Virus record (IMG/VR): IMGVR_UViG_3300010343_000004
From: a virus
Reading direction: 5' to 3' (one strand)
Length of the DNA: 64,000 nt
In this document: piece after piece, positions 1 through 64,000 of the stretch
How the letters are laid out: every line of letters begins with the position of its first letter
How positions within the stretch are numbered: the first letter of the stretch is position 1
Position numbers and translations under genes: made by a program
The notes under the pieces: generated by a model
Database searches by the model: none
The model's input: only the letters and a program-made list of their open reading frames with translations
What the model was told of the DNA's origin: nothing

Positions 1-325
1 CGGCCTGGAGGCGATCGTACTCGCTCCGCGGCACGCCTTCGGCGAAGTTCTGCGTAACCTTCTCCCATAGGGCGTCTCTGCCACTTTGCGGGATGTTCGG
101 TTGTCCGAATATCTCGCCGAGCACTGTTTCGAGGTACTCGGGCCACTTGCTGGTCTTGGACGGTTTGCGCGCGGCGCGCGAGCACGCCTCGGCGAGTTCG
201 CGAGGTTCTACGCCTGCCTGGTCGAGCGCGGCGAGGGCGAGCGCGGTGAAGTCCTTCTTGTCCATCGTGCGCGCGGCGCTCGTGTCCAGCACTTCGTCGA
301 CCTTCTCTGTGTATGCGATGCTCAT
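1..325 (-). CDS. hypothetical protein, partial (runs off window start)
   Basis: Open frame MSIAYTEKVDEVLDTSAARTMDKKDF..., ATG coupled (ATGA) to the stop of the upstream GT25 gene; not in the ORF track. Confidence 0.7.
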   Translation of the reverse strand, partial: MSIAYTEKVDEVLDTSAARTMDKKDFTALALAALDQAGVEPRELAEACSRAARKPSKTSKWPEYLETVLGEIFGQPNIPQSGRDALWEKVTQNFAEGVPRSEYDRLQA

Positions 326-954
326 GGTTCGAGGTCCTCTATGTCGGCCTGCTCGACGATGCGCGGCAGGACGGTGTAGACGCGAAGCTTCTGCATGGCG
401 TGCTTCGTCGTGAGGTCGATGGGGTCGTGGATGCTGCGATCGTCGGCGTTGACGACCAAGCGCTCGAGGACCGCGCGGTTCCGGACGAAGTAGGCGTGGA
501 GGCACACCGGCCAGTGCACCTCGTAGACCGGGCCGGAGATGTGGGTCTTCGGCCACGTGCTCGTGCAGCACGAGCCGATGAAGAGCATCTGCCAGTCGTC
601 GGGCACGTGCTCGAACACCTCATCGACCTTGGTCTGCCAGTCCTCAGGGAAGCGCGCATCGTCTTCGAGGAGGAGCACCGGCTCGTCGGGCAAAAGCAGG
701 CACGCGGCCCACATGGCGCGCTGACCGATCCACACGCCGACCCGGTGCGGTTTCAGAATCCCCGCCGCGCCGAGGGTGCTCGGCTTCGTGGCCACGAGGC
801 CGAGCTTCGAGGCGCTGAGGCCCCAGAAGAAGACTGCGTCGATGCCGCGCTTGTCGAAGTGATCGCGGGCGTCCTGCACGTCCCGGCGAAAGCCCGGCTT
901 GCGTTGCGACTCGAAGGGGGCGTGCGTCGCTAGGCAGACGACTCGGGTCTTCAT
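322..954 (-). CDS. glycosyltransferase family 25
   Basis: LLLEDDARFP, MLFIGSCC, CLHAYFV, HDPID motifs; start MKTRVV coupled to previous stop. Confidence 0.85.
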   Translation of the reverse strand: MKTRVVCLATHAPFESQRKPGFRRDVQDARDHFDKRGIDAVFFWGLSASKLGLVATKPSTLGAAGILKPHRVGVWIGQRAMWAACLLLPDEPVLLLEDDARFPEDWQTKVDEVFEHVPDDWQMLFIGSCCTSTWPKTHISGPVYEVHWPVCLHAYFVRNRAVLERLVVNADDRSIHDPIDLTTKHAMQKLRVYTVLPRIVEQADIEDLEP

Positions 955-1601
955 GGTTCGAGGTCCTTTTGGTCGGCCTGATCGAGGATGCGCGGCAGGA
1001 TCGTGTAGACGCGCAGGGCGGAGAGCGAGTGCTCCAGTACGGCGATGTCGGCCGGCGCGTAGCACCCGCAAGCGTCCTGCGTCCGAACGAGGTGATCGAG
1101 CACCTTGTGGCCGCGGACGAAGTAGGCGTGCAAGCACAAGGGCCACTTCACCTCGTAGACCGGGCCGGACACGTGGCGCTTCGGGCGCGACCATGTGCAG
1201 CACGAACCGACGAAGAGCATCCCCCAGTCCTGCGGCGTGTGGTCGAACGCCTCCTCGAAACGGGGCTTCCAGTCCGGGGGAAAGACGGCATCGTCTTCGA
1301 GCAGCAGCATCGGCTCGTCGGCGAGCAGCATGCACGCCGCCCAGAGAGCACGGTGCGAGACCCACGTGCCCGCCTTGCGCGGTCCCATGATGGTCTTGGA
1401 GCCGTCGTAGTCCTCGAATGCCTTGGTGACAACGAGGCCCGAGCGCGGGATGTCGATGCCCCAGTAAAACTCGGCATCGACGCCCTGCTCGGTGAAGTGC
1501 GCGCGTGCGCGCGGCGCGCCACGCGAGATACCCGGAACGAGAGGGGAGTCGTACGGCTCGCGCGTCGCGATGCAGAACGTGCGGTAGCTCGGAAGGGTCA
1601 T
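951..1601 (-). CDS. glycosyltransferase family 25 (paralogue)
   Basis: FYWGID, GTWVSHRALW, LLLEDDAVF, CLHAYFV, APADI motifs; start MTLPSY. Confidence 0.85.
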   Translation of the reverse strand: MTLPSYRTFCIATREPYDSPLVPGISRGAPRARAHFTEQGVDAEFYWGIDIPRSGLVVTKAFEDYDGSKTIMGPRKAGTWVSHRALWAACMLLADEPMLLLEDDAVFPPDWKPRFEEAFDHTPQDWGMLFVGSCCTWSRPKRHVSGPVYEVKWPLCLHAYFVRGHKVLDHLVRTQDACGCYAPADIAVLEHSLSALRVYTILPRILDQADQKDLEP

Positions 1602-1939
1602 GGTGAGCCTCCCGCGTCCTTCGGGTCGCGTAAGGCGTGTAGCGCGTCGCTCTCGCGTTTGACTTCGAGGATCAGCTCCTTCGCCTCGCGCACGTTCTTC
1701 TCGATCTCGGTCACCCTGACCTTGAGCGATTCGAGCCACCTCTCGGTCTGCGCGTTCGCCCAGAGGACGGCGAGGTGCCTCTCGAGCATCGGGCGGTTGG
1801 CGAGCCACAAGGCGCGGCGAGCTCTGCCGTCAAAGACCAGATGGCCGGTCCTGAGGACGGAGATGCGGCCGACACCTCTCTTTGGTTGCCCGTGAGGAGG
1901 TCGTAGGGCGGCGGGTCTCTGGAGCGACCTCGGAGTCAT
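1598..1939 (-). CDS. hypothetical protein with C-terminal coiled coil
   Basis: Translationally coupled at both ends. Confidence 0.6.
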   Translation of the reverse strand: MTPRSLQRPAALRPPHGQPKRGVGRISVLRTGHLVFDGRARRALWLANRPMLERHLAVLWANAQTERWLESLKVRVTEIEKNVREAKELILEVKRESDALHALRDPKDAGGSP

Positions 1940-2118
1940 CGCGATGCCGTCTGCCTGTCTTGCGCGACCTTCAGGCCGGTGTGGAGGAGCCACGTGCTCA
2001 CACCGAGCCCTTCTCGCGAGGCGATCTCTTCTAGAGCTTTTTTCTGCTCCTCCGTGCAGCGCACGCTGATGCTGCACTCTTTGGACTTCTTCTCGCGTGT
2101 CGGTGTGCGTTTCGACAT
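1936..2118 (-). CDS. ribbon-helix-helix DNA-binding protein
   Basis: SISVRCTEEQKKALEEIASREGLGVSTWL is an RHH pattern. Confidence 0.75.
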   Translation of the reverse strand: MSKRTPTREKKSKECSISVRCTEEQKKALEEIASREGLGVSTWLLHTGLKVAQDRQTASR

Positions 2119-2131
2119 CAGAGTGAGTGCG

Positions 2132-2160
2132 AATATGACTACGTTTGACTCACATTGCAA
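2132..2160 (-). promoter_or_regulatory. sigma70-like promoter of the RHH gene
   Basis: TTGCAA-17 nt-CATATT on minus strand with two AATGTGA direct repeats in an AT-rich gap. Confidence 0.5.
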
Positions 2161-2242
2161 TCACATTCTGATGTTCCAAGCTCCCACAACTTTTCCACAG
2201 TCCTGCGGACGCGCGAAGCGAGTTCGCTCTCGGCTCACAGGC

Positions 2243-2773
2243 TCAGGGCTTATTCCGGCACCCGATGCACGTCATCACGAGACCCCTCTTGTAGGCGACG
2301 GGCTCGCCAGGCCTCCAGGGAGCGCGGCAGTAGGGGCACGCGCCGTTGTGCAGGGCCGGGATAGGAATCCTGCCCATGTCAGGCGCGCCGCCCGTGTGAC
2401 GGCGCGCGTGACGCCTCGGAACGTAGCCAGGGGGAGGACCGCTTGGCTGCGGCGGGGGAGCGGGTCTCGAGGCCGGCGGCCAGTTCTCGGGTGCTGGCGT
2501 GCCGCGCGGGTCGACCCGGGCGCCGTCCCAGGGGGAAGACCCGCGGCCCCACGGCGGAGGATGCGGAGCGCCGCCGGAAGGGTAGTGCGGGGAGCTGCCT
2601 GGCGCGCCGGCGGCCGCCTGCCCCGGCCCGACGATCTCGAGCTTGTGGGTAACGATGTGCTTGATCGCGATGAAGGCCGCGGAGCGGGCCTCGGGGTCCG
2701 TGTCGCCGTTCTTCGCGATCTTGTCCGCCGCGAGCGCGACGAGTTGCCTTGCGCGCTCGACGGGAATGCTCAC
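2243..2773 (-). CDS. Pro-rich protein with C-terminal Cys4 motif
   Basis: CPYC...CIGC; coupled GTGA start. Confidence 0.65.
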   Translation of the reverse strand: MSIPVERARQLVALAADKIAKNGDTDPEARSAAFIAIKHIVTHKLEIVGPGQAAAGAPGSSPHYPSGGAPHPPPWGRGSSPWDGARVDPRGTPAPENWPPASRPAPPPQPSGPPPGYVPRRHARRHTGGAPDMGRIPIPALHNGACPYCRAPWRPGEPVAYKRGLVMTCIGCRNKP

Positions 2774-4146
2774 GACACGTCGCCGTTCCCTTCGTCGCCG
2801 TCGCCACCATCTACGCCGTCGCCGCTATCTCCGTCGTCGCCAGGTTTGCTGTCGTCTCCGTCGGGGGGAGATGGCTCACCACCAGCCTCCCGGCGGGCTT
2901 TGTCGCCCTGTGCTCTGTACGCTTCCCGCTGGTCCTTCCACGGCGACTCTTGACCGCGCATGGCGGCCGCGCACGCTTCTTCAGCAACGATCGCCAGCTC
3001 TTCGACTTGTTCGGGCCTCGCAAGAAGCTGTTTCTGGCCGCCGCGCATGTGGCGCCCGAGGTTGCAGCAAGCGGTGACGGCCTTTTGCCAATCGAGGAGC
3101 TGGGCATCGACCCGCGGCAGGAGCCCCTCGCGGGTGAGCCGTCCGATTGTCCAACCAAGCTCTTTGGCCTGTCTCTTCGCCGATTCTTTCCAGGTGGGGT
3201 TCTTCGGGCGCTTTCCCGGCTTGGGCTTGGCCCCGATGATCGCCGCAGCGACCTCCGCCTGCCTCTCGAGTGGGACGTTCTTCCTGAGGATGTGAAAGAG
3301 GATCTCGTCCACCGAGAGTGGCAGACCCTCTTTGCGCCACCGGTCAAAGAGCCTCTTGTCGAACCGGAGGGAGTTCGCGATCTGGGCGAGGTTCGAGACG
3401 TAGGTCTTGTTCTTGCCGATCTGCCTCGAGACCTCGTCGAGGGTCTTGCCGAGGCGTAGAGCCTGGTCGATTCCGTACGCGAGGTCGGCGGGCTTGAGGT
3501 TGTCCCGGTTCGTACCCTTGGCGAGGTTGAGCATGCGTGCGTCGGCTTCGGAGAGGTCCTCGATCTTGCAGAGCAGGTGCCCTGGCGGGAGACCCTTGAT
3601 GCGACCGCCGCGCGCGGCAAGCATCCCCGCGGCGGAGAACCTGCGGAAACCGTCGACGACGGAGAACTTGCCCTTATTCCTCGGATGGGGGCGAACGATC
3701 GCGGCTTCGTCCTGGCCTCGCTCCTCCATGGAGTTGGCGATCCCGAGAGTGCCTAGTCCTTCGGACTCGTCACAGTCGCTCGTCCTGTAATCACCGCTCC
3801 GCGCGTTCCACTCGTAGTCCGCCTCGATGTCGACGAGCGGGATGGCGATCGGCAGGGCCATCTGCGTCGTCGCTTGGGTGCTCGGAGAGGCAGGCTTGTC
3901 GGCGCCGCTGCGCCGACGGTCCCACTCCTTCTGGAACGCCAACCCGAGCGCGTCGGTCTCTACCGAGCCGAGCCACATCGATCCGCACTTCTTGCAGGTC
4001 GGGACGACCATGTCGTCCGGCACGGCGTAGTCGGCTTCGCCGCGGTAGCTGCAAAGCCTTCCCGGACCCTTGGTGGGCGCCACCTCACCACCACACGAGC
4101 CGCACCTCTTCGTCGGCTCGAGAGCTTTTGCGGTTGCCGCCATCAT
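2770..4146 (-). CDS. ParB/Srx-family protein with N-terminal MqsA/YgiT-type zinc ribbon
   Basis: CGSCGG...VPTCKKCGS; VVDGFRRFSAA; NRDNLKPADLA; HTH LDEVSRQIGKNKTYVSN. Confidence 0.8.
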   Translation of the reverse strand: MMAATAKALEPTKRCGSCGGEVAPTKGPGRLCSYRGEADYAVPDDMVVPTCKKCGSMWLGSVETDALGLAFQKEWDRRRSGADKPASPSTQATTQMALPIAIPLVDIEADYEWNARSGDYRTSDCDESEGLGTLGIANSMEERGQDEAAIVRPHPRNKGKFSVVDGFRRFSAAGMLAARGGRIKGLPPGHLLCKIEDLSEADARMLNLAKGTNRDNLKPADLAYGIDQALRLGKTLDEVSRQIGKNKTYVSNLAQIANSLRFDKRLFDRWRKEGLPLSVDEILFHILRKNVPLERQAEVAAAIIGAKPKPGKRPKNPTWKESAKRQAKELGWTIGRLTREGLLPRVDAQLLDWQKAVTACCNLGRHMRGGQKQLLARPEQVEELAIVAEEACAAAMRGQESPWKDQREAYRAQGDKARREAGGEPSPPDGDDSKPGDDGDSGDGVDGGDGDEGNGDVS

Positions 4147-4763
4147 GACGCCTCCTTGGCGGGGCCGATCACTTCGTCGCAGTACCGCCTGAACATGACG
4201 CGCGCGTCCATCTCCTCGGCGTAAGGACCGTGCATCTCGGCCCACGTCTCGGTAAAGAACCACCATAGCCCGTTCGCGGTCTGGGCGACCGGGTCGTCCG
4301 ACGTCGGGGCCTTGAGGTATTGCTCCTCGCTGTCCGTCTCGGGTGGAGTCTTCTTCGGCGGAGGCGGGGCGCTTGTCCCTTCCGGCGCTGGTAGGCCGCA
4401 CGCGCGGCACTCGATCTTGTCTTCTTTCGCTTCCCCGTTGAAGCAGCCGCAGCGCTCGCACGTCCAGCTGGGGAGCATGAGGCCTCGCTGGCGGTATTCA
4501 CGTACCTGCTGGAAGAGGTCCGTACACCTCTTCTGCGTCTCGGTGAGGTTCGTCGTCATCTGCGCGAGGTCGGTGCGCGACGCCTCGAGCGCGAGCGATA
4601 GGCGGCTGATCTCTCGCAGGAGCTTGTGCTTGCTTTCACCCTCCGTCTCGAGCTCTTCGCCTGCCTCGATGAGCTTTTCCCTCGTGCGAATGAGCTCGAT
4701 GCGGAGATCCGCCGCCTCCGTGCGCAGCGTTGCGATGAGGGTATCCGAGTCGGCGGCGGTCAA
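4143..4763 (-). CDS. coiled-coil protein with Cys4 zinc finger
   Basis: WTCERCGCFN...CRACG; TTG start overlapping previous stop. Confidence 0.65.
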   Translation of the reverse strand: MTAADSDTLIATLRTEAADLRIELIRTREKLIEAGEELETEGESKHKLLREISRLSLALEASRTDLAQMTTNLTETQKRCTDLFQQVREYRQRGLMLPSWTCERCGCFNGEAKEDKIECRACGLPAPEGTSAPPPPKKTPPETDSEEQYLKAPTSDDPVAQTANGLWWFFTETWAEMHGPYAEEMDARVMFRRYCDEVIGPAKEAS

Positions 4764-4993
4764 TCGTCGTCTCCCTGGTACTGGATCGGGCAGCTCGGGC
4801 CGTGACCGATCCCGAACTCGTAGACGCAGTACGTGCACGGGTTCTGCTGGTGCCACTCGCGTGCCGCGAAGGCTTCGAGCTCGTGGTCGAAGCCGCACTC
4901 GTCGCAGTGGGCATCGCCTCCCCCGCCGCCTCCGCCCTCCGGTTCGCCGGGCTCGCCGAAGTCGAAGTCTCCGTCGTAGTAGCTACTCGTCAT
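4760..4993 (-). CDS. small acidic Cys/His protein
   Basis: CDECG, CTYC, HGPSC; coupled ends. Confidence 0.6.
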   Translation of the reverse strand: MTSSYYDGDFDFGEPGEPEGGGGGGGDAHCDECGFDHELEAFAAREWHQQNPCTYCVYEFGIGHGPSCPIQYQGDDD

Positions 4994-5262
4994 GGTTTCC
5001 TCGTGTGTGTCGTTGCAGGCGCAGAGACCGTGGTCACGCTGGCCGCCTGCAGGATGACGGAAAACGGCGGAGCCTTGCAGGGCTTACCACTCCTCGCCTT
5101 GTGCTTGTCATACGCCTGAAGCATCGATAGGTGCTCCCTTTCGGGGCGCACCTTCACGCGCTTCGCAGTCGTGCGGAAGACGACCACGTCGCAGGCCTCG
5201 CAGCCGCACTCGATGAGGTCACGGGGCCGAAGGTCCCTCTTCATGATCGACACCTTGGGCAT
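4990..5262 (-). CDS. small Cys-rich hypothetical protein
   Basis: Coupled ends. Confidence 0.55.
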   Translation of the reverse strand: MPKVSIMKRDLRPRDLIECGCEACDVVVFRTTAKRVKVRPEREHLSMLQAYDKHKARSGKPCKAPPFSVILQAASVTTVSAPATTHTRKP

Positions 5263-5612
5263 CAGGACTTCTCCGGCAAACCCGAGGCGGTCTCGTAGAG
5301 GACTCTCGCGGAGTGGACCGCCCCCTGCCTTTCGAGCTGCGCACCGACGGTCCTCATCTCCACGGGGTCGTCCGAGAGGAGGGCCAGCAAGAACATCTTG
5401 CGGAGTTCTTCTCTCGCTTCATCGGTCAGCTCTCGGAGCGTCGCGCGTCGCCGCAGGCCCTCCGCAAAGGCAGGGAGTCCGACTTGTTCGTAGGCGTTTG
5501 CAAGAAGACGGAGCTCTGCCGCCTCGTGAACGTTCTCGATGACCGCGGTGAAGACTACGTCCGGCGCGGCGCGCATCGCCCGGAGCGTATCCTCGTCGAA
5601 CCCTTGACTCAT
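5262..5612 (-). CDS. helical hypothetical protein
   Basis: Start MSQGFDE coupled to the upstream stop. Confidence 0.6.
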   Translation of the reverse strand: MSQGFDEDTLRAMRAAPDVVFTAVIENVHEAAELRLLANAYEQVGLPAFAEGLRRRATLRELTDEAREELRKMFLLALLSDDPVEMRTVGAQLERQGAVHSARVLYETASGLPEKS

Positions 5613-5977
5613 GGGGCCCTCGGTGGCTGCGGCGGGTGCGGCGGGTGGGAATAGTGACCGTTCGAGATGCCGAGGCGCGCGAGCTCGCCGCACTCCTCGC
5701 AGAGGCCAACGTAGTAGCCCCTTGCCAGTTTCATCTTGGGCCAAAGGATGCGGTGCATGTACCCGTGCGAGAAAGCGACCTCGCGGAGCCTCCCGCAGTT
5801 GCAGAAGAAGAGTTGGAGCGGGTTTACGGCCCGCGCCCACTCGACGAGCTTGTTCGGACGCCGGTAGACGCGCGGCGGCATGGCTCCCTTCGAAGCGTCG
5901 TTGTTCCACGGCGGGTCACGCCCGCGCGTGAGGCGGTAGACCAGGTCGCCGAGGGTCATGTCTATGGTTTGCATCAA
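5609..5977 (-). CDS. hypothetical protein with Cys4 motif
   Basis: CNCG...CEECG. Confidence 0.6.
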   Translation of the reverse strand: MMQTIDMTLGDLVYRLTRGRDPPWNNDASKGAMPPRVYRRPNKLVEWARAVNPLQLFFCNCGRLREVAFSHGYMHRILWPKMKLARGYYVGLCEECGELARLGISNGHYSHPPHPPQPPRAP

Positions 5978-7269
5978 TACTTGTTCTCCCGCGGGTACGG
6001 TGCGTCCGGGATGGGCTTACGAAGAAACCCACAGAGCTCGTACCAGCCAGCCCCTTTGCTCATGTCCATCACGAGCAAGTCCTTCGGTCGGTCCTTGAAG
6101 TGCTCGAGGACCTCGGCGTTGTGGCGGCGGTAGCGTTCGAGCATGACCTGTCTCTCGAACTTCACGCGCCCGTAGACTTCGCGGTGGATCTTGTGTGTGA
6201 ACGGGTCGTGGTCCCACTGCGAGCGCCACGGATTCTTGTCGCTCCAGTGCGCGCGGACGCTTTCGACCCACTGCTCCTCGTCGCGGATCGTGAGGACGAA
6301 CTTGGAGCCTGGGTACGCCGTGTCGAGCTCCCGGAAGAGGATCGGGATCGGCAGATCGCATAGCGCGTAGTTGCGTTCGAGAGTCCGCGAGCTCCCGCCC
6401 TCCTTCATCTCCTCCCAGATCGCCTTCGCCCAGTGCGCCGACTTCCAGTGCGCGCTGTCGTACCCGAGCTTGATGAGGGCGTGGTTCAGGCTGGTGGTCG
6501 CCGTCTTCTGCATTCCGAGCCCGAAGATCCTCGTGGGTACGGGCAAAAGCTCGATGGGCTGTCGCCCGAAGTTCTTGTAGAAGACTCCGAGACCGAACTT
6601 ACCGGCGTTGGCGATACGGACGTTCTCGCGGCCGGGCAGGACCCAGTCTTCGGCCGCGTTCTCGCCGTCGAGGTGCGGGTAGTCGCGGAAGCGCATCTTG
6701 TCGTTGTGGCTGATCGCGTTGAGAAAACGCGCGTCGATCTCCTGGGCCTCGAACCCGAGTTTTCGCAGGCGTGCGTTGAAGTCCTTGTCGTCCGGCGACC
6801 ACGTGGAGAAGACTTCGTCGTAGCCGCCCGCGGCAAGGAAGGCATGGCTCGTGACGGCAATGCGGCCGGAGATGCCGCGACGCATCTCGCCTCTCTTCAT
6901 GTGCGCCCATAGGAAGGACCCGCCGTCGTAAAGTTGCTCGGCGACGTACTCGTCGAAGTCTTGGCCAGCAAAGTTGTCCGCGTCCAAGTTCACGATGACG
7001 TCGGCGCCCTCCAGCATCGCAAGCCGGTGGGCGACGTTCTTCGCATGGGCCATGCGGAACGGCCCGGGCTCGGTGAACCGGTAAACCGAGAGTCTGCCGC
7101 TCTCGACGTCGGCCATGTGGTTTTTGCGGATGAACTCGTCGAGGTGGTCCGGGCTGTTGTAGTTCACAAGCACGTGCTTGGCCTTCGCGTTGTCGCGGAG
7201 GTTGGCCGGGAGCGTCTCTTCGACGTGCTGTACACGGCCTTTGCAAGTTGTAGAGAAAGCGATCTGCAT
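5974..7269 (-). CDS. GT-A glycosyltransferase fused to a sulfotransferase-family P-loop domain
   Basis: NLDAD DxD motif, GYDE/WSPDDKDF (GT2/GT7-like); C-terminal RIFGLGMQKTATTSL, KFVLTIRDEEQWVES, GWYELCGFL; RBS GAGGAG before MQIAF. Confidence 0.8.
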   Translation of the reverse strand: MQIAFSTTCKGRVQHVEETLPANLRDNAKAKHVLVNYNSPDHLDEFIRKNHMADVESGRLSVYRFTEPGPFRMAHAKNVAHRLAMLEGADVIVNLDADNFAGQDFDEYVAEQLYDGGSFLWAHMKRGEMRRGISGRIAVTSHAFLAAGGYDEVFSTWSPDDKDFNARLRKLGFEAQEIDARFLNAISHNDKMRFRDYPHLDGENAAEDWVLPGRENVRIANAGKFGLGVFYKNFGRQPIELLPVPTRIFGLGMQKTATTSLNHALIKLGYDSAHWKSAHWAKAIWEEMKEGGSSRTLERNYALCDLPIPILFRELDTAYPGSKFVLTIRDEEQWVESVRAHWSDKNPWRSQWDHDPFTHKIHREVYGRVKFERQVMLERYRRHNAEVLEHFKDRPKDLLVMDMSKGAGWYELCGFLRKPIPDAPYPRENKY

Positions 7270-7289
7270 AAGTCTCTCCTCGATCTCCT

Positions 7290-10200
7290 CTAGACGGCGC
7301 ACGCGCCGCCGACGCATGCTGCCTCGCCCGTCAGGTTCGTGCCGTCCGCCGTCTCGCGGAGCTCCGCGTAGTCGAGCGGCACGTAGTGCTGCACGAGGTG
7401 GTTCCACCGCGCCTCGTCGGCTTCCGTCAGCACTTCCTCGTTCGGAGCGAAGGCGTAGTCCTTGTCGCCTGAGCTCGCGATGAGAGAGACGCCAGAGAAG
7501 TGTTCCTGGTTCTGCCAGAGGTACTCGGCCACCGCCTCCCACTCGTGAGGTCTGACGGTCGCGGTGTTCGAGACGTTGTGCGATAGCTTGGGGGAGTGCG
7601 TCTCGCTCGCCGTGCCGGCCGCGACCCAGTTCTCCTGCGTCGAGCACACCATCTCGAGAAACTCGATCGCCGAGAGGTCCTTCTTTACGATCGCGCCGTC
7701 GGGCGCCTGGACGGGGAACTCGATGACCCACTTGCCGTCGGGCTTACGTACGCACATGTGCGGGTTCTTTTCGCGGAAGGCCTGGAAGACCGGCTCGAGT
7801 TCCACGGCGATGACGCGGCGGATGTAGCGCCGCGCGTGGTGCGGATGGTGGCCAGAGGCGACGCACCCGAGCTCGAGGCTCGTTGTCCCGCTCGGTTTCA
7901 CGCACGTCGTGCGGGCGGCCGGACGGATGCCGATGCGGGCGGCGTACTCCGCGTTCCACTCTTTGATCTTGCCGGCGACTTCGCGCTGTATAGTGGCGTT
8001 GCAGGCTACCTGTGGCGCGTCAAGCATGCCGGTCATCCCGACGCCGAGTAGGGCATCGCGCTTCGCGATCTCTTCACTCACCCAGCCGAGGTACGGCATG
8101 TCCGTGTATGCGGCCTGCAGTGTCCCGATGAGGGTCGCGGCTTGTGCGGCCTCGAGGAAGTCCTTGCGTGAGGTGAACTTCGCAGCGTTGATCTCGCAGA
8201 GGTTGCAGAAGGCCCACCCGGTAAGCACGTCGCCGATCGACACGTGGATGCTGCGTGCGGCCATGCGTCTCCGGATGCTGTCGTCGACCGTGAGCCGGGG
8301 GTAGAGGCCGATCTCGCAGCACTGCCCCGTGACGATTCCCTCGAACGTGCCGGTATGGTTGGACGGTTCGGTGAAGCAGTACACGGTGTCTGCCATGGGG
8401 AGCGGCTCGACGCGTAGCACCGTCACGAAGCGCCTCGCATCCCGCTGGGGGGCAAGCTTGGCCCCGGACAAGTCGAGGCGGTGCGTTTCCAGGCCGAGCC
8501 GCACCAACTTGTGTGCGTCGGTCGCGTTGATGAGCAAACGGTTCAGCTCCTGCGTCGGGTACTCAGCCATGCCGCCCTTCCCATCCGGCAGCAGGTTGGC
8601 GCCTTCGTCCTTCGCCTTGCCGATCTTCGCTTGGACGCCGAGCGTCGTCAGCATGAGCCGCACCTCGCGGAGGAAAGGCAGATTCACGCTTGGGAGCTGA
8701 ATGTTGATGCTCTTCGGGTTCTTGACGATGGACCCGTCCCCGTCGAACAAACCCGCCAACCATTCGATCTTGGATCGCGCGGAAGCGTCCAGCGGCACAC
8801 TGAACTTCTCCGGTATCTCCGGGAAAACGACCCTCGTGCGGTCGAGATCCTCGTTCGGCGCACCGACCCGGACGGTCTCGAGGTGTGGGATGAGGGTCTG
8901 CTTCGCGCCGTAGAGGTACGCGACACGCCGACCGGCGTCCTCTTCGGCGCCGTCGGCGCAGAAGAAACCGTGCGTGTAGGCGTGCGGCATATCTGCACCG
9001 CCCTCGACGACAGGCATGTCGTAGCGGAGGATCACGTCGCCCTCTTCGAGGTCACTCGCTTCGACGCGTTCCTCGATGTGGTCTCGGCTCCATCGACCCA
9101 TGGCGATGCACCACTCATGACGCTCCGTGCAATCGAGGGATGTCCCGTCCGAGAGATGCACGCGGACCATAGGCTGATCGCGGCCAGTCACAGACGGCGT
9201 CACGGTCTTCCAGCCGATACCGTTCCACACGACAGTGGGCTTGCCGACCCTTGTCTCGATGGGGACGTATCCCTCGCGAGTGAGGATGCGTGTCCCGGCG
9301 GGCACGCAGGGGTTCGTTCCGTAGTCGCGTCCCGCTGAGAAGAAGAAGCCGGGCTCTCCCCACTGCTTGGTCATCTCGAAGATGCGCGTGAACTGCTTCT
9401 TCTTCGCCTCGCCGCGCATGAGTGCGACAGAGTTATTCGCGTTTGCGAGCCACGGCTCTTCGGCGAACCAGTTGCCCGTCTTGCAGTTCATCATCTCGCT
9501 GTCCTCGAGAGAGAAGAGCGCGATCATGGCACTGCGGCGGACGCCTCCGGATAGGACCGCATCGGCCGCGTGGCACATGATGCGATGGGATTCAATGGGG
9601 CGGAGACGTCGACCTTGAGCTGCGTCGAGTACACGCCTCACCCTTTCGAGCGCAGTCTTCAGCGGCACATGTCCGGGGGCGACGCCTCCCGAGGTCTTGA
9701 GCGGCGTACCCGCAGGGCGGACAAGGTGGTAGGAGACCTCGAGGTATTCGCCCGTCGTGTAGCTTTGGACGAGAGCCTTCAATGTGTCGGCCCATCCTTC
9801 GATACTGTCGCCGACGACGTGATGACGGATTCTCCTCGCATCGATGAAGCCGAGCGGCGGCATCTTCTCGGTGTGGTCAAGATGCACGGAGTAGCCGACG
9901 CCGCTCCCCGAGAGGAGCAGAAACATGGCCTCGCCGAAGACGTTCAGGTGGTCCACCAAACCGAACGTACAGTTGTACATGCGCTGGTGGTTTGTGAGGA
10001 TCGCTGGCCCTGAAAACTGCATGCTCCGCATGCTCGGCAGAACGCGTTTGTCTCTCACGAAGTCGAATGCGCGGCGGATCTCCACCTCGAGGCCCGGGAA
10101 CTTGCCGAGGTGCATGGCTTCTACGCGGGCGACGGTCTCCTCGTACACCTCGCGGCGCCCAAGCTCGTCTCGGTGGCGGGCATACTTGCTCGCGTGGATG

Positions 10201-10592
10201 TATCCGCCGACAGCCTCCGGGTCTGGCCTTTTATCGCGGAGCGCGCGAGCCTCCGTGCGCTTCTGACGGTAAATGATGTACGCCTTCGCAACGTCGTAAG
10301 CCTTTGCGCGCATGAGCGCGACCTCGACGATATCTTGCACCGTCTCGACGTCGACGATCCCGAACGGCAGCGAGCGCAGGACGTCACGCGCAACGAGGTC
10401 GATGCTCTGGTCGTCCTTTTTTTCGTGGCACTCGGTCCACGCGGCCGCGATGGCCGCACGGATCTTGGCAGCGTCGAATTCCTGGACGGTTTCACCGTCG
10501 CGCTTACGGATCTCCCTCTTGCGCTCATCTATCGGCGACGGGGGAATGGATGCGAGCGCGGCGCCCATCGCGTCTGCCAAGGCAGCGCTCAC
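7290..10592 (-). CDS. nrdJ: class II (B12-dependent) ribonucleotide reductase with ATP cone and intein
   Basis: ATP cone IRKRDG...FDAAKIRAAI; VLPSMRSMQF, YNC, GSGVGYS, GGVRRSA, NP|CCEI, TTCVKPSGTTS, C-terminal CVGGAC. Confidence 0.95.
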   Translation of the reverse strand: MSAALADAMGAALASIPPSPIDERKREIRKRDGETVQEFDAAKIRAAIAAAWTECHEKKDDQSIDLVARDVLRSLPFGIVDVETVQDIVEVALMRAKAYDVAKAYIIYRQKRTEARALRDKRPDPEAVGGYIHASKYARHRDELGRREVYEETVARVEAMHLGKFPGLEVEIRRAFDFVRDKRVLPSMRSMQFSGPAILTNHQRMYNCTFGLVDHLNVFGEAMFLLLSGSGVGYSVHLDHTEKMPPLGFIDARRIRHHVVGDSIEGWADTLKALVQSYTTGEYLEVSYHLVRPAGTPLKTSGGVAPGHVPLKTALERVRRVLDAAQGRRLRPIESHRIMCHAADAVLSGGVRRSAMIALFSLEDSEMMNCKTGNWFAEEPWLANANNSVALMRGEAKKKQFTRIFEMTKQWGEPGFFFSAGRDYGTNPCVPAGTRILTREGYVPIETRVGKPTVVWNGIGWKTVTPSVTGRDQPMVRVHLSDGTSLDCTERHEWCIAMGRWSRDHIEERVEASDLEEGDVILRYDMPVVEGGADMPHAYTHGFFCADGAEEDAGRRVAYLYGAKQTLIPHLETVRVGAPNEDLDRTRVVFPEIPEKFSVPLDASARSKIEWLAGLFDGDGSIVKNPKSINIQLPSVNLPFLREVRLMLTTLGVQAKIGKAKDEGANLLPDGKGGMAEYPTQELNRLLINATDAHKLVRLGLETHRLDLSGAKLAPQRDARRFVTVLRVEPLPMADTVYCFTEPSNHTGTFEGIVTGQCCEIGLYPRLTVDDSIRRRMAARSIHVSIGDVLTGWAFCNLCEINAAKFTSRKDFLEAAQAATLIGTLQAAYTDMPYLGWVSEEIAKRDALLGVGMTGMLDAPQVACNATIQREVAGKIKEWNAEYAARIGIRPAARTTCVKPSGTTSLELGCVASGHHPHHARRYIRRVIAVELEPVFQAFREKNPHMCVRKPDGKWVIEFPVQAPDGAIVKKDLSAIEFLEMVCSTQENWVAAGTASETHSPKLSHNVSNTATVRPHEWEAVAEYLWQNQEHFSGVSLIASSGDKDYAFAPNEEVLTEADEARWNHLVQHYVPLDYAELRETADGTNLTGEAACVGGACAV
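8322..9308 (-). mobile_element. intein with LAGLIDADG homing endonuclease (329 aa), inserted at the catalytic NPC of NrdJ
   Basis: Block A CVPAGTRILT; block B CTERHEW; HGFFCADG and LAGLFDGDG; block F/G TVYCFT...GIVTGQ; +1 Cys; removal restores TNPCCEIG. Confidence 0.92.
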
Positions 10593-11065
10593 GATGCGCT
10601 CCCGCGCGTCGTGCGCAGTCTTGCGCTACGCTGCGAAGCGCACTGCACGAGTGCGGCGGCGTTCACTTTGGCCCTCGCGGGGCGGCCGACGACGTGGACG
10701 ACCAGGGTGAAGAAGCAGCCGCCGGCCATGCCAACATTGGGGGCGCACAAGCCGGTCGAGCGGACACGCAGCTCGACGCGCGTGACGGGGGCTGAGTGTT
10801 TGGCCTTCGGTGCAGAGGCGCCGGTCCACGGGCGGTGCAGCCACAGGTCATCTTTGTGCGGGCCCATGAGCTCCTCGCCGTTCTCCTTGAACGACTCGAG
10901 GAGGAACATGCCGAGGCCGGGCGCGTTCACGATGAGCTGGTAGATCTCCATGGGGACGGGAAGGTCGCGCACCATGAGGAGTTCCTCGCCGCAGACCCCG
11001 ATGGTGACGTCGTGGCTGAGCGGGAAGCTCAGCGCTTGGGTGACCTCGTTCTTCGCCTTATCCAT
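10589..11065 (-). CDS. hypothetical protein
   Basis: Start MDKAKNE; stop overlaps the nrdJ start. Confidence 0.6.
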   Translation of the reverse strand: MDKAKNEVTQALSFPLSHDVTIGVCGEELLMVRDLPVPMEIYQLIVNAPGLGMFLLESFKENGEELMGPHKDDLWLHRPWTGASAPKAKHSAPVTRVELRVRSTGLCAPNVGMAGGCFFTLVVHVVGRPARAKVNAAALVQCASQRSARLRTTRGSAS

Positions 11066-11118
11066 TATCGCCAGTCCTTTCTTGCCACACTCATTCGTAC
11101 GCCCGGTGCCGCGGGCGC

Positions 11119-11655
11119 TTACTTCCGTTCCAAGATCGTGAGGCCGTGACTGTTCTTCAGGTGGTCCTTCACCTTCCATCCGCCGTCCCGGGCGACGAAG
11201 TCGGAAGCTGCGCGCAAGAGTCCCGCGGCGGGGACGTCCGTGTCGTGCATGAGGATGTACTTCGTCACGTTCTTCGCGTGGCGGTTGAGCTCCGCCGTCA
11301 GGTGCTCGTAGGTGTGGGTCGTGTCGATGAAGAGCAGATCGGTCGGGTCGATGAGGACTTCGAGCGTATCGCCGATGATGTAGTCCGTGTCGATGCCGAC
11401 CAGGCGTCCGAGCTCGACGAGCCTTCTCATGCCGACTTGCCGGAGGTCATCGCCGATGTCGTAGTAGCGGAGGCACTTCGGCAGCGCGCGGAGGAGCGCC
11501 CAGCTCGACCAGCCGACCCCGAACTCGGTCACGTGGTCCACGCGCTCCGCGTAGCAGCGCAAGATGGGCATGTGCTCGTTGAAGTCCGATGGCGTGTCTC
11601 GTCGCGCAACGTACCTCGTCTCGATCTCATCCAGGTGTTCTTGCCGAAGGTTCAT
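11119..11655 (-). CDS. class I SAM-dependent methyltransferase (Methyltransf_24-like)
   Basis: VTEFGVGWSS, YYDI, DLLFIDTTHTYEHL, ILMHDT, NSHGLTILER. Confidence 0.85.
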   Translation of the reverse strand: MNLRQEHLDEIETRYVARRDTPSDFNEHMPILRCYAERVDHVTEFGVGWSSWALLRALPKCLRYYDIGDDLRQVGMRRLVELGRLVGIDTDYIIGDTLEVLIDPTDLLFIDTTHTYEHLTAELNRHAKNVTKYILMHDTDVPAAGLLRAASDFVARDGGWKVKDHLKNSHGLTILERK

Positions 11656-12266
11656 CGGTTCTTCGCCCATCCTCTCCTCGATCCGCCCTTCTGCGCCGGC
11701 GGCAGCATGGCGCGCACGTGCCCCTGCGGCGGGGTCGGGAGCTCGGTCACGCGCGGCGGAGGCGGGAGCAGGATGGGCTCCTCGGGAGCCTCGAGCTCGT
11801 TCGGCAGCGTGATGTACTCTGTCTCGGTCACGAACCCGCGCGAGTCGAGGTGTTCGATGACGGCGGCGCCGTTCATGTGGTCCGGGTCGCCGCACGAGAG
11901 CCACCACATCGGCAGGACCCTTCCGCCGTGCATCAGCCTGCACCGATACTTGACGGGGTTCTTGCAAGGCGTACGGAGCATCCCTGGACGGTTGCCCACG
12001 CGGCCAAAGACACCGGAGACGGCGATGACGGCGCCTTTGCGCGGAAAGAAGTGCGTACCGACCCAGAGGCCTGCGATGCAGACGCCTCTCCAAGGCGGTC
12101 CGCCGTGCTGGAAGCCGTTCCAGTAGATCCCGTTCGCGAAGGGGTTGATATGGACGACCGGAGGCAGGCCATTCTCCCCTGGCCTGGTCGGCGACCCCGC
12201 CGGCACGCCGTGCATGGACGGCGGAGGCTGCACGTCCTTGAAGAGCGATCGACGTCGACGGATCAT
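11652..12266 (-). CDS. hypothetical protein, paralogue of 13194-13610
   Basis: Shared PCK.PV..RC.L...G..LP.WWL.C...H.N.A.VIEHLD..G. Confidence 0.7.
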   Translation of the reverse strand: MIRRRRSLFKDVQPPPSMHGVPAGSPTRPGENGLPPVVHINPFANGIYWNGFQHGGPPWRGVCIAGLWVGTHFFPRKGAVIAVSGVFGRVGNRPGMLRTPCKNPVKYRCRLMHGGRVLPMWWLSCGDPDHMNGAAVIEHLDSRGFVTETEYITLPNELEAPEEPILLPPPPRVTELPTPPQGHVRAMLPPAQKGGSRRGWAKNR

Positions 12267-12640
12267 GTGGCCATCGCCTTGACGAGCTCGGTGAGCCGCT
12301 CGGCGGTTTCCTTGCTGTCGTCGTCAAGTTTCTCCCAGAGGTCTTCGAGTTCTGCGGTCCTCCGACCTTCCTCTTCTGTCGTGAGGTCGCCTTCGGCTCG
12401 CGCGCTATGGAGCAAGCCCAGCGACGAAGCGTACGCAGCGAGCGGACTGTTCTTTTTCAGGTAGATGCCCATGACGCGCGAGCCGGGCTTGCACATCTTC
12501 GTGACGGGGTAGAGCTCGTGGCCGCACTCGCACCTGTCCGATTGCGCGTTGACCGTGAAGCACCCGCACCAGAGGCACTCCGTGAGCTCGAAGTCGGCCT
12601 CGCGGCAGATACGCACGTCGTCGTGGGATCTGCGGGTCAT
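12263..12640 (-). CDS. Cys4 zinc-finger hypothetical protein
   Basis: CLWCG...CECG; coupled ends. Confidence 0.6.
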   Translation of the reverse strand: MTRRSHDDVRICREADFELTECLWCGCFTVNAQSDRCECGHELYPVTKMCKPGSRVMGIYLKKNSPLAAYASSLGLLHSARAEGDLTTEEEGRRTAELEDLWEKLDDDSKETAERLTELVKAMAT

Positions 12641-13197
12641 GTTGGCCCGGTGGGTCCGAGGATCGCGCCTGCCGCGTGATGAACGACCATCGCCAGGCCC
12701 GTCGGCCCGGTTGAACCGGTCGGTCCCGTCGGCCCGGTGAGCAGCTGGATGGGGCCAAACTTCGCTGAGATGAGCGCTGCCATCCGGTTGATCGCATCGT
12801 TCGTGTTGGCGGGAGGGGCGGTGGCCCACTGCTGGGGGAAGGGGGAATTGAACGGACCACCGGCGTTCATGAATGACACACCAACGCCTACGGCCCCCGT
12901 GTCCCCGGCCATTGCGGCCGCCACGATGGCGGAGGCTGCACTCGCCCAGCTCGCTACCGTGGAGGACAGGATGACGTTCGGATCGGTGTCCCTCATGAGC
13001 AGGGTCACGGCGATGCTCACGGACACCGAGTCCATGGGCGTATTCGGAGCGTTCCCCCAGGCTGTGTCGACGGCCTGGGCGACAGCGAGCGCTGCCTGCG
13101 TCGCCTGGGGGATGCCGAGGCGATAGCCGGCACCGCCGACCGTCCCGGCGAAGGCTGCCATGTAGATCTGTTGGTTATTCGGCGTGTAATTGCTCAT
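12637..13197 (-). CDS. Ala-rich helical protein with short GPT collagen-like tail
   Basis: TGPTGPTGSTGPTG...GPTGPT. Confidence 0.65.
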   Translation of the reverse strand: MSNYTPNNQQIYMAAFAGTVGGAGYRLGIPQATQAALAVAQAVDTAWGNAPNTPMDSVSVSIAVTLLMRDTDPNVILSSTVASWASAASAIVAAAMAGDTGAVGVGVSFMNAGGPFNSPFPQQWATAPPANTNDAINRMAALISAKFGPIQLLTGPTGPTGSTGPTGLAMVVHHAAGAILGPTGPT

Positions 13198-13610
13198 GGC
13201 GCGTCGACCGTCTCTCTCTTCGCTCGCTTCTTTTTGCCCCTCTTGCGCTTCTTTGGCGCCGGCAGCACCTCGACGGCGTCCGCGGGGACTTCGACCCGTT
13301 CGGGCGCAAGCTCGGCCCTCGGCGGCAGGAGCATCCGTGTCGTCCGGACGACACACCCATCCGCGTCGAGGTGCTCAATGACGCCCGCGTTCTGGCGGTG
13401 CTCCTGGTTGTCGCAAGCGAGCCACCAGAATGGCAGGAGCTTGCCGGCTTCAGCGAGCTGGCAGCGCACCGTGACGGGCTCCTTGCACGGGTCCTCGCCG
13501 TTGACGCCCTCCATACCGAAGGCGCCACGCACCGTGCGTCCCGAGCGCAGGAACGTGCGCGCGCCGAGGTAGATCCCCCCGATGCATCTGCCCGTCCAGC
13601 GCCAGCTCAT
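13194..13610 (-). CDS. hypothetical protein, paralogue of 11652-12266
   Basis: See paralogue; basic C-terminal tail. Confidence 0.7.
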   Translation of the reverse strand: MSWRWTGRCIGGIYLGARTFLRSGRTVRGAFGMEGVNGEDPCKEPVTVRCQLAEAGKLLPFWWLACDNQEHRQNAGVIEHLDADGCVVRTTRMLLPPRAELAPERVEVPADAVEVLPAPKKRKRGKKKRAKRETVDAP

Positions 13611-14032
13611 CGCGCGCTCCTCTGCGGCCCGCGGTCGAGCGCGTGGTACTCGCACCGAACGCGCTGCGCGCCGCAGGCGCAGTCCTTCGGCCAGGTCGCC
13701 ATCCATTCTGCGTGCTTCTCGAAAGGCAGGGGTTCGCCCGGCAGACCCAGGAAGACCTCGAGACCGCGCGCGAGGTCTTCCTCGTTTCGGAGAAACCAGA
13801 GCCCCACCATCCGCCCGAAGAATTGAGAGCGGCACTCGGGGGTGAGTGGAGTCCACGCGGCTCGCCCCTCGCGCGCTGTAGGCGGCAGTCCCCCGTCGGT
13901 CGCGCGGGTCACGCCACAGAACGTGACGCACGGGTCCCTCCCGTGGTCGCACGTCTCGCGCGCCTCGAGGTTGTACCGCCGCGCATTCTCCGCGGCGGGT
14001 GGGTCCCAAACGAACTGTGTGACGAAACTCAC
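13607..14032 (-). CDS. Cys/His-rich hypothetical protein
   Basis: CDH..DPCVTFC, CACG...C.YH. Confidence 0.6.
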   Translation of the reverse strand: MSFVTQFVWDPPAAENARRYNLEARETCDHGRDPCVTFCGVTRATDGGLPPTAREGRAAWTPLTPECRSQFFGRMVGLWFLRNEEDLARGLEVFLGLPGEPLPFEKHAEWMATWPKDCACGAQRVRCEYHALDRGPQRSAR

Positions 14033-14126
14033 GGCACGCTCCGCGTGCTGTGGAGGCCAAGGTCGCGAAGCGCCTTCATGCCACGTCGCCTGCAGTATTG
14101 CCTGGTGCTCCTCATCGTCCGCGTCC

Positions 14127-14537
14127 TCAGAACGGGATCGGCGGCTCTGCCGCCAGCTCCGCTGCTTTTCGCGTGTCAGCCAGCTTGGCTTTCTGGGCGG
14201 GCGAGAGCCGCACAGCCCATTCCCACGCAGCTTCGCCGCTATCGGACTTGGTGGGTTTGATGGATGCGATGCCTACGTTGCCGAGGCCCACGTAGTCGAA
14301 GAGCGGCAAAAAGAGTTGTGACCTCATCTTGAAGCGCTCGCCGGCCACGACCTTGACTTCCTCCCCTGTCTCTCCTCCGTGTCGGCAGACGATGTCGTGC
14401 GCCGCGACGAAGATGAATTCCGTGCGGCACTCACCGTCCTCGACCGAGTCTGGACAAGACTGCCCCGTCTCGATCACGGAGGCGATGAAAGCCCTTCCCT
14501 GCTCCGGGAACCAGATCGGCAGGTCTGCGTCATTCAT
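14127..14537 (-). CDS. putative ssDNA-binding protein, paralogue of 23460-24053
   Basis: Beta-rich; ends EPPIPF; aligns with 23460-24053. Confidence 0.5.
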   Translation of the reverse strand: MNDADLPIWFPEQGRAFIASVIETGQSCPDSVEDGECRTEFIFVAAHDIVCRHGGETGEEVKVVAGERFKMRSQLFLPLFDYVGLGNVGIASIKPTKSDSGEAAWEWAVRLSPAQKAKLADTRKAAELAAEPPIPF

Positions 14538-14542
14538 GTGTT

Positions 14543-14701
14543 TCACCTTTTCTTTCCTCTTCCACTGGAGCTCGATGCTGACGGAGTGCTTGCCGGGGAG
14601 AGGTCCCACCACGAGACGCGGAGGGGCCCAGCCTGGAACTTGTTGCCGGAGATACGTCCCCACCCAAGGCGGTTCAGAGAGAACTCGAGGTCGACGGTCA
14701 C
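14543..14701 (-). CDS. small hypothetical protein
   Basis: GTG start coupled to upstream stop. Confidence 0.4.
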   Translation of the reverse strand: MTVDLEFSLNRLGWGRISGNKFQAGPLRVSWWDLSPASTPSASSSSGRGKKR

Positions 14702-15009
14702 GCGTCTCCTCCCCCCACGCTTCGCAGGGCTACCTCCCTGTTCTTCTTGCCGTCCTTCTTGCCAGCCTCTTGCCGTTCTCTCGGGATGAGGCGGTAGTGG
14801 ACACCGTTCGCGAGGAGCAAGCGCACCTCTCCCTCCGCAGGGAGCGGCATGCAGTGGCCGCTCATCGAGCCGTGCATGGGGCATGGATAAGGCGCGGCGG
14901 ACGCAAGGAAGGCGGGCAGATGCGCCTCCGCGATGCGCTCGTCCATGCCCCACTCGAGTACGCACCCACACGGGTGTTCCAGAGGGAGCCAGTAAAGGGT
15001 GGCGGTCAT
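14698..15009 (-). CDS. Cys/His-rich hypothetical protein
   Basis: HPCGC...CPMH; start coupled to the polymerase stop. Confidence 0.6.
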   Translation of the reverse strand: MTATLYWLPLEHPCGCVLEWGMDERIAEAHLPAFLASAAPYPCPMHGSMSGHCMPLPAEGEVRLLLANGVHYRLIPRERQEAGKKDGKKNREVALRSVGGGDA

Positions 15010-17570
15010 CCGACTTCTTCCATCGGCCTCGGGAAACCCTCGCCGATCCAGTGGATGAGGCCGTCTTCGCCGAGGTAGTTGTTCGGGTCGGTCGTCGCCG
15101 TCATCTTCATGAGGCGCGTCTCGAAGCGGCCCGGCGTGCGGCCGCTTTTGATGGCGGTCTTCAGGCGCAGCGGCGCGGGCTTCGTCCAGTATTCGAAGCT
15201 CTGCTTCTCGTAGATCTCCCGCATCGCGCGATGGAGCTCTGAAGCGCGGACGAACGACGCCTTCCTCAGGCGCTCCTCGCGCGGCAGCGACATGTCCTTG
15301 AGGGCGGCTTCCACGGCCGGCGTGTGAAACTTCGCGAGCCCATGCTGCGCCTGTTTGTAGAGGGGCTCGTAGAGGCCGGTGTCCTTGTTCTTCTTGTCCG
15401 GGAAGTGGTGCGAGTAGAGCTTCGGCCGGACGAGCAGGCTCTCGATCGACGGCTCGGGACATTCCTCCTCCCAGCTGCCGAGGTTTGGCGATGCGTCGAG
15501 GATGGCGTCCCGCCAACCTTCCGCGACTTTGCGTGGGGCCTTGTACCCAGCCTCCGCCATGATCTCGAAGTAGCGGTTCCAGCCAGGCATCTGCGTGCCG
15601 CTCCTCATCCCCTCGGGGAGTTGGAAGTGCACGCTGTCGGTATCGCCCTGCCAGGCATCGAGCATCTCGGCCATGAGGCCTACGAGCGCGCTCGTCAGGC
15701 CCGTGACCTGCGAGGCGTAGAGCGGCATGAAGTATTGCCCGCACTTGTACTTCTTGAATCCGCTGACGAAGCGAGCGACCGAGAGCGTCGTCCCCTTGTG
15801 CGGCTCGCCCGCCTGATGGAGAGCCTCGACGTAGCAGTAGATGGCGTTCGCGGCGGCGTCGTCGTCCCCAGGCTTGACAAGGCGCTCGGCGGTGCGCCGG
15901 AACTCGTTCTGCGCGCGCCGCATGATGGCTTCGTCCTTGCCCCAGTACATGCGGTCGAAGATCGCGACGCCCGAGCAAGCGAAGAGGAGTGTGATACTCG
16001 CCGCGACCTCGCCGCGAGCCTCGAAGAACGGCATGAGGATCTCGCCCGCGACCATGTAGTCGGTCCCGGTCACCTCGATGAGCTTTCCGTAAAAGGAGTT
16101 CGCGAGGAGCTTGGCCATATCCCGGAGGGCCTTCTCGTTGTCCGGGTTCTCCTTGATGGCGAAGAAGTCGGCGATGCCAGCGCGGATGAAGGACTCCTCG
16201 GAGTCTCCGACCATGACGACGCCGTCGTGCACGCGCTCGATCTTGAGCGAACCGCGCAGGACGCCGATCACGCACTCGGGGATCGTCACCCACACCTTCT
16301 TGAACCGACCCGAGACGTACCGCAGGCGTCCGCCCTGCAGATCGTCGTGCACGCGCAGCGACGGCATCGTGTCGTTCTCTTCGACACCCGAGATGCAGAG
16401 CACGCCGAACCGCCCGCGGTACCACTCGAGCCGGAACGGGCTGTCCCGGTTGATTCGGCTCATCCTCACGGTGACCGGGTCAGGCAGCTGCGCCATCGCC
16501 GAGGGGTAAGCAGACTTGAGGTCGAAGCTCGCCATCCGCTTGTGGATGCCGGGGCGCCTGCAGAAAGCGCGGCCTCCGTAGTACGAATCACAGCCCATCT
16601 GGTCGGCCCAGGCCGGGTAACGCTTCCACTCATCGATGTCTTCGTGGCAGTCGAACGCCTTCGCGAAGACCATGCGCGCCGAGGCGCCAGGGGCTGACGG
16701 TGGGATGACGCCGGTCTTTCGCACCACCCTTGCATCGATCTTGACGAGCAGCTCGCACGTGCGGTGGTAGAGGTCGAGGGTCGTCCTCACGTCGCCGAGC
16801 GCATACTGCTTGAAGAGCGCCCACTCCTCGTCGGTGAGCGACTCGCGCGAGCGCTCGTAGATATTCTCGATCATCGTCTCGATGTCGATCTTTTCTTCGA
16901 CGCCGAGGGCCTTGGCTGCCTTAGCCAGGCTGGTCTTCCAATATCCTGTCAGATCAAGCCCTAGCAACCTCATGACCGTCCTCGTCGTCGGGTGACGGAT
17001 GCGCCAGTCGAAGCTCGGGGCGGTGCCGAGGATCATCTTGCGGACCTCCAGGTCCCACTCGCCCGCTACTTCGATGTGGTAGCTGTCCGCGCCGGCCGCA
17101 ACGGTGCGTAGCGTGTCGAGCCTGTCGGCCAAGAGACGGCCAAAGTCGTAGGGAAAGTTGAAGAGGACAGCGAGCTTGGGCGACAGCTTCTGGCGTTCGC
17201 CGTCGCGGTGCTGGCCTCCTCTGCCGCGCTTGGGGCGCTGGGTCGTCCGGCTCGGGCGCTCTTCTTCTTCGGGCCAGCCTTGCTGCTCCCACATGGCGGC
17301 GAACACCTTGCCGAGCATGCCCTTGCCATCGGGGGTCTCGATGAGCGCAGCCCGATCGTGAAACTGCATCGGAACGAGCAGGCTCGTGAGGTCTCCATTG
17401 GCCTTCAGCGACTCCGTGTCGATCGCGCAGATGTTCTCGATGCGGAGGAGCTCCGTCCCGGTCGCCCTCCTCACGACCGACGGTCCGCGAAAGTGGGCTT
17501 GCACGATGCCTCCCGCCTTGTGGACGTTGTAGTCGCAGACCCTCATCGGTGTTCGCTCTTCCTTGCCCAT
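15006..17570 (-). CDS. family B DNA polymerase, protein-primed (phi29/PRD1-like)
   Basis: Exo IDTES / NFPYDF / YALGDV; YYGGRA; FDLKSAYP; KLLANSFYGK; QGDTDSV; LGSWEEE then RPKLY, with long inserts at the TPR1/TPR2 positions. Confidence 0.9.
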   Translation of the reverse strand: MGKEERTPMRVCDYNVHKAGGIVQAHFRGPSVVRRATGTELLRIENICAIDTESLKANGDLTSLLVPMQFHDRAALIETPDGKGMLGKVFAAMWEQQGWPEEEERPSRTTQRPKRGRGGQHRDGERQKLSPKLAVLFNFPYDFGRLLADRLDTLRTVAAGADSYHIEVAGEWDLEVRKMILGTAPSFDWRIRHPTTRTVMRLLGLDLTGYWKTSLAKAAKALGVEEKIDIETMIENIYERSRESLTDEEWALFKQYALGDVRTTLDLYHRTCELLVKIDARVVRKTGVIPPSAPGASARMVFAKAFDCHEDIDEWKRYPAWADQMGCDSYYGGRAFCRRPGIHKRMASFDLKSAYPSAMAQLPDPVTVRMSRINRDSPFRLEWYRGRFGVLCISGVEENDTMPSLRVHDDLQGGRLRYVSGRFKKVWVTIPECVIGVLRGSLKIERVHDGVVMVGDSEESFIRAGIADFFAIKENPDNEKALRDMAKLLANSFYGKLIEVTGTDYMVAGEILMPFFEARGEVAASITLLFACSGVAIFDRMYWGKDEAIMRRAQNEFRRTAERLVKPGDDDAAANAIYCYVEALHQAGEPHKGTTLSVARFVSGFKKYKCGQYFMPLYASQVTGLTSALVGLMAEMLDAWQGDTDSVHFQLPEGMRSGTQMPGWNRYFEIMAEAGYKAPRKVAEGWRDAILDASPNLGSWEEECPEPSIESLLVRPKLYSHHFPDKKNKDTGLYEPLYKQAQHGLAKFHTPAVEAALKDMSLPREERLRKASFVRASELHRAMREIYEKQSFEYWTKPAPLRLKTAIKSGRTPGRFETRLMKMTATTDPNNYLGEDGLIHWIGEGFPRPMEEVG

Positions 17571-17594
17571 GCGCGTGCCAGCCTCCTCTCGAAA

Positions 17595-18371
17595 CTAGAA
17601 AACCAAGCCACCCTTTGCTCGCTCCTCGTCAGTCATCAGATCGCCGAACCAGAGCTCGACCTCGTACTCGTTCGGATCGATGTCGTAGAACTCGATAAAC
17701 TCCTGCACCTCGTCGTACCCGGCGAGGTATTCCGCAGGGGTCCAGAACCACCGGCGTTCGCCCGTCGACACGCTCGTCACGGCGTAGAGCCGCATCAGCA
17801 CGCCGCCGGGTGCCCAACCGAGGACCATGCCCTCGACGTTGAGCCGCACGCCGACGATCTGCTTGGCCTCCGTGACGTCGGAGTCCCTCTGCGCCAAGAG
17901 CTCCTCGCGCCTCTGCTCCCATTCTTCGCTCTGCTTCTCCTTCTGAATCGTGACCCTGCGCTTGGCTGCCAGGCGTCTCTCGAGCGCTTGGACTACCCCC
18001 GCTGCGGACCTGCCCGGGACGCCGTGGCGACCCCATCCTTCGATCGTCCTCTCCGACTTCTTCAGCCGCTTGGCTGCGCCCTTGCTTCCCAGCTCTCGGA
18101 CGAGGTCCCGAAGGGCCTTGTCGGACTTCCTGCGGACAGCGCGCCTGCGGACAGCGCGCTTTGGCGCTGTTCGCTTCTTCGCTTGCTTCTTCGCTTGCTT
18201 CTTCGGCTGCTTCTTCGGCTGCTTCTTCGGCTGCTTCTTCGGGCGTCTCTCGCGTGTGCGCGCTTTCGGCGCTTTCTTCTTGCGCCTGAGCCGGTCGTCT
18301 ACGGCGCGGCTCTTCCTCGCTCCTTTCCTTTTTGCCCGAGACGTCGAGCCTGACTTTTTGGGTCGCGCCAT
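17595..18371 (-). CDS. very basic protein, candidate terminal protein or DNA-binding protein
   Basis: K/R-rich N-terminal half with KKQP repeats, HTH-like middle, acidic C-terminus; directly upstream of pPolB. Confidence 0.55.
   Translation of the reverse strand: MARPKKSGSTSRAKRKGARKSRAVDDRLRRKKKAPKARTRERRPKKQPKKQPKKQPKKQAKKQAKKRTAPKRAVRRRAVRRKSDKALRDLVRELGSKGAAKRLKKSERTIEGWGRHGVPGRSAAGVVQALERRLAAKRRVTIQKEKQSEEWEQRREELLAQRDSDVTEAKQIVGVRLNVEGMVLGWAPGGVLMRLYAVTSVSTGERRWFWTPAEYLAGYDEVQEFIEFYDIDPNEYEVELWFGDLMTDEERAKGGLVF
18174..18242. repeat. 12-bp coding tandem repeat (about 5.75 units; KKQP/KKQA)
   Basis: CTTCTTCGGCTG / CTTCTTCGCTTG units. Confidence 0.9.
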
Positions 18372-18418
18372 GAGGGATCAAGCCGGCCTCTCTCTGGCGT
18401 TCTTGCTCGCCTGCGCGG

Positions 18419-18637
18419 TCATCGCGTGTCCGCCTCTTTGTCGAAGAGGTGCCTCAGGTACTCGTCGAGGTGCAGCTCCAGCGACTGTACGAGTCCCTTG
18501 ACCTGCTCGCGCGTCAGTCGGTCGTCGCGCTTGGCCGCCAGGTCGAGGACGAAAAAGAGGCGCGTGATGAAGGCATCGCGCGCGATGTCGAGCGGGCTCG
18601 TGCTCGGGTTGGAAGCTCCCGTGGCGGGCGGGGTCAT
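18419..18637 (-). CDS. small hypothetical protein
   Basis: Coupled start MTPPAT. Confidence 0.55.
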   Translation of the reverse strand: MTPPATGASNPSTSPLDIARDAFITRLFFVLDLAAKRDDRLTREQVKGLVQSLELHLDEYLRHLFDKEADTR

Positions 18638-18918
18638 GGACCGAGCCTCCTCGAAGACGGGAGGGCACCGAAGATAGAAGCCGCATCGAGAACGGGGTCC
18701 GTCGCAGGCGCGGGCCGCTCCGCCGGCGCAAGAAGGCTGCCCACGATGGCTGCACCGACGCTCACGACGGTCGACGCCGTCCGGTAGGCACCGGCCTCCG
18801 CAGAGAGGCGGACCACCACCTCGTCCGTGGTCATCCCCCAGCGCGAAGCGAGACGGAGTAGCTCCGCCGCCGCCGGACCGCTCACCGTGACGCGCGGGTA
18901 GGGCTTCCTGCGGGTCAT
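18634..18918 (-). CDS. small RHH-like protein
   Basis: RVTVSGPAAAELLRLASRWGMTTDEVVVRL. Confidence 0.5.
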   Translation of the reverse strand: MTRRKPYPRVTVSGPAAAELLRLASRWGMTTDEVVVRLSAEAGAYRTASTVVSVGAAIVGSLLAPAERPAPATDPVLDAASIFGALPSSRRLGP

Positions 18919-19649
18919 CGGTTGAGCGCCTGGAGGGCGGTGGGTCCGAGGATGACGCGACCATGGTGCGAGAACTCGTCGACGAACCGATGCGTGGCCT
19001 CCTTGTCGTCCGAGACGAGGACGACGCCGGAGGCGTGCGGCGGCTGGTCACCGATCTCGCCGCCCGGCTTTCTGTACTTCAGGCGCGTCCTCGGGACGCA
19101 GATCGCGAAGTCGAGCGGGATGGGGAGCGTCCCCGAGTCGCCGTTCTCCCCCACGGTCGGCGTGTCCGTCTGCGTATTCTGCAGAAGCTCCACGGAGAAC
19201 ATGACGAAGACGGCCGCCGAGGTCCGGCCTGCCCACCACTCCCTCGCGAGCTTGAACCACCACTTCTTTTGGTTGCTCTCCGTACCCTCGTGCTTGTGCG
19301 CCGGGTTCTTCTTGTCGCCACCAGGGAGACCACAGCTGCCGGTGAGCCAGCACTTGGGTTTGACGACGCGCTCGAGGTTGTCGGACAGCCCACCCGGCGG
19401 GTTCAAGAGGATGCGCCCCACCCACTCGCGGCGGTAGCCGTTGTCTTCCCGCGCGAAGTACCTCTCCGCTTTGACGACCCTGTTGGCTTCTTCGCAGCTC
19501 GCCGGATCGAGCTCGATGGTTCCGAGCGTGAGGCGTGCGCTTTCGATAATGTCTTCGGGCGTGTAGTGCTCGCCCGTCTCGGAAGAGTGGCGCGAGGTCA
19601 TCGCGCTCGGTAGCCCCACGGGAAGTGTCTTTGCAGCCACTGTGTTCAT
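18915..19649 (-). CDS. phage-type DNA N6-adenine methyltransferase
   Basis: EHYTPEDII, IELDPASCEEAN, W.GRILLNPPGG. Confidence 0.8.
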   Translation of the reverse strand: MNTVAAKTLPVGLPSAMTSRHSSETGEHYTPEDIIESARLTLGTIELDPASCEEANRVVKAERYFAREDNGYRREWVGRILLNPPGGLSDNLERVVKPKCWLTGSCGLPGGDKKNPAHKHEGTESNQKKWWFKLAREWWAGRTSAAVFVMFSVELLQNTQTDTPTVGENGDSGTLPIPLDFAICVPRTRLKYRKPGGEIGDQPPHASGVVLVSDDKEATHRFVDEFSHHGRVILGPTALQALNR

Positions 19650-20212
19650 ACGAGCTCGACCTCCATCCGCGCGAGCGCCGCACACGCGAGCGCGGTCTCG
19701 CCGAGCGGGGTGACGAAGTAGAATTGCCCTCTGCTTGCACGTTGCAGCGGATGCTCGAGGGTGACGACGCTCGCGAGCCCGGCCGCGACCATCTGGTCGA
19801 GGAGCTGTTCTTCTTGCTCTGAGAGGCACTCCTCCCAGTTTGGTGGAGTCTTCTGCTCGGCGAGAATTCTCTCGCGCATGCGGGACAGGCATCTCATGGG
19901 GCGCTCGCGACCTCGAGCCCGCGCTCGTCGAGAAAGAGGACGCGCGCCGCCCTCGCACGTACGGCGATGGCCTGGGCGGGGCTGATGAAGGTCCCCTCGC
20001 TGAGGGCACCATTCGCATCTTTTTTCGACGCGGTAGCTGACACCTGCCGCGCGCACCAGGACGACGTCCGCGATGCGCATCTTCTCCTCGGTGGAGAGGG
20101 CTTGCCACTCGTGCGCGCACTTCGGGCAGGCGCGGCTCGTGGCGTCCACGCCCTCGGGCGGGAGCCATGGGTTGCGACACGAGACGCAGAGCGGGCGAGG
20201 ATCGATGCTCAT
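19646..20212 (-). CDS. hypothetical protein (may be two genes; second start at 19897)
   Basis: N-terminal CVSC...CPKC; C-terminal wHTH-like YFVTPLG. Confidence 0.5.
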   Translation of the reverse strand: MSIDPRPLCVSCRNPWLPPEGVDATSRACPKCAHEWQALSTEEKMRIADVVLVRAAGVSYRVEKRCEWCPQRGDLHQPRPGHRRTCEGGARPLSRRARARGRERPMRCLSRMRERILAEQKTPPNWEECLSEQEEQLLDQMVAAGLASVVTLEHPLQRASRGQFYFVTPLGETALACAALARMEVELV

Positions 20213-20218
20213 GGGGCC

Positions 20219-20503
20219 TCAGAACGTGCGAGCGACGACGCGGTCCACCGCGTCGAGGATGACGATGCGCCGGCGGCCGCGAAGGAGCGCGACACCGATC
20301 GGCGAAAGCTCTACGCCGGTCTCGCCGTACCTGTCCTTGACGACCTGGAAGGAGAAGAGACCGTGGCGCACGAGCACTGCGTCGGCCACATGAGCGATGG
20401 CGCGACTCGCGGGCGGGGAGATGTCTTCGCCGCCCCCGGACATGGCCGTGAGGGCAGCGCCGAACCTGCGGAGAGCGCTCTTCGCGTGGGTGAGCGCCTG
20501 CAT
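20219..20503 (-). CDS. hypothetical protein
   Basis: Coupled start MQALTH. Confidence 0.55.
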   Translation of the reverse strand: MQALTHAKSALRRFGAALTAMSGGGEDISPPASRAIAHVADAVLVRHGLFSFQVVKDRYGETGVELSPIGVALLRGRRRIVILDAVDRVVARTF

Positions 20504-20796
20504 CACGTCATGCTCTCTCTGCCTCTTGCGGGCAGTACGATGCGGTCTGGCTGGATGACACCGCGGCAGCACTTGTAGAGGTGCTCGATGGCGCCAGCGA
20601 TCTGCAGGCGCCGGGGCTCGTCGAGTGGTGTCGTATGGCTGACGTCGATCGCCATCAAGAGCAGACACTCTCCGTCTGTGTCGACGAGGCCGACCGCCGT
20701 CCCGAGGTGGGGCTTGGTCGGGTCGGTGACGAAGTCGATGTGGAGCTGGCCGTCCGCTTCGCGGGACGCCATGCGCGGGGGAAAGTTTTTGCTCAT
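20503..20796 (-). CDS. hypothetical protein
   Basis: Coupled ends. Confidence 0.55.
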   Translation of the reverse strand: MSKNFPPRMASREADGQLHIDFVTDPTKPHLGTAVGLVDTDGECLLLMAIDVSHTTPLDEPRRLQIAGAIEHLYKCCRGVIQPDRIVLPARGRESMT

Positions 20797-21236
20797 GACT
20801 TGCCGCCGTGGTGGCGAACGAAAAAAGCCTGCGCCTCCTCGTGGGTCGGGAAGTGGAAGTCGGCGAGCTCACCGAAGATGCATCGGGAGACGTCGCCGCT
20901 GACGACGAGAGTCTTGCCCGCGTGCATGGCGGCCCCGAGCTCGACCCACGCGCCGATGGACGAACCATGGGGTGCGACCAGCCAGAAGAAGCGCGCTTCG
21001 AGGACGCCGTTCAAGTCGTCCCACGCGAGCGTCTTCCGATAAGAAGACGGGTAGTCCTTGTCGCTCTTCTGCTCGGCGCGAGCCTTGCGGACCTGCTGCG
21101 TCCAGTCATGCGTGACGTGGAGACCCGCGGCTTTGAGCGCCTCGACGTGTTTCGAGACGATCTCCCACTCGGAACTCGAGCCCGCGACGTAGACCGTCTT
21201 TCTCCCCAGCCTGTCGCCGTAGAGTTGCGTGAGCAT
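20793..21236 (-). CDS. nucleoside 2-deoxyribosyltransferase-like protein
   Basis: VYVAGSS, VTHDW, DLNGV, SIGAWVELGAA, KTLVVSG. Confidence 0.7.
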   Translation of the reverse strand: MLTQLYGDRLGRKTVYVAGSSSEWEIVSKHVEALKAAGLHVTHDWTQQVRKARAEQKSDKDYPSSYRKTLAWDDLNGVLEARFFWLVAPHGSSIGAWVELGAAMHAGKTLVVSGDVSRCIFGELADFHFPTHEEAQAFFVRHHGGKS

Positions 21237-21238
21237 GG

Positions 21239-21562
21239 CTAGGTGGTCTCCGGCGTGCAGAGCGCGCGGACGAGGTCGACCTTGTCGCCGACCTTGAACG
21301 TGCCGAAGAGGCGCGGGTCGACGAGCGCGATCGTGAATTCGCCCTCCCTCGGCTCGGCGACGAACGCCGGACCCGCCTGAAGGATCCCATGCATGTAGCC
21401 CGGATATTGCGGGATGTACCGGAAGTCTTTCTTCTCCTGGTCGGAAGCCTCCGCCATGATGAACGTGACTTCCTCGGTCTCCATCCGGTAATCGAGCTCA
21501 GACACTTTAGAAACTTGCCTTCGCACGACCATCCTGACCTCGAGCATCACTTTCCCCTTCAT
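21239..21562 (-). CDS. beta-rich hypothetical protein
   Basis: Coupled start MKGKVM. Confidence 0.6.
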   Translation of the reverse strand: MKGKVMLEVRMVVRRQVSKVSELDYRMETEEVTFIMAEASDQEKKDFRYIPQYPGYMHGILQAGPAFVAEPREGEFTIALVDPRLFGTFKVGDKVDLVRALCTPETT

Positions 21563-21876
21563 TGAGTTCTCCCTGCAGCCTCGCTGCGCGTATCCGCTCC
21601 TGTCAGTACCGCGTGGATCTTCTTGAGGAGCTCGCGCCCTTCGTCGGGCTTGCCGTCGCGCGAGAAGACGAGCATCACGGCCTGAGCAAACTTGTCGGCC
21701 GCGTCGCGCATCACGGCGCCGTTCTCGTCGAGCAGGACCTTTGCTAGCGCGTCGACTGTGCCCTGTTCGGTCGCTCCCCGCGGCAAGCTCTCGAAGAAGG
21801 TGCGGGCCTTCTTCCTCGCGTCGGCCACGGCCTCGTCGGCGGTCATCATCATCTTCGAAGGTGCTTGGCTGCTCAT
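21559..21876 (-). CDS. helical hypothetical protein
   Basis: Coupled ends. Confidence 0.6.
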   Translation of the reverse strand: MSSQAPSKMMMTADEAVADARKKARTFFESLPRGATEQGTVDALAKVLLDENGAVMRDAADKFAQAVMLVFSRDGKPDEGRELLKKIHAVLTGADTRSEAAGRTQ

Positions 21877-22256
21877 GTCCTGTATTCCTTGTGCGTGGGG
21901 CGCAGGTGTCTACGCCCGCCCTCCGTGCGCTCTGCACGCAGAAACCCGCTTCCCTCGAGCCAGTAGACGTGGCCCTGTGCGAGGAAACCCTCTCTACCGA
22001 GGTGGACTTCGATCTCGACAAGCGTCGGCCCTTGGCCCGTCGCGATCGTGATCCGGCGTATGTACTCCATGATCTGGGCGCGTAGGCCCATGAGCCGCGG
22101 CTCCTCCAAGAGAGAACGCTCTACGTACGGAATGATGGCGCGCGGGGCTTCTCTCTCATGAACCTCTTCACCTCTCGGCGGAACCTTCGCGCCCGCGCCG
22201 GCCGAGCCCGGCGTCGGTGGTAAGTGCGGGAAGTGGCCGGCGATGATTCCGCTCAT
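21873..22256 (-). CDS. LexA-type winged-helix DNA-binding protein (no peptidase domain)
   Basis: QIMEYIRRITIATGQGPTLVEIEVHLG...LEGSGFLRA. Confidence 0.65.
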   Translation of the reverse strand: MSGIIAGHFPHLPPTPGSAGAGAKVPPRGEEVHEREAPRAIIPYVERSLLEEPRLMGLRAQIMEYIRRITIATGQGPTLVEIEVHLGREGFLAQGHVYWLEGSGFLRAERTEGGRRHLRPTHKEYRT

Positions 22257-22468
22257 GGCGTCCCCACGTACGGTTTGCCACAGCCGGAGCAGAAGGCGCC
22301 GTCGCCGGCAATTCTCACGCGCTTGCAACCCCTGCAGAGAACGTCGACCGTGACCTTCTCCGGTGCGGCCGGTCGGCCCTCGAGAGCGCCGTCGATCTTG
22401 TTGAGCGCCTCTTTCACGCCCGCTTGGGCGGCCTTCAGGCCAACATCGTGCAAGATCTTCCGCCACAT
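22253..22468 (-). CDS. small zinc-ribbon protein
   Basis: CRGC...FCSGCG. Confidence 0.6.
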   Translation of the reverse strand: MWRKILHDVGLKAAQAGVKEALNKIDGALEGRPAAPEKVTVDVLCRGCKRVRIAGDGAFCSGCGKPYVGTP

Positions 22469-22512
22469 TCGCGCCGATCCTCCGTCTGCCGAACTCGGGT
22501 CAGGTCAAGTCA

Positions 22513-22842
22513 CTACTTCCTTCGGTATCTCTCGTACCTCAGCTGCCGCGCCCTCGCGGCGCGCGTCCTCACGGGGTTTCTAACGCGCCACTCGTCCTGC
22601 TTGCCGTGCCAGAAGTCCCACGCCGCCCCGAGGTCCTTCGCGCCCCACCCAGTCGGGGTTCTACGTACGCCGAAGCCAGGGCCGTAGCCGAAGAGCTCGT
22701 TTTTCTCGAGGTGCAGGGCGTAGTCCCCGCACCCAGACCAGTTGACGACGATGATGGGCCTCGACTCGAGGGTTGACATGACGCGAACCACCCTCTCCTC
22801 GCCCGTCACCTTGTGGACGATGACGATGGTGGCTCCGTCCAC
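22513..22842 (-). CDS. hypothetical protein
   Basis: Coupled start. Confidence 0.55.
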   Translation of the reverse strand: MDGATIVIVHKVTGEERVVRVMSTLESRPIIVVNWSGCGDYALHLEKNELFGYGPGFGVRRTPTGWGAKDLGAAWDFWHGKQDEWRVRNPVRTRAARARQLRYERYRRK

Positions 22843-23099
22843 TAGGCAACCTCCGGATCTTGCCGCTCTCCCTTTCTCTGCGCGGCCCGCGCGGTGCCGC
22901 CCAGGTGGCCAAGACGGCTCATGTGCTCTTTGTTTCGGCTCGTCGCCTCGCCGCCCTTCTTGCCAGCGATGCGCGCTTCCTCGCTCGTGAAGGCGTGGCC
23001 TTTGCCCTTCGCGTGGACAGCTTTGCCTCCCTTGCTAGCGAGTTCGCGATGCTTCTCGGGGTCCAGCAAAGCGAACCCTCTCGCAACTTTCTCGGCCAT
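22842..23099 (-). CDS. KGG-repeat stress-protein-like (YciG/GsiB/con-10 type)
   Basis: RGFA..DPEKHRELASKGGKA; EEARIAGKKGGE. Confidence 0.85.
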   Translation of the reverse strand: MAEKVARGFALLDPEKHRELASKGGKAVHAKGKGHAFTSEEARIAGKKGGEATSRNKEHMSRLGHLGGTARAAQRKGERQDPEVA

Positions 23100-23113
23100 G
23101 GGTGAAGTTTCCT

Positions 23114-23362
23114 CTACGCCGCACGTGTCTCGCGGCTCCGGAGGAGTGACGCGAGTTCGTGCATCAGGTGCTCGATCATCTTGTCGAAACGCTTCTGCGT
23201 GCCGGCATCGATGTCGAGATCGATGAGCAGGGCGCTTCGCAGACGCGACAGCGACTGGATCTCCCTGCGGAGGGCGCCCGGGTCGCGGACCTGCACGGGT
23301 CGTCCGCTCCTTGGGGCGGGCCCGCCCAGTCTTTTCCTACTGACCGTCTTGCTCGTGTTCAT
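23114..23362 (-). CDS. hypothetical protein
   Basis: Start MNTSKT with GGAG RBS. Confidence 0.55.
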   Translation of the reverse strand: MNTSKTVSRKRLGGPAPRSGRPVQVRDPGALRREIQSLSRLRSALLIDLDIDAGTQKRFDKMIEHLMHELASLLRSRETRAA

Positions 23363-23406
23363 GCTCCGTACCCATCGAGAGGCCGTGGGGGGGGACTCGT
23401 GAAGAG

Positions 23407-23434
23407 GGGCGCCCCGCACCAGCGCGGGGCGCCC
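23407..23434 (-). terminator. GC-rich hairpin, candidate terminator
   Basis: 11-bp stem GGGCGCCCCGC/GCGGGGCGCCC, 6-nt loop, intergenic. Confidence 0.5.
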
Positions 23435-23459
23435 TCCTTGCCTCGTCGCTACCGGGGCC

Positions 23460-24053
23460 TCAGGAGGCCGGTGACGCCGCGGGGGCCTGTTGAGTGAACA
23501 TCTTGTCTTCGAGGGCTTTGGTCGCACCCTTGGCGGCGAGGGCAGCCCGGTGCTTCTCTGCGCGGAGGCCAGCGAGCTGCGCCTTCTGCGTGGGGCTGCA
23601 CTTGACCTTCCACGTCCACATCGTGTTGCCCGACTTGAGCTTGATCTTGTCGGTGACCATGATGCCGATGTTGCCGAGACCCATGTACTCGTCGAGGGGG
23701 AGCGAGAAGTACGCGCTCACGCTGAAGCGCTCTCCCGCCATGACCTTGACCTCCTCCTGGTTGTCCACCTCACCGCGGTGGCAGACCACTTCGTGCGCCG
23801 CGATGAAGGTGTAGCGGACGAACTCGGGGTTGCGCGCGTCGACGTCGACGACCGACGCGACGAACGCCCTATTCATATCGGGAGTCCAATATGGAGGGAA
23901 TGTGGAGCCTGCTGCGGTGTCTTCCTCGGTGAGCCCCGCGAGGAGCTCCGCGGGGATATTGCCCATCGCGTCGCCCCACGGGTCGGGGCCGCCCGCGGCA
24001 GCGTGCGTTGTCTCGGTGGGGCCGTCGTTGTGCTTCTTGTCGTTCTTTGCCAT
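23460..24053 (-). CDS. putative ssDNA-binding protein
   Basis: Beta-rich core aligns with 14127-14537 (RAF.ASV, AAH..VC, EEVKV.AGERF, LPL..Y.GLGN.GI, SP.QKA.LA). Confidence 0.55.
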   Translation of the reverse strand: MAKNDKKHNDGPTETTHAAAGGPDPWGDAMGNIPAELLAGLTEEDTAAGSTFPPYWTPDMNRAFVASVVDVDARNPEFVRYTFIAAHEVVCHRGEVDNQEEVKVMAGERFSVSAYFSLPLDEYMGLGNIGIMVTDKIKLKSGNTMWTWKVKCSPTQKAQLAGLRAEKHRAALAAKGATKALEDKMFTQQAPAASPAS

Positions 24054-24182
24054 GTGCCTTTTCCTCTTTTCCTTCTTTTCCGTTGTTGCCACGTCCGTGT
24101 GGACGAGTCTGCGAATCCCCTAGCCCTTCTGGCAGGGGTTGGTGTGGACTGCTACCCGCGGGCGACTCAGCGGGCCAAGTTT

Positions 24183-25049
24183 TTATTGGGGTGGTTGTGG
24201 CGTTCCATTGGGGTACTGCGGTGGTATCGGTTCTGCAGGCGCCTCTTCCATCGGCGGTGGAGGAGGCGGCGCAGGCGGGTAAGCGATGGGCTGCCCGGCG
24301 GCCGCCGCTGCTGCTGCGCCGGCCGACCCAGGCGGATGCAGCGACGCGCGGCGCGTGTCGGCGTCCGCGAGGACCCTCCGCAGGTGCTCGGCCCCTTCCG
24401 GCGACGAGGCAAAGCGATCGATGAGCGCCGTGGCCTCCGCGAGCTTGCGCTTGTTCTCGACGCGCGCCCGCGCAACCTCTGCTTCTCCGGCGAGTTGCTG
24501 TGGACTGACCGCGGGCGCATTCGGGTGCGGCCGGTGGCGGACTTGCGGTTGTCCGGGCTGCGGTGAAGGCGGAACGAACCCTGGCTGTGGTTGAGGTTGT
24601 GGAAACTGCGCGCTCGGCTGCGGGGGGACGAACGGCGTGGAACTCGGCGGCACACGACGCGGGCGGTGCGGCGGTAGCTGCTGGGGATGCTGCGCGGCGC
24701 GCTCGGCGGCCTTCTGCACCGAGCGGGCGCGGATGCGGCGCTGGATGTAGATGACGCCCTTCACGTAGGCCGTGATGCCGTCGGCCCACGCGAGGAGTTC
24801 CTCCTCCTTCTCGGCATGGTAGACGAGGTAGAGGCTGGGAAAGGAACCCATGCCTGGTGTCATGGTACCGCCATCGCCGTGCGCCCAGAACGTGAACGAC
24901 CCACCAGGGGGCGGCGTGAGGGGGACGGCGTTCAGGCCGGCGCGGGGAGGCGGACCTCCCACGACTTGCGCCTCGCTCATTCCCGGAGGTAGCTGCGGCT
25001 CAAACGCAGCTTCTTCCCCCTGAACCTCTGGGTTCTCAGCGTCGGACAT
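24183..25049 (-). CDS. Pro/Gln-rich hypothetical protein
   Basis: Start MSDAEN; first gene of the left arm. Confidence 0.65.
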   Translation of the reverse strand: MSDAENPEVQGEEAAFEPQLPPGMSEAQVVGGPPPRAGLNAVPLTPPPGGSFTFWAHGDGGTMTPGMGSFPSLYLVYHAEKEEELLAWADGITAYVKGVIYIQRRIRARSVQKAAERAAQHPQQLPPHRPRRVPPSSTPFVPPQPSAQFPQPQPQPGFVPPSPQPGQPQVRHRPHPNAPAVSPQQLAGEAEVARARVENKRKLAEATALIDRFASSPEGAEHLRRVLADADTRRASLHPPGSAGAAAAAAAGQPIAYPPAPPPPPPMEEAPAEPIPPQYPNGTPQPPQ

Positions 25050-25263
25050 GGTGGTCCTATCTCTCCTATGCTGCCCCGAGCTATGCTCTAGCCCGCCTGG
25101 CAGCGCAATCCAGTCTCCGCCGTCGAAGCTCTGAGGCTTAGATCGGACTTTTTGAGAAGTCGAGCGAAAAACCCACGAGCCCGTCACCTCCTAGTTTCTT
25201 TCACCAACTGTCCACAAGTTGTCCGAGCTTCTGACAACTTCCCCACAACCAGGCCGAGGGTAG

Positions 25264-26124
25264 ATGGGCAACGCAGCCAAGAAGACGCTTGCAGACTTCA
25301 AGAAAACTCGGTGCGGCCGGTGCAGTGACCCGCTCATCGCTGGCGGCTGCATGTGCCGCGGGTGCGGCTACTACAACTTCGGCGTCGGCGGCGCGTACAA
25401 CAAACCCCTCATCCGCCTTGGCGACGCGATCAGCGCGGACCTGAAACGAGTAAGGACCGGCCCGTGGGATCCGGTCTTCGGCAACGGGAAGGTCGGCGGC
25501 GACGGCCTCGTCGAGACTTCGGTCGTGCTCATCGGTGCGGTCCCGGGGTGCGGCAAGTCGACGCTGGCTTTGCAGGCCTGCGACCGTGTGATCGAGGACA
25601 CCGGCAAGGAGGCGCTCTTCATCTCGAGCGAGCAGCTCGTCTCGGAGGTCAAGACCTACGCAGATCGCCTTCAGCTCAAGCACACGAAGAAGATCGTGAT
25701 GATCGACACGGTCGGCGGTTACGACGAGCTCGGCAACCTCGAGGACATCGCCAAGCACGTCATGCCGGGGATCATCATCCTCGATTCGCTCCCCGGTCTC
25801 TGCGGCGACAACCACGACGTGGCTGTCGAGATGTGCGAGGTCCTGAAAAAGGAGGTCAGCGCGAAGGTCAAGGCTCCCTCCATCGTCGTCGACCACGTGA
25901 CCAAGGCCCACGAGATGGCGGGCCTGATGGGTCTGCAGCACTCGGTCGATGTGCTTGCAATCATGGACCGCAACGACGATACGCAGGTCCGGTCGATCTA
26001 CACGCGCAAGAACCGCTTCGGCAAAGCCGGTGAGAAGATCTACCTGCAGATGGTGGAGCGCGGACTCATCCTCGCCAACCACAACCCGGACGAAGACGAC
26101 GAGGACGAGGACGAAGACGACTGA
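25264..26124 (+). CDS. radA: RadA/Sms-family ATPase lacking the Lon-like C-terminal domain
   Basis: C4 Zn finger, Walker A PGCGKST, IILDS, HVTK..EMAG...LQHSVD, KNRFG signature; acidic tail. Confidence 0.85.
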   Translation: MGNAAKKTLADFKKTRCGRCSDPLIAGGCMCRGCGYYNFGVGGAYNKPLIRLGDAISADLKRVRTGPWDPVFGNGKVGGDGLVETSVVLIGAVPGCGKSTLALQACDRVIEDTGKEALFISSEQLVSEVKTYADRLQLKHTKKIVMIDTVGGYDELGNLEDIAKHVMPGIIILDSLPGLCGDNHDVAVEMCEVLKKEVSAKVKAPSIVVDHVTKAHEMAGLMGLQHSVDVLAIMDRNDDTQVRSIYTRKNRFGKAGEKIYLQMVERGLILANHNPDEDDEDEDEDD

Positions 26125-26140
26125 GAAGGAGAGACGCGCG

Positions 26141-26815
26141 ATGGAGACGAGCCCGATCGCTGGCGGCACCGAAGGAGCTGCTCTTTCTGAGAGGAACGTG
26201 AAGAACCCTTGCTCGGTCTGCGGAGTCGAGTCGGTCGAGGGGATGCCGAACTTCTGCGCGCAGCACCGGCACGAGTACCGCTACGAGAACCTCGCGAACC
26301 CCGAAGCGAAGCACGTGCGGATCGCAGAGGAGGACGAGGTCGTCCTCGGCAAGGTCGGCAAGAAGTTCGAGCTCGTGCTCGTGATGGATGGCCTCGTCAG
26401 TGGCGAAGAAACCGTTGAGACGTTCTATCCGTACCGCGTTCTCTTGAACGTCCCTGCGCCAGGCTTCATGATCCTCCACGGCATCTACGTGGGGGGCGAG
26501 ATCGAGGGCCTGCAGAACGAGTCGGCGTCGTTCGTCGAGGAGCTCCGCAAAGTCGGCGTCGCCGTCGGCGGCAAGAACATCCTCACCAGGCAAGCAGAAG
26601 ACGCCTACAACTACTTCCTCCACGAGGTGCAGCGCCAAGAGCTCGAGTGGCACCTGCGCGGACGAAGGCGCCACAAGAGGCTCGGGATGCCGGTCATGAA
26701 ACGCGGAGACCACGTCCGCGTGACGGGCGAGATGACAGGGCTCGTGCCGCAGGGCTACGAATTCGGCACGCCGTTTCGGATCTGCGCCTATGTCGAGGGG
26801 ACCGACAGGCTTTGA
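26141..26815 (+). CDS. hypothetical protein
   Basis: AGGAG RBS; CSVC...CAQH. Confidence 0.65.
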   Translation: METSPIAGGTEGAALSERNVKNPCSVCGVESVEGMPNFCAQHRHEYRYENLANPEAKHVRIAEEDEVVLGKVGKKFELVLVMDGLVSGEETVETFYPYRVLLNVPAPGFMILHGIYVGGEIEGLQNESASFVEELRKVGVAVGGKNILTRQAEDAYNYFLHEVQRQELEWHLRGRRRHKRLGMPVMKRGDHVRVTGEMTGLVPQGYEFGTPFRICAYVEGTDRL

Positions 26816-27168
26816 GCAAGCGTAAATGCGGCGGCGTCAGCATAGGCCGGCTCGAGGAACTCGTCCGGTGCGGCCCTGCGCATCTGCCGGAAGGGGCGCC
26901 GAAGGACATCCTCGCATGGCCGAGCGGCGAACCCGTGGTCGTCATGAGGCCCCTCAGGCCCGAGGTTACCGTTCACGTAGCGTCACTCGCGTTGCAACAC
27001 CAGGACGTGAACATGCTCGCAGAGGCGCACGAGGGCAAGGGCGCGTTCATGGGCTTTCTCGCGAAGCGAGGCGGCAAGAATGTGATCGTCTTCGAGGGAG
27101 AAGAACCCATCTCACTTGAGCCCGGAGATCTTCTCACCGAGCTCGGGGCGATCTACAAGCCGGACTGA
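26812..27168 (+). CDS. hypothetical protein
   Basis: TTG start overlapping previous stop. Confidence 0.55.
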   Translation: MSKRKCGGVSIGRLEELVRCGPAHLPEGAPKDILAWPSGEPVVVMRPLRPEVTVHVASLALQHQDVNMLAEAHEGKGAFMGFLAKRGGKNVIVFEGEEPISLEPGDLLTELGAIYKPD

Positions 27169-27288
27169 GCTCGGCGCACATCCTTGGCATCCGATGAAGA
27201 GAAGGCAGCAGCGCGGCCCACGCTCGCGTCATGGTCCCGAGAGTGTAGCCCTTGGCGGCCCCCTCGCCCGGCTCTAACTTCTTGCCCC

Positions 27289-27747
27289 ATGCCGAGCGAC
27301 AGGGCCCTTGACTATGCTCTCCGCAAGTCGATCGAGGTCGAGCAGTACACGTGGATGCGCCGCATCCGCCACGAGCTCGGACGCGCGTTAGGTTCCTTCT
27401 TTCCGCGGCGGCGCGAAGAGGACGTGGAGCGGCCCGCCGCTATCGATCAGTCCAAGCTCGAGTTCCTCCATTCGCTCGACCTGGGCGACTTCGTCGACTC
27501 GATCGCTTATCCCGATGGGAGGCACTGGCTCTTCGACAGGACGGACGTGGAAGGCATGCGCGTCGTCATCGTGGGAAGACGCATCGTGGAGGTCCGTGCT
27601 GCTTTCCGCGAGCGCGGCGGCGGCTGTCAGCTTGTCTTCCGACGCCTGCCGTCCGCCCCGCCCGAGGAAACGATTCGTACGCTGCCCCTTTACACGAAGA
27701 GGGACAGGGAGCGCCTCATTCGTTTGACAGGTTCACGAAGAACGTGA
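27289..27747 (+). CDS. hypothetical protein
   Basis: Start MPSDRAL. Confidence 0.55.
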   Translation: MPSDRALDYALRKSIEVEQYTWMRRIRHELGRALGSFFPRRREEDVERPAAIDQSKLEFLHSLDLGDFVDSIAYPDGRHWLFDRTDVEGMRVVIVGRRIVEVRAAFRERGGGCQLVFRRLPSAPPEETIRTLPLYTKRDRERLIRLTGSRRT

Positions 27748-28267
27748 GCCGCGCGAGACGTCGAGAGGGGTACCCGCCAAGAAACCCCATCTCCGCGTGC
27801 GCTGCGGGGACGTCTCTCTTCTCCGGGAAGACCGCAGCAAGGAGGGCCCCGTGCCACGGACACGACTCGATCTCTGCGAGCAGTCTGCGGGCGATCTTCG
27901 CGCGTCGCGCGGCGCGCTTCGGATCGGAGTCCACCGACGCAAGGCCCGCGGCCCGTTCGTTACCCATCCACCAGCGCGCCTGCGCCTCGTCGTCGTGGTC
28001 CTTCACGTACCAGCACGGCTCCTGGAGGTAGCCGCACGACACGCCGCCCCTTGCGTCCCACGACCATGCGCGAGGATGGTCTTTGAAGCGGCTCTCGAGA
28101 GCGCCGTAAACGACTTCGTCCGCGAGCTCTTCCCGCGTCATCTTGAACTCGGGATCCTCCGCCGCACGGGCGAGGCCCACGACGGCGGTTCTGTCTGCGG
28201 CCTTCGCCATCCCGGGCGAGAGGTGTGTGAGCAGCGCGTAGACGAGAGCGATGGTCTGTTCGAGCAT
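27716..28267 (-). CDS. lysozyme-like / lytic transglycosylase with hydrophobic N-terminus
   Basis: YGALESRF (catalytic ES) and GVSCGYLQ (GxxQ) motifs; signal-like N-terminus. Confidence 0.5.
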   Translation of the reverse strand: MLEQTIALVYALLTHLSPGMAKAADRTAVVGLARAAEDPEFKMTREELADEVVYGALESRFKDHPRAWSWDARGGVSCGYLQEPCWYVKDHDDEAQARWWMGNERAAGLASVDSDPKRAARRAKIARRLLAEIESCPWHGALLAAVFPEKRDVPAAHAEMGFLGGYPSRRLARLTFFVNLSNE

Positions 28268-28352
28268 CGAGCCGCCGTACTAGGACGAGCTCTACGGGTC
28301 AACCTTTCCGTGTCACGCGCGCGGGTCTGCGCGTGCTTTGCCGTCCGGCGGT

Positions 28353-28371
28353 TGAGTTACATTGTCACTCA
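28353..28371. promoter_or_regulatory. operator-like palindrome
   Basis: TGAGTTACA-T-TGTCACTCA, 8/9 arm match, in an AT-rich divergent gap. Confidence 0.5.
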
Positions 28372-28627
28372 TGGCTAACTTGACCGAGATGATCCACGTG
28401 CGCCTCAGCAAAGAGATCATGAGCGAGGCCTTGTCCTGATGCCCGGTATGCCCTTGCGACTCGAAGGATTCCAGCTCGCCCCGAGTCATCTCTGTCGTTT
28501 GGCCTTCGCGCGAGGCGCGTGCGGTTCACGGCGCGCTGGCGATGGCGTCCGCGACCTCACACATTCTCGCCCTAGGCAAAACCTCGGACTGTGGCACGAC
28601 ATCGGTGTCCGTGCGGCTGCGGCGGGT

Positions 28628-28996
28628 ATGTCGAATGATGAACGGGCTGTCTGTCGTCAGATCATGAACATGGGGGATCCTTCCAGTTCTGCGAGCAAAC
28701 GTTTGACGCAGATGGATCTCTGGAGCCGCTTCGTGCGTTCGTGGGAGGCCCGTCATCCGGGCGCCCAAGCGGCAAACCTGAAGCCCGTCGCCATTCTGGC
28801 GCCGCCTAAGTCCCCGGCTGGAGCAGCAGATCTTCTGCGCGAGGCATGTCTCGAGCTAATCGAGCCGATGATGCTCAGCCACTTGACCGTGTCCGCGCCC
28901 GAGTGGCGCGAGCACGCGAAAGACGTACTCATGCGCGCGAAGAAGGAAGGAGTTTTCGCAGATGGCGAGACCCTCTTCGGTCTGGAAAAGATGTGA
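28628..28996 (+). CDS. hypothetical protein
   Basis: Start MSNDERA. Confidence 0.55.
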   Translation: MSNDERAVCRQIMNMGDPSSSASKRLTQMDLWSRFVRSWEARHPGAQAANLKPVAILAPPKSPAGAADLLREACLELIEPMMLSHLTVSAPEWREHAKDVLMRAKKEGVFADGETLFGLEKM

Positions 28997-29008
28997 GACA
29001 CCAAGGTT

Positions 29009-29191
29009 ATGGCCAGCGCCAAGCACGTCGTGCACAAGCTCGAGGAGCCCGAGGTTGATCGAACCCGGACGAGTGGTCTATCGTCCTTCGACGCTCGGCC
29101 TCGAGGTTCCCGGAGGGTAGCCTCGGCGTCGTTCATGGAGAGAGCCGGAGAGGGGGCTGCGACTTCAACCAGTCGCGGACGGCGATGGTGA
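29009..29191 (+). CDS. small ORF with SAKxVxxKL leader
   Basis: MASAKHVVHKL; overlaps the convergent RHH gene. Confidence 0.4.
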   Translation: MASAKHVVHKLEEPEVDRTRTSGLSSFDARPRGSRRVASASFMERAGEGAATSTSRGRRW

Positions 29192-29354
29192 CGGCTTCGC
29201 CGACGTCGACGCCAGAGTAGCCGCAGTGGGCGCGGAGCGCGCGGCACGTCTCCTCGTCCATCGTGAGCTGCAGGCGGAGCTTCTTCGTCTTGCCCGCAGG
29301 GGCCGGAGAGCGTTCCGCGGAGCCCTCCGAAGGGGTGCGCTTGGCCATGGCCAA
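29133..29354 (-). CDS. ribbon-helix-helix protein
   Basis: LQLTMDEETCRALRAHC...VGEAVTIAVRDWL. Confidence 0.65.
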   Translation of the reverse strand: MAMAKRTPSEGSAERSPAPAGKTKKLRLQLTMDEETCRALRAHCGYSGVDVGEAVTIAVRDWLKSQPPLRLSP

Positions 29355-29682
29355 TCGTTACCTAGTGGTGCCCCTGCGTCAATGATGAGAGTGCAATGCT
29401 CGGAGCGCTTTTTCAGTTGGGACCGTGACGAGCTCTGGTGTGCGTAACCGCATAGGAGTGAAACACTCTCAGTAGTCTTTCACTCATATGAGCTTATCAC
29501 TTCTACGATTGATTCAGTGACTACACTGATTGACTTATGTGATTGAGTTACGCTGACTTGGCCGCAGAATGGGGCTTGTGCCTAAGGGCCCTTCTGCTAG
29601 CGTCAAGGGGCAAAGATGGCTGGCTGCGATCTGCCGAAGAAGCGATTGAGCCCGGCTTCACTCTCTCGAAAGGGATAGCAAG

Positions 29683-30246
29683 ATGGCTACCGGTCTCGTC
29701 GCCTATCATCCGCTCCACCGCTCAGCAGCGCTCGGGCACGCCCACGTGGGCGGTCACCACAACTCGATCACCGAGTTCCTTACCCACAACCCGATCCTCT
29801 CGCGCGTCCGCGCACCCTTCTCGGGTCCCGTGGATGTACGGGCTCGCGCAGTCGAGAGCGGTCACATGCTCCGGCAGAGCGCCGAGACGGTCGTCACCGC
29901 GGGCCTCCTCGGTCTCCTCCATGTGGAGATGCCGAGGGGTGGTCTCGACCAGATGAAGGGAAGGCTCCCCGTCGACGGCGCTGTCGCCGTCGCAGGGTTC
30001 GGTCTCTCGTGGCTTGCCGCAGGCCACGACTCGAACGTCTCCTCGGATCTCCGCAACGTCGGCGCGACGGCCCTCGGCATCCTCACCTTCCGCAAGGCCT
30101 TCGCCTTCGCTGCCGAGAAGAAGCTCCACTCGGGAGGCGCGGTCGGCGGCAGCTTCGGCCCCGCGGCGACCGGCGCCCCTCGCCCCCTCGGCGCGCACGG
30201 CGACATTCACGCGGACCCGATCGTTCGGGCGGCGCGCGCGCTGTGA
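29683..30246 (+). CDS. membrane protein, candidate virion protein
   Basis: Three hydrophobic segments; first gene after the AT-rich gap. Confidence 0.7.
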   Translation: MATGLVAYHPLHRSAALGHAHVGGHHNSITEFLTHNPILSRVRAPFSGPVDVRARAVESGHMLRQSAETVVTAGLLGLLHVEMPRGGLDQMKGRLPVDGAVAVAGFGLSWLAAGHDSNVSSDLRNVGATALGILTFRKAFAFAAEKKLHSGGAVGGSFGPAATGAPRPLGAHGDIHADPIVRAARAL

Positions 30247-30264
30247 CCTCGCTTGCGAGGTCAC
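30243..30264 (+). terminator. perfect hairpin overlapping the stop codon
   Basis: GTGACCTCGC-TT-GCGAGGTCAC. Confidence 0.55.
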
Positions 30265-30294
30265 CCGCAAGGCCGTGAGGCCGCGCGGATCTTT

Positions 30295-30435
30295 ACTTCT
30301 GACAGACTGACTCGCTTCGCTTCACTGGCAAGACTTCTGACAGACTGACTCGCTTCGCTTCACTGGCAAGACTTCTACCGCTTTCTGGCGACTCGCTTCG
30401 CTCGTCACCTCGCTTCGCTTCATCGGCAAAACTTA
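30295..30435. repeat. non-coding 38-bp tandem repeat (2 exact copies plus degenerate copies)
   Basis: ACTTCTGACAGACTGACTCGCTTCGCTTCACTGGCAAG at 30295 and 30333; CTCGCTTCGCT core recurs four times. Confidence 0.9.
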
Positions 30436-30637
30436 CTTCGCCTTCTGATTGTCGTTCGACAATTCGCCCCGCCGCGCTGGCCGCTCGCAGCCTGCGCGCC
30501 CTCAGGGCCGCCCCGAGAGCTCACTTTCCTCCCCCGGACGGGTTCCTTGCCTCCTCGAGCTCCCACGGTGATCGGCCCAGATGGCGCGCAGGCTGCGGGC
30601 CGCGAGCGAGCGGCACCGTAATCAAGGAGATACACGA

Positions 30638-31366
30638 ATGCGTCCTAACTCGAGCAACCTCAGCCAGCGCGACCCCGGCCTGGCTGCTTTCATGGGTGCC
30701 ATCGGCGCCCCGGGAAGCGACTTCGGGGCACCCGTCCAGTTCTCGTGGGAACCGAACTTCCAGCCGGAGTTCTGGGAATCGCAGAGCTGGCAGCCGCAGT
30801 ACGAGTTCGGTGTGGAGGCCCCTGCGCCTCCGATGGCGCATCCCATGATGCACCACCGACCGGCGCCCCCGCATCCGGCGCAGCACCCGGACTTCCACCA
30901 GATGCTCGCCCTGTGGCATCGTCACCACGCGATGAGGGCCCACACGGGTCGTCGCGAGATGCTGCTCGAGCCGAACAAGGGCTCGGCGGTGAAGATCGAG
31001 CGCTACTCGTTCGGCATCAACACGACCATCACGCTCGGCGTGGTCGGCGCGCCGTTGACGCTGACCGGGCAGCCGGACGTCAACATCCGGCCCCAGCGCG
31101 TGATCATGAACGCTCCGTCCCCCGGTTTCGCCATCATCGACGAGATCAAGGTCGCGAACGTCTCGGTCACCGTCGGTGTTCAGGAGGACGCGTTCAACTA
31201 CAGCGCGCTCGCCCAGAACTCCCACCTCGACATGCCCACCCTCTCGCCCGCGAACCGCGCAACGGTTCTCGGTGAGATGACGGGCTTTGTCCCCCCGGGC
31301 TTCACGGGCGGCACGTCGTACCTCTTCACGACGTCCTTCCAGGGCCCCGCGTCCGTCATCGCGTAA
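30638..31366 (+). CDS. candidate major capsid protein (His/Pro-rich N-terminus plus ~120-aa beta-rich domain)
   Basis: AAGGAG RBS; alternating beta pattern IRPQRVIM, IIDEIKVANV; two paralogues downstream. Confidence 0.55.
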   Translation: MRPNSSNLSQRDPGLAAFMGAIGAPGSDFGAPVQFSWEPNFQPEFWESQSWQPQYEFGVEAPAPPMAHPMMHHRPAPPHPAQHPDFHQMLALWHRHHAMRAHTGRREMLLEPNKGSAVKIERYSFGINTTITLGVVGAPLTLTGQPDVNIRPQRVIMNAPSPGFAIIDEIKVANVSVTVGVQEDAFNYSALAQNSHLDMPTLSPANRATVLGEMTGFVPPGFTGGTSYLFTTSFQGPASVIA

Positions 31367-31396
31367 GGACGAGCGCAAGCGAGTCCTTTCTCTTCT
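31364..31396 (+). terminator. hairpin plus pyrimidine tract
   Basis: AGGAC-GA-GC-GCAA-GC-GA-GTCCT then TTCTCTTCT; near-identical copy at 41104. Confidence 0.6.
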
Positions 31397-31509
31397 TCAC
31401 CGACCCGTCGCAGGGAGAGGTTGCAAGAGACAAGCTCGCGAGCGCCCCACGCTGACGGGCAGAGGGAAAGACTCCAGGACAAGAGGGAACGCGCGAGGAC
31501 GAGGACTGC

Positions 31510-32016
31510 ATGCGGCTCGATTACGACATGCCCCACGTCTTCCACCCGCAGTCGCATGCGGAGGACAACGCGCGAGCTCTCGATGCTTCCCTGGAATACC
31601 TGATCTCGCTCGACCAGATATTCCTCGACCGGTACCCCCAGACGCCTCCCCTCTACCGTCTGGGGGTACGCTACGGTCGAACGAAGGTCTGGGACACGAT
31701 CCCCGCCCTGATACTCCGCGGTTACGGCGATTGCAAAACGCTGACGGCCGCACGCATTGCGGAGCTCCGCAGGCAAGGGTTCGACGCGCGGCCGGTCCAT
31801 CGCTGGATCATGCCGCAGGGACCGGACGGTCCGACCGACTTCCACATCCTCGTCCTCACGAACGCTCGCGGGCCGACGATCAACGCCGAGGGGTGGGAAG
31901 ACCCGAGCAAGGTGCTCGGGATGGAGGCGGACGAGAATACGTACATGCGCGACATGCCTGGAGGGCCGCCAGGCGGAGAAGGGTTGCTGACGAGGGTGTT
32001 CGGGTGGATGCGATGA
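31510..32016 (+). CDS. transglutaminase-like cysteine protease
   Basis: GYGDCKT (Cys), FHIL (His), WEDPS (Asp) triad in order. Confidence 0.75.
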   Translation: MRLDYDMPHVFHPQSHAEDNARALDASLEYLISLDQIFLDRYPQTPPLYRLGVRYGRTKVWDTIPALILRGYGDCKTLTAARIAELRRQGFDARPVHRWIMPQGPDGPTDFHILVLTNARGPTINAEGWEDPSKVLGMEADENTYMRDMPGGPPGGEGLLTRVFGWMR

Positions 32017-32558
32017 ACGAGAGACGTGTAGACCAGACCAGGAGAGGGCTCATCGCTCTTCTCCTCGCGTGGCCTGCGCTTCTCTTTGCGCGCATCACCG
32101 GTGTGCTCGAAGGCCTCGGGCGGCGCCTGCCGCGCCTCGCCTCGAAGCCTCTCCGCAAAGAGGACGAGCCGACGCTCGTCCGAATCGAGCGTTACTCGTA
32201 CACGGTCAGTAGTCCAGCGAAGCTCGGCGAGCCGAAAGCGGTCGCCATGCAAGGCGCGCCCGACATCTCGATCGCAGCAGACCGCATCGTCGCGAACACG
32301 CCCTGCCCAGGCTTTCTCATCCTCGAGGAGCTCTCGATTGACGGGCGCGACGTGCTCATCGGCGAGGCGACAGACGCCTTCGTCTTCAGCTCGCTCGCGA
32401 TGGGCGGACAGATGCTGCTGCCGCCTATGGGTCCCAAGTCACGCGTCGTGGTGAGAGGCCACTACACGGGCTTCGTTCCGCCGGGCTACGTGGCAGGCGC
32501 CGCGTACTTGCTCTGCCTCACCTTCATGGGGCGCGCTGCCTTCCTCGAGGTAGCCTGA
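32013..32558 (+). CDS. divergent paralogue of the capsid-like beta domain with hydrophobic N-terminus
   Basis: IERYSY...PDISI...PGF...DAF...TGFVPPGY...YL...F.G.A; TRRGLI plus hydrophobic stretch. Confidence 0.65.
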   Translation: MNERRVDQTRRGLIALLLAWPALLFARITGVLEGLGRRLPRLASKPLRKEDEPTLVRIERYSYTVSSPAKLGEPKAVAMQGAPDISIAADRIVANTPCPGFLILEELSIDGRDVLIGEATDAFVFSSLAMGGQMLLPPMGPKSRVVVRGHYTGFVPPGYVAGAAYLLCLTFMGRAAFLEVA

Positions 32559-32559
32559 C

Positions 32560-33294
32560 ATGTCCCTCTTCTCGCGTTTGTGCGGCGGCAAAGAAACGAG
32601 CGAATCCGCGCCGGCGCATCGCAGGCCTCTCGGCGAGGAGTACTGGGCCGAGTCGCCAGTGCGTCCGCAGGCGGGGGTTCTCCGCGAGCTCCTCTCGGCC
32701 TGGGTCGACCGTGAAGTATCGAGGAGGCTTACGAACCTGCGCGAGATGCTCCTCGAACCGAACAGGGGCTCATCAATAAAGATCGAGCGTTACTCGTTCG
32801 GCATCCATACGACGATCACGCTCGGTGTGGCCAAGGCGCCGCTCACGTTGACCGGTCAGCCCGACGTCAAGATCCGGCCGCAAAGGGTCATCATGAACGC
32901 ACCCTCGCCCGGGTTCGCGATCATCGACGAGATCAAGGTCGCGAACGTGAGCGTCACCGCCGGCGTGCAGGAAGACGCCTTCAACTATTCGTCTCTCGCG
33001 CACGGCGTGCACCTCGACATGCCGACGCTCTCGCCCGCAAACCGCGCGACCGTCCTCGGCGAGATGACGGGCCGCGTGCCTGAGGGTTTCGGGTTCAAAA
33101 ACCCCACGGGACCAGGATGGGTGGACGAGGGAGCGGACGAAGTCAGTCCCCCGGCGACGCCGGAGGCGACGCCGGAAGGTGGAGAAGTCGGTGCTTTCCT
33201 CGAGGCGCAGAAACCGAAGGTCAATAAGAGGAACCTCGGCGAGAGCTACCTCTTCACGTGCGCGTTCCAGGGACCCGCGACGGTCATCGCCTGA
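32560..33294 (+). CDS. close paralogue of 30638-31366 with an inserted loop of about 50 aa
   Basis: Most of the domain is identical by eye, e.g. IRPQRVIMNAPSPGFAIIDEIKVANVSVT. Confidence 0.75.
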   Translation: MSLFSRLCGGKETSESAPAHRRPLGEEYWAESPVRPQAGVLRELLSAWVDREVSRRLTNLREMLLEPNRGSSIKIERYSFGIHTTITLGVAKAPLTLTGQPDVKIRPQRVIMNAPSPGFAIIDEIKVANVSVTAGVQEDAFNYSSLAHGVHLDMPTLSPANRATVLGEMTGRVPEGFGFKNPTGPGWVDEGADEVSPPATPEATPEGGEVGAFLEAQKPKVNKRNLGESYLFTCAFQGPATVIA

Positions 33295-33317
33295 CGGAGA
33301 AGAAGGAGAACGAAACC

Positions 33318-34790
33318 ATGGGACTCGGTGACTGGTTCAAGAAGTGGTTCGGCGGAGCAGAGCACTTCGCCGTGGAGCCCTGGCACCACATGGAGGACCG
33401 CTTCCGGGGTCTCCGCCACACGCATCACCAAGCGAGCCCGTTCTTTCACGGCGCGGGGCAGAGCCCGTTCGGTGTGATCGAGGCTCCTGGCATGCCCATG
33501 GCCCATCCCTTGATGGGTCACCCTGGCGTGATGCCTGTTCACCCTGGTGTGATGCCTGGTCACCCTGGCGCAATGCCCGGTCATCCAGGCGCAATGCCTG
33601 GTCACCCTGGCTTCCCCGGCCACCCGACGCAGACACACCCGACTCCAGGCAGGTTCGCGCCGAGGATGATGCCGCATCCGGGTCTCGGCACGCATCCAGG
33701 CTTCGCGCCGAGGATGATGCCGCATCCCGGCTTCGGTCCGCGCCCCGGCTTCGCCCCGACCATGATGCCGCATCCAGGTATGCCGCACGCACCCGGATCG
33801 CCTTTCGGTCCGCGCCCCGGCATGCCTGGCGCACCGTTCGGTCCGGGTCCAGGTGCACCCTTCGCACGTCCGCTCCCCCCGCTCCCCCCGGGCTGGGCGC
33901 ACGGAGCTCCTCCGCCTCCGAACTGGAGGCCCGGCGCGCCGTTCCCGCAAGACTGGCAACCACCTCCGCAGAGATTCGATGCGCCGCCTGAGCCGTGGCG
34001 CGGAGACTGGGATCGCCACGAACATGAGCATCGCGACCGCGACCGCGACCACGACCGCGATCGAGACCGGGACGATGACCGGGGAGGCTACGGCCCACCC
34101 CAGGGGTACGGCCCGCCCCAGGGGTACGGCCCGCCTCCTCCACCGTACGGCGGAGGCTTCGGCCCACCGGCGGGAGCAGGCGACACAGGCGAGGCAGGCT
34201 TCCAGATGCTCCAGGGGCTGCCTTCGACGGCGGAAAAGGACGCGGGCCTCGCGCCCGGCCCCGCCGACCCGAACGCGCAGGATGCGGGCGATACGGTCAT
34301 CCCGGACACGGGGTCGACCGACTCGAACGGGCAGGCCGTCGTGCCGCCCGACACGAGCAACGACTCGTCGGACATGGCCGGCGAGCTTCTCTACGGCGAG
34401 GCGGGCGACGTGCTCGGCAAGTCGTACGAGGGAGAGGTGGATCTGCCGATGCCAATGGAACAAGAGGGACTCGACATGGCGACCGCGATGATGGGCTTCG
34501 AGGGGCTCGTTCCTCTCAGCACCTTCGGCGGACCGCCGCACGCGCACTACCACGAGGGCATGGACGAGTTCCCGACGACGCTCGACTCGTTCGCCGCCAT
34601 CAGCGACTCGCCGGCCTCGCCCATCACGAGCTTCTCCGGCGCCGACGTCGAGGACCTCGACTGGGGCGCCGCACATGTGATGGCGACGGAGTGGGATGAC
34701 GTCACGCCCCCGACGCCCGACTTCGCCGGAGACGACTTCTCCGGCGAGATGTACCCGAACCTCTACAGGGAGACGACCATCAAGCTGTAA
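33318..34790 (+). CDS. low-complexity P/G/H/M-rich protein with acidic C-terminus
   Basis: AGGAG RBS; repeats PGVMPGH, PGFAPRMMPH, GYGPPQ, DRDRDH. Confidence 0.7.
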   Translation: MGLGDWFKKWFGGAEHFAVEPWHHMEDRFRGLRHTHHQASPFFHGAGQSPFGVIEAPGMPMAHPLMGHPGVMPVHPGVMPGHPGAMPGHPGAMPGHPGFPGHPTQTHPTPGRFAPRMMPHPGLGTHPGFAPRMMPHPGFGPRPGFAPTMMPHPGMPHAPGSPFGPRPGMPGAPFGPGPGAPFARPLPPLPPGWAHGAPPPPNWRPGAPFPQDWQPPPQRFDAPPEPWRGDWDRHEHEHRDRDRDHDRDRDRDDDRGGYGPPQGYGPPQGYGPPPPPYGGGFGPPAGAGDTGEAGFQMLQGLPSTAEKDAGLAPGPADPNAQDAGDTVIPDTGSTDSNGQAVVPPDTSNDSSDMAGELLYGEAGDVLGKSYEGEVDLPMPMEQEGLDMATAMMGFEGLVPLSTFGGPPHAHYHEGMDEFPTTLDSFAAISDSPASPITSFSGADVEDLDWGAAHVMATEWDDVTPPTPDFAGDDFSGEMYPNLYRETTIKL

Positions 34791-34810
34791 GGCCTCGTAC
34801 GGCGAGGCCT
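34790..34810 (+). terminator. hairpin after stop codon
   Basis: AGGCCTCG-TACGG-CGAGGCCT. Confidence 0.45.
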
Positions 34811-34925
34811 CACCGAACAGTGCCGCTCCTGAGCGTCCCCCGCGGGGCTCTTCGGAGGCAACGAGAAGAAGCAGTCCAACCGAACACAAGAGCCCCGCGA
34901 GAGGGCAAGACACGGAGAAAAGAAC

Positions 34926-35318
34926 ATGTCCTTCCACAACAACCTCCTCTACAACGCCGCAGTGATCGGCTTCGTCGAAGGCGCGCTCCAGGGCCGCGTC
35001 TCGGTCGACGACACCCCCGCCGACTACGGTGCGCTCTTTGTCGCGGCGCAGAGCTACGCGCTCTCGCTCGACACGCTCATCCTGAACGATGTGATGATCT
35101 CGGGCGCGCTCGGCGTGACGCTGCCTCCGTCGACGGCCGCCATCGCCGCCAACCAGACCGCGAAGGTGAACCTCGTCCTCGGTCTGTCGGCCGCGATCTT
35201 CGACGGGCGTTTCAACGTGACCGCAACCCCCGACTTCTACGCCGAGCAGGCTGCGGCCGTCTACGCGCAGTACACCGAGGGCGTCGCCACCTTCGCCGCG
35301 GCGAGCACGCTCGACTGA
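34926..35318 (+). CDS. Ala-rich hydrophobic helical protein
   Basis: GGAG RBS; GC-third-position codon use. Confidence 0.7.
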   Translation: MSFHNNLLYNAAVIGFVEGALQGRVSVDDTPADYGALFVAAQSYALSLDTLILNDVMISGALGVTLPPSTAAIAANQTAKVNLVLGLSAAIFDGRFNVTATPDFYAEQAAAVYAQYTEGVATFAAASTLD

Positions 35319-35385
35319 CCCGCCCCGGCCGGGAAAGTCCGGCCGGAGCAAGGGGTCTCGCGTTGGTTCGGGAGGCCCTCCCGGC

Positions 35386-35407
35386 GCCCTCCTCGATCGA
35401 GGAGGGC
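35386..35407. repeat. perfect 22-bp palindrome
   Basis: GCCCTCCTCGA-TCGAGGAGGGC, intergenic. Confidence 0.8.
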
Positions 35408-35448
35408 TTCCCGGCCAACACCACCTCTGAGACGGAAAAGAGAAGAAG

Positions 35449-36144
35449 ATGATCCTCGAAGCAGCCATCGCAGCAGCGCTCCTCCTCGCCTGGTTCCGCG
35501 CCGGCAAGGCGAAGAAGGGCGAGCTCACCGCAGAACGAAAGGCCATCTTCCAGGCGGCCCTCGAGACCCTGGAGGACAGCGGCAAGCTCCGCGAGCTCGC
35601 CGACGTGTTCGCGGCCGAAGGCCTTACCGTGCAGGCCGACCTCCTGAAGAAACGCGCCAACCTCCGCGAGCTCCCCGACGCCATCAAGCGGGCTCGTCAC
35701 GAGGCCTTCCTCAAGGCCATGAGCGCGAGCGACCCGGCCAAGGTCGAGGAGATTGCTTTGCTCTTCGAAAACGAGGGTGCCATCGGCGCAAGCAATGCCC
35801 TCCGCGGCTATGCGGCGGGCCTCCGCGCGGGTACGGCAGCCCCGTACGTCGCGCCTCCCGCGCCTCCCGCACCACCAGTGGCTGTGGCGCCGCCCGGCGG
35901 CGCGTCGCACATCCAAGCGCCCGCCGTCCCATCCGCACCCTCGGCCCCGACGGGCACTTCGCCTGCCTCAGCGGTCGCCGCCACAGGAGCCCCTGCGCAC
36001 GAGGTTGCGGCCTCGGCCTCGTCGACGGGGCAGGCCATCGTCCCGTCCATGTCGCCGAGCGGCCAGGTGGCGCAGACGCCCGACAACCCGTCAGGTCTCC
36101 CCATGACGGGACCGGCCGGAAACCCGATGACAGCGCACGTATAG
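35449..36144 (+). CDS. N-terminally anchored helical protein with Pro/Ala tail
   Basis: MILEAAIAAALLLAWF transmembrane segment. Confidence 0.7.
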   Translation: MILEAAIAAALLLAWFRAGKAKKGELTAERKAIFQAALETLEDSGKLRELADVFAAEGLTVQADLLKKRANLRELPDAIKRARHEAFLKAMSASDPAKVEEIALLFENEGAIGASNALRGYAAGLRAGTAAPYVAPPAPPAPPVAVAPPGGASHIQAPAVPSAPSAPTGTSPASAVAATGAPAHEVAASASSTGQAIVPSMSPSGQVAQTPDNPSGLPMTGPAGNPMTAHV

Positions 36145-36178
36145 GCAGCGTTCAACGCCTGGAGGGCGGACTAACCCC

Positions 36179-36784
36179 ATGCCCGTGCAACCCAAAACGA
36201 TGGAAGAAGGCGCGCGGTCTCTCGTCGAGCGGTCGCGCGCCGGCGACCAGAACGCGATGGCCCTCATCGCGCAGATCCGGCAGCGCGCCCTCTTTGGGCG
36301 CGACCGGATCCCGGCTGGCGAACGGATGATCGCGATGACGAGCTACAAGCTCATCGGCGACTACCTCGACAACCACCCGGTGGATAGCATCGGCGTGGAG
36401 AACGCCACGCCGCCTCCTTCCCCGCGCATCCTCTCGTACGTCCATCCCGACGTACCCGAGTGGCTGCCGATCGCCCTGCCCGAGTGCCTGCCGAAGAAGA
36501 AAGGCTTCATGGCGGTCGTCGTTCGGCTCGCGAACGGGCGTGAGCTCACTTCGGACGACCTTGAGCGAGTGTCCCAGGTGATGGGACCAGAGAACGCCGG
36601 ACACGTCGTCGCGGGCGCGTTCAAGCAGGCTGCCCCGCCGGGCCTCGACCACCTCGCGAGAACGGCGTTTGTCATCGGCGTCTGTCTCGGCACCGCGATG
36701 ACGCTGCAAGCCGTCCGCGAGGGGCGTGCACCGGTCTGGATGCTAAGCCCCGAGGCTTCGTGGGAGCTCGGAGAAGGGGAATAG
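36179..36784 (+). CDS. hypothetical protein
   Basis: GGAGG RBS. Confidence 0.7.
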   Translation: MPVQPKTMEEGARSLVERSRAGDQNAMALIAQIRQRALFGRDRIPAGERMIAMTSYKLIGDYLDNHPVDSIGVENATPPPSPRILSYVHPDVPEWLPIALPECLPKKKGFMAVVVRLANGRELTSDDLERVSQVMGPENAGHVVAGAFKQAAPPGLDHLARTAFVIGVCLGTAMTLQAVREGRAPVWMLSPEASWELGEGE

Positions 36785-36791
36785 GTGCGCC

Positions 36792-37967
36792 TTGCTCCGC
36801 ACTCTGAGCTTGATGGGCTTGCTCGTCCTCTTGGTGAGCTGCATCGGATGCACATACAATACAACGAATCAAGAGATCATCGCTGTCGAAGGGGCGGATG
36901 GGGGTAGCGACACAGAACCCTCTTTCACCTGTGAGACGGTCCTCGAGCTGCCCGACGGTGGCGAAACAGTTCTCGCGACGACGACGTTGAGCGGGAACGG
37001 TGAAGATGATGGAGATGGTGGAATGCGCGATTCGGCAAATAACCCTACGGAGCAAGTCAAGGGCGGCTGGTCTCAGTCCGGTCCGCTCCAGCAGTTCTTC
37101 CCCAACCAGCGCGTCAAGTGTCAGGCGAATCTGCCGTACTCGCAGTATTACACCGTCCAATTCAACGTTACGCCACAAGACTTGCCTAACGTCACCGACG
37201 GGTCGGGGCCTCCTCCCCTCATCGTCCCGTACGTTTTCGCGTACCGCGCCGTCGCCACGATACGTTGGTCGGTCGAGGGCAACTTCGTCTCGCGGATGGT
37301 CGACGTGGGCAACGGCAACGCGATCTCAGGTCCCGGCCAGGGTTTCGCGATCAGCGTCCAGGATCTTTCCGACGCAATCACGGCCGCCGCGCTAGCTGGA
37401 GGTGTCATCGTCACGAGCGGCTCGCCGGACATCGTCTTCGCAGACGAGCAGGTATTCTCTGCAGGACAACTACTCTTCTTCTCGTCCGATTCAAACGTCT
37501 ACACCGTCGAAGGAGAGACCTTGGGTTTCGTCGACGACAAGCACTGGACGCTCACGACGCCGTTTCTGGGGCCTACCGGCGTGGCCGAAGCTTTCTTGTT
37601 TCTCATGTACACAGTGACGATCCAGGTGACGGAAGGCACGCGCCCGAACCCGGAAGTTCCGCCCACGCTCTTCGCAGCCTCGGTGTTGCTCCCCACATTC
37701 GGAATCGGTGACTCCATCACTGTTCCGGTGCCTCCTGGCTCTGGGGCGAACTCGGTCGAGGTGGTCGCGTTTTCTGCGAATCCTCTCACAAAGCCCAATG
37801 TGATGGTGACTCAGAACAACGGTGGAGGCGCCATCATCAAGGAGTACGACCCTGACATCAACATCGGGTTTGTCTCGCTCATGGCGAACGCGAGCAGCGT
37901 GACCGTTACGAATCAGGATCCGGCCAACGATGTCCGGATCACAATCACTTTCGGGATCGACGGGTAG
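36792..37967 (+). CDS. beta-rich virion-like protein with lipoprotein-like N-terminal extension (internal ATG at 37023)
   Basis: LLVLLVSCIGC lipobox-like; from 37023 it aligns with 38238-39173. Confidence 0.7.
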   Translation: MLRTLSLMGLLVLLVSCIGCTYNTTNQEIIAVEGADGGSDTEPSFTCETVLELPDGGETVLATTTLSGNGEDDGDGGMRDSANNPTEQVKGGWSQSGPLQQFFPNQRVKCQANLPYSQYYTVQFNVTPQDLPNVTDGSGPPPLIVPYVFAYRAVATIRWSVEGNFVSRMVDVGNGNAISGPGQGFAISVQDLSDAITAAALAGGVIVTSGSPDIVFADEQVFSAGQLLFFSSDSNVYTVEGETLGFVDDKHWTLTTPFLGPTGVAEAFLFLMYTVTIQVTEGTRPNPEVPPTLFAASVLLPTFGIGDSITVPVPPGSGANSVEVVAFSANPLTKPNVMVTQNNGGGAIIKEYDPDINIGFVSLMANASSVTVTNQDPANDVRITITFGIDG

Positions 37968-37971
37968 TGCC

Positions 37972-38241
37972 ATGAAGCGCGTGGTGCACAAACTCGCATC
38001 GCGCCGGAGGCGTAACCTCTGGAGCCGCAAGATCCAGACGCGCTGGCATCCGCACGCTGGCCTCTTCAAGCTGCCCGCGGACAAGCTCGCGAAGAGGCTT
38101 CTCCACGAGTCGGTCAATCCCGGGCAGGCCGTCAAGCGTCTCAGCTTCTTCATCAACCGAGCGGGCAAGAATCTCCATCCCGACGAGCTCGCACGACTCC
38201 ACCACGCGATGCGCATCCTCGAGTCAAAGAGGGGACCATGA
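37972..38241 (+). CDS. DUF3175-like basic protein with leader
   Basis: LSFFINRAGKNL motif; starts MKRVVHKL. Confidence 0.6.
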   Translation: MKRVVHKLASRRRRNLWSRKIQTRWHPHAGLFKLPADKLAKRLLHESVNPGQAVKRLSFFINRAGKNLHPDELARLHHAMRILESKRGP

Positions 38242-39173
38242 GGCAAGCACCGAACGATCCCACGCGCCCCGTGAGAGACGGCTGGTCGCAGTCCGGGACC
38301 CTCACGACGGGTGTGCCGGGCCAGGTGACCATGCAGGTCGACTTCCCAGTGTCCGAAGTGCACACCATCATGTTTGGGATCATCAACCCGGGCCTCGGTA
38401 TCCCGATCAACCCCATCGCGGTCGTGAGGTGGTCGGTAGAGGGAAACTTCGTCAGCCGGCGTTTCAACGTCGGAAACGGCGTTGCGCTCTCCGCACCCTC
38501 GCAGGCGGTCCGCATCATCATCGACGACGAGACGCCCTTTTTATTCATCAATGTGATTGGCACGGTCGCCGTCACCGAAGGCTCTATGGCCGTTGTCTTT
38601 AGCTCGGCCCAATTCTTCGGCAAGGGAATTCCTCTGGCCTTCAGCTCGCAATCAAACATCATTTACGTCCTGAGCTCGGACATCGACGGTGTCGGGAACG
38701 CGACCCTCTTGACCCCCTACACTGGGCCCACCGATCCAGCGGCGAGCGCCATCATCGAGGCGGCCTACACGGTCGGGGTGCAGATCGCTCCCGGCGTCCG
38801 GGCAAACGACGAGATCCCGGTCACACTGAACGCCGTCATCCCTGAGCAGCCTGGGTTCATACCGGCTCCGGCTTTGAACTTCGTGACGCTGCAGCCCAAG
38901 GGAAGCGTTGGGGCGAACGTCACGATACCCATCCCCATGGATGCCGGGGTGCGTTCGGTCGAGATCACCGCCGATGCCACCTTCCCTCCGGGACCCCAGC
39001 TCAGCGTGATTCAGAGCGTCGCTGGTTTTGTCGTGAAGATATACAGCATCATCACCCCGACGTCCGGGTTCATCGCGATTGCCGCCAACGCGACGCAGAT
39101 CGAGATCCTCAACGAGGACCCGACGCCAGGGATCACAGTCGCGGTGACCATCACCTGGGGCATCGACGGGTAG
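38238..39173 (+). CDS. beta-rich virion-like protein (spike/penton candidate)
   Basis: GWSQSG, RWSVEGNFVSR, ends ITWGIDG like its paralogue. Confidence 0.7.
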   Translation: MRQAPNDPTRPVRDGWSQSGTLTTGVPGQVTMQVDFPVSEVHTIMFGIINPGLGIPINPIAVVRWSVEGNFVSRRFNVGNGVALSAPSQAVRIIIDDETPFLFINVIGTVAVTEGSMAVVFSSAQFFGKGIPLAFSSQSNIIYVLSSDIDGVGNATLLTPYTGPTDPAASAIIEAAYTVGVQIAPGVRANDEIPVTLNAVIPEQPGFIPAPALNFVTLQPKGSVGANVTIPIPMDAGVRSVEITADATFPPGPQLSVIQSVAGFVVKIYSIITPTSGFIAIAANATQIEILNEDPTPGITVAVTITWGIDG

Positions 39174-39177
39174 CGTT

Positions 39178-39300
39178 ATGCCGCGCGAGCTAAACGATAA
39201 GGAAGAGAGCATCGCCTGCATGGCCGCTCGGCGCTCCGCCATCCTTGCTTTGCCGTGCGCCGTACCGACGAAGGAGGTTAGCACGTGCCCCGTGAGCTGA
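39178..39300 (+). CDS. small ORF whose start mimics the next gene (MPREL)
   Basis: MPRELNDKEE vs MPRELTEAE. Confidence 0.3.
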   Translation: MPRELNDKEESIACMAARRSAILALPCAVPTKEVSTCPVS

Positions 39301-40571
39301 CCGAAGCAGAGTGGCGTCTGCGTATGGGGAGCGACTCCGTCCCTGACTATGCGCGCGCACTCGCTGCGGCTGTGGACGCGCGTGGCTTCATGGATGAGGA
39401 CACGTGGGCCACATGCAAGAACTTCCAGAGGGCCTTTGGCCGAGGCCTGAGGAGCGACGGCGTCTACGACGAGGTGACGGCGACAGCTGTCGCGGCAGCC
39501 GGAAAGATCTCCGCCCCATGCGCGTTCTCTCACGGCGCTACGTTCGGCGCGGAAGTCAACATCGCCGCGGTCCAGCAGCGTCTGAACGACCTCGGCTACA
39601 AGCCTGTGCTCCTTGTCGACGGCGTAGCCGGTCAAAAGACCCAGGCCGCCGTCAAGTGGTTCCAGTCGCAGAAAGGCCTCCAGGCGACAGGCGTACTCGA
39701 CGCAGTGACGGTGAGCGCGCTCGCCATCCCGCCTGGCTCCGTGAGGAAGTCGCCCATCGTTCCGGTCGCAGCTCCATCGGTTGCCGGCCTCTGGCAGTCA
39801 GTCGTCGACGCTTTCTTCAACTTCACGCGGCCGCTCGAGGGCTACACGCCCTACCTCTACACAGACTCCAAGGGATTCGTGACAACGGGGATGGGCAACC
39901 TCGTGGAGTCGAAGGGTCAGCCCACGGCCGATGTCTTTGCGCTGCCATGGAAAAAACCCGACGGTTCGCTCGCCTCGCGCGCAGAGATCGCCGCCGCATG
40001 GCAGACCGTAAAGAGCGCATGGCCGAAGGTGCAGTCCTCAGCGAGCCAGAGCCTAACGACGCTGCGTCTCTCCGAAGCGGACGTCGCCAAGCTCGTCTCG
40101 CAGAAGATGGCCCAGAACCAGGCCTACCTCGCGAGCAAGTACCCTGGGATGAGCCAATGGCCTGCCGATGCGCAGATGGCCATCCACGCGCTCTCGTGGG
40201 CGTGGGGAGCCGGCTTCGCGAGCGTGTGGGGCACGTTGGGGCAAAACTTCGCCGCAGCGGTGAACGCTTCGCCGCCGGACTTCGCACGTGCGGCATCGAT
40301 CATGCAGCAGGCGTCCGCACACGAGGAGTCCATCAACCCAGGCCTAGTCCCCCGCGACAAGGCCGTCGCGCTCATGCTGGAGAACGCGGCCGAGGCGCTC
40401 ACGCGCGGCAGCGACCTCGGATCTCTGCTCTATCCCAACACTTTCGAGGCAGGGATGCGCGCGGCGATTGCGCTCGAACGTGCCATCCCATTCTGGGTCA
40501 AGGTCACTGCGTTCGTGGTCACAATCTCCGGCCTCGGTCTCCTCACGCACTCACTCCTGAAGAAGTCATGA
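39285..40571 (+). CDS. lysozyme (GH24-like) with peptidoglycan-binding domains and C-terminal TM helix
   Basis: QQRLNDLGY...VDGVAGQKTQAAVKWFQ; LEGYTPYLYTDSKGFVTTGMGNL; FWVKVTAFVVTISGLGLL. Confidence 0.85.
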   Translation: MPRELTEAEWRLRMGSDSVPDYARALAAAVDARGFMDEDTWATCKNFQRAFGRGLRSDGVYDEVTATAVAAAGKISAPCAFSHGATFGAEVNIAAVQQRLNDLGYKPVLLVDGVAGQKTQAAVKWFQSQKGLQATGVLDAVTVSALAIPPGSVRKSPIVPVAAPSVAGLWQSVVDAFFNFTRPLEGYTPYLYTDSKGFVTTGMGNLVESKGQPTADVFALPWKKPDGSLASRAEIAAAWQTVKSAWPKVQSSASQSLTTLRLSEADVAKLVSQKMAQNQAYLASKYPGMSQWPADAQMAIHALSWAWGAGFASVWGTLGQNFAAAVNASPPDFARAASIMQQASAHEESINPGLVPRDKAVALMLENAAEALTRGSDLGSLLYPNTFEAGMRAAIALERAIPFWVKVTAFVVTISGLGLLTHSLLKKS

Positions 40572-40695
40572 CCGGCCGCTTGCCCGCCCGAAGAGGACAA
40601 TGTCCGCACCTCAGCCCGCTTTGGGCTAAGATAGGTGCGTCTCGCTTGACAATCCCTGGCGCAAGCCCTTCGGCTAGCGCATCCCAGCTCTCCCC

Positions 40696-41106
40696 ATGAG
40701 GCCGCGCATGACGACCGAACGCCACCTCGCGAAGCTCGCCAACAGCGTCATGGCGTACGACTACGGGTTTGGCATGGCACCTGCGCTTGTCCCCACGCCC
40801 GTGTCCATGCCCGCGCCCATGCCTGCCACCTACCGGCGCGACCCCTTCGAGGCCGACTTCGGTCAGGACCCCGGGTTCTACGCGCCGCAGGCGCCGCAGG
40901 CACCGCCCACCACCGCGTACGCCCACCAGACGATCCCGCTTCACCCAGGCGTCCCCCATCAGACCATCACCGTGAGGACGCCCCCGCAGAAGTCGATGCT
41001 CCTCGAGTTCGTCTTCCAGACGCTCGCCGTCGTCGTGGGCGGCTACGCCGTCCAGCGCTTCATCGTCCCGCGCATGCCGCATCACCGCAGCGCGCTCGCG
41101 GACTAA
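40696..41106 (+). CDS. Pro-rich protein with C-terminal TM helix
   Basis: LLEFVFQTLAVVVGGYAV. Confidence 0.65.
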   Translation: MRPRMTTERHLAKLANSVMAYDYGFGMAPALVPTPVSMPAPMPATYRRDPFEADFGQDPGFYAPQAPQAPPTTAYAHQTIPLHPGVPHQTITVRTPPQKSMLLEFVFQTLAVVVGGYAVQRFIVPRMPHHRSALAD

Positions 41107-41135
41107 GGACGAGCAAAGCGAGTCCTCTCTCTTCT
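41104..41135 (+). terminator. hairpin plus pyrimidine tract (copy of the 31364 element)
   Basis: TAAGGACGAGC-AAA-GCGAGTCCT-CTCTCTTCT. Confidence 0.6.
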
Positions 41136-41193
41136 CCGATCTTTCTCCCACCCCCCGCCAAACCCGAACCCGAACAAGAGCAAGGAAACCGCC

Positions 41194-41754
41194 ATGGCCT
41201 TCACCGTCACCGACTTCGCAGACGCCGTCATCCGGCACGAGTACGGGCCGTTCGCCCCCGGCCCGAGCATGCACGGGCCGCCTCGGTTCGGGTGGGACCG
41301 GGAGGGCCGCCTCCACCACGGCGGACTCGGCATGCGCCGCCACGTCGACGCATCGGACCAGCAGTGGGAGCGCGAGCCTTGGCACCACGAGCACGACGAG
41401 ACGATGATGCAGTTCGCCCCGCCGGCTCCTCCGGGCGGCTTCGGTCACGAGATGCCCGGCGCTGGTCGCAGCTGGCGTCAGCAGCACCACGCAGGCCATG
41501 GGTTCTTCCCGGCAGGGTTTGACGCGGGCGTTTTCATGCCGCCCGGTTACTGCATGGCGCCGTGGGAGTGCGAAGACGACGCGCTCATTGGCTGCGAAGA
41601 GGACCCCTCGAGGCCGCTCCGCTACCCGGGCTACGTCCCGTTCATGGCGGGTGACCCGCAGTGCGCGACGGGCGACCCGCTCTGCGACGTCACGACCGGC
41701 TCGATGCTCGGCAGCGGCCCGGCCGGAACCCACCACGGCACGCTCCGGGTCTAA
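41194..41754 (+). CDS. His/Gly/Pro-rich protein with Cys-containing C-terminus
   Basis: AAGGA RBS. Confidence 0.65.
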   Translation: MAFTVTDFADAVIRHEYGPFAPGPSMHGPPRFGWDREGRLHHGGLGMRRHVDASDQQWEREPWHHEHDETMMQFAPPAPPGGFGHEMPGAGRSWRQQHHAGHGFFPAGFDAGVFMPPGYCMAPWECEDDALIGCEEDPSRPLRYPGYVPFMAGDPQCATGDPLCDVTTGSMLGSGPAGTHHGTLRV

Positions 41755-41784
41755 GGTTCTCGCTCTCTACTCAAGAAGTTGCGT

Positions 41785-42051
41785 ATGTCCCACGGAGCAT
41801 CATTCGGTCACGGAGGAGGCGGCGGCCATGGCGGAGCAGGCCATGGTGGCGGCCGTGGCTTCGGCCGTGGCGGCTGGGGCGGCGGAGGCTGGGGGTGGGG
41901 CTGGGGTCCGTTCTCGGACGACTACTTCCCCTACGCCTATCCCCCTCCGTGGTCGGACCCTTCTCCCCTTGCGTGGGCGGACCCCTACCTGACAGACCCC
42001 GATTCGGGACCGTTCCATACGAGACGATCTCCTTTCACGATGAGGTTCTGA
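41785..42051 (+). CDS. Gly-rich low-complexity protein
   Basis: GHGGGGGHGG...GWGWGW...PYAYPPP. Confidence 0.6.
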   Translation: MSHGASFGHGGGGGHGGAGHGGGRGFGRGGWGGGGWGWGWGPFSDDYFPYAYPPPWSDPSPLAWADPYLTDPDSGPFHTRRSPFTMRF

Positions 42052-42073
42052 GGACTTGCCCCTGCAAGTCCTC
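42050..42073 (+). terminator. perfect 10-bp hairpin plus pyrimidine tract
   Basis: GAGGACTTGC-CCCT-GCAAGTCCTC. Confidence 0.6.
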
Positions 42074-42102
42074 CTCTCTCCTTTCTCCTATCCGAGGCTC
42101 CC

Positions 42103-43428
42103 ATGTCCATCAGCAAAGACGACCTGAAGAACGCCCTGCAGAGCTCGGAGACGGGCCACGCGCGACTGCAATCGATGGTCGAACCGGCCTTGAGTAACCC
42201 GAACGTGCCAGCCGAGGTCCGCGCGAAGCTCCAGGCGGACTACAACGACTACGCGACCCAGTACGCGAAGGTTCGCTACGACATCAGCGTTCTCACCGGA
42301 CAGTGGTGGCCATCCTCGGACGACCTCGAAAGCGCCGAAGCGATCCTGCGCGCCGCCGAGAGGCGTCGGCCTGGGATCACGCAGCAAGCCTCCGGCATCC
42401 TCTCTGCACTCGGAACGCCCGTGCCGGCGCCGGTCGCTGAGGTGGCCGCTGCGCCGTCTGGCACCGTGGCGAAGGTCCAGCAGGCCCTCAACTCCATGCG
42501 TGTCCCTCCCCCGAACGCGCCGCTCCTCGTCGACAACAGGCTCGGTACCCAGACGCGCAAGGCGCTGCAGTGGTTTCAGTCGGGCCACGGCCTGCAGCAG
42601 ACGGGCATGGCCGATGCGGCAACGCTCTCGGCGCTCTCGGTCCACGGCGAGGGCCATATGGGCTTCGACTTCGTGACCTACGGCGCAGCCGTTGCGACGG
42701 TGCCGGCGCTCCAAGCAGCCTTGCATGCCTGGAAGCGTTACCGCGGTACGCACGCCCCGACGGTGGCAGCTGTCCCGGGCGTACCGTCATCGGCAGCTGC
42801 GGCGGCGGCCGTGCACGGCGCCTTTGGGATCGATGTCTTCTCCGACCTCTCGCACGACCCGTCGTCAGTCGCGCGGACGCAGCAGCAGCTGAACATGCTC
42901 GGCTGGCGCCTGTCGATCGACGGCGGCCTCGGACCGAAGACAGGCCAGGCCATCGCAAGTTTCCAGCAAACGCACGGCATGAAGCCGACGGGCAGACTCG
43001 ACGTCGTCACCTCGTCGCTCATCGACATGGCGGCGACGACGGGTCAGGCGCCGACCTTCAGCTTCGAGTGGCTGCCGTACGCGCTTGGCGTCGCCACGCT
43101 GCCCGCGCTCAGCGTGGTCCGCCAGACGGTGCACAACTACACGGGCGGGGGAGCGCATATGCGCGGCGAAGAAGATGACGTGGGGTTCGAGTGGATACCG
43201 TACATGCTCGGCGTGGCGACGCTCCCCGCGGCGAGCGCCATCCGCCAGTACGTGCACAGCGCAACTGGTGGGGCTCCTTCGAGAATGTACGGCGAAGACA
43301 ACGTACTCGAACCATGGGAGATGACTCCCCAGCCGTGGGAGCTCGAGTCGACGGAGGCTCAAGACATCCTCTACGGCGACACGATGATGTCCCTGCCGGC
43401 GGATAACCTCGGCAGGGTGAGATTCTAG
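42103..43428 (+). CDS. protein with two peptidoglycan-binding domains and three hydrophobic repeats
   Basis: VQQALNSM...VDNRLGTQTRKALQWFQ; QQQLNMLG...IDGGLGPKTGQAIASFQ. Confidence 0.8.
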   Translation: MSISKDDLKNALQSSETGHARLQSMVEPALSNPNVPAEVRAKLQADYNDYATQYAKVRYDISVLTGQWWPSSDDLESAEAILRAAERRRPGITQQASGILSALGTPVPAPVAEVAAAPSGTVAKVQQALNSMRVPPPNAPLLVDNRLGTQTRKALQWFQSGHGLQQTGMADAATLSALSVHGEGHMGFDFVTYGAAVATVPALQAALHAWKRYRGTHAPTVAAVPGVPSSAAAAAAVHGAFGIDVFSDLSHDPSSVARTQQQLNMLGWRLSIDGGLGPKTGQAIASFQQTHGMKPTGRLDVVTSSLIDMAATTGQAPTFSFEWLPYALGVATLPALSVVRQTVHNYTGGGAHMRGEEDDVGFEWIPYMLGVATLPAASAIRQYVHSATGGAPSRMYGEDNVLEPWEMTPQPWELESTEAQDILYGDTMMSLPADNLGRVRF

Positions 43429-43445
43429 ACCAAGCGAGAACGACC

Positions 43446-44228
43446 ATGAGCATTCAAAACCCCACGGCGAGCGACCTCACGTCGTTCGTCTCCGACCAGG
43501 ACCAGAAAAACTCGTCGCTCGCCGCGCAGGCGCGCGGCATCCCATGGCTCCCGCAGGTTGACCCGACGTGGGTGCGCGACTGGAACGGGTACATGACCCG
43601 GTACGTCCAGGCGCGCGAGACCGCGAACAGGAAAGTCACCGCCTCGGCGGGCCTCTCGCTCGATGACGTGCCGGCGCAAGCCGAGTACGGCGCCCTCTCG
43701 CGGGCAGTCAAGCCCTACGAGGCTGCGCAGTCGACGGGCGACTTCGGCGACCTTTCCGACCGACTCCGGAGCGCGGCTGCACGCGGCGCACCAACAGCGA
43801 GTCCGGGTCGGCTCACCTGGTCACAGGTTCGCCAGAAGCTGAATAGCGCCGGGGCTGTGCCGGCCCTCCCCATCGTCGAGCAAAGCGGCGACGACGTCAT
43901 CCGGGCCATCCAGGGCTTCCAGGCGATGAACAATCTCCCCACGTCGGGCAAGCTCACGCATCAGACGATGTCGTATCTCGCGGCGCACGGGGATGCGGAA
44001 AAACGCCCGGACACGTGGCGTGCGAGGTTCGGGGTAGCGAGCTTCGCCGGTTCTCCGGTGACCGACATCCTCAAGAGCGATGTTCCGAAGTACATCGGAG
44101 CCGGTGCAGTCGTCGGCCTCCTCGCGAAGTCGCTCGGCGCGGGTCTCCTCGGCACAGCGGCCGCAGCCGTCGGCGGCGTCGCGCTCGCAGCCTACGTCAT
44201 CACGCATCCGAGGGCGCAGGCAGCGTAA
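43446..44228 (+). CDS. peptidoglycan-binding-domain protein with C-terminal TM segments
   Basis: VRQKLNSAG...AIQGFQAMNNLPTSGKL; hydrophobic C-terminus. Confidence 0.75.
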   Translation: MSIQNPTASDLTSFVSDQDQKNSSLAAQARGIPWLPQVDPTWVRDWNGYMTRYVQARETANRKVTASAGLSLDDVPAQAEYGALSRAVKPYEAAQSTGDFGDLSDRLRSAAARGAPTASPGRLTWSQVRQKLNSAGAVPALPIVEQSGDDVIRAIQGFQAMNNLPTSGKLTHQTMSYLAAHGDAEKRPDTWRARFGVASFAGSPVTDILKSDVPKYIGAGAVVGLLAKSLGAGLLGTAAAAVGGVALAAYVITHPRAQAA

Positions 44229-44256
44229 AAGGCGAGCGAGGAGGAAGGTCGAAACG

Positions 44257-45147
44257 ATGGGGTCCACATCAGGCAACGCGCTCTGCCGGCGTGCCGACGC
44301 GATCATGGGTGCCCAGTACGGCAAGACCATCTTCGGGACCGATCCGATCACCGGCAGCTACTCCATCGCCGAGGGCAAGGATCTCCTCGCTGCGAAGGAC
44401 AAGGACATGGCCGAGCTCGCGCGTCAGTCGCCGCCCATGCTCGCGGCTTGGCGGCAGAAGGACGCCGCCGGCGCCGGCGCCTGGGACAGGGACTACGCTT
44501 CGCTCAAGAGCCGATACGCCAAGGCGCGCGACACTCTCTCTTCGGCCATCTCGAAGGCGAAGTTCATCCCCGTTCCGGACAACCTGATCACGGCAGACTG
44601 GGCGGACTCGGCTTACAAGGGGCTCCTCACCGCTATCAACCCGTCCTGGACCGCGCACAAGAACGCTCCAGGGTCGATCGGCGACCTCATGGTCCGCCTG
44701 GGCCAGGGCTCGAAGATGGTGATGGAGAAGTACGACGTCCCGCAGCCCAGCGCGAGCAGTGACGCTTCGTTGCAGGTCTTGCAACACACCCCTGCGGTGG
44801 AGAAAGTCATCGACCCAGGCATCGATGCTGCAAGGCGAGCCGCCCAAGCCATCCAGGACGAACTCAAGCGAGAAAAAGAGAGGGCGGAGCATGCCTTCGA
44901 CCTGATGAAGTGGTTTTACGATCATCCGATGCTCACTACCGCCATAGCAGCGAGCTTGGGTGTAGTAGGAATCTACGTCCTCTATCGGATCACCGCCGCT
45001 GCGGCTCCTGTCGCTCTCCGCATCGCAGAAGTGGCTACGCCTCAAGGCAAAGCGCTGACGGCCATCCGCGCGGTGAATGCAGGCCTCGGGTCTTCGCAAC
45101 CCTCTGCGTTCCAGAGCCGCGTGAAAGAGCTTCAGGGAGCTACCTGA
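44257..45147 (+). CDS. helical protein with TM segment near the C-terminus
   Basis: IAASLGVVGIYVLY. Confidence 0.7.
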   Translation: MGSTSGNALCRRADAIMGAQYGKTIFGTDPITGSYSIAEGKDLLAAKDKDMAELARQSPPMLAAWRQKDAAGAGAWDRDYASLKSRYAKARDTLSSAISKAKFIPVPDNLITADWADSAYKGLLTAINPSWTAHKNAPGSIGDLMVRLGQGSKMVMEKYDVPQPSASSDASLQVLQHTPAVEKVIDPGIDAARRAAQAIQDELKREKERAEHAFDLMKWFYDHPMLTTAIAASLGVVGIYVLYRITAAAAPVALRIAEVATPQGKALTAIRAVNAGLGSSQPSAFQSRVKELQGAT

Positions 45148-45539
45148 TGGAGAAAGGACCGCCTCCGCCCCCGAAGTCGCTCGACAGCCTCCTCGGGAAG
45201 GCGCCGACCGATCTGCTCGTCGCCGCGCTCGCCCTCGGCGAGACGGCCAAGGCGAGGGGTTGTCACTTCCGCTCCCCCGAGCAGGACGGAGCGCTCCTCG
45301 CCCTCTGCACGACGTGCCCTGGCCTCATGCAGAACGCGCTGAAGAAAGCGTGGCTCCTCGGCTACGGCGGCGCACCCCCAACCGTCCCGGTTCGGGCCGT
45401 GCAGCGGAAACCTACGTGGCAGGACCTGCTCAAGGCCGGCCAAGACTCACGGAGAATCGCCGCGACGCAGCCCAAGCCGATTCTCGCGCTCCCCCCGGCC
45501 ACGGAGAAAACCGCCTCTTCGGGCCGTCTGGTAAGATGA
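45147..45539 (+). CDS. hypothetical protein
   Basis: TGATG coupled start. Confidence 0.6.
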   Translation: MEKGPPPPPKSLDSLLGKAPTDLLVAALALGETAKARGCHFRSPEQDGALLALCTTCPGLMQNALKKAWLLGYGGAPPTVPVRAVQRKPTWQDLLKAGQDSRRIAATQPKPILALPPATEKTASSGRLVR

Positions 45540-45542
45540 GCC

Positions 45543-46547
45543 ATGGCGCATAAAGTTCTGCTCGGCGACTGGTTGGCTCACGCAGTCTCCGACCCCGACA
45601 AGGAGGGCGGCTGCAACGCGTTCGTGATGCACCACACCATCGCGGGCGGCAAGAAGGGCGACTTCGTCCACAAGATGGCCCGCGGCTCGAGCGAGTGGGA
45701 CCTGAAAAAGGTCGAAGAGGTGCTCGAGGCGAAGGCCGCCATGTTCGTGCAAGAGAAGCCTGGCCGACAGGTCTTCCGCGTTTACCCTTTCTACGGCGGT
45801 CGCGGGGAAGCCGAGGGGTACTTCGAGTTCAGCAAGGAGCGCCAAGAGGAGGGCGTGGGCTCGCTCACCGAGGAGCCGGACATCCGCGGGCAGACCAGCC
45901 AGCAGATGCGCCACAACGAGGCGCTTGGCGGGCTGTACGTGAGCGGCATCAACCAGCTCATGGGCCACATGCTGGAGCACAACCGTCAACTCGCGCAGGA
46001 GGCCTCGGATCTCCGCCGCGACAACTCGCAGAACTTCGAGACCATGAAGGGCATGGTCCTGCAGATGGAGAGCCACGCGCACGAGATGAAGATGCGCGAG
46101 ATGGAGTTCGAGCGGACGAGTGTCTTTTTCCGCAAGGCCTCCGAGCTTGCGGCGCCGCTCCTCAATACGCTCACCGGCCGTGAGATCGTCCCGCAGAGCT
46201 TCGCAGACTCGCAACTGCTCGAGGCGATCGTCGTGCACATGGCCGCGCAAGAGGACGGAACGGGCAGCGGCGATGCGCTCTACAAGATGATGGAGACCTT
46301 CCCGCAGCACATCCAAGTCTCGATCATGGCCCGCGCGTCCGAGATCATGAAGAAGAAGCGCCTCGAGAGAGAGGAGATCGCGCGGATGAACCCCTTCCGC
46401 GACCCTGCCGCCGACGCCGCCGGCGAGGTGGCTGGCAAAGTCTTCGAGCAACAGAATGGCAGCACTCCCGGCGCCCCCGGCGCCCCCCTTGGCGACGTCT
46501 GGGCGAGCCTTGCGCACGGCGTGAACGGGTCTGGCGCAGCAGTCTGA
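45543..46547 (+). CDS. coiled-coil hypothetical protein
   Basis: Central heptad-rich helix. Confidence 0.7.
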   Translation: MAHKVLLGDWLAHAVSDPDKEGGCNAFVMHHTIAGGKKGDFVHKMARGSSEWDLKKVEEVLEAKAAMFVQEKPGRQVFRVYPFYGGRGEAEGYFEFSKERQEEGVGSLTEEPDIRGQTSQQMRHNEALGGLYVSGINQLMGHMLEHNRQLAQEASDLRRDNSQNFETMKGMVLQMESHAHEMKMREMEFERTSVFFRKASELAAPLLNTLTGREIVPQSFADSQLLEAIVVHMAAQEDGTGSGDALYKMMETFPQHIQVSIMARASEIMKKKRLEREEIARMNPFRDPAADAAGEVAGKVFEQQNGSTPGAPGAPLGDVWASLAHGVNGSGAAV

Positions 46548-46567
46548 GCTGCTAGAATTGCCCTGCC

Positions 46568-46741
46568 ATGCCCACCCCCCAAGAACAAGACAAGGCCGAT
46601 GCGGAACTCTTCCGCGCCGTGCTCAAGGCGCTGACCAACGAGAGGAACCGAAACCTTCTCGTGCAGATGGGAGCCGCGCTCCCCCCGAACCTCATCCCCC
46701 CGCTCATGCAGCGTGGTCGGGAGATCGCCGAAGGAAGGTAA
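46568..46741 (+). CDS. small helical protein (57 aa, not in track)
   Basis: MPTPQEQDKADAELFRAVLKAL...; fills the gap. Confidence 0.55.
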   Translation: MPTPQEQDKADAELFRAVLKALTNERNRNLLVQMGAALPPNLIPPLMQRGREIAEGR

Positions 46742-46749
46742 AGAGGCCG

Positions 46750-47001
46750 ATGAAGAGGGCACCCCGGAGCGGCCGGCGTATCGTCAAGCGCTTGCAAGAG
46801 CGTACCTACGAGGGCGTGCCTTACAGGCGCTACTCGGTGCGTTTCAAGACCGTGAGCGGCAAGCGTGTGCGCGTGTACTTCTGGTCGCCAGGTCCCCCGT
46901 GGATCGGTGAAGAGGTCACCCGCATGTTGAACGACCGCGGCGACGTGCCTGCGGGCAGCGACATCATCGTCGAGGAGGCGATGGAGCCAAGCGTGTCATG
47001 A
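46750..47001 (+). CDS. leader-bearing small protein
   Basis: MKRAPRSGRRIVKRL. Confidence 0.65.
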   Translation: MKRAPRSGRRIVKRLQERTYEGVPYRRYSVRFKTVSGKRVRVYFWSPGPPWIGEEVTRMLNDRGDVPAGSDIIVEEAMEPSVS

Positions 47002-47264
47002 GAAAAACTACCTTTGACGTCGTCACCCGGCTGCAAACGGCCGCTCGCCGGCGCGCACCGACCGACGCCGAGCTCAGCGAGAGAGGCCTCGCGGCCCTCG
47101 CGGCTGCCAGAAAGGGTGCCGACCTCTACATCTTCCGCGGGGGAGGCTGGCAGCTTGCCACCCCGGCCGAGCGGGCCCACGCCGAAGAGCTGGCTTTGCA
47201 TAACCCCATAAGTCTCGTAATCTATGCAGCAATGCCAGCGAAAAGGCGCCGCCGCCGGAGATAA
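46998..47264 (+). CDS. leader-bearing small protein
   Basis: MRKTTFDVVTRL. Confidence 0.6.
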   Translation: MRKTTFDVVTRLQTAARRRAPTDAELSERGLAALAAARKGADLYIFRGGGWQLATPAERAHAEELALHNPISLVIYAAMPAKRRRRRR

Positions 47265-47268
47265 GCCC

Positions 47269-47616
47269 ATGCTCGACAACCCCAGTGCCACCGTCGTGGC
47301 AACCCCTGCAGAAGCGGACTCACCACGCTTGTCCGCTTCCACCGTGACCGGTGGAGAAGTCCGCGCGAGGCTGCGTTCACCCGCCGCGGACGCGCCGAAG
47401 CGCGAGCTCTACGCCGTCGCCGTCGAGGTCTTGCTCAAGGCGACCGGCGAGTGGATCCCGGACATCCGCTACACGCACGCCGTCGACCCGCAGGCGGCGA
47501 AGTACGAGATCCTCCGCTGCATCCGGTGGCGCACCGAGAGCTGCCGCGTCGTCGGTGTCTCGCGCGTCATCGGGTACAAGGTGATGGACAAGAAGGGTCT
47601 CATCCTCGCGGTGTGA
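47269..47616 (+). CDS. hypothetical protein
   Basis: Start MLDNPS. Confidence 0.6.
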   Translation: MLDNPSATVVATPAEADSPRLSASTVTGGEVRARLRSPAADAPKRELYAVAVEVLLKATGEWIPDIRYTHAVDPQAAKYEILRCIRWRTESCRVVGVSRVIGYKVMDKKGLILAV

Positions 47617-47618
47617 TG

Positions 47619-48790
47619 GTAATCAACCCCGGCCTAAAGGCCGGAGCTTTGCAGATCAAGTCCATGGCTCACAACCACTTCAACCATGTCCGCGTACGGC
47701 CGGATTACTTCGGCCCGGCTCGCAATTACGCGAGCCGCGTTGACGTCGGCGTCCGCAGTGTGGCCGCACGAGAGGCACGCGAACACATCGCGAGTCTTGC
47801 GGTTGGCCTTCTCGGTGTGACCGCAGACGCGGCACTCTCGAGAAGTGTTTCGCGGGTCGACGTAGCAGATGGGGAGCCCTGCACGCGCGGCCTTGTAGAC
47901 AATCTTCGCCTGAAGGTCGCCGAAGGCCCACGAGTGAAGGACGCGTCGCTGAGACCTGGAAGCCCTTATCCGCGAGCGGATGCCGTCGAGGTTTTCGAGG
48001 GCGATGCCGCGCGAGGTGCGTTCGGCCGTAGCGACAATCTGCTTGCTGATGCAGTGATTCACGTGTGTCGAGAAGCGGCTCTCCTTGATACGCCGTTTGC
48101 GAAGCAGTCGCTTCGCGCTCTTGGTGCCCTTGGACTGGAGTCGTTGTCGGAGCTTGACGGCACGACGCCGGAGAGCGTTCAGGCTCGAGCCACTGAAGTT
48201 GTCACCGTCACTCGTCGTGGCGATGTTGACGATGCCCACGTCGACACCAAGCCAACCGAGGGTCTTCTTCTCCTCGGTGTCCAGCACCTCGACAGAGACG
48301 AAGAGGTAGAAATTCGAGTCTCGGAGAACCAGATCGGTCTCGCCCCGGTCGTAGCCGAGAAGTGTGCGTTGATGCTCGCCGCAGACGAATGGAATCACCT
48401 GACGGCCCGAAAGCGTCCAGAGATTCGCAGTGTCATCCTTCCAGGACAGGATGCGGGCGTCGTACGCGATCGAACCCAGCGGTCGAAAGCTCCGCTTCCT
48501 CTTCTTGTCGAGCTTGTAGGCGTCGGCCACCTTCGCCGTCGCGCGGACGATCATCTGCGAGGACAGATCGGGAAAAGCTGCTCGTGCAGCCACGTAGACG
48601 ATCTTGTGCAAGGCAAACTGCCGGAAGATCTGTTCGTCCCACGCTTTGGTGGAGATCCAGTCGCACGCCTCATTCGCGCGCCGCATCGTCACCGTGAGGG
48701 ACGCCGCCTGCTCGGCGGTCGGCTGAAGCTTCACTTGCACGACAAGCTTCACCACGGTGGTGTATCACACTCAAGACTTGAAGCAACACC
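47619..48790 (-). mobile_element. TnpB-only IS200/IS605-family (IS1341-like) element; ends approximate
   Basis: Right-end hairpin CCGGCCT-AA-AGGCCGG (47629-47644) overlapping the tnpB stop; no tnpA; inserted intergenically on the opposite strand. Confidence 0.75.
47634..48755 (-). CDS. tnpB: RNA-guided endonuclease TnpB
   Basis: RuvC GVDVG / IALENL / ADVNAA; Zn ribbon CRVCG...CLSCG; N-terminal HTH. Confidence 0.95.
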   Translation of the reverse strand: MVKLVVQVKLQPTAEQAASLTVTMRRANEACDWISTKAWDEQIFRQFALHKIVYVAARAAFPDLSSQMIVRATAKVADAYKLDKKRKRSFRPLGSIAYDARILSWKDDTANLWTLSGRQVIPFVCGEHQRTLLGYDRGETDLVLRDSNFYLFVSVEVLDTEEKKTLGWLGVDVGIVNIATTSDGDNFSGSSLNALRRRAVKLRQRLQSKGTKSAKRLLRKRRIKESRFSTHVNHCISKQIVATAERTSRGIALENLDGIRSRIRASRSQRRVLHSWAFGDLQAKIVYKAARAGLPICYVDPRNTSRECRVCGHTEKANRKTRDVFACLSCGHTADADVNAARVIASRAEVIRPYADMVEVVVSHGLDLQSSGL

Positions 48791-48800
48791 CAGAGGTTAG

Positions 48801-49097
48801 ATGAGCTCCGCCCGCCACATCGCGAAGAGGCTCGAGAGCCGCGGGAAGCCGCTGCCGGACGACCTTCGGTCAGTCCTTGGCAGCCTCGCGCACAATCGTG
48901 GATTCTCGAGCAAGGAGCTTGGCGAGTACATCCGCTTTCGAGGCCCCAGCATGGGCATCAGCCTCTCCTTCGAGGGATGGAGCAGCGCTAGCCTGATCCG
49001 CCACCTCGTCGCGGAGGGGCTCATCCAATCGACAACCAAAGGTCACTACTACCCGACCGAAAAGGGGTGGCGCTGGATTGAAGGAGGCACGCGATGA
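48801..49097 (+). CDS. leader-bearing winged-helix-like protein
   Basis: MSSARHIAKRL; LVAEGLIQ...YYPTEKG. Confidence 0.7.
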   Translation: MSSARHIAKRLESRGKPLPDDLRSVLGSLAHNRGFSSKELGEYIRFRGPSMGISLSFEGWSSASLIRHLVAEGLIQSTTKGHYYPTEKGWRWIEGGTR

Positions 49098-49789
49098 TCT
49101 GGTATTGGGTCGGCGGCACAGCCGCAGCAGGGACGCTCGCGTGGTGGATGTGGCCGAGCGAGAAGCCGAGGTCGTCGGTGCAGCACCTCGTGCCGAAGGC
49201 GGACGAGCATCTCTTGCCGACGACGCCGCAGCACAAGCCGGCGCTGCTCACTCGGTTGAAGACCGAGGGAGCCGCCGTGGAGGCCGCGAAGGTTCTTTAC
49301 CGGTCGCTCCGGGCAGGGAGCGCCCCACCGGTGCTCGTCGCTGCGTTCCAGCGCGCGACGGATACCGACCCCGCGAGCCGTGAGCTCATCGGACCGATCC
49401 CGGTCACCGGGATCTACGACCCGAGAACGTCCGCCGCGTTGACGATGTACACGGAAGACCCCGTCCCGGCACATCCGTCGGTCCCCGACACCCCGCACCC
49501 CACGACACCGGCTGCGATCCTGTCGATGGAGATCCCCGGCACTGCGACCTTCGCGGGTTCGAACCTCTACGTGTACCTGCTCGCGCGTGGCAGGGACGGA
49601 AGCAAGGCCCTCGGCGACCTGACGAGGCGCTTCCAGCAGGCCGTCAACTCCGACCCGAAGTTCCCCGGCCCCGCGAACAAGAACGGTCTGCCCGTCCTCA
49701 TCCCCGACCCGCTCAAGGTCGACGGCGACCCCGGTCCGAAGACGATGCGGGCGCTAGGCATCGTCACCCCCACGCAGCTGAGGGTCTGA
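49094..49789 (+). CDS. membrane-anchored protein with degenerate peptidoglycan-binding motifs
   Basis: N-terminal TM; RRFQQAVN...LKVDGDPGPKTMRAL. Confidence 0.7.
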   Translation: MIWYWVGGTAAAGTLAWWMWPSEKPRSSVQHLVPKADEHLLPTTPQHKPALLTRLKTEGAAVEAAKVLYRSLRAGSAPPVLVAAFQRATDTDPASRELIGPIPVTGIYDPRTSAALTMYTEDPVPAHPSVPDTPHPTTPAAILSMEIPGTATFAGSNLYVYLLARGRDGSKALGDLTRRFQQAVNSDPKFPGPANKNGLPVLIPDPLKVDGDPGPKTMRALGIVTPTQLRV

Positions 49790-49796
49790 GATCGCC

Positions 49797-50072
49797 ATGA
49801 AGCGTGCACCGAAGAGCGGGGTCAACGTCGCCAGGCGCCTCCAGAAGCGCGCCAGACGACAGCCGACCGGTGTGGAGGCCCTCGGCATCATCCGGTGGAT
49901 GCGGCGGTGGCACCGCGAATTCGCGCGACCCGCGGACCGGCGAGTTGAACGCGGGCGGCGATGGTCGAGGCGTGGGACCGAGAGAACGCGGGCGGCGCGG
50001 CGACCCTCCGCCCGGACCCGCGTCGCGTGGGATCTCGCTGTGAAGGTCGCCGAGCAAGTCCGAGGAAGGTAG
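49797..50072 (+). CDS. leader-bearing small protein
   Basis: MKRAPKSGVNVARRL. Confidence 0.65.
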   Translation: MKRAPKSGVNVARRLQKRARRQPTGVEALGIIRWMRRWHREFARPADRRVERGRRWSRRGTERTRAARRPSARTRVAWDLAVKVAEQVRGR

Positions 50073-50081
50073 GTGAGAGTC

Positions 50082-50204
50082 ATGGCAAAGAAGAGCGCGA
50101 AGTCCGTCACGAAGAAGCTCTCGGAGAAGAGCAGCAGCAAGAAGTTCATGAAGGGGGGCAAGCAGTACGAGCATGTCTCTTCCTACGTGAGGAGATCGAG
50201 GTAG
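50082..50204 (+). CDS. leader-bearing 40-aa basic peptide (not in track)
   Basis: MAKKSAKSVTKKL. Confidence 0.6.
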   Translation: MAKKSAKSVTKKLSEKSSSKKFMKGGKQYEHVSSYVRRSR

Positions 50205-50206
50205 CG

Positions 50207-50341
50207 ATGAGCCCGCGGACCGTCACCATCCCGGCGAGCGTCGCCCTCTTCGGCTTAGGCTGGATGTGGGTCGGCTTCTGGCCGACGTTGGTGCTCACGG
50301 TCATCGCGCCAGCCCTCATCGAAGAGTGGGGCAATCCATGA
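50207..50341 (+). CDS. small membrane protein, paralogue of 51342-51551
   Basis: LFGLGWMWVGFWPTLVLTV. Confidence 0.65.
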   Translation: MSPRTVTIPASVALFGLGWMWVGFWPTLVLTVIAPALIEEWGNP

Positions 50342-50649
50342 GCAGTGCACACAGTGTTGTCAGCAAGCTCGCCTCGAAGGCCGCGAGCTTCTTCACCCGC
50401 CACGGCGACACTTGGCTGGCCCGCGTCACGTACGCTAACGGCAAGAACTACGACTGGGGCATCAAGCAGATCGGCGAGAGGTTCATCGTGGAGGCCAAGA
50501 GCGGCACGAGCATCCTCCAGGTGAAGGAGAGATTCTATACGCTCTCGAAGGCGCAGAAGTTCGCCGCGAGGTTCATCGAGAGGGCAGATGGTGAGCACCT
50601 CTTGAAGGCCGCCGTCGACAAGAACAAGTTCAGCTTCGTCAAGGGCTGA
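50338..50649 (+). CDS. leader-bearing small protein
   Basis: MSSAHSVVSKL. Confidence 0.7.
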   Translation: MSSAHSVVSKLASKAASFFTRHGDTWLARVTYANGKNYDWGIKQIGERFIVEAKSGTSILQVKERFYTLSKAQKFAARFIERADGEHLLKAAVDKNKFSFVKG

Positions 50650-50663
50650 GGGGGCAAGACGAG

Positions 50664-50864
50664 ATGGCATCCGCAAAGACCGTCGCACACCACCTCACCT
50701 ACGGGGGCAAGCGGGACTACCCGAAGATCGACATCTTCCACGACGGACAGTACGCCGGGACCACGACCTGGGCGCGCACATGCAAGGAAGCCAGAAAGCA
50801 GTGGCTGAAGGCTCACCCGGACGCGTACGCGAGCAAGACCACCGCCAGGTTCCAGCGGCGATAG
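50664..50864 (+). CDS. leader-bearing small protein
   Basis: MASAKTVAHHL. Confidence 0.7.
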   Translation: MASAKTVAHHLTYGGKRDYPKIDIFHDGQYAGTTTWARTCKEARKQWLKAHPDAYASKTTARFQRR

Positions 50865-50972
50865 AAGAAAGAGAGAAGAAACCATGAACCTTATCCAAGA
50901 CCCCCAACTCTCATTCGAGGATGCGCTTCGCGGCTCTGGTATCCGCGGCCACCTCGCAGGAACGAGGTAGCC

Positions 50973-51320
50973 GTGGCATCCGGAAAGAACGTCGCAGACC
51001 GCCTGAAGAACGCACGCAGCAAGAGCGCCAAGCTCCTCGCGCGCGGTGCGAAGATCGAGGCGCGGCTCGTCGCCCCGAAGACGAAGCTTGACCTCGTCGT
51101 CGCGCAGATGAACGACATCGCGCTCCGCAAGGAGAAGCTCCGGCAGAAGGGCGGCCCGGGCACGCGCGAGAAGATCGCGAAGCTCTCCACCCGCGAGGCT
51201 CGGCTCTCCACGCGCCGCGCGAAGCTCGAGAAGCGGGTGGCACCGTACCTCGCCCGCCTCGAGAAGATTCGCGGGGGGCTCGAGAAGCACACCGCTACCA
51301 TCCAGCGTAACGGAGGCTAG
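50973..51320 (+). CDS. leader-bearing basic coiled-coil protein
   Basis: MASGKNVADRL. Confidence 0.7.
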   Translation: MASGKNVADRLKNARSKSAKLLARGAKIEARLVAPKTKLDLVVAQMNDIALRKEKLRQKGGPGTREKIAKLSTREARLSTRRAKLEKRVAPYLARLEKIRGGLEKHTATIQRNGG

Positions 51321-51341
51321 GCGGCGAAGGCTTCGGTCATC

Positions 51342-51551
51342 ATGGACATTCCGACGACAGAAGCGACGTGGGAACTCGACCCCACGACCCGTACCGTGGT
51401 CCTCTTCGGCCTTGGCTGGGCGTGGATCGGCTTCTGGCCGTCGCTCTTTTTGACCGTCGTCGGCCCCGGGATCACCGCGAGGTACTGGAAAGGGAGCGAG
51501 TCCTCCCCCGCGTTCCAGCAGCGTGTACTCGAACTCTCGAGGGCGGCGTGA
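51342..51551 (+). CDS. small membrane protein, paralogue of 50207-50341
   Basis: LFGLGWAWIGFWPSLFLTV. Confidence 0.65.
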   Translation: MDIPTTEATWELDPTTRTVVLFGLGWAWIGFWPSLFLTVVGPGITARYWKGSESSPAFQQRVLELSRAA

Positions 51552-51627
51552 ATAACTCCGGCTCCCTGCGCGTCCTATGGAGTGGCCCGAACCAGTCGGG
51601 TCGCCACGTCCACTCCAGGAGTCTCCC

Positions 51628-52101
51628 ATGAGCAGTTCTCGCGACGTCGCGGCGCGTCTCGCCGCGCGGACAAGCAAGGACCCGATGAGCGCTCAGGCCT
51701 TCGCTACGCTCCTTTCCTCTCTCGCTCCGAAGGAGCGTCAGACGATCGTCAAGATCGAGGAGCCATGGTCCGGCCAGAGTTCCACCATCGTCCGCGTCTA
51801 CTTCATCAACCTGCCTGCCGGCATCGGCGGCGCGGGCGGTGGCGCAGAAGAGTTCAACAACCGTGCGCTCTTCTCGGTCAGTGGATTCCCGCGTGACCCG
51901 TCTCTGGCGGCCGCGAAGGTGAAGATCGAGCAGTCGCAGAGCGTCTTTCAACGGAGTCACCGAACAGGTGTCCCATCGGTCCCTTTCCGCGCGAAGAGCG
52001 GACCGCCTGGCGTTATCGCGCGCTACCTCGCCGAATACATGGCCGATGTCGTGGTGCACGTCCCGCCGCACTTTACCCACACCGGCAAGCTGGAGGTCTG
52101 A
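51628..52101 (+). CDS. leader-bearing protein
   Basis: MSSSRDVAARL. Confidence 0.7.
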   Translation: MSSSRDVAARLAARTSKDPMSAQAFATLLSSLAPKERQTIVKIEEPWSGQSSTIVRVYFINLPAGIGGAGGGAEEFNNRALFSVSGFPRDPSLAAAKVKIEQSQSVFQRSHRTGVPSVPFRAKSGPPGVIARYLAEYMADVVVHVPPHFTHTGKLEV

Positions 52102-52102
52102 G

Positions 52103-52375
52103 ATGATGCGTCGAAGCGCGAAGAGAATTGCCCATTCACTCGCTCGCCGTCCGGGCGTGGGCATCGGCAAGCTCCGGAGCATGCGAGGTGGAGCCTATTA
52201 CACGGTCGTCATCCCGTACGTGACGGTGGGCCGAACCGCATGGCATCCCACGGATCCCAGCTTTGCACCCATCACCCGGGGCGCGTTCAAGACGGCGAAG
52301 CTCGCCCGCGCGTGGGCCGTCAAGCATCTCGGACAGCACGCGCAGTTTGGCCTCCGAAAGTTCGAAGGAAGCTGA
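52103..52375 (+). CDS. leader-bearing small protein
   Basis: MMRRSAKRIAHSL. Confidence 0.7.
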   Translation: MMRRSAKRIAHSLARRPGVGIGKLRSMRGGAYYTVVIPYVTVGRTAWHPTDPSFAPITRGAFKTAKLARAWAVKHLGQHAQFGLRKFEGS

Positions 52376-52384
52376 GAAAAGACC

Positions 52385-52687
52385 ATGAGCGCGAATAGAG
52401 TCACGAACAAGCTCGCGCGCCGAAGGCGGGGCGCGTCCGAGCGGCTTTTCATCGGCGTCTACCCGACCGGGATCGTCTACGCTGACCGCTCGCGCGAGAA
52501 GCACGGTGACTACGCCCGCTGCGGGTTTCTTCCGTTCAGCACGCTCGTGCTGGAACTCAAGTCCGACTGTCCGAAGGCGCTCCGGGCGCTCATCGAGAAG
52601 GATGCCGCGCGCCTGCAGGCCCGACGCGGCGAGCAGTACCAGGTCTCGGCGAGCGGCCAGACCATCACCCTCGGACACGGACGATGA
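52385..52687 (+). CDS. leader-bearing small protein
   Basis: MSANRVTNKL; FIGVYPTGIVYADR...HGDY. Confidence 0.75.
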   Translation: MSANRVTNKLARRRRGASERLFIGVYPTGIVYADRSREKHGDYARCGFLPFSTLVLELKSDCPKALRALIEKDAARLQARRGEQYQVSASGQTITLGHGR

Positions 52688-53016
52688 CTGCGCGCGTCGT
52701 CGCAAAGAAGCTCGAGGACCGCCTCTTCCGCTACGCAGACGGAGTGATGACGGAGCGGCAATGGATCGAGCGGTACGCCGATCGACTCGAAGAGGCGCGC
52801 ACCATCGTGGAGGACTTCTACAACCGGCGGAAGTTTAGCAGCCTCGAAGGACGAGCACAGGACGAATACATGAAGAGGCTCCACGCGAAAGCGGGCAAGC
52901 CTGTCTACCGTGCGCATCGCCGTGGTGGGAGCTCCTTCCAGGAAGTCAGCAAGAAGAGCTTCGACTGGGCCGCCCACACCCTCGGCCTCCCGGTAACGTT
53001 CAAGGAGAGGTCATGA
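52684..53016 (+). CDS. leader-bearing small protein
   Basis: MTARVVAKKL. Confidence 0.75.
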   Translation: MTARVVAKKLEDRLFRYADGVMTERQWIERYADRLEEARTIVEDFYNRRKFSSLEGRAQDEYMKRLHAKAGKPVYRAHRRGGSSFQEVSKKSFDWAAHTLGLPVTFKERS

Positions 53017-53381
53017 GCGCGAAGAGAGTCACGAGCAAGCTCGCGAGTCGGTCACGCCACGTTGCGGGTCGGTCACCACGCCACGCGAAGACGAGGGCGG
53101 TCACCATCGTCGGCCGGAGGTGGTTCGACCGCGCCAACGGCAACACGTACTACTCGTCCGAGATCTACGTGAACGGCAAGTTTGTCCACAAGATCCCTTT
53201 CGCCTACGGCTACGGCTCGATGTACGAGCAGGACGCCGCGGAGTGGCTGATCGATCACGGGTACATCAAGGCCGAGAAGTACGCGAGCGGCGGGTACCCT
53301 CCGCTCTGGCAGCTCGCCGAGAAGCTGGGCTTTCACAAGGAGACGCCGGTCAGCGACGTCGCCCGGAAGAAGGACCTCTGA
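53013..53381 (+). CDS. leader-bearing small protein
   Basis: MSAKRVTSKL; GRRWFD..NGNTY...YGYG. Confidence 0.75.
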   Translation: MSAKRVTSKLASRSRHVAGRSPRHAKTRAVTIVGRRWFDRANGNTYYSSEIYVNGKFVHKIPFAYGYGSMYEQDAAEWLIDHGYIKAEKYASGGYPPLWQLAEKLGFHKETPVSDVARKKDL

Positions 53382-53656
53382 TGGCGTCTTCCAAGCGAGT
53401 CACGAAGAAGCTCTCTGCGCGCAAGAAGCATGCAGCTTCTGAGCGCGCTTGGAACGAGCGAGCTGTCAGGATCCACGACGCGGGGGCGGAACTCGTCGCG
53501 GACGCGATGGAGCTTCAGCACGGACGCGAGAATCTCCAGGTCGACCGTGAGCACGGGCGGGAGTGGGTCACGTGCAAGCGATGCGGCAGACAGTTCGCGA
53601 TCCACGGCAACCAGGCCGAGGTCGTGTCCGAGGGAGACGGCTACTGCGGGCGATAA
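53381..53656 (+). CDS. leader-bearing zinc-ribbon protein
   Basis: MASSKRVTKKL; CKRCG. Confidence 0.7.
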   Translation: MASSKRVTKKLSARKKHAASERAWNERAVRIHDAGAELVADAMELQHGRENLQVDREHGREWVTCKRCGRQFAIHGNQAEVVSEGDGYCGR

Positions 53657-53672
53657 CCCAGAGGAGTAGACG

Positions 53673-54143
53673 ATGTTCGAGTTCTTCACAAGGCAACCGC
53701 TCTGGGCGAAGGCCGCGATCGCCCTCGGCACCGGTGCGGTGGGCTATTACGGCTACCAATACTTCGCCGGTCCCTCGGAGAGCCGCCGTGTGCCGAGGGG
53801 CGGCATGGGACCCGTCGATGCGGCGGCGTCGCTGCCGGGGCCCGGTGCTGCCTCCCCAGCACCAGAGCTCGGCCCGACGTACGGCCCGCAGACGATCCAG
53901 GGAACGCTGCAGGTCGCTCCCGACTTCGTCGAGTACGACCAGGTCTCGAGCGCGTGGGTCCCGCTGCCCGAGCACGAGTGGCACCGCCGCTTCGGCGAGT
54001 TCGTCTCGCGAAACGGGTACGCACCGCCGCACATGGCCCGGCCTGCGCCGTTCATGGCCAGACCGGCGCCGCCCATGATGCGGAGCGCGCCGCCCATGGC
54101 CCGGCCGGCGCCACCCTCCGGCCATCACCAGATCCGTCCGTAG
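53673..54143 (+). CDS. membrane-anchored Pro-rich protein (no leader)
   Basis: AAIALGTGAVGYYGY; MARPAP repeats. Confidence 0.7.
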   Translation: MFEFFTRQPLWAKAAIALGTGAVGYYGYQYFAGPSESRRVPRGGMGPVDAAASLPGPGAASPAPELGPTYGPQTIQGTLQVAPDFVEYDQVSSAWVPLPEHEWHRRFGEFVSRNGYAPPHMARPAPFMARPAPPMMRSAPPMARPAPPSGHHQIRP

Positions 54144-54153
54144 GAGGCAAGCC

Positions 54154-54630
54154 ATGCCGAGCTCCAGCGACATCGTCGACCGGCTGTCCTACGCCCGCGC
54201 TCACGCGAGCGCGTACGTCGCCGTCGAGTTCGACCTCGCGCTCGGCGAACGGACGGGCCGGCAGATGGTCTTCGACGCGGGCAGCATGAGCGAGGCCGCG
54301 CGAAAGCTCGCGTACACGCTGAACCTCTCCTCCTCCGGCTGGCGCGTCTCGCGGTCGGGCCGCACCGTCAGCAAGATGGAGGGAGACATCGGCTGGAACC
54401 TCGTCAAGGCAGAGTCCCCCGTCGCCAAAAACCTCGGCGAAGAGCACCGCGAGGAAGTGGCCAAGCAAGAGCGCGAGCAGCTCGAGGAGGTCCTCGGGGC
54501 GGAGGAGGCCGAGCCGCTCGAAGGCGAGGCCCACGAAGAGGACGAGCTCGAGGACGAGGACGAGGGCGAGGGCGAGGACGAGAGCGACGAAGAAGAGGAC
54601 GACGAAGACGAAGAAGAGGAGCGGACGTGA
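54154..54630 (+). CDS. leader-bearing protein with long acidic tail
   Basis: MPSSSDIVDRL; D/E-rich tail of about 45 aa. Confidence 0.75.
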   Translation: MPSSSDIVDRLSYARAHASAYVAVEFDLALGERTGRQMVFDAGSMSEAARKLAYTLNLSSSGWRVSRSGRTVSKMEGDIGWNLVKAESPVAKNLGEEHREEVAKQEREQLEEVLGAEEAEPLEGEAHEEDELEDEDEGEGEDESDEEEDDEDEEEERT

Positions 54631-55172
54631 TGGTGAGAAGCGCGAAGAAGGTCAGCCATCGCCTCGAACGCCGCTCGAAGATGACCGGCGTCGGCTCCTG
54701 GCGGACGTTTGCCGGCGGCGGCCGCGAGACGGCGTTCGAGGGGCGCGTCTACTCGATCAACCCACGCTTCGAGCCGCCCGGCCGGAGCGGAGGGTGGGCG
54801 CTCCGCGTGTCGCCCGGTCAAAGAGGCCTCCACGAGTGGATCGGCAAAGACGGTGGCCCCGAGACGGCCGGCTCCTTCCCGTTCACGACGCCCGCCCACG
54901 CAGCCCGTATGGCGGCGGCCTTCGCGAAGAGAGTCGGGCCAGAGCCGCACGGCATCATGGCCGGCTGGACCAAGACCGAGGACAAGATCACGGCCACCAT
55001 GCGCGAGCCTGACTTCTGGCACCGCGTCGAGAAGCTGAAAGACGAGGCGCAAGCGCAGGGTGACGCCGACATGGCGCGCATCTGCCGCGTCGCCATCTCC
55101 GAGCGTCCCGTCCGCCCGGAGGGGCACGACGCCCGCGAGTGCGCGCGGGCGCTCCTCCACGGTCAAGAGTAG
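54627..55172 (+). CDS. leader-bearing protein
   Basis: MMVRSAKKVSHRL. Confidence 0.75.
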   Translation: MMVRSAKKVSHRLERRSKMTGVGSWRTFAGGGRETAFEGRVYSINPRFEPPGRSGGWALRVSPGQRGLHEWIGKDGGPETAGSFPFTTPAHAARMAAAFAKRVGPEPHGIMAGWTKTEDKITATMREPDFWHRVEKLKDEAQAQGDADMARICRVAISERPVRPEGHDARECARALLHGQE

Positions 55173-55180
55173 GGGCTCTG

Positions 55181-55867
55181 ATGCCGACGACGTTCAAGCG
55201 CATCCAGCACGTCCTCGAGTCTCGCGCAGCCAACGCGCCCGGCGCGCCCGGACCGGAGGTCCTCGTCGGCGGCCTCGAAGTCGGGCGGACAGTCATTACC
55301 CGAGCGGGCCTCAAGATCCATCGCTACGCGGAGTCGCTCAAGGTCATCGACCTCACGAACGCTGGCAAGCGCGGCAAGAAGGTTCAAGAGATGCACGTCA
55401 CGGTCGGAACGTTCAACCGCGACAAGGTGAACGAAGTCTTGAAGGCCTTCACGATCGACATCCTGCCGCTCACGTTCGCGCAGGCCAAAAGGCATCTTGA
55501 AGAGGTCGTTGCCGGGCAGAAAGCCGCCGGTGATCTCGACGGCGTCCGGGCGAGCTACTTCACCCACCGCGGCATCGACGTAGAACCGCCCGAGACGCGT
55601 ATCGAAGTCGAAAGCAGCTTCGAGGGCGGCAACTCGGTCCGCGTAGAGGCTGGCCCGCACGACTTCCACGTCCGGAGCAGCTACGTCTTTCAGCCCGAAG
55701 GCAAGGCGCCGTTTGCTCAGGACACGAGCTACTGGTCCGCCAAGAAGGCGGACGGGGCCAAGTTTTTCGCGTGGGCGAAGAAGAACCTGTCCAAGCTCGA
55801 CGGCATGCGGATGGGCGACCTCATCGACGTGTGGCGACGTCTCGGCGTCCACTACGACTCGCACTAG
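55181..55867 (+). CDS. leader-bearing protein
   Basis: MPTTFKRIQHVL. Confidence 0.75.
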   Translation: MPTTFKRIQHVLESRAANAPGAPGPEVLVGGLEVGRTVITRAGLKIHRYAESLKVIDLTNAGKRGKKVQEMHVTVGTFNRDKVNEVLKAFTIDILPLTFAQAKRHLEEVVAGQKAAGDLDGVRASYFTHRGIDVEPPETRIEVESSFEGGNSVRVEAGPHDFHVRSSYVFQPEGKAPFAQDTSYWSAKKADGAKFFAWAKKNLSKLDGMRMGDLIDVWRRLGVHYDSH

Positions 55868-55980
55868 CTCGAGGGGTGCGAAGGGCTGAACCGCTCGAAG
55901 GCGAGGTCCTGAGCGAAGAGGCGACGAAAGACGAAGACGAAGAAGAGAGCGACGAAGACGAAGAAAAAGGAGTTGGCGTG

Positions 55981-56319
55981 ATGGCGAAAAGCGCGAAGAA
56001 GATCTCGGAGAAGCTGTCCACCCGCGGCACGAAGCGGTTCTCGGCCTACTGGCCAACCCTCGGCTCGGACAGGCTGCCCGAGGTAGACGACGCGGTCTTC
56101 GTCTCGAGGACGCTCGACACGTCGAGCGGCCGCGAGTTCTACGAGGCGAGGCTCACCCCCTGGAAGACCAACGTCTCGCACGAACCCAAGGTCCACGGCT
56201 GGCTCGGGGAGACGAACAACAAGAGCCGCACCGCGGTGGGCAAGGGCGTCGTCACGGCCATCGATCCGGACCGCGACGACGTGATCCGGTTCCGGTTCGT
56301 GAAGGGAGCAGCGTCGTGA
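55981..56319 (+). CDS. leader-bearing protein
   Basis: MAKSAKKISEKL. Confidence 0.75.
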   Translation: MAKSAKKISEKLSTRGTKRFSAYWPTLGSDRLPEVDDAVFVSRTLDTSSGREFYEARLTPWKTNVSHEPKVHGWLGETNNKSRTAVGKGVVTAIDPDRDDVIRFRFVKGAAS

Positions 56320-56383
56320 GGCGCATTCCGCAGGACGAAACCGCCTGCCGCACCCGTCGCATGTGAACGCCATCGTCCTCCTT

Positions 56384-56517
56384 CGCGCGCATGTCCACTA
56401 ATCCGTCTCTCGCTTGGCATACCCCGTGCGAGGTCGGGGCATCTCGGCCTCACGCACCAGCCGTTCGACCATGCCACTGCGGGTCTCGCCGCAACGCGTC
56501 GCCATCTCGTCGAGGCG
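56384..56517. repeat. 134-bp direct repeat, copy 1
   Basis: Matches 57579-57712 with 3 mismatches. Confidence 0.9.
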
Positions 56518-56613
56518 GGCAATCGCGTCGGGGGAGAGCGAGACGTGTACGAGGGGGCGCTTGCGCTTGACCAAGCCGGCGGACCGTCTGCGGCTGGCAT
56601 CGTCAATAATCAT
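56398..56613 (-). CDS. CopG/RHH regulator
   Basis: VHVSLSPDAIARLDEMA...ETRSGMVERLVRE. Confidence 0.75.
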   Translation of the reverse strand: MIIDDASRRRSAGLVKRKRPLVHVSLSPDAIARLDEMATRCGETRSGMVERLVREAEMPRPRTGYAKRETD

Positions 56614-56978
56614 AGCTGCCTCCAACCGTGCCCCATAGTGCGCTGCCAGCCAGCAGCCAACGCTGCAGCCTCGATCTTGTCGGCAAGAGTCTGCGCCGAC
56701 CTAGGGTATCGCTCGCCTGCTCCGTCGGCCATATCACGCAGTTGCTCGGTGAGCCGGTAAAGCATATCGTCGACCACCATCGACGCCTTGGGGAAGACCA
56801 TTCGACCGGCCTCGAGCCTGGGTAGGTCTGTCTCAAAATACCAACGCTCGCCGTCCCACGGCTCCGGGTCGCTCGCCTGCTCGCTGACAAGTTCCGCCAT
56901 TGGAACGAGCGCCCATTCAGCGTGGGCCTTTTCGCCCCGAGTCAGTGTGATCGAAAACATTCGACCACCTTGCTCCAT
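56610..56978 (-). CDS. hypothetical protein (alternative start 56960)
   Basis: Coupled to the RHH start. Confidence 0.6.
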   Translation of the reverse strand: MEQGGRMFSITLTRGEKAHAEWALVPMAELVSEQASDPEPWDGERWYFETDLPRLEAGRMVFPKASMVVDDMLYRLTEQLRDMADGAGERYPRSAQTLADKIEAAALAAGWQRTMGHGWRQL

Positions 56979-57070
56979 CCGGCCCTATTTGCATCGTCCA
57001 CATGGGTTGACGAATGCCCCCCATCATTCCAGAGCACGCCAACCCTCAAGGTGTCGATGGTCGTCCTCAT
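56942..57070 (-). CDS. small protein, probably translated from a leaderless mRNA
   Basis: ATG lies 7 nt after TACAAT. Confidence 0.5.
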   Translation of the reverse strand: MRTTIDTLRVGVLWNDGGHSSTHVDDANRAGWSKVVECFRSH

Positions 57071-57077
57071 GCCCATC

Positions 57078-57105
57078 ATTGTAGCCACACTGCGGCTACA
57101 GTCAA
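57078..57105 (-). promoter_or_regulatory. sigma70 promoter with operator palindrome, copy 1
   Basis: TTGACT-16 nt-TACAAT; TGTAGCC-N7-GGCTACA. Confidence 0.8.
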
Positions 57106-57284
57106 GAGGTAGCCGAAACTTTTTTCTCGAGCGCCACACGCACAGCCTCGCGCCCTGGACATTCACCCGCGCGCATGGTGACACGACCATCCGGCCAATG
57201 GTAGGTCAGCGACCCGGTAACGCGAGCCCCGGAGCGCATCAGGCCGCAGGTCTTACACGTCTCGTGGTACCAAGAATGTTTCAT
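57102..57284 (-). CDS. small Cys/His protein
   Basis: Coupled start; CKTCG. Confidence 0.55.
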   Translation of the reverse strand: MKHSWYHETCKTCGLMRSGARVTGSLTYHWPDGRVTMRAGECPGREAVRVALEKKVSATS

Positions 57285-57502
57285 ATGAACGAGCCGATAC
57301 GGACGAGTTGCGACTTCTGGAAGCGTCCGACTTCAGGGTCGCCGACCTCAGGTCTTGTAAGCCGAACATGCACCCATTCATGGCCTACGTGCCACACAAG
57401 TCCGAGTCCAACACCCAACACGCGGACATGGTCGAGGGGGCGAAAGCCGCGGGCATTGGGCGCACACGAGAGCGGCGCCTCGGCTCGGTTGTTTTTGCTC
57501 AT
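57281..57502 (-). CDS. small protein, probably translated from a leaderless mRNA
   Basis: ATG lies 7 nt after TACAAT. Confidence 0.55.
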   Translation of the reverse strand: MSKNNRAEAPLSCAPNARGFRPLDHVRVLGVGLGLVWHVGHEWVHVRLTRPEVGDPEVGRFQKSQLVRIGSFI

Positions 57503-57509
57503 GTCCGTC

Positions 57510-57537
57510 ATTGTAGCCGCAGTGTGGCTACAGTCAA
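57510..57537 (-). promoter_or_regulatory. sigma70 promoter with operator palindrome, copy 2
   Basis: TTGACT-16 nt-TACAAT; 7-nt core is the reverse complement of copy 1. Confidence 0.8.
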
Positions 57538-57578
57538 GTGGTAGCCGAAACTTTTTCTCGACCGCTGCACTTCTCTGG

Positions 57579-57712
57579 CGCGCGCATGTCCACTAATCCG
57601 TCTCTCGCTTGGCATACCCCGTGCGAGGTCGGGGCATCTCGGCCTCACGCACCAGCCGTTCGACCATGCCACTGCGGGTCTCGTCGCAACGCGTCGCCAT
57701 GTGGTCGAGGCG
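57579..57712. repeat. 134-bp direct repeat, copy 2
   Basis: Matches 56384-56517. Confidence 0.9.
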
Positions 57713-57739
57713 AGCAGTTGAGGCTACGGCGTTGCGCAT
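57593..57739 (-). pseudogene. truncated copy of the RHH regulator lacking its beta-strand
   Basis: MRNAVASTARLDHMATRCDETRSGMVERLVRE... Confidence 0.5.
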
Positions 57740-57756
57740 GTACCGAGTAAAGGAAT

Positions 57757-57984
57757 TCACGACTCGCTCCCCTGCCCCAAAAGCGCACGCGAAATAGCCC
57801 GCTCCTCGTCCGTCGGCGGCTCGCCAGATTGCTCCCGATGCCGCTCGCACATGGTGTCTCCGTACTCGCCGTTCGGATCGACGCCAACCGCGAAGCCGAA
57901 CAGGTGGGCCATCATCGCAACCCTGTCGGGGCTTGGCCCGTACGCGATCGCCGCACAGATGGGGCACGCTTCGGCTTCCTTCAT
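57757..57984 (-). CDS. small Cys/His protein
   Basis: CPIC...CERH; coupled start. Confidence 0.55.
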   Translation of the reverse strand: MKEAEACPICAAIAYGPSPDRVAMMAHLFGFAVGVDPNGEYGDTMCERHREQSGEPPTDEERAISRALLGQGSES

Positions 57985-58148
57985 TTTGCGAGATCCTCCC
58001 GCTTCATCTTCTTCAAGGCACTTCTCAGCCTCGCCTTGGAGTGGTCGCTCTGCAAGGAGTCGATCCCGCACTCGAGCGCGCGCTTGACCGTGCGCGGGTC
58101 TAGCTGCGCCTCGAGTGCGATGCGCATGATTGTCGGTCGGTCTACCAT
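57981..58148 (-). CDS. small HTH protein
   Basis: IMRIALEAQLDPRTVKRALE. Confidence 0.65.
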   Translation of the reverse strand: MVDRPTIMRIALEAQLDPRTVKRALECGIDSLQSDHSKARLRSALKKMKREDLAK

Positions 58149-58171
58149 TCGTTGAGCTACGAGGGAAAATA

Positions 58172-58195
58172 ACAACTTGCTGCAAGTTGTGTCAA
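58172..58195 (-). promoter_or_regulatory. promoter -35 box with perfect operator palindrome
   Basis: TTGACA (58190-58195, minus) followed by ACAACTTGC-T-GCAAGTTGT, then TATTTT. Confidence 0.7.
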
Positions 58196-58453
58196 ACTGT
58201 CGGGCCTCGGCCCATCAAAAATAATCCGATCCCCACACACTCAGAAAGGAGGCGGAAGGTAGCTCCCCCCCCGCTGCCGCTGCCGCCCTGCCCCGCCCCC
58301 CCATGGCCTCGAACATCTTCGGCAGAACGGCAGAACGGCTTGAGCACGCAGCCTGCAAGCGTGGTAGCCTTCCCCTTGACAATCCCCGTGCAACGCGCCC
58401 TCCTCGGAGAAAGCATTGCAACCCCCCCGACCCCACGAGGCGTGATCTACCCC

Positions 58454-58786
58454 ATGAGCAGCGCGAAGAAGGTGAAGAGGAAGCTCGAGACGCGCTCGGA
58501 CACGGCGTCGGTCGACTTCGCCGCCAGGCAGATGGGGGTCCCGCGCATCATGGCCGAGGTGCTCATGGACCTCCGCCGCTCGCCTGAGCGTAGGCGTCTG
58601 CCGCCTCCCGGACACTCCCTCGTGTACGACGGCGAAGGCTACGTGCCGCTCCGCAAGACCGGCTACATCGCCTGGCACCAAACCGAGCCGGGGATGTCCT
58701 CTTTCTCCGACCACTACGTACTCACCGACCAGGGCCGCGTGCTCCTAGCGAAGCTCGGGACGGCGGGCCTCACGGGAAAGACCTGA
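58454..58786 (+). CDS. leader-bearing protein
   Basis: MSSAKKVKRKL. Confidence 0.75.
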   Translation: MSSAKKVKRKLETRSDTASVDFAARQMGVPRIMAEVLMDLRRSPERRRLPPPGHSLVYDGEGYVPLRKTGYIAWHQTEPGMSSFSDHYVLTDQGRVLLAKLGTAGLTGKT

Positions 58787-59163
58787 TGCGCTCCTCCGGA
58801 CGGCGCACCGCGAAGACGGTGGCGAAGAAGCTCGCGACACGCGGGACGAAGAAGACGAAGGCCGCTGCGAAGAAGCGTGGTCTCAAGATGGTCTACTGCG
58901 CGCCCGAGAGCTTCGCGATGACGGGTCTGCCGCGCGGCGAGAAGATCTCGCTCGACTGGGACGAGCCCGCGCAAGAGTGGAAGGCGACGGTCGGCGGCAT
59001 CATCCACCGCATGCCGACGTTCTTTCTGTCGCCGAAGACCGCCAAGAAAGAACCGAAACGCTTCGCCATGGAGGCGCTCTCGCACCTCGAACGAGTCATG
59101 ATGGCGGGACCTCGCCCCGCGCACGAGCAGAAGGGACCTCTCGCCATCGGAGTGCGGACATGA
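58786..59163 (+). CDS. leader-bearing protein
   Basis: MRSSGRRTAKTVAKKL. Confidence 0.75.
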   Translation: MRSSGRRTAKTVAKKLATRGTKKTKAAAKKRGLKMVYCAPESFAMTGLPRGEKISLDWDEPAQEWKATVGGIIHRMPTFFLSPKTAKKEPKRFAMEALSHLERVMMAGPRPAHEQKGPLAIGVRT

Positions 59164-59420
59164 GCAGGTCGGCCAAGAAGATCTCGAAGAAGCTCTCCTC
59201 AAGAAAGAGGGGCAAGCGTGGCTCGCGGCGGACCATCCTCCCGCCAGCGATGCACATGACGTTCGAGCCGGTACCCTCCACGCAGGTTGAGCTCGGCGCG
59301 CCGCCCACTTTGCGGAGCGCGGGGCATCCGCTCGCGTCGTGGGATCCAGCGGCGCCCACGCTCCGCCACCCCTTCGCGAACTGGCAACCCAGCGCGCCGA
59401 CGCTCCGACCGAGCCAGTAG
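59160..59420 (+). CDS. leader-bearing protein with PTLR repeats
   Basis: MSRSAKKISKKL; APPTLRS / AAPTLRH / SAPTLRP. Confidence 0.7.
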   Translation: MSRSAKKISKKLSSRKRGKRGSRRTILPPAMHMTFEPVPSTQVELGAPPTLRSAGHPLASWDPAAPTLRHPFANWQPSAPTLRPSQ

Positions 59421-59423
59421 ACG

Positions 59424-59573
59424 ATGCCCACGAGCCGCCATCTCGCGAAGAAGCTCGCCGCGCGCCGCCGTTACGCAGCCATCGGCGTCACCGCTTCCGA
59501 GCTCCGCCGACGTCTGCGTCAGGGCGAGAGCGTCCTCGACGTCGCGCAATACCCTGGAGACAAACCACGATGA
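59424..59573 (+). CDS. leader-bearing 49-aa protein (not in track)
   Basis: MPTSRHLAKKL. Confidence 0.65.
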   Translation: MPTSRHLAKKLAARRRYAAIGVTASELRRRLRQGESVLDVAQYPGDKPR

Positions 59574-60067
59574 AGAAGTCCTGGGCACGCAGGATCGCCG
59601 ACGACCTCGAGAGGGGCCGCCACTCCGCCGGCAAGCACGCCATCGCGCGTAAGCTCGAGAAGCGGAGCGGCAAGAAGCCTGCTGGATCGAAGGGGCTCAT
59701 CTTTCTCAACCCGGCGAGCAAGGACTACGCGAAGCACCGCTACATCCTCTGGTTCGACGCGCATGCGCCGACGTACTTCGTCGTGTGGGCGGACAGCCTC
59801 CAAGACGCCATCGACGAAGTGGCCGACGAGTGGATGGAGAAGAACGCGCCCGGCTGGTTCATGGACGAGCCGATCGAGGAGAACTACAAGGAGGCGCTCG
59901 AAGAGGGGATGGACGAGGGGCAAGCGCAGGAGCACGCCACCGTCGACATGACCCCCGTCGGCGGCTACGGCCGCTACATCTCCTCGGAGGACTGGGGCAT
60001 CGAGGCCGAGGACCCGTCAAGGGAACGGATCCTCGAGCTCCAAGAAAGCCTCAAGGGGAGATACTGA
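59570..60067 (+). CDS. acidic protein with two tandem leaders
   Basis: WARRIADDL...GKHAIARKL. Confidence 0.75.
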   Translation: MKKSWARRIADDLERGRHSAGKHAIARKLEKRSGKKPAGSKGLIFLNPASKDYAKHRYILWFDAHAPTYFVVWADSLQDAIDEVADEWMEKNAPGWFMDEPIEENYKEALEEGMDEGQAQEHATVDMTPVGGYGRYISSEDWGIEAEDPSRERILELQESLKGRY

Positions 60068-60312
60068 TGGCGAGCGCGAGACAAGTCGCAGGCCGGCTGG
60101 GCAAGACGCGAGTGGCGAGCGCGCGCCGCGAGGCCGTGAAGGATCTCCTCACGAGGCCGTCCCCGCCAGAAGGAGCGTTCATCGCTGGGCCATGGGGGTT
60201 CGGGCTGACGAGCGAGCACGCCGAGCGCTTGCTCCGCAAGTGGAAGAAGCTCCTCACCATCGCGGGCCTGACGAGCCGCGAGATCGCCGCCGACATGGCG
60301 GGATGGGGCTGA
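60067..60312 (+). CDS. leader-bearing protein
   Basis: MASARQVAGRL. Confidence 0.75.
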   Translation: MASARQVAGRLGKTRVASARREAVKDLLTRPSPPEGAFIAGPWGFGLTSEHAERLLRKWKKLLTIAGLTSREIAADMAGWG

Positions 60313-60315
60313 TCC

Positions 60316-60582
60316 ATGAGCGCGAAACATGTGGCAGAGCGGCTTGAAAGCAGCGCGTCTCGCGAAGGGTTCGGCTCGATGGCCGAAGTGATCGCGCACC
60401 TGCGCGCCGGGCGGCCGCTCTACTACAAGGCGCCGCTGTCCTATCGCGCTGTCCGCATCGACAACGTTGCGCGTCCGTTCGGCAAGAACCGCATCTACAT
60501 CCGCGCGGACCGCCTTGATCGAGACAGCGACCCGTTTACGGCGGACGCCGGGCACCTCGACCGATTCCGTCGTGCCCCATGA
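60316..60582 (+). CDS. leader-bearing protein
   Basis: MSAKHVAERL. Confidence 0.75.
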   Translation: MSAKHVAERLESSASREGFGSMAEVIAHLRAGRPLYYKAPLSYRAVRIDNVARPFGKNRIYIRADRLDRDSDPFTADAGHLDRFRRAP

Positions 60583-60989
60583 AGACTGCACGCATCGTCC
60601 TGAAGAAGCTGGCGCGTCGCCACGAAGACGCAGTCGTGCGCGATCCGGCGCTCCTGCCCGCGAAGCTTTCCGCTCGCCTAGCGCGGGACCTCGGGAGGGA
60701 GCTCGGAGGTGGATGGACCGTCGAGGTGACAGCCAGCAGCACCTCCATGCCGAGGAGCTGGGACTTCGCGAACCTGACGGACCTCCTCGTGACCGCGCCT
60801 GGCGGGAGACCGTCGCGCGTGTCCATCCGCGTCAACGTCGTCGTCGGCACCGCGTACCCGCCAACGCTCTCCGAGGCCTCTGCGAACGCCGCCCTTGACG
60901 GCATGACCTTGACCACGAGGGGCGCCGCGCCGGACGAGGCGATCCGGACGCTGATCGGCGAAGTCGCCGAGCAGCTCGGCGGGAGATGA
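60579..60989 (+). CDS. leader-bearing protein
   Basis: MKTARIVLKKL. Confidence 0.75.
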   Translation: MKTARIVLKKLARRHEDAVVRDPALLPAKLSARLARDLGRELGGGWTVEVTASSTSMPRSWDFANLTDLLVTAPGGRPSRVSIRVNVVVGTAYPPTLSEASANAALDGMTLTTRGAAPDEAIRTLIGEVAEQLGGR

Positions 60990-61004
60990 CGGAGAGGGAG
61001 AACC

Positions 61005-61346
61005 ATGAGGACCGCACGCGCCATCGCATCGAAGCTCGAGAGACGGCCCTGGCAAGGCACCGACTGGATCGAGAAGCAGGCCAACTTGCTTCACAACCGG
61101 CTCGCTTCCGTCATCCTGTACGGCGTCGAGGGAGGCGCCGGTAACTCCCGCGGCAACGCGCCCGTGCCGCGCAGCAAGGCAGACGAGTACATCGCGGAGG
61201 CGGGGGCCGTTCTCCGCAACTGGGAGGCGCAGCACGCTCCGACCGCGAGCGCCCGCCGATGGTTCGAATACAAGGTGAAGGACCTGCGGCGTAAGCTCGA
61301 GGAAGCCGAAGCCGTACGCGCGGGCCATCAAGCTCCGAAGCTCTGA
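61005..61346 (+). CDS. leader-bearing protein
   Basis: MRTARAIASKL. Confidence 0.75.
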   Translation: MRTARAIASKLERRPWQGTDWIEKQANLLHNRLASVILYGVEGGAGNSRGNAPVPRSKADEYIAEAGAVLRNWEAQHAPTASARRWFEYKVKDLRRKLEEAEAVRAGHQAPKL

Positions 61347-61356
61347 CTGAGGAGAG

Positions 61357-61707
61357 ATGAGCATGTCCGCGAAGAGCGTCACCGAAAGGCTTCAAAGGGC
61401 GAACAGACCCGAGTCGTGGGACACGACGCCGCGCTACGCGCCCGCGGAGGTTATGACCCTGCGGGGCGTGCGCCCAGTGCTCCGCTCGGCCTTCCACCCG
61501 CCGGAGAGCGAGGAAGCTCGCCGTAAGAGCGGGATCCCCATCGTGGCTAGCTACGGTGTCCTCGAGCTCGTGACGGACGCCGGCTCCCGCTACTACGGTG
61601 TGGACCGCGCCTACATCAACTCGGAGCTCCGCATGGTCGTCATCGGTGTCAACAAGCGCGACGAGGTCGTCTCAAAGTGGCCGGTCGTGCCGAGGCGGAT
61701 GCGGTAG
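61357..61707 (+). CDS. leader-bearing protein
   Basis: MSMSAKSVTERL. Confidence 0.75.
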   Translation: MSMSAKSVTERLQRANRPESWDTTPRYAPAEVMTLRGVRPVLRSAFHPPESEEARRKSGIPIVASYGVLELVTDAGSRYYGVDRAYINSELRMVVIGVNKRDEVVSKWPVVPRRMR

Positions 61708-61758
61708 GACACGCGGGGTCGCACGAGCGCGAGGGACTGAGAAGAAGGAGAGAAGACC

Positions 61759-62088
61759 ATGTCATCGGCGGGCAGCGTTGCGAGCAAGTTGGAGAAGCGT
61801 CATGTCGGGCGGAGGTTCGTCCCACGCAAGCGTCTCGGCTTGATGATGTCTTCGTGGGGCGGCGACTTCTCCTACGGGCGCGGCACCGGCGCCGTCGGCG
61901 CCGTCGCGAGCTTCTACCATTCAGACAAGCCGTACCCCGACAAGGGCATCGTTCGGGAAGCTCTCCAAGAGGTGGAGCGCCTCGAACCGCTCGCCATGCA
62001 CGGCGCGCACGGCTGGACTCCGAAAGACGCACGCGAGCTTCGGAACATCGCCGGCGGCCTCAAGTATTACCTCAAGGCCGACTACTGA
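61759..62088 (+). CDS. leader-bearing protein
   Basis: MSSAGSVASKL. Confidence 0.75.
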   Translation: MSSAGSVASKLEKRHVGRRFVPRKRLGLMMSSWGGDFSYGRGTGAVGAVASFYHSDKPYPDKGIVREALQEVERLEPLAMHGAHGWTPKDARELRNIAGGLKYYLKADY

Positions 62089-62114
62089 GGCTCAAAAGAC
62101 CGAGGAGAAAGACC

Positions 62115-62357
62115 ATGTCTGCGAAGAGCGTCACGAAGAAACTCGCGAAGAAACGCGCCAAGAAGAAGCACAAGCCCGGAGCGGCAGTCGGGAGAGCGAT
62201 TGACAAGAAGTTCGCCCAGGCCCGAAAGATCAAAAAGCAGATCGAGACGCTCGAGAAGCGGCACACGAAGCTCATCGATCAGGCGTACAAGCTCTCCGAG
62301 AAGCACAAGCGAAGCCGGCCATCCGCTCCTTTCATCGGACCTCTCCTTCCTGAATGA
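62115..62357 (+). CDS. leader-bearing Lys-rich protein
   Basis: MSAKSVTKKL. Confidence 0.75.
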   Translation: MSAKSVTKKLAKKRAKKKHKPGAAVGRAIDKKFAQARKIKKQIETLEKRHTKLIDQAYKLSEKHKRSRPSAPFIGPLLPE

Positions 62358-62370
62358 AGTAGGTCTACGC

Positions 62371-62766
62371 GTGTTCGAGCTCCATTACCGCTCTTTCGTC
62401 CCCGTCGAGGACCTCCTCGAGGACGAGTGCTCCGTGCACCGCGCGAGTGCCGGAGTAGGCAAGCGATTCTGGCTGCTCTGGTGGAACTCGAAACGCGAAA
62501 CCGACGGTGTGCTCGAGGTCTTCTGCGTGCCGATCATCCCGAGCGGCTCTTACTCGGAGAACGGGCCTGGCGGACGGAGCTGGGGATGCAACCGCGCCGG
62601 CGTCGGACGCTGGATGATTGGCCCATCGGTCAACGTGCTGGACGACGAGGGCGCGCATCAAGTCGTCGCGGGACATGCGCCGACGAGCATCTCGCTCTGG
62701 CACAAGACACCGCTCCTCACCGGAGTCCCGGAAGACGAACCTTGGGCGAGAGGACAGCAGCCGTGA
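62371..62766 (+). CDS. hypothetical protein (no leader)
   Basis: GTG start MFELHY; stop overlaps the next start. Confidence 0.55.
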   Translation: MFELHYRSFVPVEDLLEDECSVHRASAGVGKRFWLLWWNSKRETDGVLEVFCVPIIPSGSYSENGPGGRSWGCNRAGVGRWMIGPSVNVLDDEGAHQVVAGHAPTSISLWHKTPLLTGVPEDEPWARGQQP

Positions 62767-62999
62767 GCGCACGAAACATCGCAGGCAGGCTCGAGGGTCA
62801 GAAGAAAGCCGGCAAGCAGAAGTACGACGTCTTCCGCACGTCCTGGGGAGAGAAGAGGCTCGTGTCCGGACCCCACGCTTGGCCAGTTGCATGGCGAGAA
62901 GCGGCGAAGCTCAACAAGCAAGCGCGCGAGGACTTCAAGGAAGGTCGGATCATGTACGACGTGCCCGAGTACGTCATCGAGGCGAGGAGCGGACGGTGA
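62763..62999 (+). CDS. leader-bearing protein
   Basis: GTG start MSARNIAGRL. Confidence 0.7.
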   Translation: MSARNIAGRLEGQKKAGKQKYDVFRTSWGEKRLVSGPHAWPVAWREAAKLNKQAREDFKEGRIMYDVPEYVIEARSGR

Positions 63000-64000
63000 G
63001 TTTCAGCTGGCAGACGGAGAGCCTTTACGACGCCTCCTTCGGGGGCTTCGATCTCGGCAACTTCGTGGGCAACGCCGTCAAGTCGGCGGGCAAGGCCATC
63101 GGCGACGTGACGAAGAGCATCGGCGACGCGACGGGCAAGATCGGCGACGAGCTGAAGAAGGTCCCCTTCGTCGGACCGCTGCTCCACGGCGTGTGGGGCG
63201 CGATGGGCGCGCCGTTCGATCTCACCTACCGCATCGCGAAGGGCGAGAGACTCGACCACGCGCTCATCGACCACTTCAAGAACGACATCGCGGACATAAA
63301 AGAGGTCGCGCCCTACGCGAAGATGGTGATTAGCTTCATCCCTGGCGTAGGAACGGCGGTGTCCGCGGCCATCGGAGCCGCGACCGCCATCATCAGCGGT
63401 CAGCCGATCACCAGCATCGTGATGGAAGCCGTGAAGGGTGCGATTCCTGGCGGAGACCTTGCCGGAGGCGCCTTCGACGCGGCCAAGGCCGTCGTCAGCG
63501 GCAAGGACATTGGCGAGGTAGCGGTCGCCGCGCTACCCATTCCCGAGGAGGCCAAAGGTCCCATCAATGGAGCCTTGAAACTCGCCGAATCGGTCGCGTC
63601 CGGCAAACCGCCCGGCGACGCGCTCGTCCAGGCCACGATGGCCGTACTCCCCGCGGACGTCCAGAACACGATGAAGTCTATCGGCGCCGACAAGCTGACG
63701 GGCGCGCTCGCCGATGCCGCGTTCAACGCCGCGACGAAGAAGGGCGTCAAGCCCGAACAAGCCAAGGCGCTACAGATCGGCGTCGCGATGGCGCACGCGC
63801 AGCGCTTGCAGAATGTGACGACGCAGGCGTCGCAGCACCCCCAAACCCTCGCGCAGCTCGCGAAGGACGGCCAGACCGTCGCCGCGCACACGCCGGTCGC
63901 CATAACCGCCAGACGCCTTCTCAACGGCCGAGGTACGGACGGCTTCGACATCGGCCTCGGCCTCATGCAGTACACGGGCGTCAACCAGCACTCCTTTCAG
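62996..64000 (+). CDS. Ala/Gly-rich helical protein, partial (runs off window end; not in track)
   Basis: Open frame MSFSWQTESLYDASFGGFDLG... for 335 codons; hydrophobic FIPGVGTAVSAAIGAATAII. Confidence 0.8.
   Translation, partial: MSFSWQTESLYDASFGGFDLGNFVGNAVKSAGKAIGDVTKSIGDATGKIGDELKKVPFVGPLLHGVWGAMGAPFDLTYRIAKGERLDHALIDHFKNDIADIKEVAPYAKMVISFIPGVGTAVSAAIGAATAIISGQPITSIVMEAVKGAIPGGDLAGGAFDAAKAVVSGKDIGEVAVAALPIPEEAKGPINGALKLAESVASGKPPGDALVQATMAVLPADVQNTMKSIGADKLTGALADAAFNAATKKGVKPEQAKALQIGVAMAHAQRLQNVTTQASQHPQTLAQLAKDGQTVAAHTPVAITARRLLNGRGTDGFDIGLGLMQYTGVNQHSFQ

Follow-up and report, generated by a model that had tools for sequence, protein, structure and literature searches.

The 64,000-nucleotide stretch of DNA analyzed here (the window) is probably the central two thirds of a >96-kb genome of an uncultivated soil bacterial virus, one that would belong to a widespread, apparently undescribed lineage of bacterial viruses that are tailless, likely membrane-containing and protein-primed and whose genomes are unusually large, a judgment that covers this reading as a whole. 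It is drawn from the identity of the protein-primed family B DNA polymerase (pPolB), whose nearest isolate counterparts are tectivirus-type; from AF2 jelly-roll folds with virus capsid proteins among their matches; from a late module that is conserved among relatives and sits beside very different pPolBs, shuffling of a sort typical of viruses; from the lack of conjugation or other NTPase machinery, with one canonical Walker A in 96 kb; from lysis-type genes; and from Pfam and PHROG searches that turned up no hallmark gene of tailed phages. Further support comes from near-identical contigs reaching at least 96 kb and from a syntenic relative on a 193-kb contig. Weighing against the viral reading are the fold-level nature of the structural matches, which are shared by carbohydrate-binding modules (CBMs), GOLD domains and Ena pili, the weak match of a 311-aa protein to the phiCjT23 capsid, and the failure to find an FtsK/HerA/A32-type packaging ATPase or, by pattern scans, a relative in IMG/VR. 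The first-pass annotation had proposed an unusually large tailless membrane virus or linear phage-plasmid of a possibly undescribed lineage; the predicted jelly rolls, the lack of recognizable tailed-phage genes and a length of at least 96 kb uphold this proposal, whereas the missing packaging ATPase and the fold-level capsid matches do not. The proposal withstood two of the refuting conditions set with it, no recognizable terminase, portal or HK97 gene lying in the 32 kb outside the window and the polymerase matching the protein-primed family only.

Contigs 99.9–100% identical to the window extend its sequence to at least 96 kb, in agreement with the earlier claim of a genome above 64 kb, and repeats interrupt the assembly at both contig ends. 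The extra 32 kb contain RtcB and a type I-E cas operon accompanied by a CRISPR array of 24 repeats. Transcription directions diverge from a point near 25.2 kb, giving two outward-read arms. The leftward arm would be devoted to replication and host takeover (terminal-protein candidate, pPolB, intein-bearing ribonucleotide reductase (RNR), methyltransferases, ParB-like protein and glycan-modifying enzymes), followed past the window by RtcB and type I-E CRISPR-Cas with its own array. The rightward arm starts with a RadA/Sms-like ATPase and continues into a putative structural and exit/entry module, in which four single-jelly-roll paralogues are joined by a Cys protein resembling transglutaminases, by two proteins with two jelly rolls each, one of them lipoprotein-like, and by several tail-anchored membrane proteins and peptidoglycan (PG)-binding lysin-like proteins. 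Downstream, small proteins with a leader in common form a long array.

The 854-aa product of 15006..17570 (−) is a protein-primed family B polymerase by family and motifs, as had been claimed, with PF03175 (E 1.3e-14) as its sole Pfam match and further matches to PHROG DNA polymerases; its profile found no match in the PDB. The Exo/Pol/KxY motif set is complete: DxE, Nx3YD, Yx3D, DxxSAYP, Kx3NSxYGK, DTD and KxY are invariant in 20 homologues, the residues being D51/E53, N138-Y141-D142 and Y256/D260 (Exo I–III), D350-S353-Y355-P356, K487..Y494-G495-K496 and D643-T644-D645 (Pol A/B/C), and K717/Y719 (KxY). Its matches are confined to the protein-primed family, with none to RNA-primed PolB profiles. 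Among isolates, tblastn returned only tectivirus-type polymerases, and every one of 81 further homologues stems from metagenomes or metagenome-assembled bins. This polymerase would prime on a terminal protein, and the gene at 17595..18371 (−), 24 bp upstream and encoding 258 aa, is by its position the candidate. This protein, nominated at first pass, has a very basic N-terminus with KKQP repeats and a conserved C-terminal domain, its 180 C-terminal residues sharing 67% identity with the product of the gene that occupies the same position in the 193-kb relative; no family match was obtained in profile searches, PHROGs included.

The RNR, glycosyltransferase and ParB named in the first-pass annotation were recovered by profile matches as an intein-bearing RNR (7290..10592, −; 1100 aa; ATP-cone PF03477 4.7e-17, LAGLIDADG intein PF14528 1.5e-10, weak PF02867), a sulfotransferase with a GT-like N-terminal part (5974..7269, −; PF17784 2.3e-37; a 431-aa gene call in a near-identical contig) and a 458-aa ParB-like protein (2770..4146, −; TIGR00180 2.4e-8; PHROG ParB-like families, best 7e-11). 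A DNA methyltransferase-like protein of uncertain start lies at 18915..20180 (−; phrog_111 8.9e-14, weak PF05869). Left of the window, the gene table lists PF22590, PF09344, PF09704 and PF08798, the Cas3, Cas7e, Cas5 and Cas6e set of a type I-E system, and an array of 24 repeats of 29 nt with a period of ~61 nt, fitting type I-E (29-nt repeats, 32–33-nt spacers). The array reaches the contig end, and Cas1/Cas2 were not seen up to that point. The cas operon is physically linked to the element: the contig passes from element genes to cas operon and array without a break, and an independent assembly has the same junction. This continuity, together with the one relative residing on a 193-kb contig, would suit a chromosomally integrated element, a pipolin- or casposon-like island next to the cas operon and array of its host. 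We consider such an island quite unlikely, given that the cas region has the composition of the element (tetranucleotide r 0.95), that integrase, Cas1 and recombinase are absent from the gene tables of the 96 kb, that no housekeeping genes were seen, that a pattern scan of 185,579 species genomes retrieved no relative, and that the divergence point falls roughly halfway along the 96-kb sequence and likewise along the 193-kb one.

The rightward arm opens at 25264..26124 (+) with a 286-aa RadA/Sms-like ATPase (PDB RadA 2.8e-14; TIGR00416 2.1e-22, a score far below the equivalog cut-off), which combines a Zn ribbon with Walker A and KNRFG and lacks a Lon-like domain, its length leaving no room for one. 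This protein holds the only canonical Walker A in the 96 kb. The FtsK/A32-type packaging ATPase that the first-pass annotation proposed to look for beyond the window was not found, nor was one of HerA type, anywhere in the 96 kb, the sole P-loop ATPase being the RadA/Sms-like one.

The beta-rich capsid-like paralogues described earlier share a domain predicted by AF2 to be a jelly roll, and there are four of them, not three. For the 242-aa protein encoded at 30638..31366 (+), which has more than 305 homologues, AF2 predicts an eight-stranded jelly roll (pLDDT 77, core >90) at residues 118–242, preceded by a disordered N-terminus and a helix at 86–110. The 244-aa paralogue at 32560..33294 (+), which carries an acidic/Pro loop, is 67% identical to it, the two genes having 334 nt in common at 82% identity, while the 181-aa paralogue at 32013..32558 (+), with an N-terminal hydrophobic segment (residues 12–32), and the divergent 224-aa paralogue at 26141..26815 (+) show 34% and 30% identity, respectively, in alignment with the single-jelly-roll family. 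Foldseek returned the SPV1 capsid protein as top PDB match (E 7.5e-3), and VIA Z scores were 7.1 for HHIV-2, 6.5 for SPV1, 5.8 for HCIV-1 and 5.7 for P23-77 VP17, scores of 5.7–7.7 for this model being, according to the tool, common for unrelated proteins, and those for HHIV-2, HCIV-1 and P23-77 VP17 falling in the range of unrelated beta sandwiches; values like those of capsids were also obtained for CBMs, GOLD domains and Ena pilus subunits. The 168-aa protein at 31510..32016 (+), previously called a Cys protease, has a transglutaminase-like Cys-His-Asp arrangement and is conserved in distant relatives (48% identity to its counterpart in relative L013, in a conserved neighborhood), its match to PF01841 (Transglut_core, E 0.008) being below threshold.

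A second family is represented by a 311-aa protein (38238..39173, +) for which AF2 predicts two jelly rolls (pLDDT 91.4, pTM 0.85), making it a candidate double-jelly-roll-like capsid/vertex protein, and by a 391-aa paralogue (36792..37967, +; 38% identity in alignment) with a signal/lipobox-like N-terminus of which residues 1–23 are hydrophobic. The family of the 311-aa protein counts 617 cluster representatives. Its best full-length two-domain match is the phiCjT23 capsid protein, at a weak Z of 7.4 over 175 residues with an rmsd of 6.9 Å; further matches are to a PNGase F-type cluster (TM 0.41) and to STIV A223 (E 1.8e-5), and the capsid proteins of PRD1, PM2 and STIV are not among the matches listed. 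Taking both jelly-roll models together, capsid proteins of SPV1, HHIV-2, HCIV-1, P23-77, STIV, PBCV-1 and phiCjT23 appear among the structural matches. At the level of AF2 models we regard the jelly-roll folds of the late proteins as established; their resemblance to capsid proteins is one of shared fold, at Z scores of 6–8, and falls short of demonstrated capsid-family homology. As major capsid candidate, the 311-aa protein with its two jelly rolls may be likelier than the ~120-aa paralogues.

The membrane and PG-binding proteins noted at first pass are present, with PF01471 matches in the genes starting at 39285, 42103 and 43446 and hydrophobic anchors in at least seven late proteins. The 428-aa product of 39285..40571 (+) combines a PG-binding domain (PF01471 8e-19; PHROG endolysin families 7.7e-15), a lysozyme-like middle part, its motif taken from the sequence only, and a C-terminal membrane anchor (residues 401–421). 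The 441-aa protein at 42103..43428 (+) contains two PG-binding domains (PF01471 1.2e-22 in two stretches; PHROG endolysin families), and gene calls at 43446..45147 (+) give two tail-anchored membrane proteins of 260 and 296 aa (anchors at residues 217–235 and 224–243), the first with a weak PF01471 match. Next comes a conserved, mostly helical 334-aa protein (45543..46547, +) with no match in Pfam or PHROG and 28% identity over 281 aa to a 294-aa protein of L013. A TnpB/IS605 OrfB insertion (47634..48755, −; PF01385 and PF07282 in the gene table) is followed at 48801..62999 (+) by an array of small ORFs with the common N-terminal leader [ST]A[KR]x[VI][ATSG]x[KR]L, for which a motif scan found 14 strict matches, all N-terminal and on the + strand, and two more past the window.

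The late module combines a RadA-like ATPase and a PG-binding lysin with a single-jelly-roll, a transglutaminase-like and a two-jelly-roll protein. Hundreds of soil metagenome contigs, many with very different pPolBs, have this module, which forms the core that a large family of uncultivated elements has conserved. The structural module is found neither in PHROGs nor in isolated phages. The two-jelly-roll family occurs in 22 of the 26 relatives with sufficient downstream DNA, and 15 of the 25 with sufficient upstream DNA encode a RadA-like ATPase upstream of the jelly-roll gene. The syntenic relative on the 193-kb contig was seen over 37 kb, so that the outer parts of that contig could be host DNA. 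As an alternative, the element would be a large protein-primed plasmid, a non-viral linear extrachromosomal element whose jelly-roll, lipoprotein and PG-binding proteins serve in envelope or adhesion functions and form no part of a virion. The ParB-like protein, CRISPR-Cas with its array, TnpB and many accessory enzymes resemble plasmid cargo, CBM, GOLD and Ena pilus matches score as high as capsids, and a packaging ATPase was not found. We nevertheless hold a plasmid to be unlikely: conjugation genes, a replication initiator and a partition ATPase were not found in the 96 kb, the jelly-roll module is what is most conserved across relatives with differing polymerases, which would be expected of a virion module more than of cargo, PG-binding proteins of endolysin type adjoin it, and for three late proteins the nearest atlas clusters mostly carry viral labels, albeit automatic ones.

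Uroviricota is among those labels, and huge tailed phages are similar in genome size and in having RNR, methyltransferases and CRISPR-Cas; with the genome ends unseen on both sides, HK97 capsid, portal, terminase and tail genes of a member of Caudoviricetes might lie there or be too divergent for profiles. Their absence, claimed at first pass, is borne out by zero matches in precomputed Pfam tables covering ~84 of the 96 kb, with direct scans of single ORFs serving for window positions 19.3–28.2 kb, and by no match among ~50 proteins compared with PHROGs; the 32 kb outside the window likewise have no recognizable tailed-phage hallmark gene. Terminases are normally easily detected and a further canonical Walker A is lacking, jelly-roll folds are predicted for the two late proteins of highest conservation, and smaller relatives keep the module without tailed-phage genes in 20-kb stretches, all of which makes a tailed phage highly improbable.

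Returning to the viral lineage of tailless type, we infer that the element forms virions with capsid roles for its jelly-roll proteins, the major capsid protein among them, and an internal membrane, and that its protein-primed DNA is linear with inverted terminal repeats. A terminal protein would cap the DNA ends, from which the strand-displacing pPolB would replicate it, and the jelly-roll proteins would build a tailless icosahedral shell around an internal membrane holding the tail-anchored proteins, with PG-binding and lysozyme-like proteins acting in wall penetration and/or lysis. Among the closest known systems are the Tectiviridae (PRD1, Bam35/GIL01, Streptomyces and Microbacterium tectiviruses), which share the bacterial host, a protein-primed polymerase with an adjacent terminal-protein gene (a candidate here), jelly-roll structural proteins and a late module with membrane-associated and PG-degrading proteins. 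Their genomes are ~15–18 kb, however, versus >96 kb here, their capsid protein is a clear double jelly roll and their packaging ATPase is of FtsK/HerA type where the element has a weak capsid match and a RadA-like ATPase only, and no sequence similarity between the structural genes was found. Sphaerolipoviridae and relatives (SH1, HHIV-2, HCIV-1, P23-77) also cluster single-jelly-roll paralogues of ~170–290 aa downstream of an ATPase gene, and HHIV-2, HCIV-1 and P23-77 VP17 are among the structural matches at fold level only (Z 5.7–7.1), but their genomes are ~17–31 kb, with no known pPolB gene and an A32/FtsK-like ATPase. Finnlakeviruses (FLiP, phiCjT23) have a small circular genome of ~9 kb ssDNA, and they, like Portogloboviridae, differ from the pPolB-bearing element in rolling-circle or unknown replication; phiCjT23 and SPV1 supply the best two-domain match and the top Foldseek PDB match, respectively. 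Portogloboviridae (SPV1) and Finnlakeviridae have a jelly-roll capsid and internal membrane without a packaging ATPase (PMC8812541), SPV1 being a circular 20 kb dsDNA virus of an archaeal host (PMC8459092), and archaeal Sphaerolipoviridae-type members have linear DNA, terminal proteins and an internal membrane (PMC12643093). Huge CRISPR-Cas phages share a genome size of ~100–200 kb, RNR, methyltransferases and Cas1/Cas2-less CRISPR-Cas with its own array, yet they are tailed phages that replicate by RNA priming and have an HK97 capsid, a portal and a terminase, features not found in the element.

A bolder version, which we put forward tentatively and as rather doubtful, is a globally distributed, undescribed order- or class-level tailless jelly-roll lineage whose largest members, at 96 to ~190 kb, would pass the ~50-kb ceiling known for protein priming, with their own CRISPR-Cas, a RadA/Sms-derived hexameric translocase replacing the FtsK/A32 motor, and dozens of leader-tagged proteins loaded in the particle. 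To our knowledge, only small genomes replicate by protein priming, namely those of phi29, tectiviruses, adenoviruses, polintons and some archaeal viruses, a picture shared by replication-module surveys, and pPolB together with jelly-roll structural genes has until now been known from several-fold smaller genomes only. A bacterial element of at least 96 kb relying on pPolB would mean that replication primed at the ends and free of helicase works at far larger sizes than had been assumed, and the possible 193-kb relative would push the size range further still. A virus of this kind carrying type I-E CRISPR-Cas would be new, and, should the RadA-like ATPase and jelly-roll proteins be virion-assembly genes, they would provide a new case for the evolution of jelly-roll capsids and packaging machinery. 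The occurrence of the module on hundreds of soil contigs, while absent from PHROGs and isolates, points to a large blind spot of soil viromics pipelines tuned to tailed phages.

The window (65% G+C, with no tRNA genes) has a divergent layout: judged by codon-position G+C, the coding strand is minus from position 1 up to about 25.2 kb and plus from 25.26 kb onward to the window end. In the leftward arm, the ORF at 15006–17570 (−) has PF03175, the protein-primed polymerase family, as its sole family match (E 1.3e-14), and 20 aligned homologues show no variation in the exonuclease motifs, in polymerase motifs A, B and C or in KxY, in line with its first-pass annotation as a protein-primed family B DNA polymerase (pPolB). 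Among isolated phages and plasmids it matches only tectivirus-type polymerases, at 25–31% identity and over part of the protein; pattern scans of GTDB species genomes and IMG/VR returned no relatives, and its profile gave no meaningful PDB sequence match. Directly upstream, 17595–18371 encodes a very basic protein whose C-terminal domain recurs in the same position in a relative at 67% identity. Since this protein matches no family, it is called a candidate terminal protein on the strength of its position. The RNR, which bears an intein, and the ParB-like protein reported earlier were both recovered, as were a sulfotransferase fusion and a methyltransferase.

The window's own contig measures 81,199 bp. 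A 39-mer of the window had no exact match in viral, genome or metagenome collections. Two contigs from another assembly, ERZ27315302, match the window at 99.9–100% identity and abut at about 19.35 kb, a junction that the window bridges, so that the combined span is about 96 kb and the proposed size of more than 64 kb holds. The 96 kb is a lower bound because the left end runs out in a CRISPR array and the right end inside a collagen-like repeat; as both outer contig ends thus sit in repeats, the finding of no inverted repeat between them is uninformative as to inverted terminal repeats. Leftward of the window, small ORFs without known function are followed by a gene for the RNA ligase RtcB (12615–13589 of left-hand stretch L008), which may repair tRNA or rRNA cleaved by host defences, and then by a type I-E-like operon, cas3, large subunit (cas8), cas7, cas5 and cas6, with its array (1–11001 of L010, about −12.6 to −23.6 kb in window coordinates), at which no cas1 or cas2 is visible. 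The array comprises 24 repeats of 29 nt with spacers of 32–33 nt, reaches the contig end and degenerates on the side facing the cas genes; its spacers matched none of the sequences compared in this analysis. In two assemblies the operon and the element are physically joined, the independent one having the same junction, and the cas region has the composition of the element.

The late module of the rightward arm contains two families of jelly-roll proteins. A domain common to 30638–31366 and 32560–33294 recurs in 32013–32558 and, more distantly, in 26141–26815. Between the two closest paralogues, 334 nt are 82% identical (30953–31285 versus 32740–33072), which suggests that one copy arose fairly recently by duplication in this genome. 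This single-jelly-roll family has more than 305 metagenome members, 45–68% identical over the domain. In its AlphaFold2 model, built from 60 sequences, the N-terminus is disordered and a long helix is followed by a jelly roll of eight strands; pLDDT is mostly above 90 over residues 118–242. Among solved structures Foldseek ranks the SPV1 capsid protein first (E 7.5e-3), and an exhaustive aligner lists PHM (Z 7.7), the EhV capsid (7.3), HHIV-2 (7.1), SPV1 (6.5), HCIV-1 (5.8) and P23-77 VP17 (5.7), with carbohydrate-binding modules, nucleoplasmin and GOLD domains alongside the capsid matches. By the aligner's own calibration, the modelled resemblance to capsid proteins is one of fold only. For the beta-rich, capsid-like paralogues proposed earlier, the jelly-roll fold is borne out by this model, and the capsid likeness stands at fold level. 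The family profile has no meaningful PDB sequence match, tblastn found no match in isolated phage records, and a complex prediction for two of the paralogues scored 0.00, which counts neither for nor against binding.

The second family, of 617 cluster representatives, includes the 311-aa protein at 38238–39173 and a 391-aa lipoprotein-like paralogue (36792–37967). The confident 311-aa model (pLDDT 91.4, pTM 0.85) contains two jelly-roll domains, and a small beta domain is inserted in the first of them. Taken singly, the jelly rolls match modules of the GOLD, SIDT and CBM kinds (Z 8–11); the best full-length matches are weak, namely the phiCjT23 double-jelly-roll capsid protein (Z 7.4 over 175 residues, rmsd 6.9 Å), a PNGase F-type cluster (TM 0.41) and STIV A223. 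PNGase F and PHM have themselves been classed as double-jelly-roll proteins (Krupovic and colleagues, PMC8812541). On the basis of the two modelled jelly rolls and these weak full-length matches, the 311-aa protein is a candidate double-jelly-roll-like capsid or vertex protein. Its family profile also lacks a meaningful PDB sequence match; when all members of both families were compared with PHROG, scattered chance matches alone were obtained, and neither family has a representative in PHROGs or isolated phages.

The precomputed Pfam tables, which extend over about 84 of the 96 kb (window 19.3–28.2 kb being covered by direct scans of single ORFs only), list no family of terminases, portals, HK97 capsids or tail proteins, and the PHROG matches of about 50 scanned proteins were confined to polymerase, methyltransferase, ParB, helicase-like and endolysin PG-binding families. 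The absence of recognisable tailed-phage genes noted earlier thus extends over this span, and we regard a cryptic tailed phage as very unlikely. The FtsK/A32-type packaging ATPase that had been expected did not appear either: the sole genuine canonical Walker A protein in a six-frame motif scan, encoded by 25264–26124 at the head of the late arm, has a Zn ribbon and a KNRFG motif and matches RadA/Sms (PDB 2.8e-14, TIGR00416 2.1e-22), and is therefore a truncated RadA/Sms-like protein without the Lon domain and not a packaging enzyme of that type. It occupies the position where jelly-roll viruses usually have their packaging ATPase, and may be either a helicase for recombination or a packaging motor of a new kind; FLiP and SPV1 are without packaging ATPases (Krupovic and colleagues, PMC8812541). 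A homologue opens the late arm, upstream of the single-jelly-roll gene, in 15 of 25 relatives with enough upstream sequence (loci L027, L034, L047 and L071 among them) and is absent nearby in the other 10, which rules it out as a universal core gene. The membrane and PG-binding proteins described earlier are present, with PF01471 domains in three late proteins and C- or N-terminal hydrophobic anchors in at least seven; a 428-aa protein has a putative lysozyme-like stretch, E-G...Y-x-D-x-x-G-x-x-T-x-G-x-G, read by eye.

Beyond these genes, 14 small window ORFs (48801–62999) and two more in the right-hand stretch L001 (14525–16842), all on the plus strand, have the strict leader motif [ST]A[KR]x[VI][ATSG]x[KR]L no more than a few residues from their start, ahead of unrelated bodies; the leader could serve in sorting or loading. 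A TnpB/IS605 OrfB gene (47634–48755, −) is inserted in the opposite orientation and separates the late module from this array, and a 138-bp direct repeat (56384–56521 and 57579–57716, 97% identity) brackets a gene-poor stretch with short minus-strand ORFs, possibly the right arm's second regulatory region. The rightward extension adds, besides the further leader-tagged ORFs, an N6/N4 methyltransferase, two paralogous Ala/Gly-rich proteins of 433 and 536 aa (L001 11238–14280), which have in common an N-terminal GFDLG motif and an HGF(N/D)TAVALH domain, and after them a secreted thaumatin-like protein (L001 15297–16256; PF00314, 1e-13), unusual for a bacterial virus. Collagen-like GPxGPx repeats, within which the assembly breaks, occur at the right contig end (L098 1–140) and in a 216-aa protein (L001 18825–19475, −) adjoining a truncated IS1595-type Zn-ribbon gene.

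Relatives were found in other metagenomes. One, with a 74%-identical polymerase, lies mid-way in a 193,332-bp contig and, over the 37 kb compared, matches the window in its divergent layout and its late genes. A scan of JGI metagenomes gave 80 loci with a single-jelly-roll gene, 19 of them with 690–770-aa ORFs bearing pPolB motifs; where there was enough sequence, the two-jelly-roll family followed 2.5–9 kb downstream in 22 of 26. Relatives' contigs reach 44–78 kb, and L047 and L068, of about 24 kb each, overlap as pieces of one genome that measures at least 34 kb, which rules out such contigs as complete genomes. A subgroup of 51% G+C has the window's single-jelly-roll, transglutaminase-like, membrane, two-jelly-roll, PG-binding and 294-aa proteins, together with a polymerase that has the catalytic motifs alone in common with that of the window. 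A conserved late module beside exchangeable replication genes is the pattern to be expected of a virus lineage. We hold a plasmid-like, non-viral linear element to be a minority possibility and an integrated island to be improbable. A full-text literature search, which cannot prove absence, found no description of the lineage. As a whole, the first-pass observation (pPolB, jelly rolls, size and absent tailed-phage genes) is confirmed and extended. The jelly-roll proteins are candidate capsid proteins by modelled fold and gene context, and the best available interpretation, which we consider probable, is that of a large, tailless, protein-primed and probably membrane-containing virus of an undescribed lineage.

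What the first reader, a model, noticed from the sequence alone, without database searches (positions are those of the whole stretch)
30638..33294. Triplet of ~120-aa beta-rich paralogues around a transglutaminase-like protease: candidate multi-subunit single-jelly-roll capsid
Seen: 30638 and 32560 share a nearly identical domain, and 32560 adds a ~50-aa acidic/Pro loop before the last strand. 32013 is a divergent third copy with a hydrophobic N-terminus. Between them lies a C-H-D protease. Established: P23-77 (VP16/VP17) and SH1 (VP4/VP7) build capsids from two single-jelly-roll proteins, one carrying an extra turret. Inference: a similar two- or three-subunit capsid matured by its own protease. 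Pairing this with a self-encoded pPolB would be new to me.
Basis: inference. Interest (0 to 1): 0.8.

Follow-up and report, generated by a model that had tools for sequence, protein, structure and literature searches.

The report
Candidate jelly-roll capsid genes, new virus
An uncultured soil virus that copies its DNA with its own protein-primed polymerase carries four related genes for a small beta-barrel ("jelly-roll") protein, next to a conserved cysteine enzyme; these are the best candidates for its shell, and they belong to a large family of bacterial viruses that was absent from the two virus collections searched.

Summary
There are four paralogues, not three:
- A, 30638-31366
- B, 32013-32558, with an N-terminal membrane anchor
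- C, 32560-33294, with a 47-residue loop insert
- D, 26141-26815, newly found beside a RadA-like ATPase

A 3+3 model of A and C passes its controls (0.67 against 0.00). The contacts run head to tail, sheet against sheet, as in a ring capsomer.

The family is large (516 clusters at 50% identity) and wholly metagenomic. It always lies in one conserved module: pPolB, RadA-like ATPase, membrane protein, jelly roll, transglutaminase-like C-H-D enzyme, membrane proteins, two-domain beta protein, lysins. No HK97 capsid, portal, terminase or double-jelly-roll capsid protein was detected.

Most relatives (contigs of 24-39 kb) have one jelly-roll gene, so the P23-77-like multi-subunit design is lineage-specific. 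The usual FtsK/HerA packaging ATPase was not detected.

The capsid role is the best reading (about 0.5) but is untested.

The parts
30638..31366 (+). Paralogue A (242 aa). It has a conserved N-terminal peptide, an acidic arm with D-[FYW]-G-[ADS]-[DE] repeats (1-85, disordered), a basic/His-rich helix (86-110) and a jelly roll (120-240).
31510..32016 (+). Transglutaminase-like (papain-fold) Cys enzyme, 168 aa, with invariant C75, H112 and D131.
32013..32558 (+). Paralogue B (181 aa): one N-terminal transmembrane helix followed by a divergent jelly roll (33% identical to A).
32560..33294 (+). Paralogue C (244 aa): a short non-acidic N-terminus and a jelly-roll core 89% identical to A, with a 47-aa acidic/Pro insert in the loop before the last strand.
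26141..26815 (+). Paralogue D (224 aa), newly found. It has a CxxC...CxxH motif at the N-terminus and a strongly divergent jelly roll with inserts. It lies directly after the RadA-like ATPase gene.
25264..26124 (+). RadA/KaiC-like RecA-family ATPase (286 aa), the only Walker-A protein found in the window and the three related loci scanned for the motif.
29683..30246 (+). Conserved hydrophobic protein (187 aa, about three membrane helices by inspection). It lies directly upstream of the jelly-roll gene in 37 of 39 loci.
36792..39173 (+). Two paralogous two-domain beta-sandwich proteins (391 aa with a lipoprotein-type signal, and 311 aa), with an 89-aa ORF between them (37972-38241). They are candidate vertex or spike proteins; no double-jelly-roll capsid protein appeared among their structural matches.
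15006..17570 (-). [quoted passage not shown]

Best explanation
The jelly-roll family is the shell (major capsid) protein of a previously unrecognised, widespread group of non-tailed bacterial viruses that replicate with their own pPolB.

Proposed working, step by step:
- Each subunit is a single jelly roll whose strands stand upright. Subunits pack head to tail, with the B-I-D-G sheet of one against the E-F side of the next, into ring capsomers, most simply hexamers (predicted).
- The helix before the barrel and the chain ends lie at the base, towards a lipid layer. The many membrane proteins of the module suggest such a layer (inferred).
- The loop that carries C's insert points outward (inferred from jelly-roll topology).
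- The ground state is one gene per genome, giving a homomeric shell. The window's large-genome lineage has duplicated it to four: A and C as interchangeable ring subunits with different arms and surface loops, B as a membrane-anchored copy, and D as an ATPase-adjacent copy. The roles of B and D are guesses.
- The co-conserved transglutaminase-like C-H-D enzyme acts on these proteins. Most likely it trims the acidic D-F-G-D/E arm of A-type subunits during maturation. Alternatively it cross-links the subunits (inferred).
For: Fold:
- The AF2 model has mean pLDDT 82.8, above 95 over 120-240, with strands in jelly-roll order after helix 86-110.
- The top match, PHM, is one of the cellular jelly-roll proteins included in structure comparisons with capsid double jelly rolls, where it forms its own cluster (PMC8812541).

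Assembly:
- The A(100-242)x3 + C(57-244)x3 model scores 0.67 against a best control of 0.00.
- That mark was reached by 58 of 80 solved complexes and 2 of 110 mismatched pairs.
- The three runs share at least 86% of contacts, and the partner's pLDDT is at least 69.
- Each subunit uses two different faces, and the pattern of faces used per copy fits a closed six-ring. This last point is my inference; I had no coordinates.
- No PDB sequence relative exists, so the pass is not recall of a homologous complex.

Context:
- There are 385 homologues at 90% clustering and 516 clusters at 50%.
- In 39 loci the gene sits in a fixed order: pPolB, RadA-like ATPase, membrane protein, jelly roll, transglutaminase-like enzyme, membrane proteins, two-domain beta protein, peptidoglycan-binding lysins.
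- The jelly roll, the enzyme and pPolB are the three best-conserved proteins (median 47, 48 and 50% identity; the others 27-43%).
- No HK97 capsid, portal, terminase or DJR capsid family was hit in the window's larger proteins or in 35 ORFs of two smaller relatives.
- The other conserved beta protein showed no double-jelly-roll capsid protein among its matches.
- A-type arms hold about 5 [FYW]G dipeptides against 1.07 expected.
Against: - Nothing shows that these proteins are in a particle.
- The FtsK/HerA-type packaging ATPase that accompanies known upright jelly-roll capsids was not detected.
- Ring closure and upright orientation are inferred from contact lists, not seen.
- The 39 loci were found through the jelly-roll gene, so its universality is by construction.
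- Several conserved proteins have unknown folds (families of 45543-46547, 36179-36784 and 62618-end) and could hide the real shell protein.
- Many members of the two-domain beta family carry lipoprotein signals, which fits an outer envelope better than a PRD1-type inner membrane.
Confidence: 0.5

Rival explanations
1. The jelly-roll proteins are minor virion parts (penton base, vertex or cement proteins, or receptor-binding knobs). The real shell protein is one of the conserved proteins of unknown fold.
For: - Small single jelly rolls form pentons in PRD1-type viruses (established knowledge).
- Head-to-tail contacts would fit a pentamer as well as a hexamer.
- The family of 45543-46547, about 290 aa and present in 23 loci, has no assignable fold.
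Against: - The jelly roll is as conserved as the polymerase, whereas receptor-binding parts are usually the most variable.
- The unknown-fold candidates look helical, coiled-coil or membrane-embedded by sequence (inspection only).
- A separate two-domain beta protein with matches to carbohydrate-binding modules and STIV A223 already fits the vertex/spike role.
Confidence: 0.2
2. The virion is enveloped or pleomorphic rather than an icosahedral shell over an inner membrane. The jelly-roll rings then form a matrix or nucleoprotein layer under a lipid envelope studded with lipoprotein spikes.
For: - Lipobox-type signals (L-x-G-C) occur in many members of the two-domain beta family, including 36792-37967.
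- B has a membrane anchor, and many membrane proteins lie in the module.
- No packaging ATPase of the usual kind was detected.
- SPV1, a structural match, has an unusual enveloped architecture (my own knowledge, not checked here) and lacks a packaging ATPase (PMC8812541).
Against: - The lipobox is absent from about half of that family.
- Sheet-to-sheet ring contacts are typical of capsomers (inference).
- Nothing here tests particle shape.
Confidence: 0.12
3. The proteins are not structural. They might be carbohydrate- or protein-binding beta-sandwich proteins used during infection, perhaps as substrates of a transglutaminase-like enzyme acting on host envelope or cell wall.
For: - Jelly rolls of this size are common carbohydrate-binding modules, and matches include fucosidase, CBM32 and BcsB domains.
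- The neighbourhood is rich in peptidoglycan-binding and lytic proteins.
- Papain-fold enzymes include cell-wall amidases (established knowledge).
Against: - No signal peptide on A, C or D.
- The invariant residues are Pro, Gly, Asn, Asp, Tyr and Arg in loops and the core, with no evident binding or catalytic set.
- Oligomerisation is strongly predicted.
- With this reading, genomes of about 25 kb would have no capsid candidate at all.
Confidence: 0.1
4. The virus is a tailed phage whose HK97 capsid, portal and terminase are too divergent or lie outside the sequence seen. The jelly rolls are then decoration or cement proteins.
For: - One of 35 ORFs in two relatives hits a PHROG tape-measure family (E 3.1e-9).
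- ESM Atlas labels neighbouring clusters 'Uroviricota', an automatic label.
- Only 64 of 81 kb of this contig was seen, and at most about 20 kb of each relative.
Against: - No portal, terminase, HK97 or tail family was hit in any tested protein.
- The module order is conserved in contigs of only 24-26 kb, of which about 20 kb was read.
- No PHROG family matched any structural-module protein of the window.
Confidence: 0.05

Closest known systems
SPV1 (Portogloboviridae) single jelly-roll capsid protein
   Same: - One MCP-type gene as the ground state.
- No FtsK/HerA packaging ATPase (PMC8812541, for SPV1; here).
   Different: - SPV1 infects an archaeon.
- SPV1 has a circular genome of about 20 kb and no pPolB (my own knowledge, not checked here).
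- There is no sequence similarity.
- Here the hosts are bacteria (peptidoglycan-binding lysins, lipoboxes), replication is by pPolB, and a transglutaminase-like enzyme sits next to the gene.
Two-MCP capsids of Helvetiavirae: P23-77 VP16/VP17, SH1 VP4/VP7, HHIV-2 VP4/VP7
   Same: - The window's lineage has duplicated MCP-like genes, one with an extra loop on the expected outer side.
- The gene module is rich in membrane proteins.
   Different: - Most relatives have one gene, not two.
- The ATPase is RadA/KaiC-like.
- A and C are near-identical in the core, rather than a small and a large MCP.
- A self-encoded pPolB is not known to me in that kingdom (own knowledge).
PRD1 and other Tectiviridae
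   Same: - Bacterial hosts, and pPolB with a likely terminal-protein gene beside it.
- Many small membrane proteins and wall-lytic enzymes in the late region.
- A small jelly-roll protein (penton P31) exists there too.
   Different: - No double-jelly-roll MCP was detected.
- No P9-type ATPase was detected.
- Genomes are 24-39 kb and up to 81 kb or more, against about 15 kb.
- pPolB is only 25% identical to the nearest cultured phage.
Capsid maturation by a virus-encoded papain-fold cysteine protease (adenovirus adenain, ASFV pS273R)
   Same: - A Cys-His-Asp/Glu enzyme is encoded among the structural genes.
- Candidate substrates have short Gly-containing motifs in disordered arms.
- The parallel with adenain rests on my own knowledge.
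   Different: - The order of catalytic residues here is C-H-D, as in transglutaminase-like proteins (Pfam PF01841), not H-E/D-C.
- Cleavage was not shown, and cross-linking is equally possible.

Membership tests
Upright single jelly-roll MCPs of Helvetiavirae / Portogloboviridae | Eight-stranded jelly-roll fold of about 130-170 residues | tested here: met
   AF2 model with pLDDT above 95 over residues 120-240 and strands in B-to-I order. All top matches are jelly rolls.
Upright single jelly-roll MCPs of Helvetiavirae / Portogloboviridae | Structural similarity to VP16/VP17, VP4/VP7 or SPV1 VP4 that stands above unrelated jelly rolls | tested here: inconclusive
   [not shown]
Upright single jelly-roll MCPs of Helvetiavirae / Portogloboviridae | Subunits form pseudo-hexagonal capsomers with barrel axes normal to the shell | tested here: inconclusive
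   The 3+3 model passes (0.67 against 0.00; the mark was reached by 58 of 80 solved complexes and 2 of 110 mismatched pairs) with head-to-tail sheet contacts. Ring closure and orientation are inferred without coordinates.
Upright single jelly-roll MCPs of Helvetiavirae / Portogloboviridae | Two adjacent MCP genes next to an FtsK/HerA-type packaging ATPase (Helvetiavirae only) | tested here: not met
   Most loci have one gene. The only Walker-A protein matches RadA (PDB 5lkm, E 2.8e-14), KaiC and DnaB_C, and no FtsK, A32 or HerA family.
Upright single jelly-roll MCPs of Helvetiavirae / Portogloboviridae | Major component of purified virions | not testable with these tools
   No isolate or proteome is available. 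No RNA run was listed.
Tectiviridae-like (Bamfordvirae) morphogenetic module | Double jelly-roll MCP | tested here: inconclusive
   No Pfam or PHROG capsid hit. In the only two-domain beta protein (AF2 pLDDT 79.9), each domain matched separately, and no DJR MCP appeared in the top 50.
Tectiviridae-like (Bamfordvirae) morphogenetic module | Protein-primed family B polymerase | tested here: met
   PF03175 at E 1.3e-14 in the window and 1.5e-10 in L022.
Transglutaminase-like cysteine protease superfamily (PF01841) | Core domain with a Cys-His-Asp triad in that order | tested here: met
   C75, H112 and D131 are invariant in the 26-sequence alignment and 94-98% conserved across 84 homologues.
Transglutaminase-like cysteine protease superfamily (PF01841) | Profile match above Pfam's gathering score | tested here: inconclusive
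   The window protein scores 16.9 bits against the 23-bit cut-off. 18 of 26 family members match at E up to 0.1, the best at 1.1e-5. There is no PDB sequence match.

The most novel reading that the evidence does not exclude
These genes mark a new high-rank lineage of bacterial viruses whose shell is built from rings of one upright single jelly-roll protein. This would be the bacterial counterpart of the SPV1-like 'pre-duplication' state proposed for jelly-roll capsids. The lineage would combine pPolB replication, its own transglutaminase-like maturation enzyme and no conventional packaging ATPase. The window's lineage would show the MCP gene duplicating (four paralogues) as genomes grew to 81 kb or more, several times larger than any known non-tailed prokaryotic virus.
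Probability: 0.3. Interest if true: 0.85.

Novelty: new variant of a known kind. Interest (0 to 1): 0.7.

Why it matters
**A large unrecognised virus group.** Non-tailed bacterial viruses are badly under-sampled because detection pipelines look for known capsid genes. This family has 516 clusters at 50% identity from soils, sediments and groundwater. It has no Pfam or PHROG family. Pattern scans of IMG/VR with the jelly-roll and enzyme alignments found none, and tblastn of 50,697 phage records found none. If it is the capsid gene, it is a handle for finding a large, overlooked virus group.

**Capsid evolution.** One scenario holds that upright jelly-roll shells began as homo-hexamers of a single jelly roll and that the gene later duplicated (PMC8812541). 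Here both states seem to exist within one family.

**Genome size.** If real, contigs of 81 kb and 193 kb carrying this module would greatly extend the size range of such viruses. PMC8812541 gives under 20 kb for prokaryotic viruses with double-jelly-roll capsids.

Tried and rejected
- **Whole genome:** none is held for this window, and the records behind the loci are not held either. Terminal repeats and complete gene sets could therefore not be checked.
- **Sequence searches with the jelly-roll profile:** Pfam and PHROGs gave nothing. The PDB gave only a chance hit at E 0.52.
- **Foldseek and Atlas searches with the jelly-roll model:** the PDB gave no match at E 1e-3 or better. BFVD gave only weak hits to unnamed proteins. 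AlphaFold DB clusters had a best hit of 1e-5 to a DUF5666 protein at TM 0.36. ESM Atlas returned only its own family.
- **IMG/VR pattern scans:** no relative was found with the jelly-roll alignment or the enzyme alignment. A first attempt failed because the alignment was too diverse.
- **GTDB genomes:** four short MAG contigs from four different phyla, which is no host evidence.
- **Double jelly roll in the two-domain protein:** the 311/391-aa family was folded to test this. No double-jelly-roll capsid protein appeared among the matches.
- **L001's extra gene:** the 335-aa gene between B and C in L001 was tested for kinship to the family, with no significant result (hhalign probability 0.6%).
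- **Family of 45543-46547:** no Pfam, PDB or Atlas lead.
- **Expression:** no RNA holder was listed.
- **Hairpin after gene A:** a hairpin plus U-tract follows the gene, but it folds no better than shuffles (z -1.16).
- **Literature:** three literature searches found no description of this group.
Full report
**What is there.** The window has about 65% G+C. Genes run leftward up to about 24 kb and rightward from about 25 kb. The four genes of the finding are real and lie on the + strand:
- A, 30638-31366
- a 168-aa enzyme, 31510-32016
- B, 32013-32558
- C, 32560-33294

A and C are 69% identical overall. Over the 111-residue core they are 89% identical in protein but only 81% in DNA, with 42 of 111 third positions changed. 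Both copies are therefore old and kept by selection. B is 33% identical to A and starts with a membrane helix. C has a 47-residue acidic/Pro insert before the last strand.

A fourth paralogue, D (26141-26815), follows the ATPase gene. It has a CxxC...CxxH motif and a much-altered barrel (hhalign probability 97%, E 9.4e-11), and it has no homologue elsewhere.

**The fold.** I folded A with a 150-sequence alignment. Residues 1-85 are disordered, 86-110 form a helix, and 120-240 form a beta sandwich with jelly-roll strand order at pLDDT above 95. No library holds a close relative:
- Foldseek against the PDB has no hit at E 1e-3 or better.

Below that, upright jelly-roll capsid proteins recur: HHIV-2 VP7 7.1, EhV MCP 7.1, SPV1 6.8, PR772 P3 6.3, P23-77 VP17 6.2, HCIV-1 6.0, PBCV-1 6.0 and SH1 5.7. 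Unrelated jelly rolls are mixed among them. PHM and PNGase F are cellular double jelly rolls that were compared with capsid DJRs in PMC8812541, where they form separate clusters. The scores alone, however, do not prove kinship with capsid proteins.

**Assembly.** A model of three A barrels with three C barrels passes:
- Score 0.67 (runs 0.67, 0.67, 0.72) against a best control of 0.00.
- The mark was reached by 58 of 80 solved complexes and 2 of 110 mismatched pairs.
- The runs share at least 86% of contacts, and the partner's pLDDT is at least 69.

The calibration is only rough here, because I used my own alignments and six chains. The contacts join one face (strands B, I, D, G plus the helix) to a different face (strands E and F, the long loop after F and the N-terminal linker) of the neighbour. 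The faces used by each copy fit the ring A-C-C-A-C-A. That is the geometry of barrels around a capsomer axis, but I had no coordinates, so closure is an inference.

**The family and its setting.**
- The domain has 385 homologues at 90% clustering and 516 clusters at 50%, all metagenomic and unnamed.
- It was not found in IMG/VR by two pattern scans or in 50,697 phage records. In species genomes it occurs only on four short MAG contigs from different phyla.
- Eighty metagenome loci were fetched, and many contigs are 24-39 kb.
- Clustering their ORFs gives a fixed order: pPolB, a small conserved protein, RadA-like ATPase, a polytopic membrane protein, the jelly roll, the C-H-D enzyme, two membrane/helical proteins, a two-domain beta protein, peptidoglycan-binding and lytic proteins, a helical protein of about 290 aa, an exonuclease-like protein, and a Gly/Ala-rich protein.
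- The jelly roll, the enzyme and the polymerase are the best conserved (47, 48 and 50% median identity, against 27-43% for the rest).
- No HK97 capsid, portal, terminase or DJR capsid family was hit in 30 of the window's larger proteins or in 35 ORFs of two smaller relatives. One PHROG tape-measure hit is the only tail-like signal.
- The only P-loop protein is RecA-family: RadA at E 2.8e-14, plus KaiC and weak DnaB-like PHROG hits.

Most loci have one jelly-roll gene. Extra copies occur in the window's lineage, in the 193-kb relative L001 (order A, enzyme, B, an unrelated 335-aa gene, C without the insert) and sporadically elsewhere (L022, L051). A 39-kb relative has a single gene of the C type, with the insert. 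So A and C are alternative forms of one shell subunit rather than a small/large pair as in P23-77. The multi-subunit state is a late, lineage-specific elaboration.

**The enzyme.** Cys75, His112 and Asp131 are invariant in the 26-sequence alignment and 94-98% conserved across 84 homologues. Transglut_core is hit by 18 of 26 members. A-type arms carry a conserved N-terminal peptide and about five D-[FYW]-G-[ADS]-[DE] motifs, against 1.07 expected. Trimming of these arms is the simplest reading, and cross-linking is the alternative. Neither was tested.

**Verdict.** The capsid reading is the best available (about 0.5) and is partly supported. The closest working analogue is SPV1's single jelly-roll shell rather than P23-77. 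Membership in Helvetiavirae fails on the ATPase and two-gene criteria. Rivals remain open: a minor virion part, a matrix layer of an enveloped particle, a non-structural role, or decoration of an undetected HK97 capsid.

Noticed in passing
window 26141-26815: A fourth, very divergent jelly-roll paralogue with a CxxC...CxxH motif lies directly after the RadA-like ATPase gene. It has no homologue in the 5.8-billion-protein set other than itself.
   Followed up: yes
window 30638-30892 and the homologues in alignments A2 and A3: A-type proteins share a conserved N-terminal peptide (L-A-x-R-D-P-A-x-A-A) followed by repeated D-[FYW]-G-[ADS]-[DE] motifs. There are about 5 per arm against 1.07 in shuffles.
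   Followed up: partly
window 36792-39173; alignment A4: The two-domain beta protein family ends in G-I-D-G. About half of its members start with a lipoprotein-type signal (L-x-G-C). The window has one copy with the signal and one without.
   Followed up: partly
window 7290-10592 (- strand): A ribonucleotide reductase large subunit with an ATP cone is interrupted by a LAGLIDADG domain, probably an intein.
   Followed up: no
window 5974-7731 (- strand): A 585-aa protein combines a glycosyltransferase-like part with a clear sulfotransferase domain (PF17784, E 2.3e-37), which is unusual cargo for a virus.
   Followed up: no
window 33258-34790: A low-complexity protein of about 500 aa (P/G/H/M-rich, then an RD/HE run, then an acidic tail) starts inside the end of gene C. 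The related contigs have it called as 490 aa.
   Followed up: no
L001 (193,332-bp contig) and the window's own 81,199-bp contig: The same structural module occurs on contigs of 24-39 kb and on contigs of 81 and 193 kb. If the large contigs are not chimeric, genome size in this group varies about eight-fold.
   Followed up: no
L036, L037, L049, L075: Several related contigs carry '01um' in their names, which may mean a 0.1-micron filter fraction. That would be a hint of small free particles, but it rests on contig names only.
   Followed up: no
L018 and L068 (35 ORFs scanned): One ORF hits a PHROG 'tail length tape measure' family (E 3.1e-9). I did not determine which ORF it is; the Gly/Ala-rich family of window 62618-end is my guess.
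   Followed up: no
window 31364-31400: A short hairpin followed by a U-rich run lies directly after gene A and before the 143-base gap to the enzyme gene. It is not better than shuffled sequence (z -1.16).
   Followed up: yes

Follow-up and report, generated by a model that had tools for sequence, protein, structure and literature searches.

Internal proteins of phage T4 sit embedded in the packaged DNA, where their lysines contact DNA phosphates, and are loaded into the particle by means of a capsid-targeting sequence. The internal proteins of the T4-even phages are diverse and have only this capsid-targeting sequence in common (PMC3012670). An uncultured soil virus of roughly 81 kb, of which a 64,000-nucleotide stretch (the window) was analysed, encodes about 40 otherwise unrelated small proteins headed by the same 12-residue basic peptide, an estimated third of its genes. 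The likeness to T4, a shared N-terminal tag on diverse small basic proteins, is functional only; the set is far larger here, the peptide is a different one, and the virus is unrelated. The analogy with T4 drawn in the preliminary description stands as a functional parallel but goes no further: the leader has neither sequence likeness to the T4 capsid-targeting sequence nor an evident protease site, and no T4-type prohead protease, portal, HK97 capsid or scaffold was recognised in the virus. Judged by its sequence and genome context, the leader is not a T4-type targeting sequence.

The leader begins 1-7 residues after the initiating Met and follows the consensus [ST]-[AS]-[KR]-x-[VI]-[ATVS]-x-[KR]-L-[EAS]-x-[RK]. 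It heads 30 plus-strand genes in the window, 29 of them between positions 46750 and 62999, while degenerate versions head three further genes and seven additional leader genes lie just beyond the window end. A loose regular expression run over all six frames of the window gave 37 matches, 27 of which are on the plus strand at 46768-62766, each 1-7 codons downstream of a start codon. A 12-column score matrix returned 30 matches at a cut-off of at least 16 bits, all on the plus strand and right after a start codon, versus 0-1 matches at a cut-off of at least 14 bits in codon-shuffled copies of the window, confirming the earlier claim that many small proteins share one N-terminal leader. Across the 79 leaders tallied, the distance from Met is always 1-11 residues, and the motif is strictly N-terminal. 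A Shine-Dalgarno core is found upstream of 21 of the 30 leader starts (background 18%), and most starts that lack one touch or overlap the preceding gene's stop codon, showing that translation begins before the motif.

Two outliers reported at first reading, both on the plus strand and outside the array, are real. The gene at 29009..29191 encodes a 60-aa protein of pI 11.4 beginning MASAKHVVHKL, with a matrix score of 26 bits two codons after the ATG. The second, a core gene at 37972..38241 (MKRVVHKLASRRRR), has a DUF3175-like body of pI 12.0 that matches the Pfam family at an E of 1e-3, below the curated cut-off; its orthologue in relative L003 starts MSAKSVAQNL and matches DUF3175 at 4e-5. 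The array itself, all plus strand, opens with 46750..47001 (MKRAPRSGRRIVKRL, 83 aa; dN/dS 0.15, with an L002 orthologue) and the degenerate 46998..47264 (MRKTTFDVVTRLQ, 88 aa), which has orthologues in L002, L003 and L004. There follow 48801..49097 (MSSARHIAKRLESR, 98 aa), 49797..50072 (MKRAPKSGVNVARRL, 91 aa) and 50082..50204 (MAKKSAKSVTKKL), whose 40 residues are barely more than tag and basic tail, then 50338..50649 (MSSAHSVVSKL, 103 aa), 50664..50864 (MASAKTVAHHL, 66 aa, with an L003 orthologue), the GTG-initiated 50973..51320 (SGKNVADRL, 115 aa, coiled-coil-like), 51628..52101 (MSSSRDVAARL, 157 aa), 52103..52375 (MMRRSAKRIAHSL, 90 aa) and 52385..52687 (MSANRVTNKL, 100 aa), the L225 orthologue of which retains the motif and differs at variable positions. 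The genes at 52684..53016 (MTARVVAKKL, 110 aa), 53013..53381 (MSAKRVTSKL, 122 aa) and 53381..53656 (MASSKRVTKKL, 91 aa) precede a weak leader gene at 54154..54630 (MPSSSDIVDRL, 158 aa, with an acidic tail, pI 4.2, and an L002 orthologue), which is followed by 54630..55172 (MVRSAKKVSHRL, 180 aa), the degenerate 55163..55867 (MPTTFKRIQHVLESR, 234 aa) and 55981..56319 (MAKSAKKISEKL, 112 aa).

The remainder of the array in the window comprises 58454..58786 (MSSAKKVKRKL, 110 aa; dN/dS 0.19 against L002), 58786..59163 (MRSSGRRTAKTVAKKL, 125 aa), 59160..59420 (MSRSAKKISKKL, 86 aa), 59424..59573 (MPTSRHLAKKL, 49 aa), in which a 108-bp in-frame deletion lies right behind the leader relative to L008, and 59570..60067 (MKKSWARRIADDL, 165 aa), which carries a leader variant. 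Downstream are 60067..60312 (MASARQVAGRL, 81 aa), 60316..60582 (MSAKHVAERL, 88 aa; dN/dS 0.10), 60579..60989 (MKTARIVLKKL, 136 aa), 61005..61346 (MRTARAIASKL, 113 aa; dN/dS 0.11), 61357..61707 (MSMSAKSVTERL, 116 aa), 61759..62088 (MSSAGSVASKL, 109 aa), the very basic product of 62115..62357 (MSAKSVTKKL, 80 aa) and a second GTG-initiated gene, 62763..62999 (SARNIAGRL, 78 aa).

Altogether, 31 of the 38 plus-strand genes at 46.5-63 kb carry the leader, four encode an N-terminal transmembrane helix instead, and three have neither. The four are 49094..49789 (231 aa, conserved, and used as the marker for finding relatives), the small paralogues 50207..50341 (associated with DNA repeat D7) and 51342..51551, and 53673..54143, all plus strand; the leader is absent from each of them, as the preliminary description had held, and from the early arm, where 0 of about 25 genes carry it (Fisher p = 1.7e-11). 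Genes for lipoprotein-like, transmembrane and peptidoglycan-binding proteins lie in the neighbourhood of the array.

The tag is also found in eight related soil-metagenome contigs, on 95 proteins that fall into 68 body families. The late arms of these relatives yield 79 matches in 124 kb, with no leader match in the replication arm of relative L001 and, across 462 kb of cellular control DNA, none at a genuine N-terminus. The only look-alikes in the control DNA come from TnpB proteins, where KGTxSAKRxLKKLSGR occurs internally in a basic stretch that we take to lie within the nucleic-acid-contacting part. TnpB relatives also give a hint of the host, pointing weakly towards Chloroflexota. The tag spans the clade and is specific to it, as well as to a single genome arm. 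It is kept on orthologues from genomes whose marker protein is only 62-65% identical, with changes at variable positions only. Array content differs between genomes of 99.5% identity. For instance, strain L008 (99.5% identical) has two other leader genes in place of 61357, and the right-hand junction of this cassette swap falls at codons 2-3 of leader gene 61759.

Leu9 is invariant in all 30 leaders and encoded by four different codons, and Ser is encoded by AGC (14 instances), AGT (2) and TCN (8), in agreement with the synonymous variation noted previously. Selection on the leader acts at the level of the peptide, because residues shared by two leaders use the same codon no more often than codon usage predicts (0.50 observed, 0.47 expected). 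At the DNA level, the median identity between leaders is 50%, reaching at least 80% in only 2 of 435 pairs. Two gene pairs, at 52375/53003 and at 54614/55965 (the latter belonging to leader genes 54630 and 55981), share 83% DNA identity across a 40-48-nt stretch that covers the ribosome-binding site, start codon and leader, and have different bodies. Lys and Arg swap freely, whereas residues at the hydrophobic positions do not. On a helical wheel, conserved positions 2, 5, 6 and 9 occupy 40-140 degrees, the single face that had been proposed for them, and variable positions 4, 7 and 11 at 240-300 degrees, suggesting that the tag forms a helix, although the AF2 model of the 53013 protein does not render the free leader as one.

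Pairwise blastp amongst the bodies behind the leader found no match at E < 0.03, in keeping with the original impression that they are dissimilar; paralogues occur in one body family only, that of 50973. Purifying selection acts on the bodies, which are small and in most cases basic, and a dN/dS of 0.10-0.50, together with the Shine-Dalgarno sequences before their starts, shows that the leader genes are real genes. The pI exceeds 9.3 in 28 of 30 tagged proteins, as compared to 6 of 15 small early proteins, and the median body pI is near 9.8; two tagged proteins, 54154 and 59570, are acidic overall. The body of 53013 (residues 25-122) matches phrog_6246, a widespread phage domain, and 1437 representative clusters. 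In most listed homologues only a few residues precede the domain, the leader is absent in 16 of the 16 whose sequences were inspected, and homologues elsewhere often bear different Lys/Arg-rich N-terminal tails. As the large phage family of the 53013 body is without the tag elsewhere, the tag has been added to at least one pre-existing domain. In the AF2 model, residues 1-28 (tag and linker) are flexible and structureless and residues 29-122 are folded, with a block-mean pLDDT of 96-98 from residue 31.

Peptide-level selection, unrelated bodies, the tagging of a pre-existing domain, the helix face and the clade-wide, arm-specific distribution give good support to reading the motif as a modular docking tag at the N-terminus, and the modularity and protein-level selection claimed at the outset are upheld by the codon data, the untagged family of the 53013 body, the helical periodicity and the eight contigs. 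Such a tag would consist of a Ser/Thr helix cap, a three-turn amphipathic helix with a small hydrophobic stripe (A2, V/I5, A/T6, L9) and basic flanks (K/R3, K/R8, R12), and a flexible linker, usually rich in Lys and Arg, attaching it to small, mainly basic proteins of many unrelated kinds. We infer that it docks on one common partner, and its conserved face probably binds a viral receptor. One candidate receptor is the conserved 334-aa protein encoded directly upstream of the array at 45543..46547 (plus strand), which adjoins the array in the four relatives with contigs that reach the genes behind it, and which is modelled as an alpha/beta domain leading into a helix roughly 100 residues long. 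Co-folding this candidate once with the 50082 protein gave a score of 0.00, which speaks neither for nor against binding.

A different function, which we consider unlikely, is that the leader is a cationic amphipathic helix that holds proteins on anionic lipid, either of the host inner membrane or of an internal virion membrane, at a site of assembly. On this view, the array's transmembrane proteins would have the tagged proteins as their peripheral counterparts, consistent with array products nearly all starting with a leader (31) or a transmembrane helix (four of the other seven) and with the membrane-related genes nearby. Residues 1-18 carry an average net charge of +3.9, which lifts the Heliquest-type lipid-binding discriminant to about 1.5, but charge alone accounts for this value; the hydrophobic face is just Ala, Val/Ile, Ala/Thr and Leu, and a mean hydrophobicity of about 0 with a moment of 0.39 over 12 residues is weak for an anchor. 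An internal membrane of the virus is itself conjecture, and a strict Ser/Thr cap with an invariant Leu is more typical of a peptide recognised in a groove.

The basic bodies and Lys/Arg-rich linkers, the TnpB look-alikes and the other basic tails on homologues of the 53013 domain would suit a leader that binds DNA or RNA itself instead of a protein receptor, in which case the family would be DNA-associated (condensing, histone-like or genome-riding) and packaged passively with the DNA. Binding through charge, however, needs no invariant Leu, conserved Val/Ile or fixed N-terminal place, whereas here the basic residues are freely interchangeable and the hydrophobic ones are not, and the acidic 54154 and 59570 proteins also fit poorly, making this rather improbable. 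More doubtful still is a free N-terminus read by a host machine, such as ClpX, which recognises N-terminal degrons in lambda O and Dps, or by some other host hub, giving all accessory proteins a common lifetime or host contact. The strictly N-terminal placement favours it, as presumably does a loose resemblance to ClpX N-motif-1 (polar-T/hydrophobic-hydrophobic-basic-hydrophobic) in leaders such as TARIV and TARAI, but most leaders are polar at the variable position 4, where that motif needs a hydrophobic residue, and dozens of viral proteins with a common degron would, to our knowledge, be unprecedented. Finally, a leader with no function of its own, being either a recombination linker for cassette exchange or the remnant of one fast-diverging paralogous family, could account for the two pairs with near-identical starts, the junction within 61759 and the 50973 paralogues, but is very improbable, being largely refuted by the codon identities and the scarcity of similar leader DNA, and opposed by motif persistence on diverged orthologues, the dissimilar bodies and the leaderless family of 53013.

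If the leader is a docking tag, for which the virion core, inner membrane or a viral compartment had been suggested as destinations, our best guess, by analogy with the T4 capsid-targeting sequence, is the virion, although this is tentative. Forty different packaged species would be unusual, and hypervariable small accessory genes are early in many phages. No RNA run was found to contain the virus. Circumstantially, the placement of the genes and the small, basic character of their products are compatible with packaging: the tagged genes are co-directional and interleaved with presumed structural and entry genes, and 37972 is syntenic within the presumed structural block. The tagged proteins would enter the particle along with the DNA and be carried to the next host, and the rapid turnover of cassettes between strains is compatible with cargo in an arms race.

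The shared N-terminal leader claimed in the preliminary description is recovered by both regular-expression and score-matrix scans of the window. A loose regular expression applied in six frames gave 37 matches, 27 of which lie on the plus strand between 46768 and 62766, each positioned 1-7 codons past a start codon. With a 12-column score matrix, 30 sites reach at least 16 bits and are set apart from the rest of the ~106,000 positions, and codon-shuffled windows yield 0-1 matches at or above 14 bits with the same matrix. Inclusion of degenerate copies in the genes starting at 37972, 46998, and 55163 brings the total to 33 leader genes in the window, and 7 additional ones lie just beyond its end, on L006, an identical contig from another sample. 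The consensus, [ST]-[AS]-[KR]-x-[VI]-[ATVS]-x-[KR]-L-[EAS]-x-[RK], is usually followed by a Lys/Arg-rich stretch and runs three residues beyond the nine originally assigned to the motif.

Among the 38 plus-strand genes between 46.5 and 63 kb, 31 carry the leader, 4 begin with a transmembrane helix, and 3 with neither, in agreement with the earlier statement that four N-terminal transmembrane proteins in the array lack it. The early arm was also said to be free of leaders, and none of its ~25 genes carries one (p = 1.7e-11). A Shine-Dalgarno core is found upstream of 21 of the 30 starts, against a background of 18%, and the remaining starts mostly abut or overlap the stop codon of the upstream gene, showing that the leader is translated. 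The small transmembrane proteins 50207 and 51342 are related to each other as paralogues, their DNA being 72% identical across 83 nt (50239-50321 versus 51395-51477). A weak leader-like peptide, MAHAKNVAHRLAML (10 bits), is found at 7047 on the minus strand, in frame within a glycosyltransferase/sulfotransferase ORF (5974-7731) at about residue 227 and directly past an internal Met, and may represent a domain border or a chance match.

Leader pairs that share a residue encode it with the same codon at a frequency of 0.50, compared to 0.47 expected from codon usage in the bodies, the parts of the proteins that follow the leader. Furthermore, the 36-nt leader DNA has a median identity of 50%, with only 2 of 435 pairs at 80% or above, and it is therefore the peptide, and not the DNA, that is conserved. 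This agrees with the protein-level selection that had been proposed from synonymous codon usage: Leu9 occurs without exception in the window (30 of 30) and is written with four codons, and Ser1 is maintained through both AGY and TCN. As predicted, the conserved positions (2, 5, 6, and 9) share one face of a helical wheel, where they span 40-140 degrees, with basic positions 3, 8, and 12 flanking them and variable positions 4, 7, and 11 on the opposite side (240-300 degrees). As far as sequence conservation can indicate, this is the pattern expected for a helix that would meet its partner by one face, and a Ser/Thr in first place is consistent with a helix cap. A role in translation initiation, as a 'downstream box', was rejected because the offset from the start codon varies (1-11 codons) and amino acids rather than bases are conserved; a Tat or Sec signal, because no hydrophobic stretch follows the basic motif; and a transglutaminase acceptor tag, because Lys and Arg replace each other and Lys is missing altogether from some leaders.

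The claim that the bodies are unrelated is upheld, as no two of them resemble each other once the leader is passed (best E 0.03). A divergent paralogous family is contradicted by this result, by the division of 95 tagged proteins into 68 body families, and by the membership of the 53013 body in an outside family that is without the leader. Body length ranges from 40 to 180 aa with a median of 101, and the tagged proteins are strongly basic, with a pI > 9.3 in 28 of 30, as opposed to 6 of 15 small early proteins (p = 2e-4). Comparison with orthologues on related contigs yields dN/dS values of 0.10-0.50, and the tagged proteins are therefore real and constrained. None of the window's 30 tagged proteins gave a Pfam family, and the combined searches (Pfam with these and 62 tagged proteins of relatives, PHROGs with ten from the window) returned only phrog_6246, DUF7717, a sub-threshold DUF3175, and coiled-coil noise.

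The phrog_6246 match, a family of unknown function, comes from the tagged protein 53013, whose body (residues 25-122) has homologues in 1437 representative clusters at E <= 1e-3; the other outside-family matches of tagged bodies are to DUF7717 and, below threshold, to a DUF3175-like domain. In most of the listed homologues of 53013 the domain begins a few residues from the N-terminus or carries other extensions, and the leader is absent from all 16 whose sequences were read. In an AlphaFold2 model built from 101 sequences, residues 29-122 are folded (block-mean pLDDT of 96-98 from residue 31), and residues 1-28 are without structure (pLDDT 63-70), with no helix in the free state, giving a layout of tag, flexible basic linker, and domain. 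Foldseek comparison of the model with the PDB gave nothing at E <= 1e-3, and the ESM Atlas held no usable match to the leader segment.

The virus is uncultured and known only from soil metagenomes, and a search of RNA runs found none that contains it. Its own contig is 81 kb, and the window is virus-like with a G+C content of 65%. On the left arm (~1-24 kb), the minus strand has genes for a protein-primed DNA polymerase of family B, a ParB-like protein, a sulfotransferase fusion, and a ribonucleotide reductase whose large subunit (7290-10592, minus strand) includes an ATP-cone domain and is split by a LAGLIDADG-type intein. The right arm, on the plus strand, encodes peptidoglycan-binding and membrane proteins and many proteins that match nothing. 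A T4-type prohead protease, scaffolding core, or HK97-fold capsid was not detected among the late proteins (Pfam on all, PHROGs on about half), nor was a portal or terminase in this virus; the sole match in the capsid and protease scan was a sub-threshold transglutaminase-like one, and very divergent versions may have escaped detection. The presumed structural block has at its centre a low-complexity protein of 490 aa (33318-34790, plus strand), probably disordered, which contains Pro/Gly/His repeats of the MPGHPG type, GYGPPQ repeats, and a DRDRDH run and is acidic in its C-terminal third. Past the end of the window and after the array, positions 11238-16256 of L006 encode two proteins rich in Gly and Ala (433 and 536 aa) that are alike at their start (M[SG]FDLG.F), followed by a 319-aa protein with an N-terminal hydrophobic segment and a precomputed Thaumatin (PF00314) match, with further leader genes interspersed.

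Relatives were found by means of the 334-aa protein 45543, encoded upstream of the array, the 231-aa membrane protein 49094, and one leader protein. Their marker proteins are 62-86% identical to those of the window, compared to 99.5-100% DNA identity for the contigs L006-L008 from other samples. The relatives share the window's layout and its leader and also have more degenerate versions of the leader, and eight contigs together encode 95 tagged proteins in 68 body families. The 22.5-kb replication arm of the relative L001 contains no leader, and 462 kb of cellular DNA contained no true N-terminal match, the ten matrix matches there all being internal to TnpB proteins, in a basic segment. Neither the polymerase nor the 45543 protein retrieved relatives from IMG/VR, and alignment of the polymerase against species genomes gave none either. 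Degenerate leader DNA patterns matched 17 loci in IMG/VR and at least 118 in JGI metagenomes, all of those in IMG/VR, and all among the matches listed for JGI, being single, mostly internal chance matches with no arrays, and are uninformative as to the spread of the tag.

The small transmembrane protein represented by 50207 and 51342 (LFGLGWxWxGFWP) is present in the array of every relative (L002 13010, L003 16317, L224 10768, and L225 871). Another position varies: the small basic gene beside a beta-rich 'GGWSQSG...WSVEGN' protein (36792-39173, plus strand) is DUF3175-like in the window and in L003, and is replaced in L002 (2694-4214) and L004 (3052-4528) by another small basic protein (...HKGALH...), with a leader in L004 and no clear one in L002; the 391-aa protein upstream in this block has a lipoprotein-type signal (LVSCIGC). 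The closest divergent relative (L001, L003, and L226; ENA contig_35387) fills at least 71-135 kb of a 193-kb contig, as opposed to the 81-kb contig of the window's virus, with integration, a larger genome, or a chimeric assembly all possible.

The content of the array changes rapidly enough that contigs 99.5-100% identical to the window differ in it. For instance, gene 61357 is swapped for two other tagged genes, with one junction just past the stop codon of the preceding gene and the other in the following leader, at its codons 2-3, and gene 59424 has a 108-bp in-frame deletion directly past the leader. In two gene pairs the ribosome-binding site and leader DNA are 83% identical and the bodies differ, showing that recombination occasionally moves the 5' module; as the main cause of motif conservation, a recombination linker or gene conversion is ruled out by the codon-identity test. 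A coding stretch rich in Asp and Glu, together with the gene junction and the next leader, is duplicated at 54498-54653 and 55896-56004, the junction segments (54614-54653 and 55965-56004) being 83% identical over 40 nt.

The array is also interrupted at two places. It is split by a mostly minus-strand island (56380-58200) with small genes of the ribbon-helix-helix-like and helix-turn-helix-like types and a direct repeat of 138 bp, the copies of which (56384-56521 and 57579-57716) are 97% identical. Three matches to sigma-70-like promoters are found in the island, each of them on the minus strand (58195-58166, 57537-57510, and 57105-57078). A TnpB gene of the IS200/IS605 OrfB type (47634-48755) is inserted on the opposite strand to the leader genes; its relatives, at most 55% identical, come mostly from Chloroflexota metagenome-assembled genomes, which is a weak hint, from sequence similarity, that the host may belong to this phylum. 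The leader matrix catches an internal basic segment, KGTxSAKRxLKKLSGR, in 10 of 80 TnpB relatives, a likeness that may reflect chance or shared basic-helix chemistry.

The short helix with its invariant hydrophobic stripe, the free N-terminus, and unrelated bodies that cannot all pack against the leader point to one external partner, and it is likely that the leader functions as a docking or address tag. Where such a tag would direct its cargo is a separate question, for which packaging into the virion is tentatively placed first, by analogy, because the tagged genes have the same direction as the presumed structural and entry genes and are interspersed with them, because the tagged gene 37972 is a core gene within that block, because small and basic cargo would suit packing with DNA as in the internal proteins of T4, and because the internal proteins of T-even phages have only their targeting sequence in common (PMC3012670). 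The 45543 protein was picked for co-folding since it lies directly upstream of the array in the relatives that reach that far and its model has a long helix; co-folding of residues 1-290 with the 40-aa tagged protein 50082 gave a score of 0.00, which, from a single job without controls, speaks neither for nor against binding. Foldseek of the 45543 model against BFVD gave nothing at E <= 1e-3, and the ESM Atlas contained no usable match to the protein.

The likeness to T4 capsid targeting that was drawn in the preliminary description is borne out only in part. In function, T4 is the nearest known system: its tag loads internal proteins into the scaffolding core, and some of these later counter host defence (PMC3012670). 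As with the tagged proteins, a short N-terminal peptide is the sole common feature of diverse small proteins, and the internal-protein loci of T-even phages show a similarly fast turnover of gene content between strains. The T4 proteins are embedded in packaged DNA, and those here, with a median of 101 aa and the high pI of 28 of 30, are likewise small and basic. The analogy does not extend to sequence, protease site, or genome context. The T4 tag terminates in a prohead-protease site (L/I-x-E), whereas the leader has no sequence likeness to it, is basic, and is without an evident cleavage site, Glu directly following Leu in only ~1/3 of leaders. In contrast to the handful of tagged proteins in T4, ~40 are present here, in a virus whose polymerase is a protein-primed family-B enzyme and in which an HK97 capsid, portal, terminase, or T4-type protease could not be detected.

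Other systems resemble the array in architecture. Microcompartment encapsulation peptides and encapsulin cargo-loading peptides dock unrelated cargo on one shell protein by a short terminal amphipathic helix and a flexible linker, a layout that the leader may share: the periodicity of conservation fits a helix, and the 53013 model has a flexible 28-residue extension, with no helix in the free state. Unlike the leader, these peptides are not basic and serve a few enzymes of one pathway, with recognisable shell proteins at the locus, and no BMC-H/T/P or encapsulin shell family was found by Pfam among ~90 proteins scanned. In extracellular contractile injection systems such as the Photorhabdus virulence cassettes, a short or disordered N-terminal signal loads unrelated effectors into a phage-like particle, but these signals are ~50 residues long and poorly conserved, and the particles are tail-like; no contractile-tail genes were seen in this virus. 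Precursors of modified peptides, such as prochlorosins, also have many genes per genome with a conserved N-terminal leader and a hypervariable remainder. Their leaders are 60-80 residues and their cores ~20, with a modifying enzyme that reads the leader, in contrast to bodies of 40-180 aa that are under purifying selection and one of which (53013) is modelled as a folded domain; no RiPP-type modifying enzyme family was found in the arrays. Compared with these systems, the leader is a different tag, in an unrelated and otherwise unannotated virus lineage, on ~1/3 of its genes.

Docking on a protein partner is not the only reading of a basic helix. Peripheral membrane binding would be in keeping with an array whose products nearly all start with either the leader or a transmembrane helix, but the hydrophobic face of the leader is feeble and this destination is unlikely. 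Direct binding of nucleic acid is rated as less likely again. A degron or a signal directed to a host hub, with a possible likeness of the leader to the N-terminal recognition motif of ClpX, is improbable. A leader with no function of its own is the least credible of these readings, being largely refuted by the codon-identity test.

At its fullest, the packaging proposal would see in these soil viruses, with their protein-primed polymerase, a new lineage in which a basic helical tag of 12 residues, unlike the targeting peptides described so far, serves to sort proteins at high capacity. It would load ~40 interchangeable effectors, about one-third of all that the virus encodes, into the particle to be delivered together with the DNA, drawing on at least 68 cargo families exchanged as cassettes; in this complete form the proposal is doubtful. 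If the leader is a sorting or packaging signal, ~40 proteins in each genome, and dozens of families in the clade as a whole, would become one functional class in a group that is almost unannotated, and the one-tag, many-cargo logic of T4 would have arisen independently, with other chemistry, in an unrelated lineage. The leader would then also be a very short tag that could be transferred to foreign proteins in order to load them into particles of a new kind. Whatever the destination, a pull-down with the 12-residue peptide could reveal the receptor and thus offer an entry to the assembly pathway of this group of viruses.
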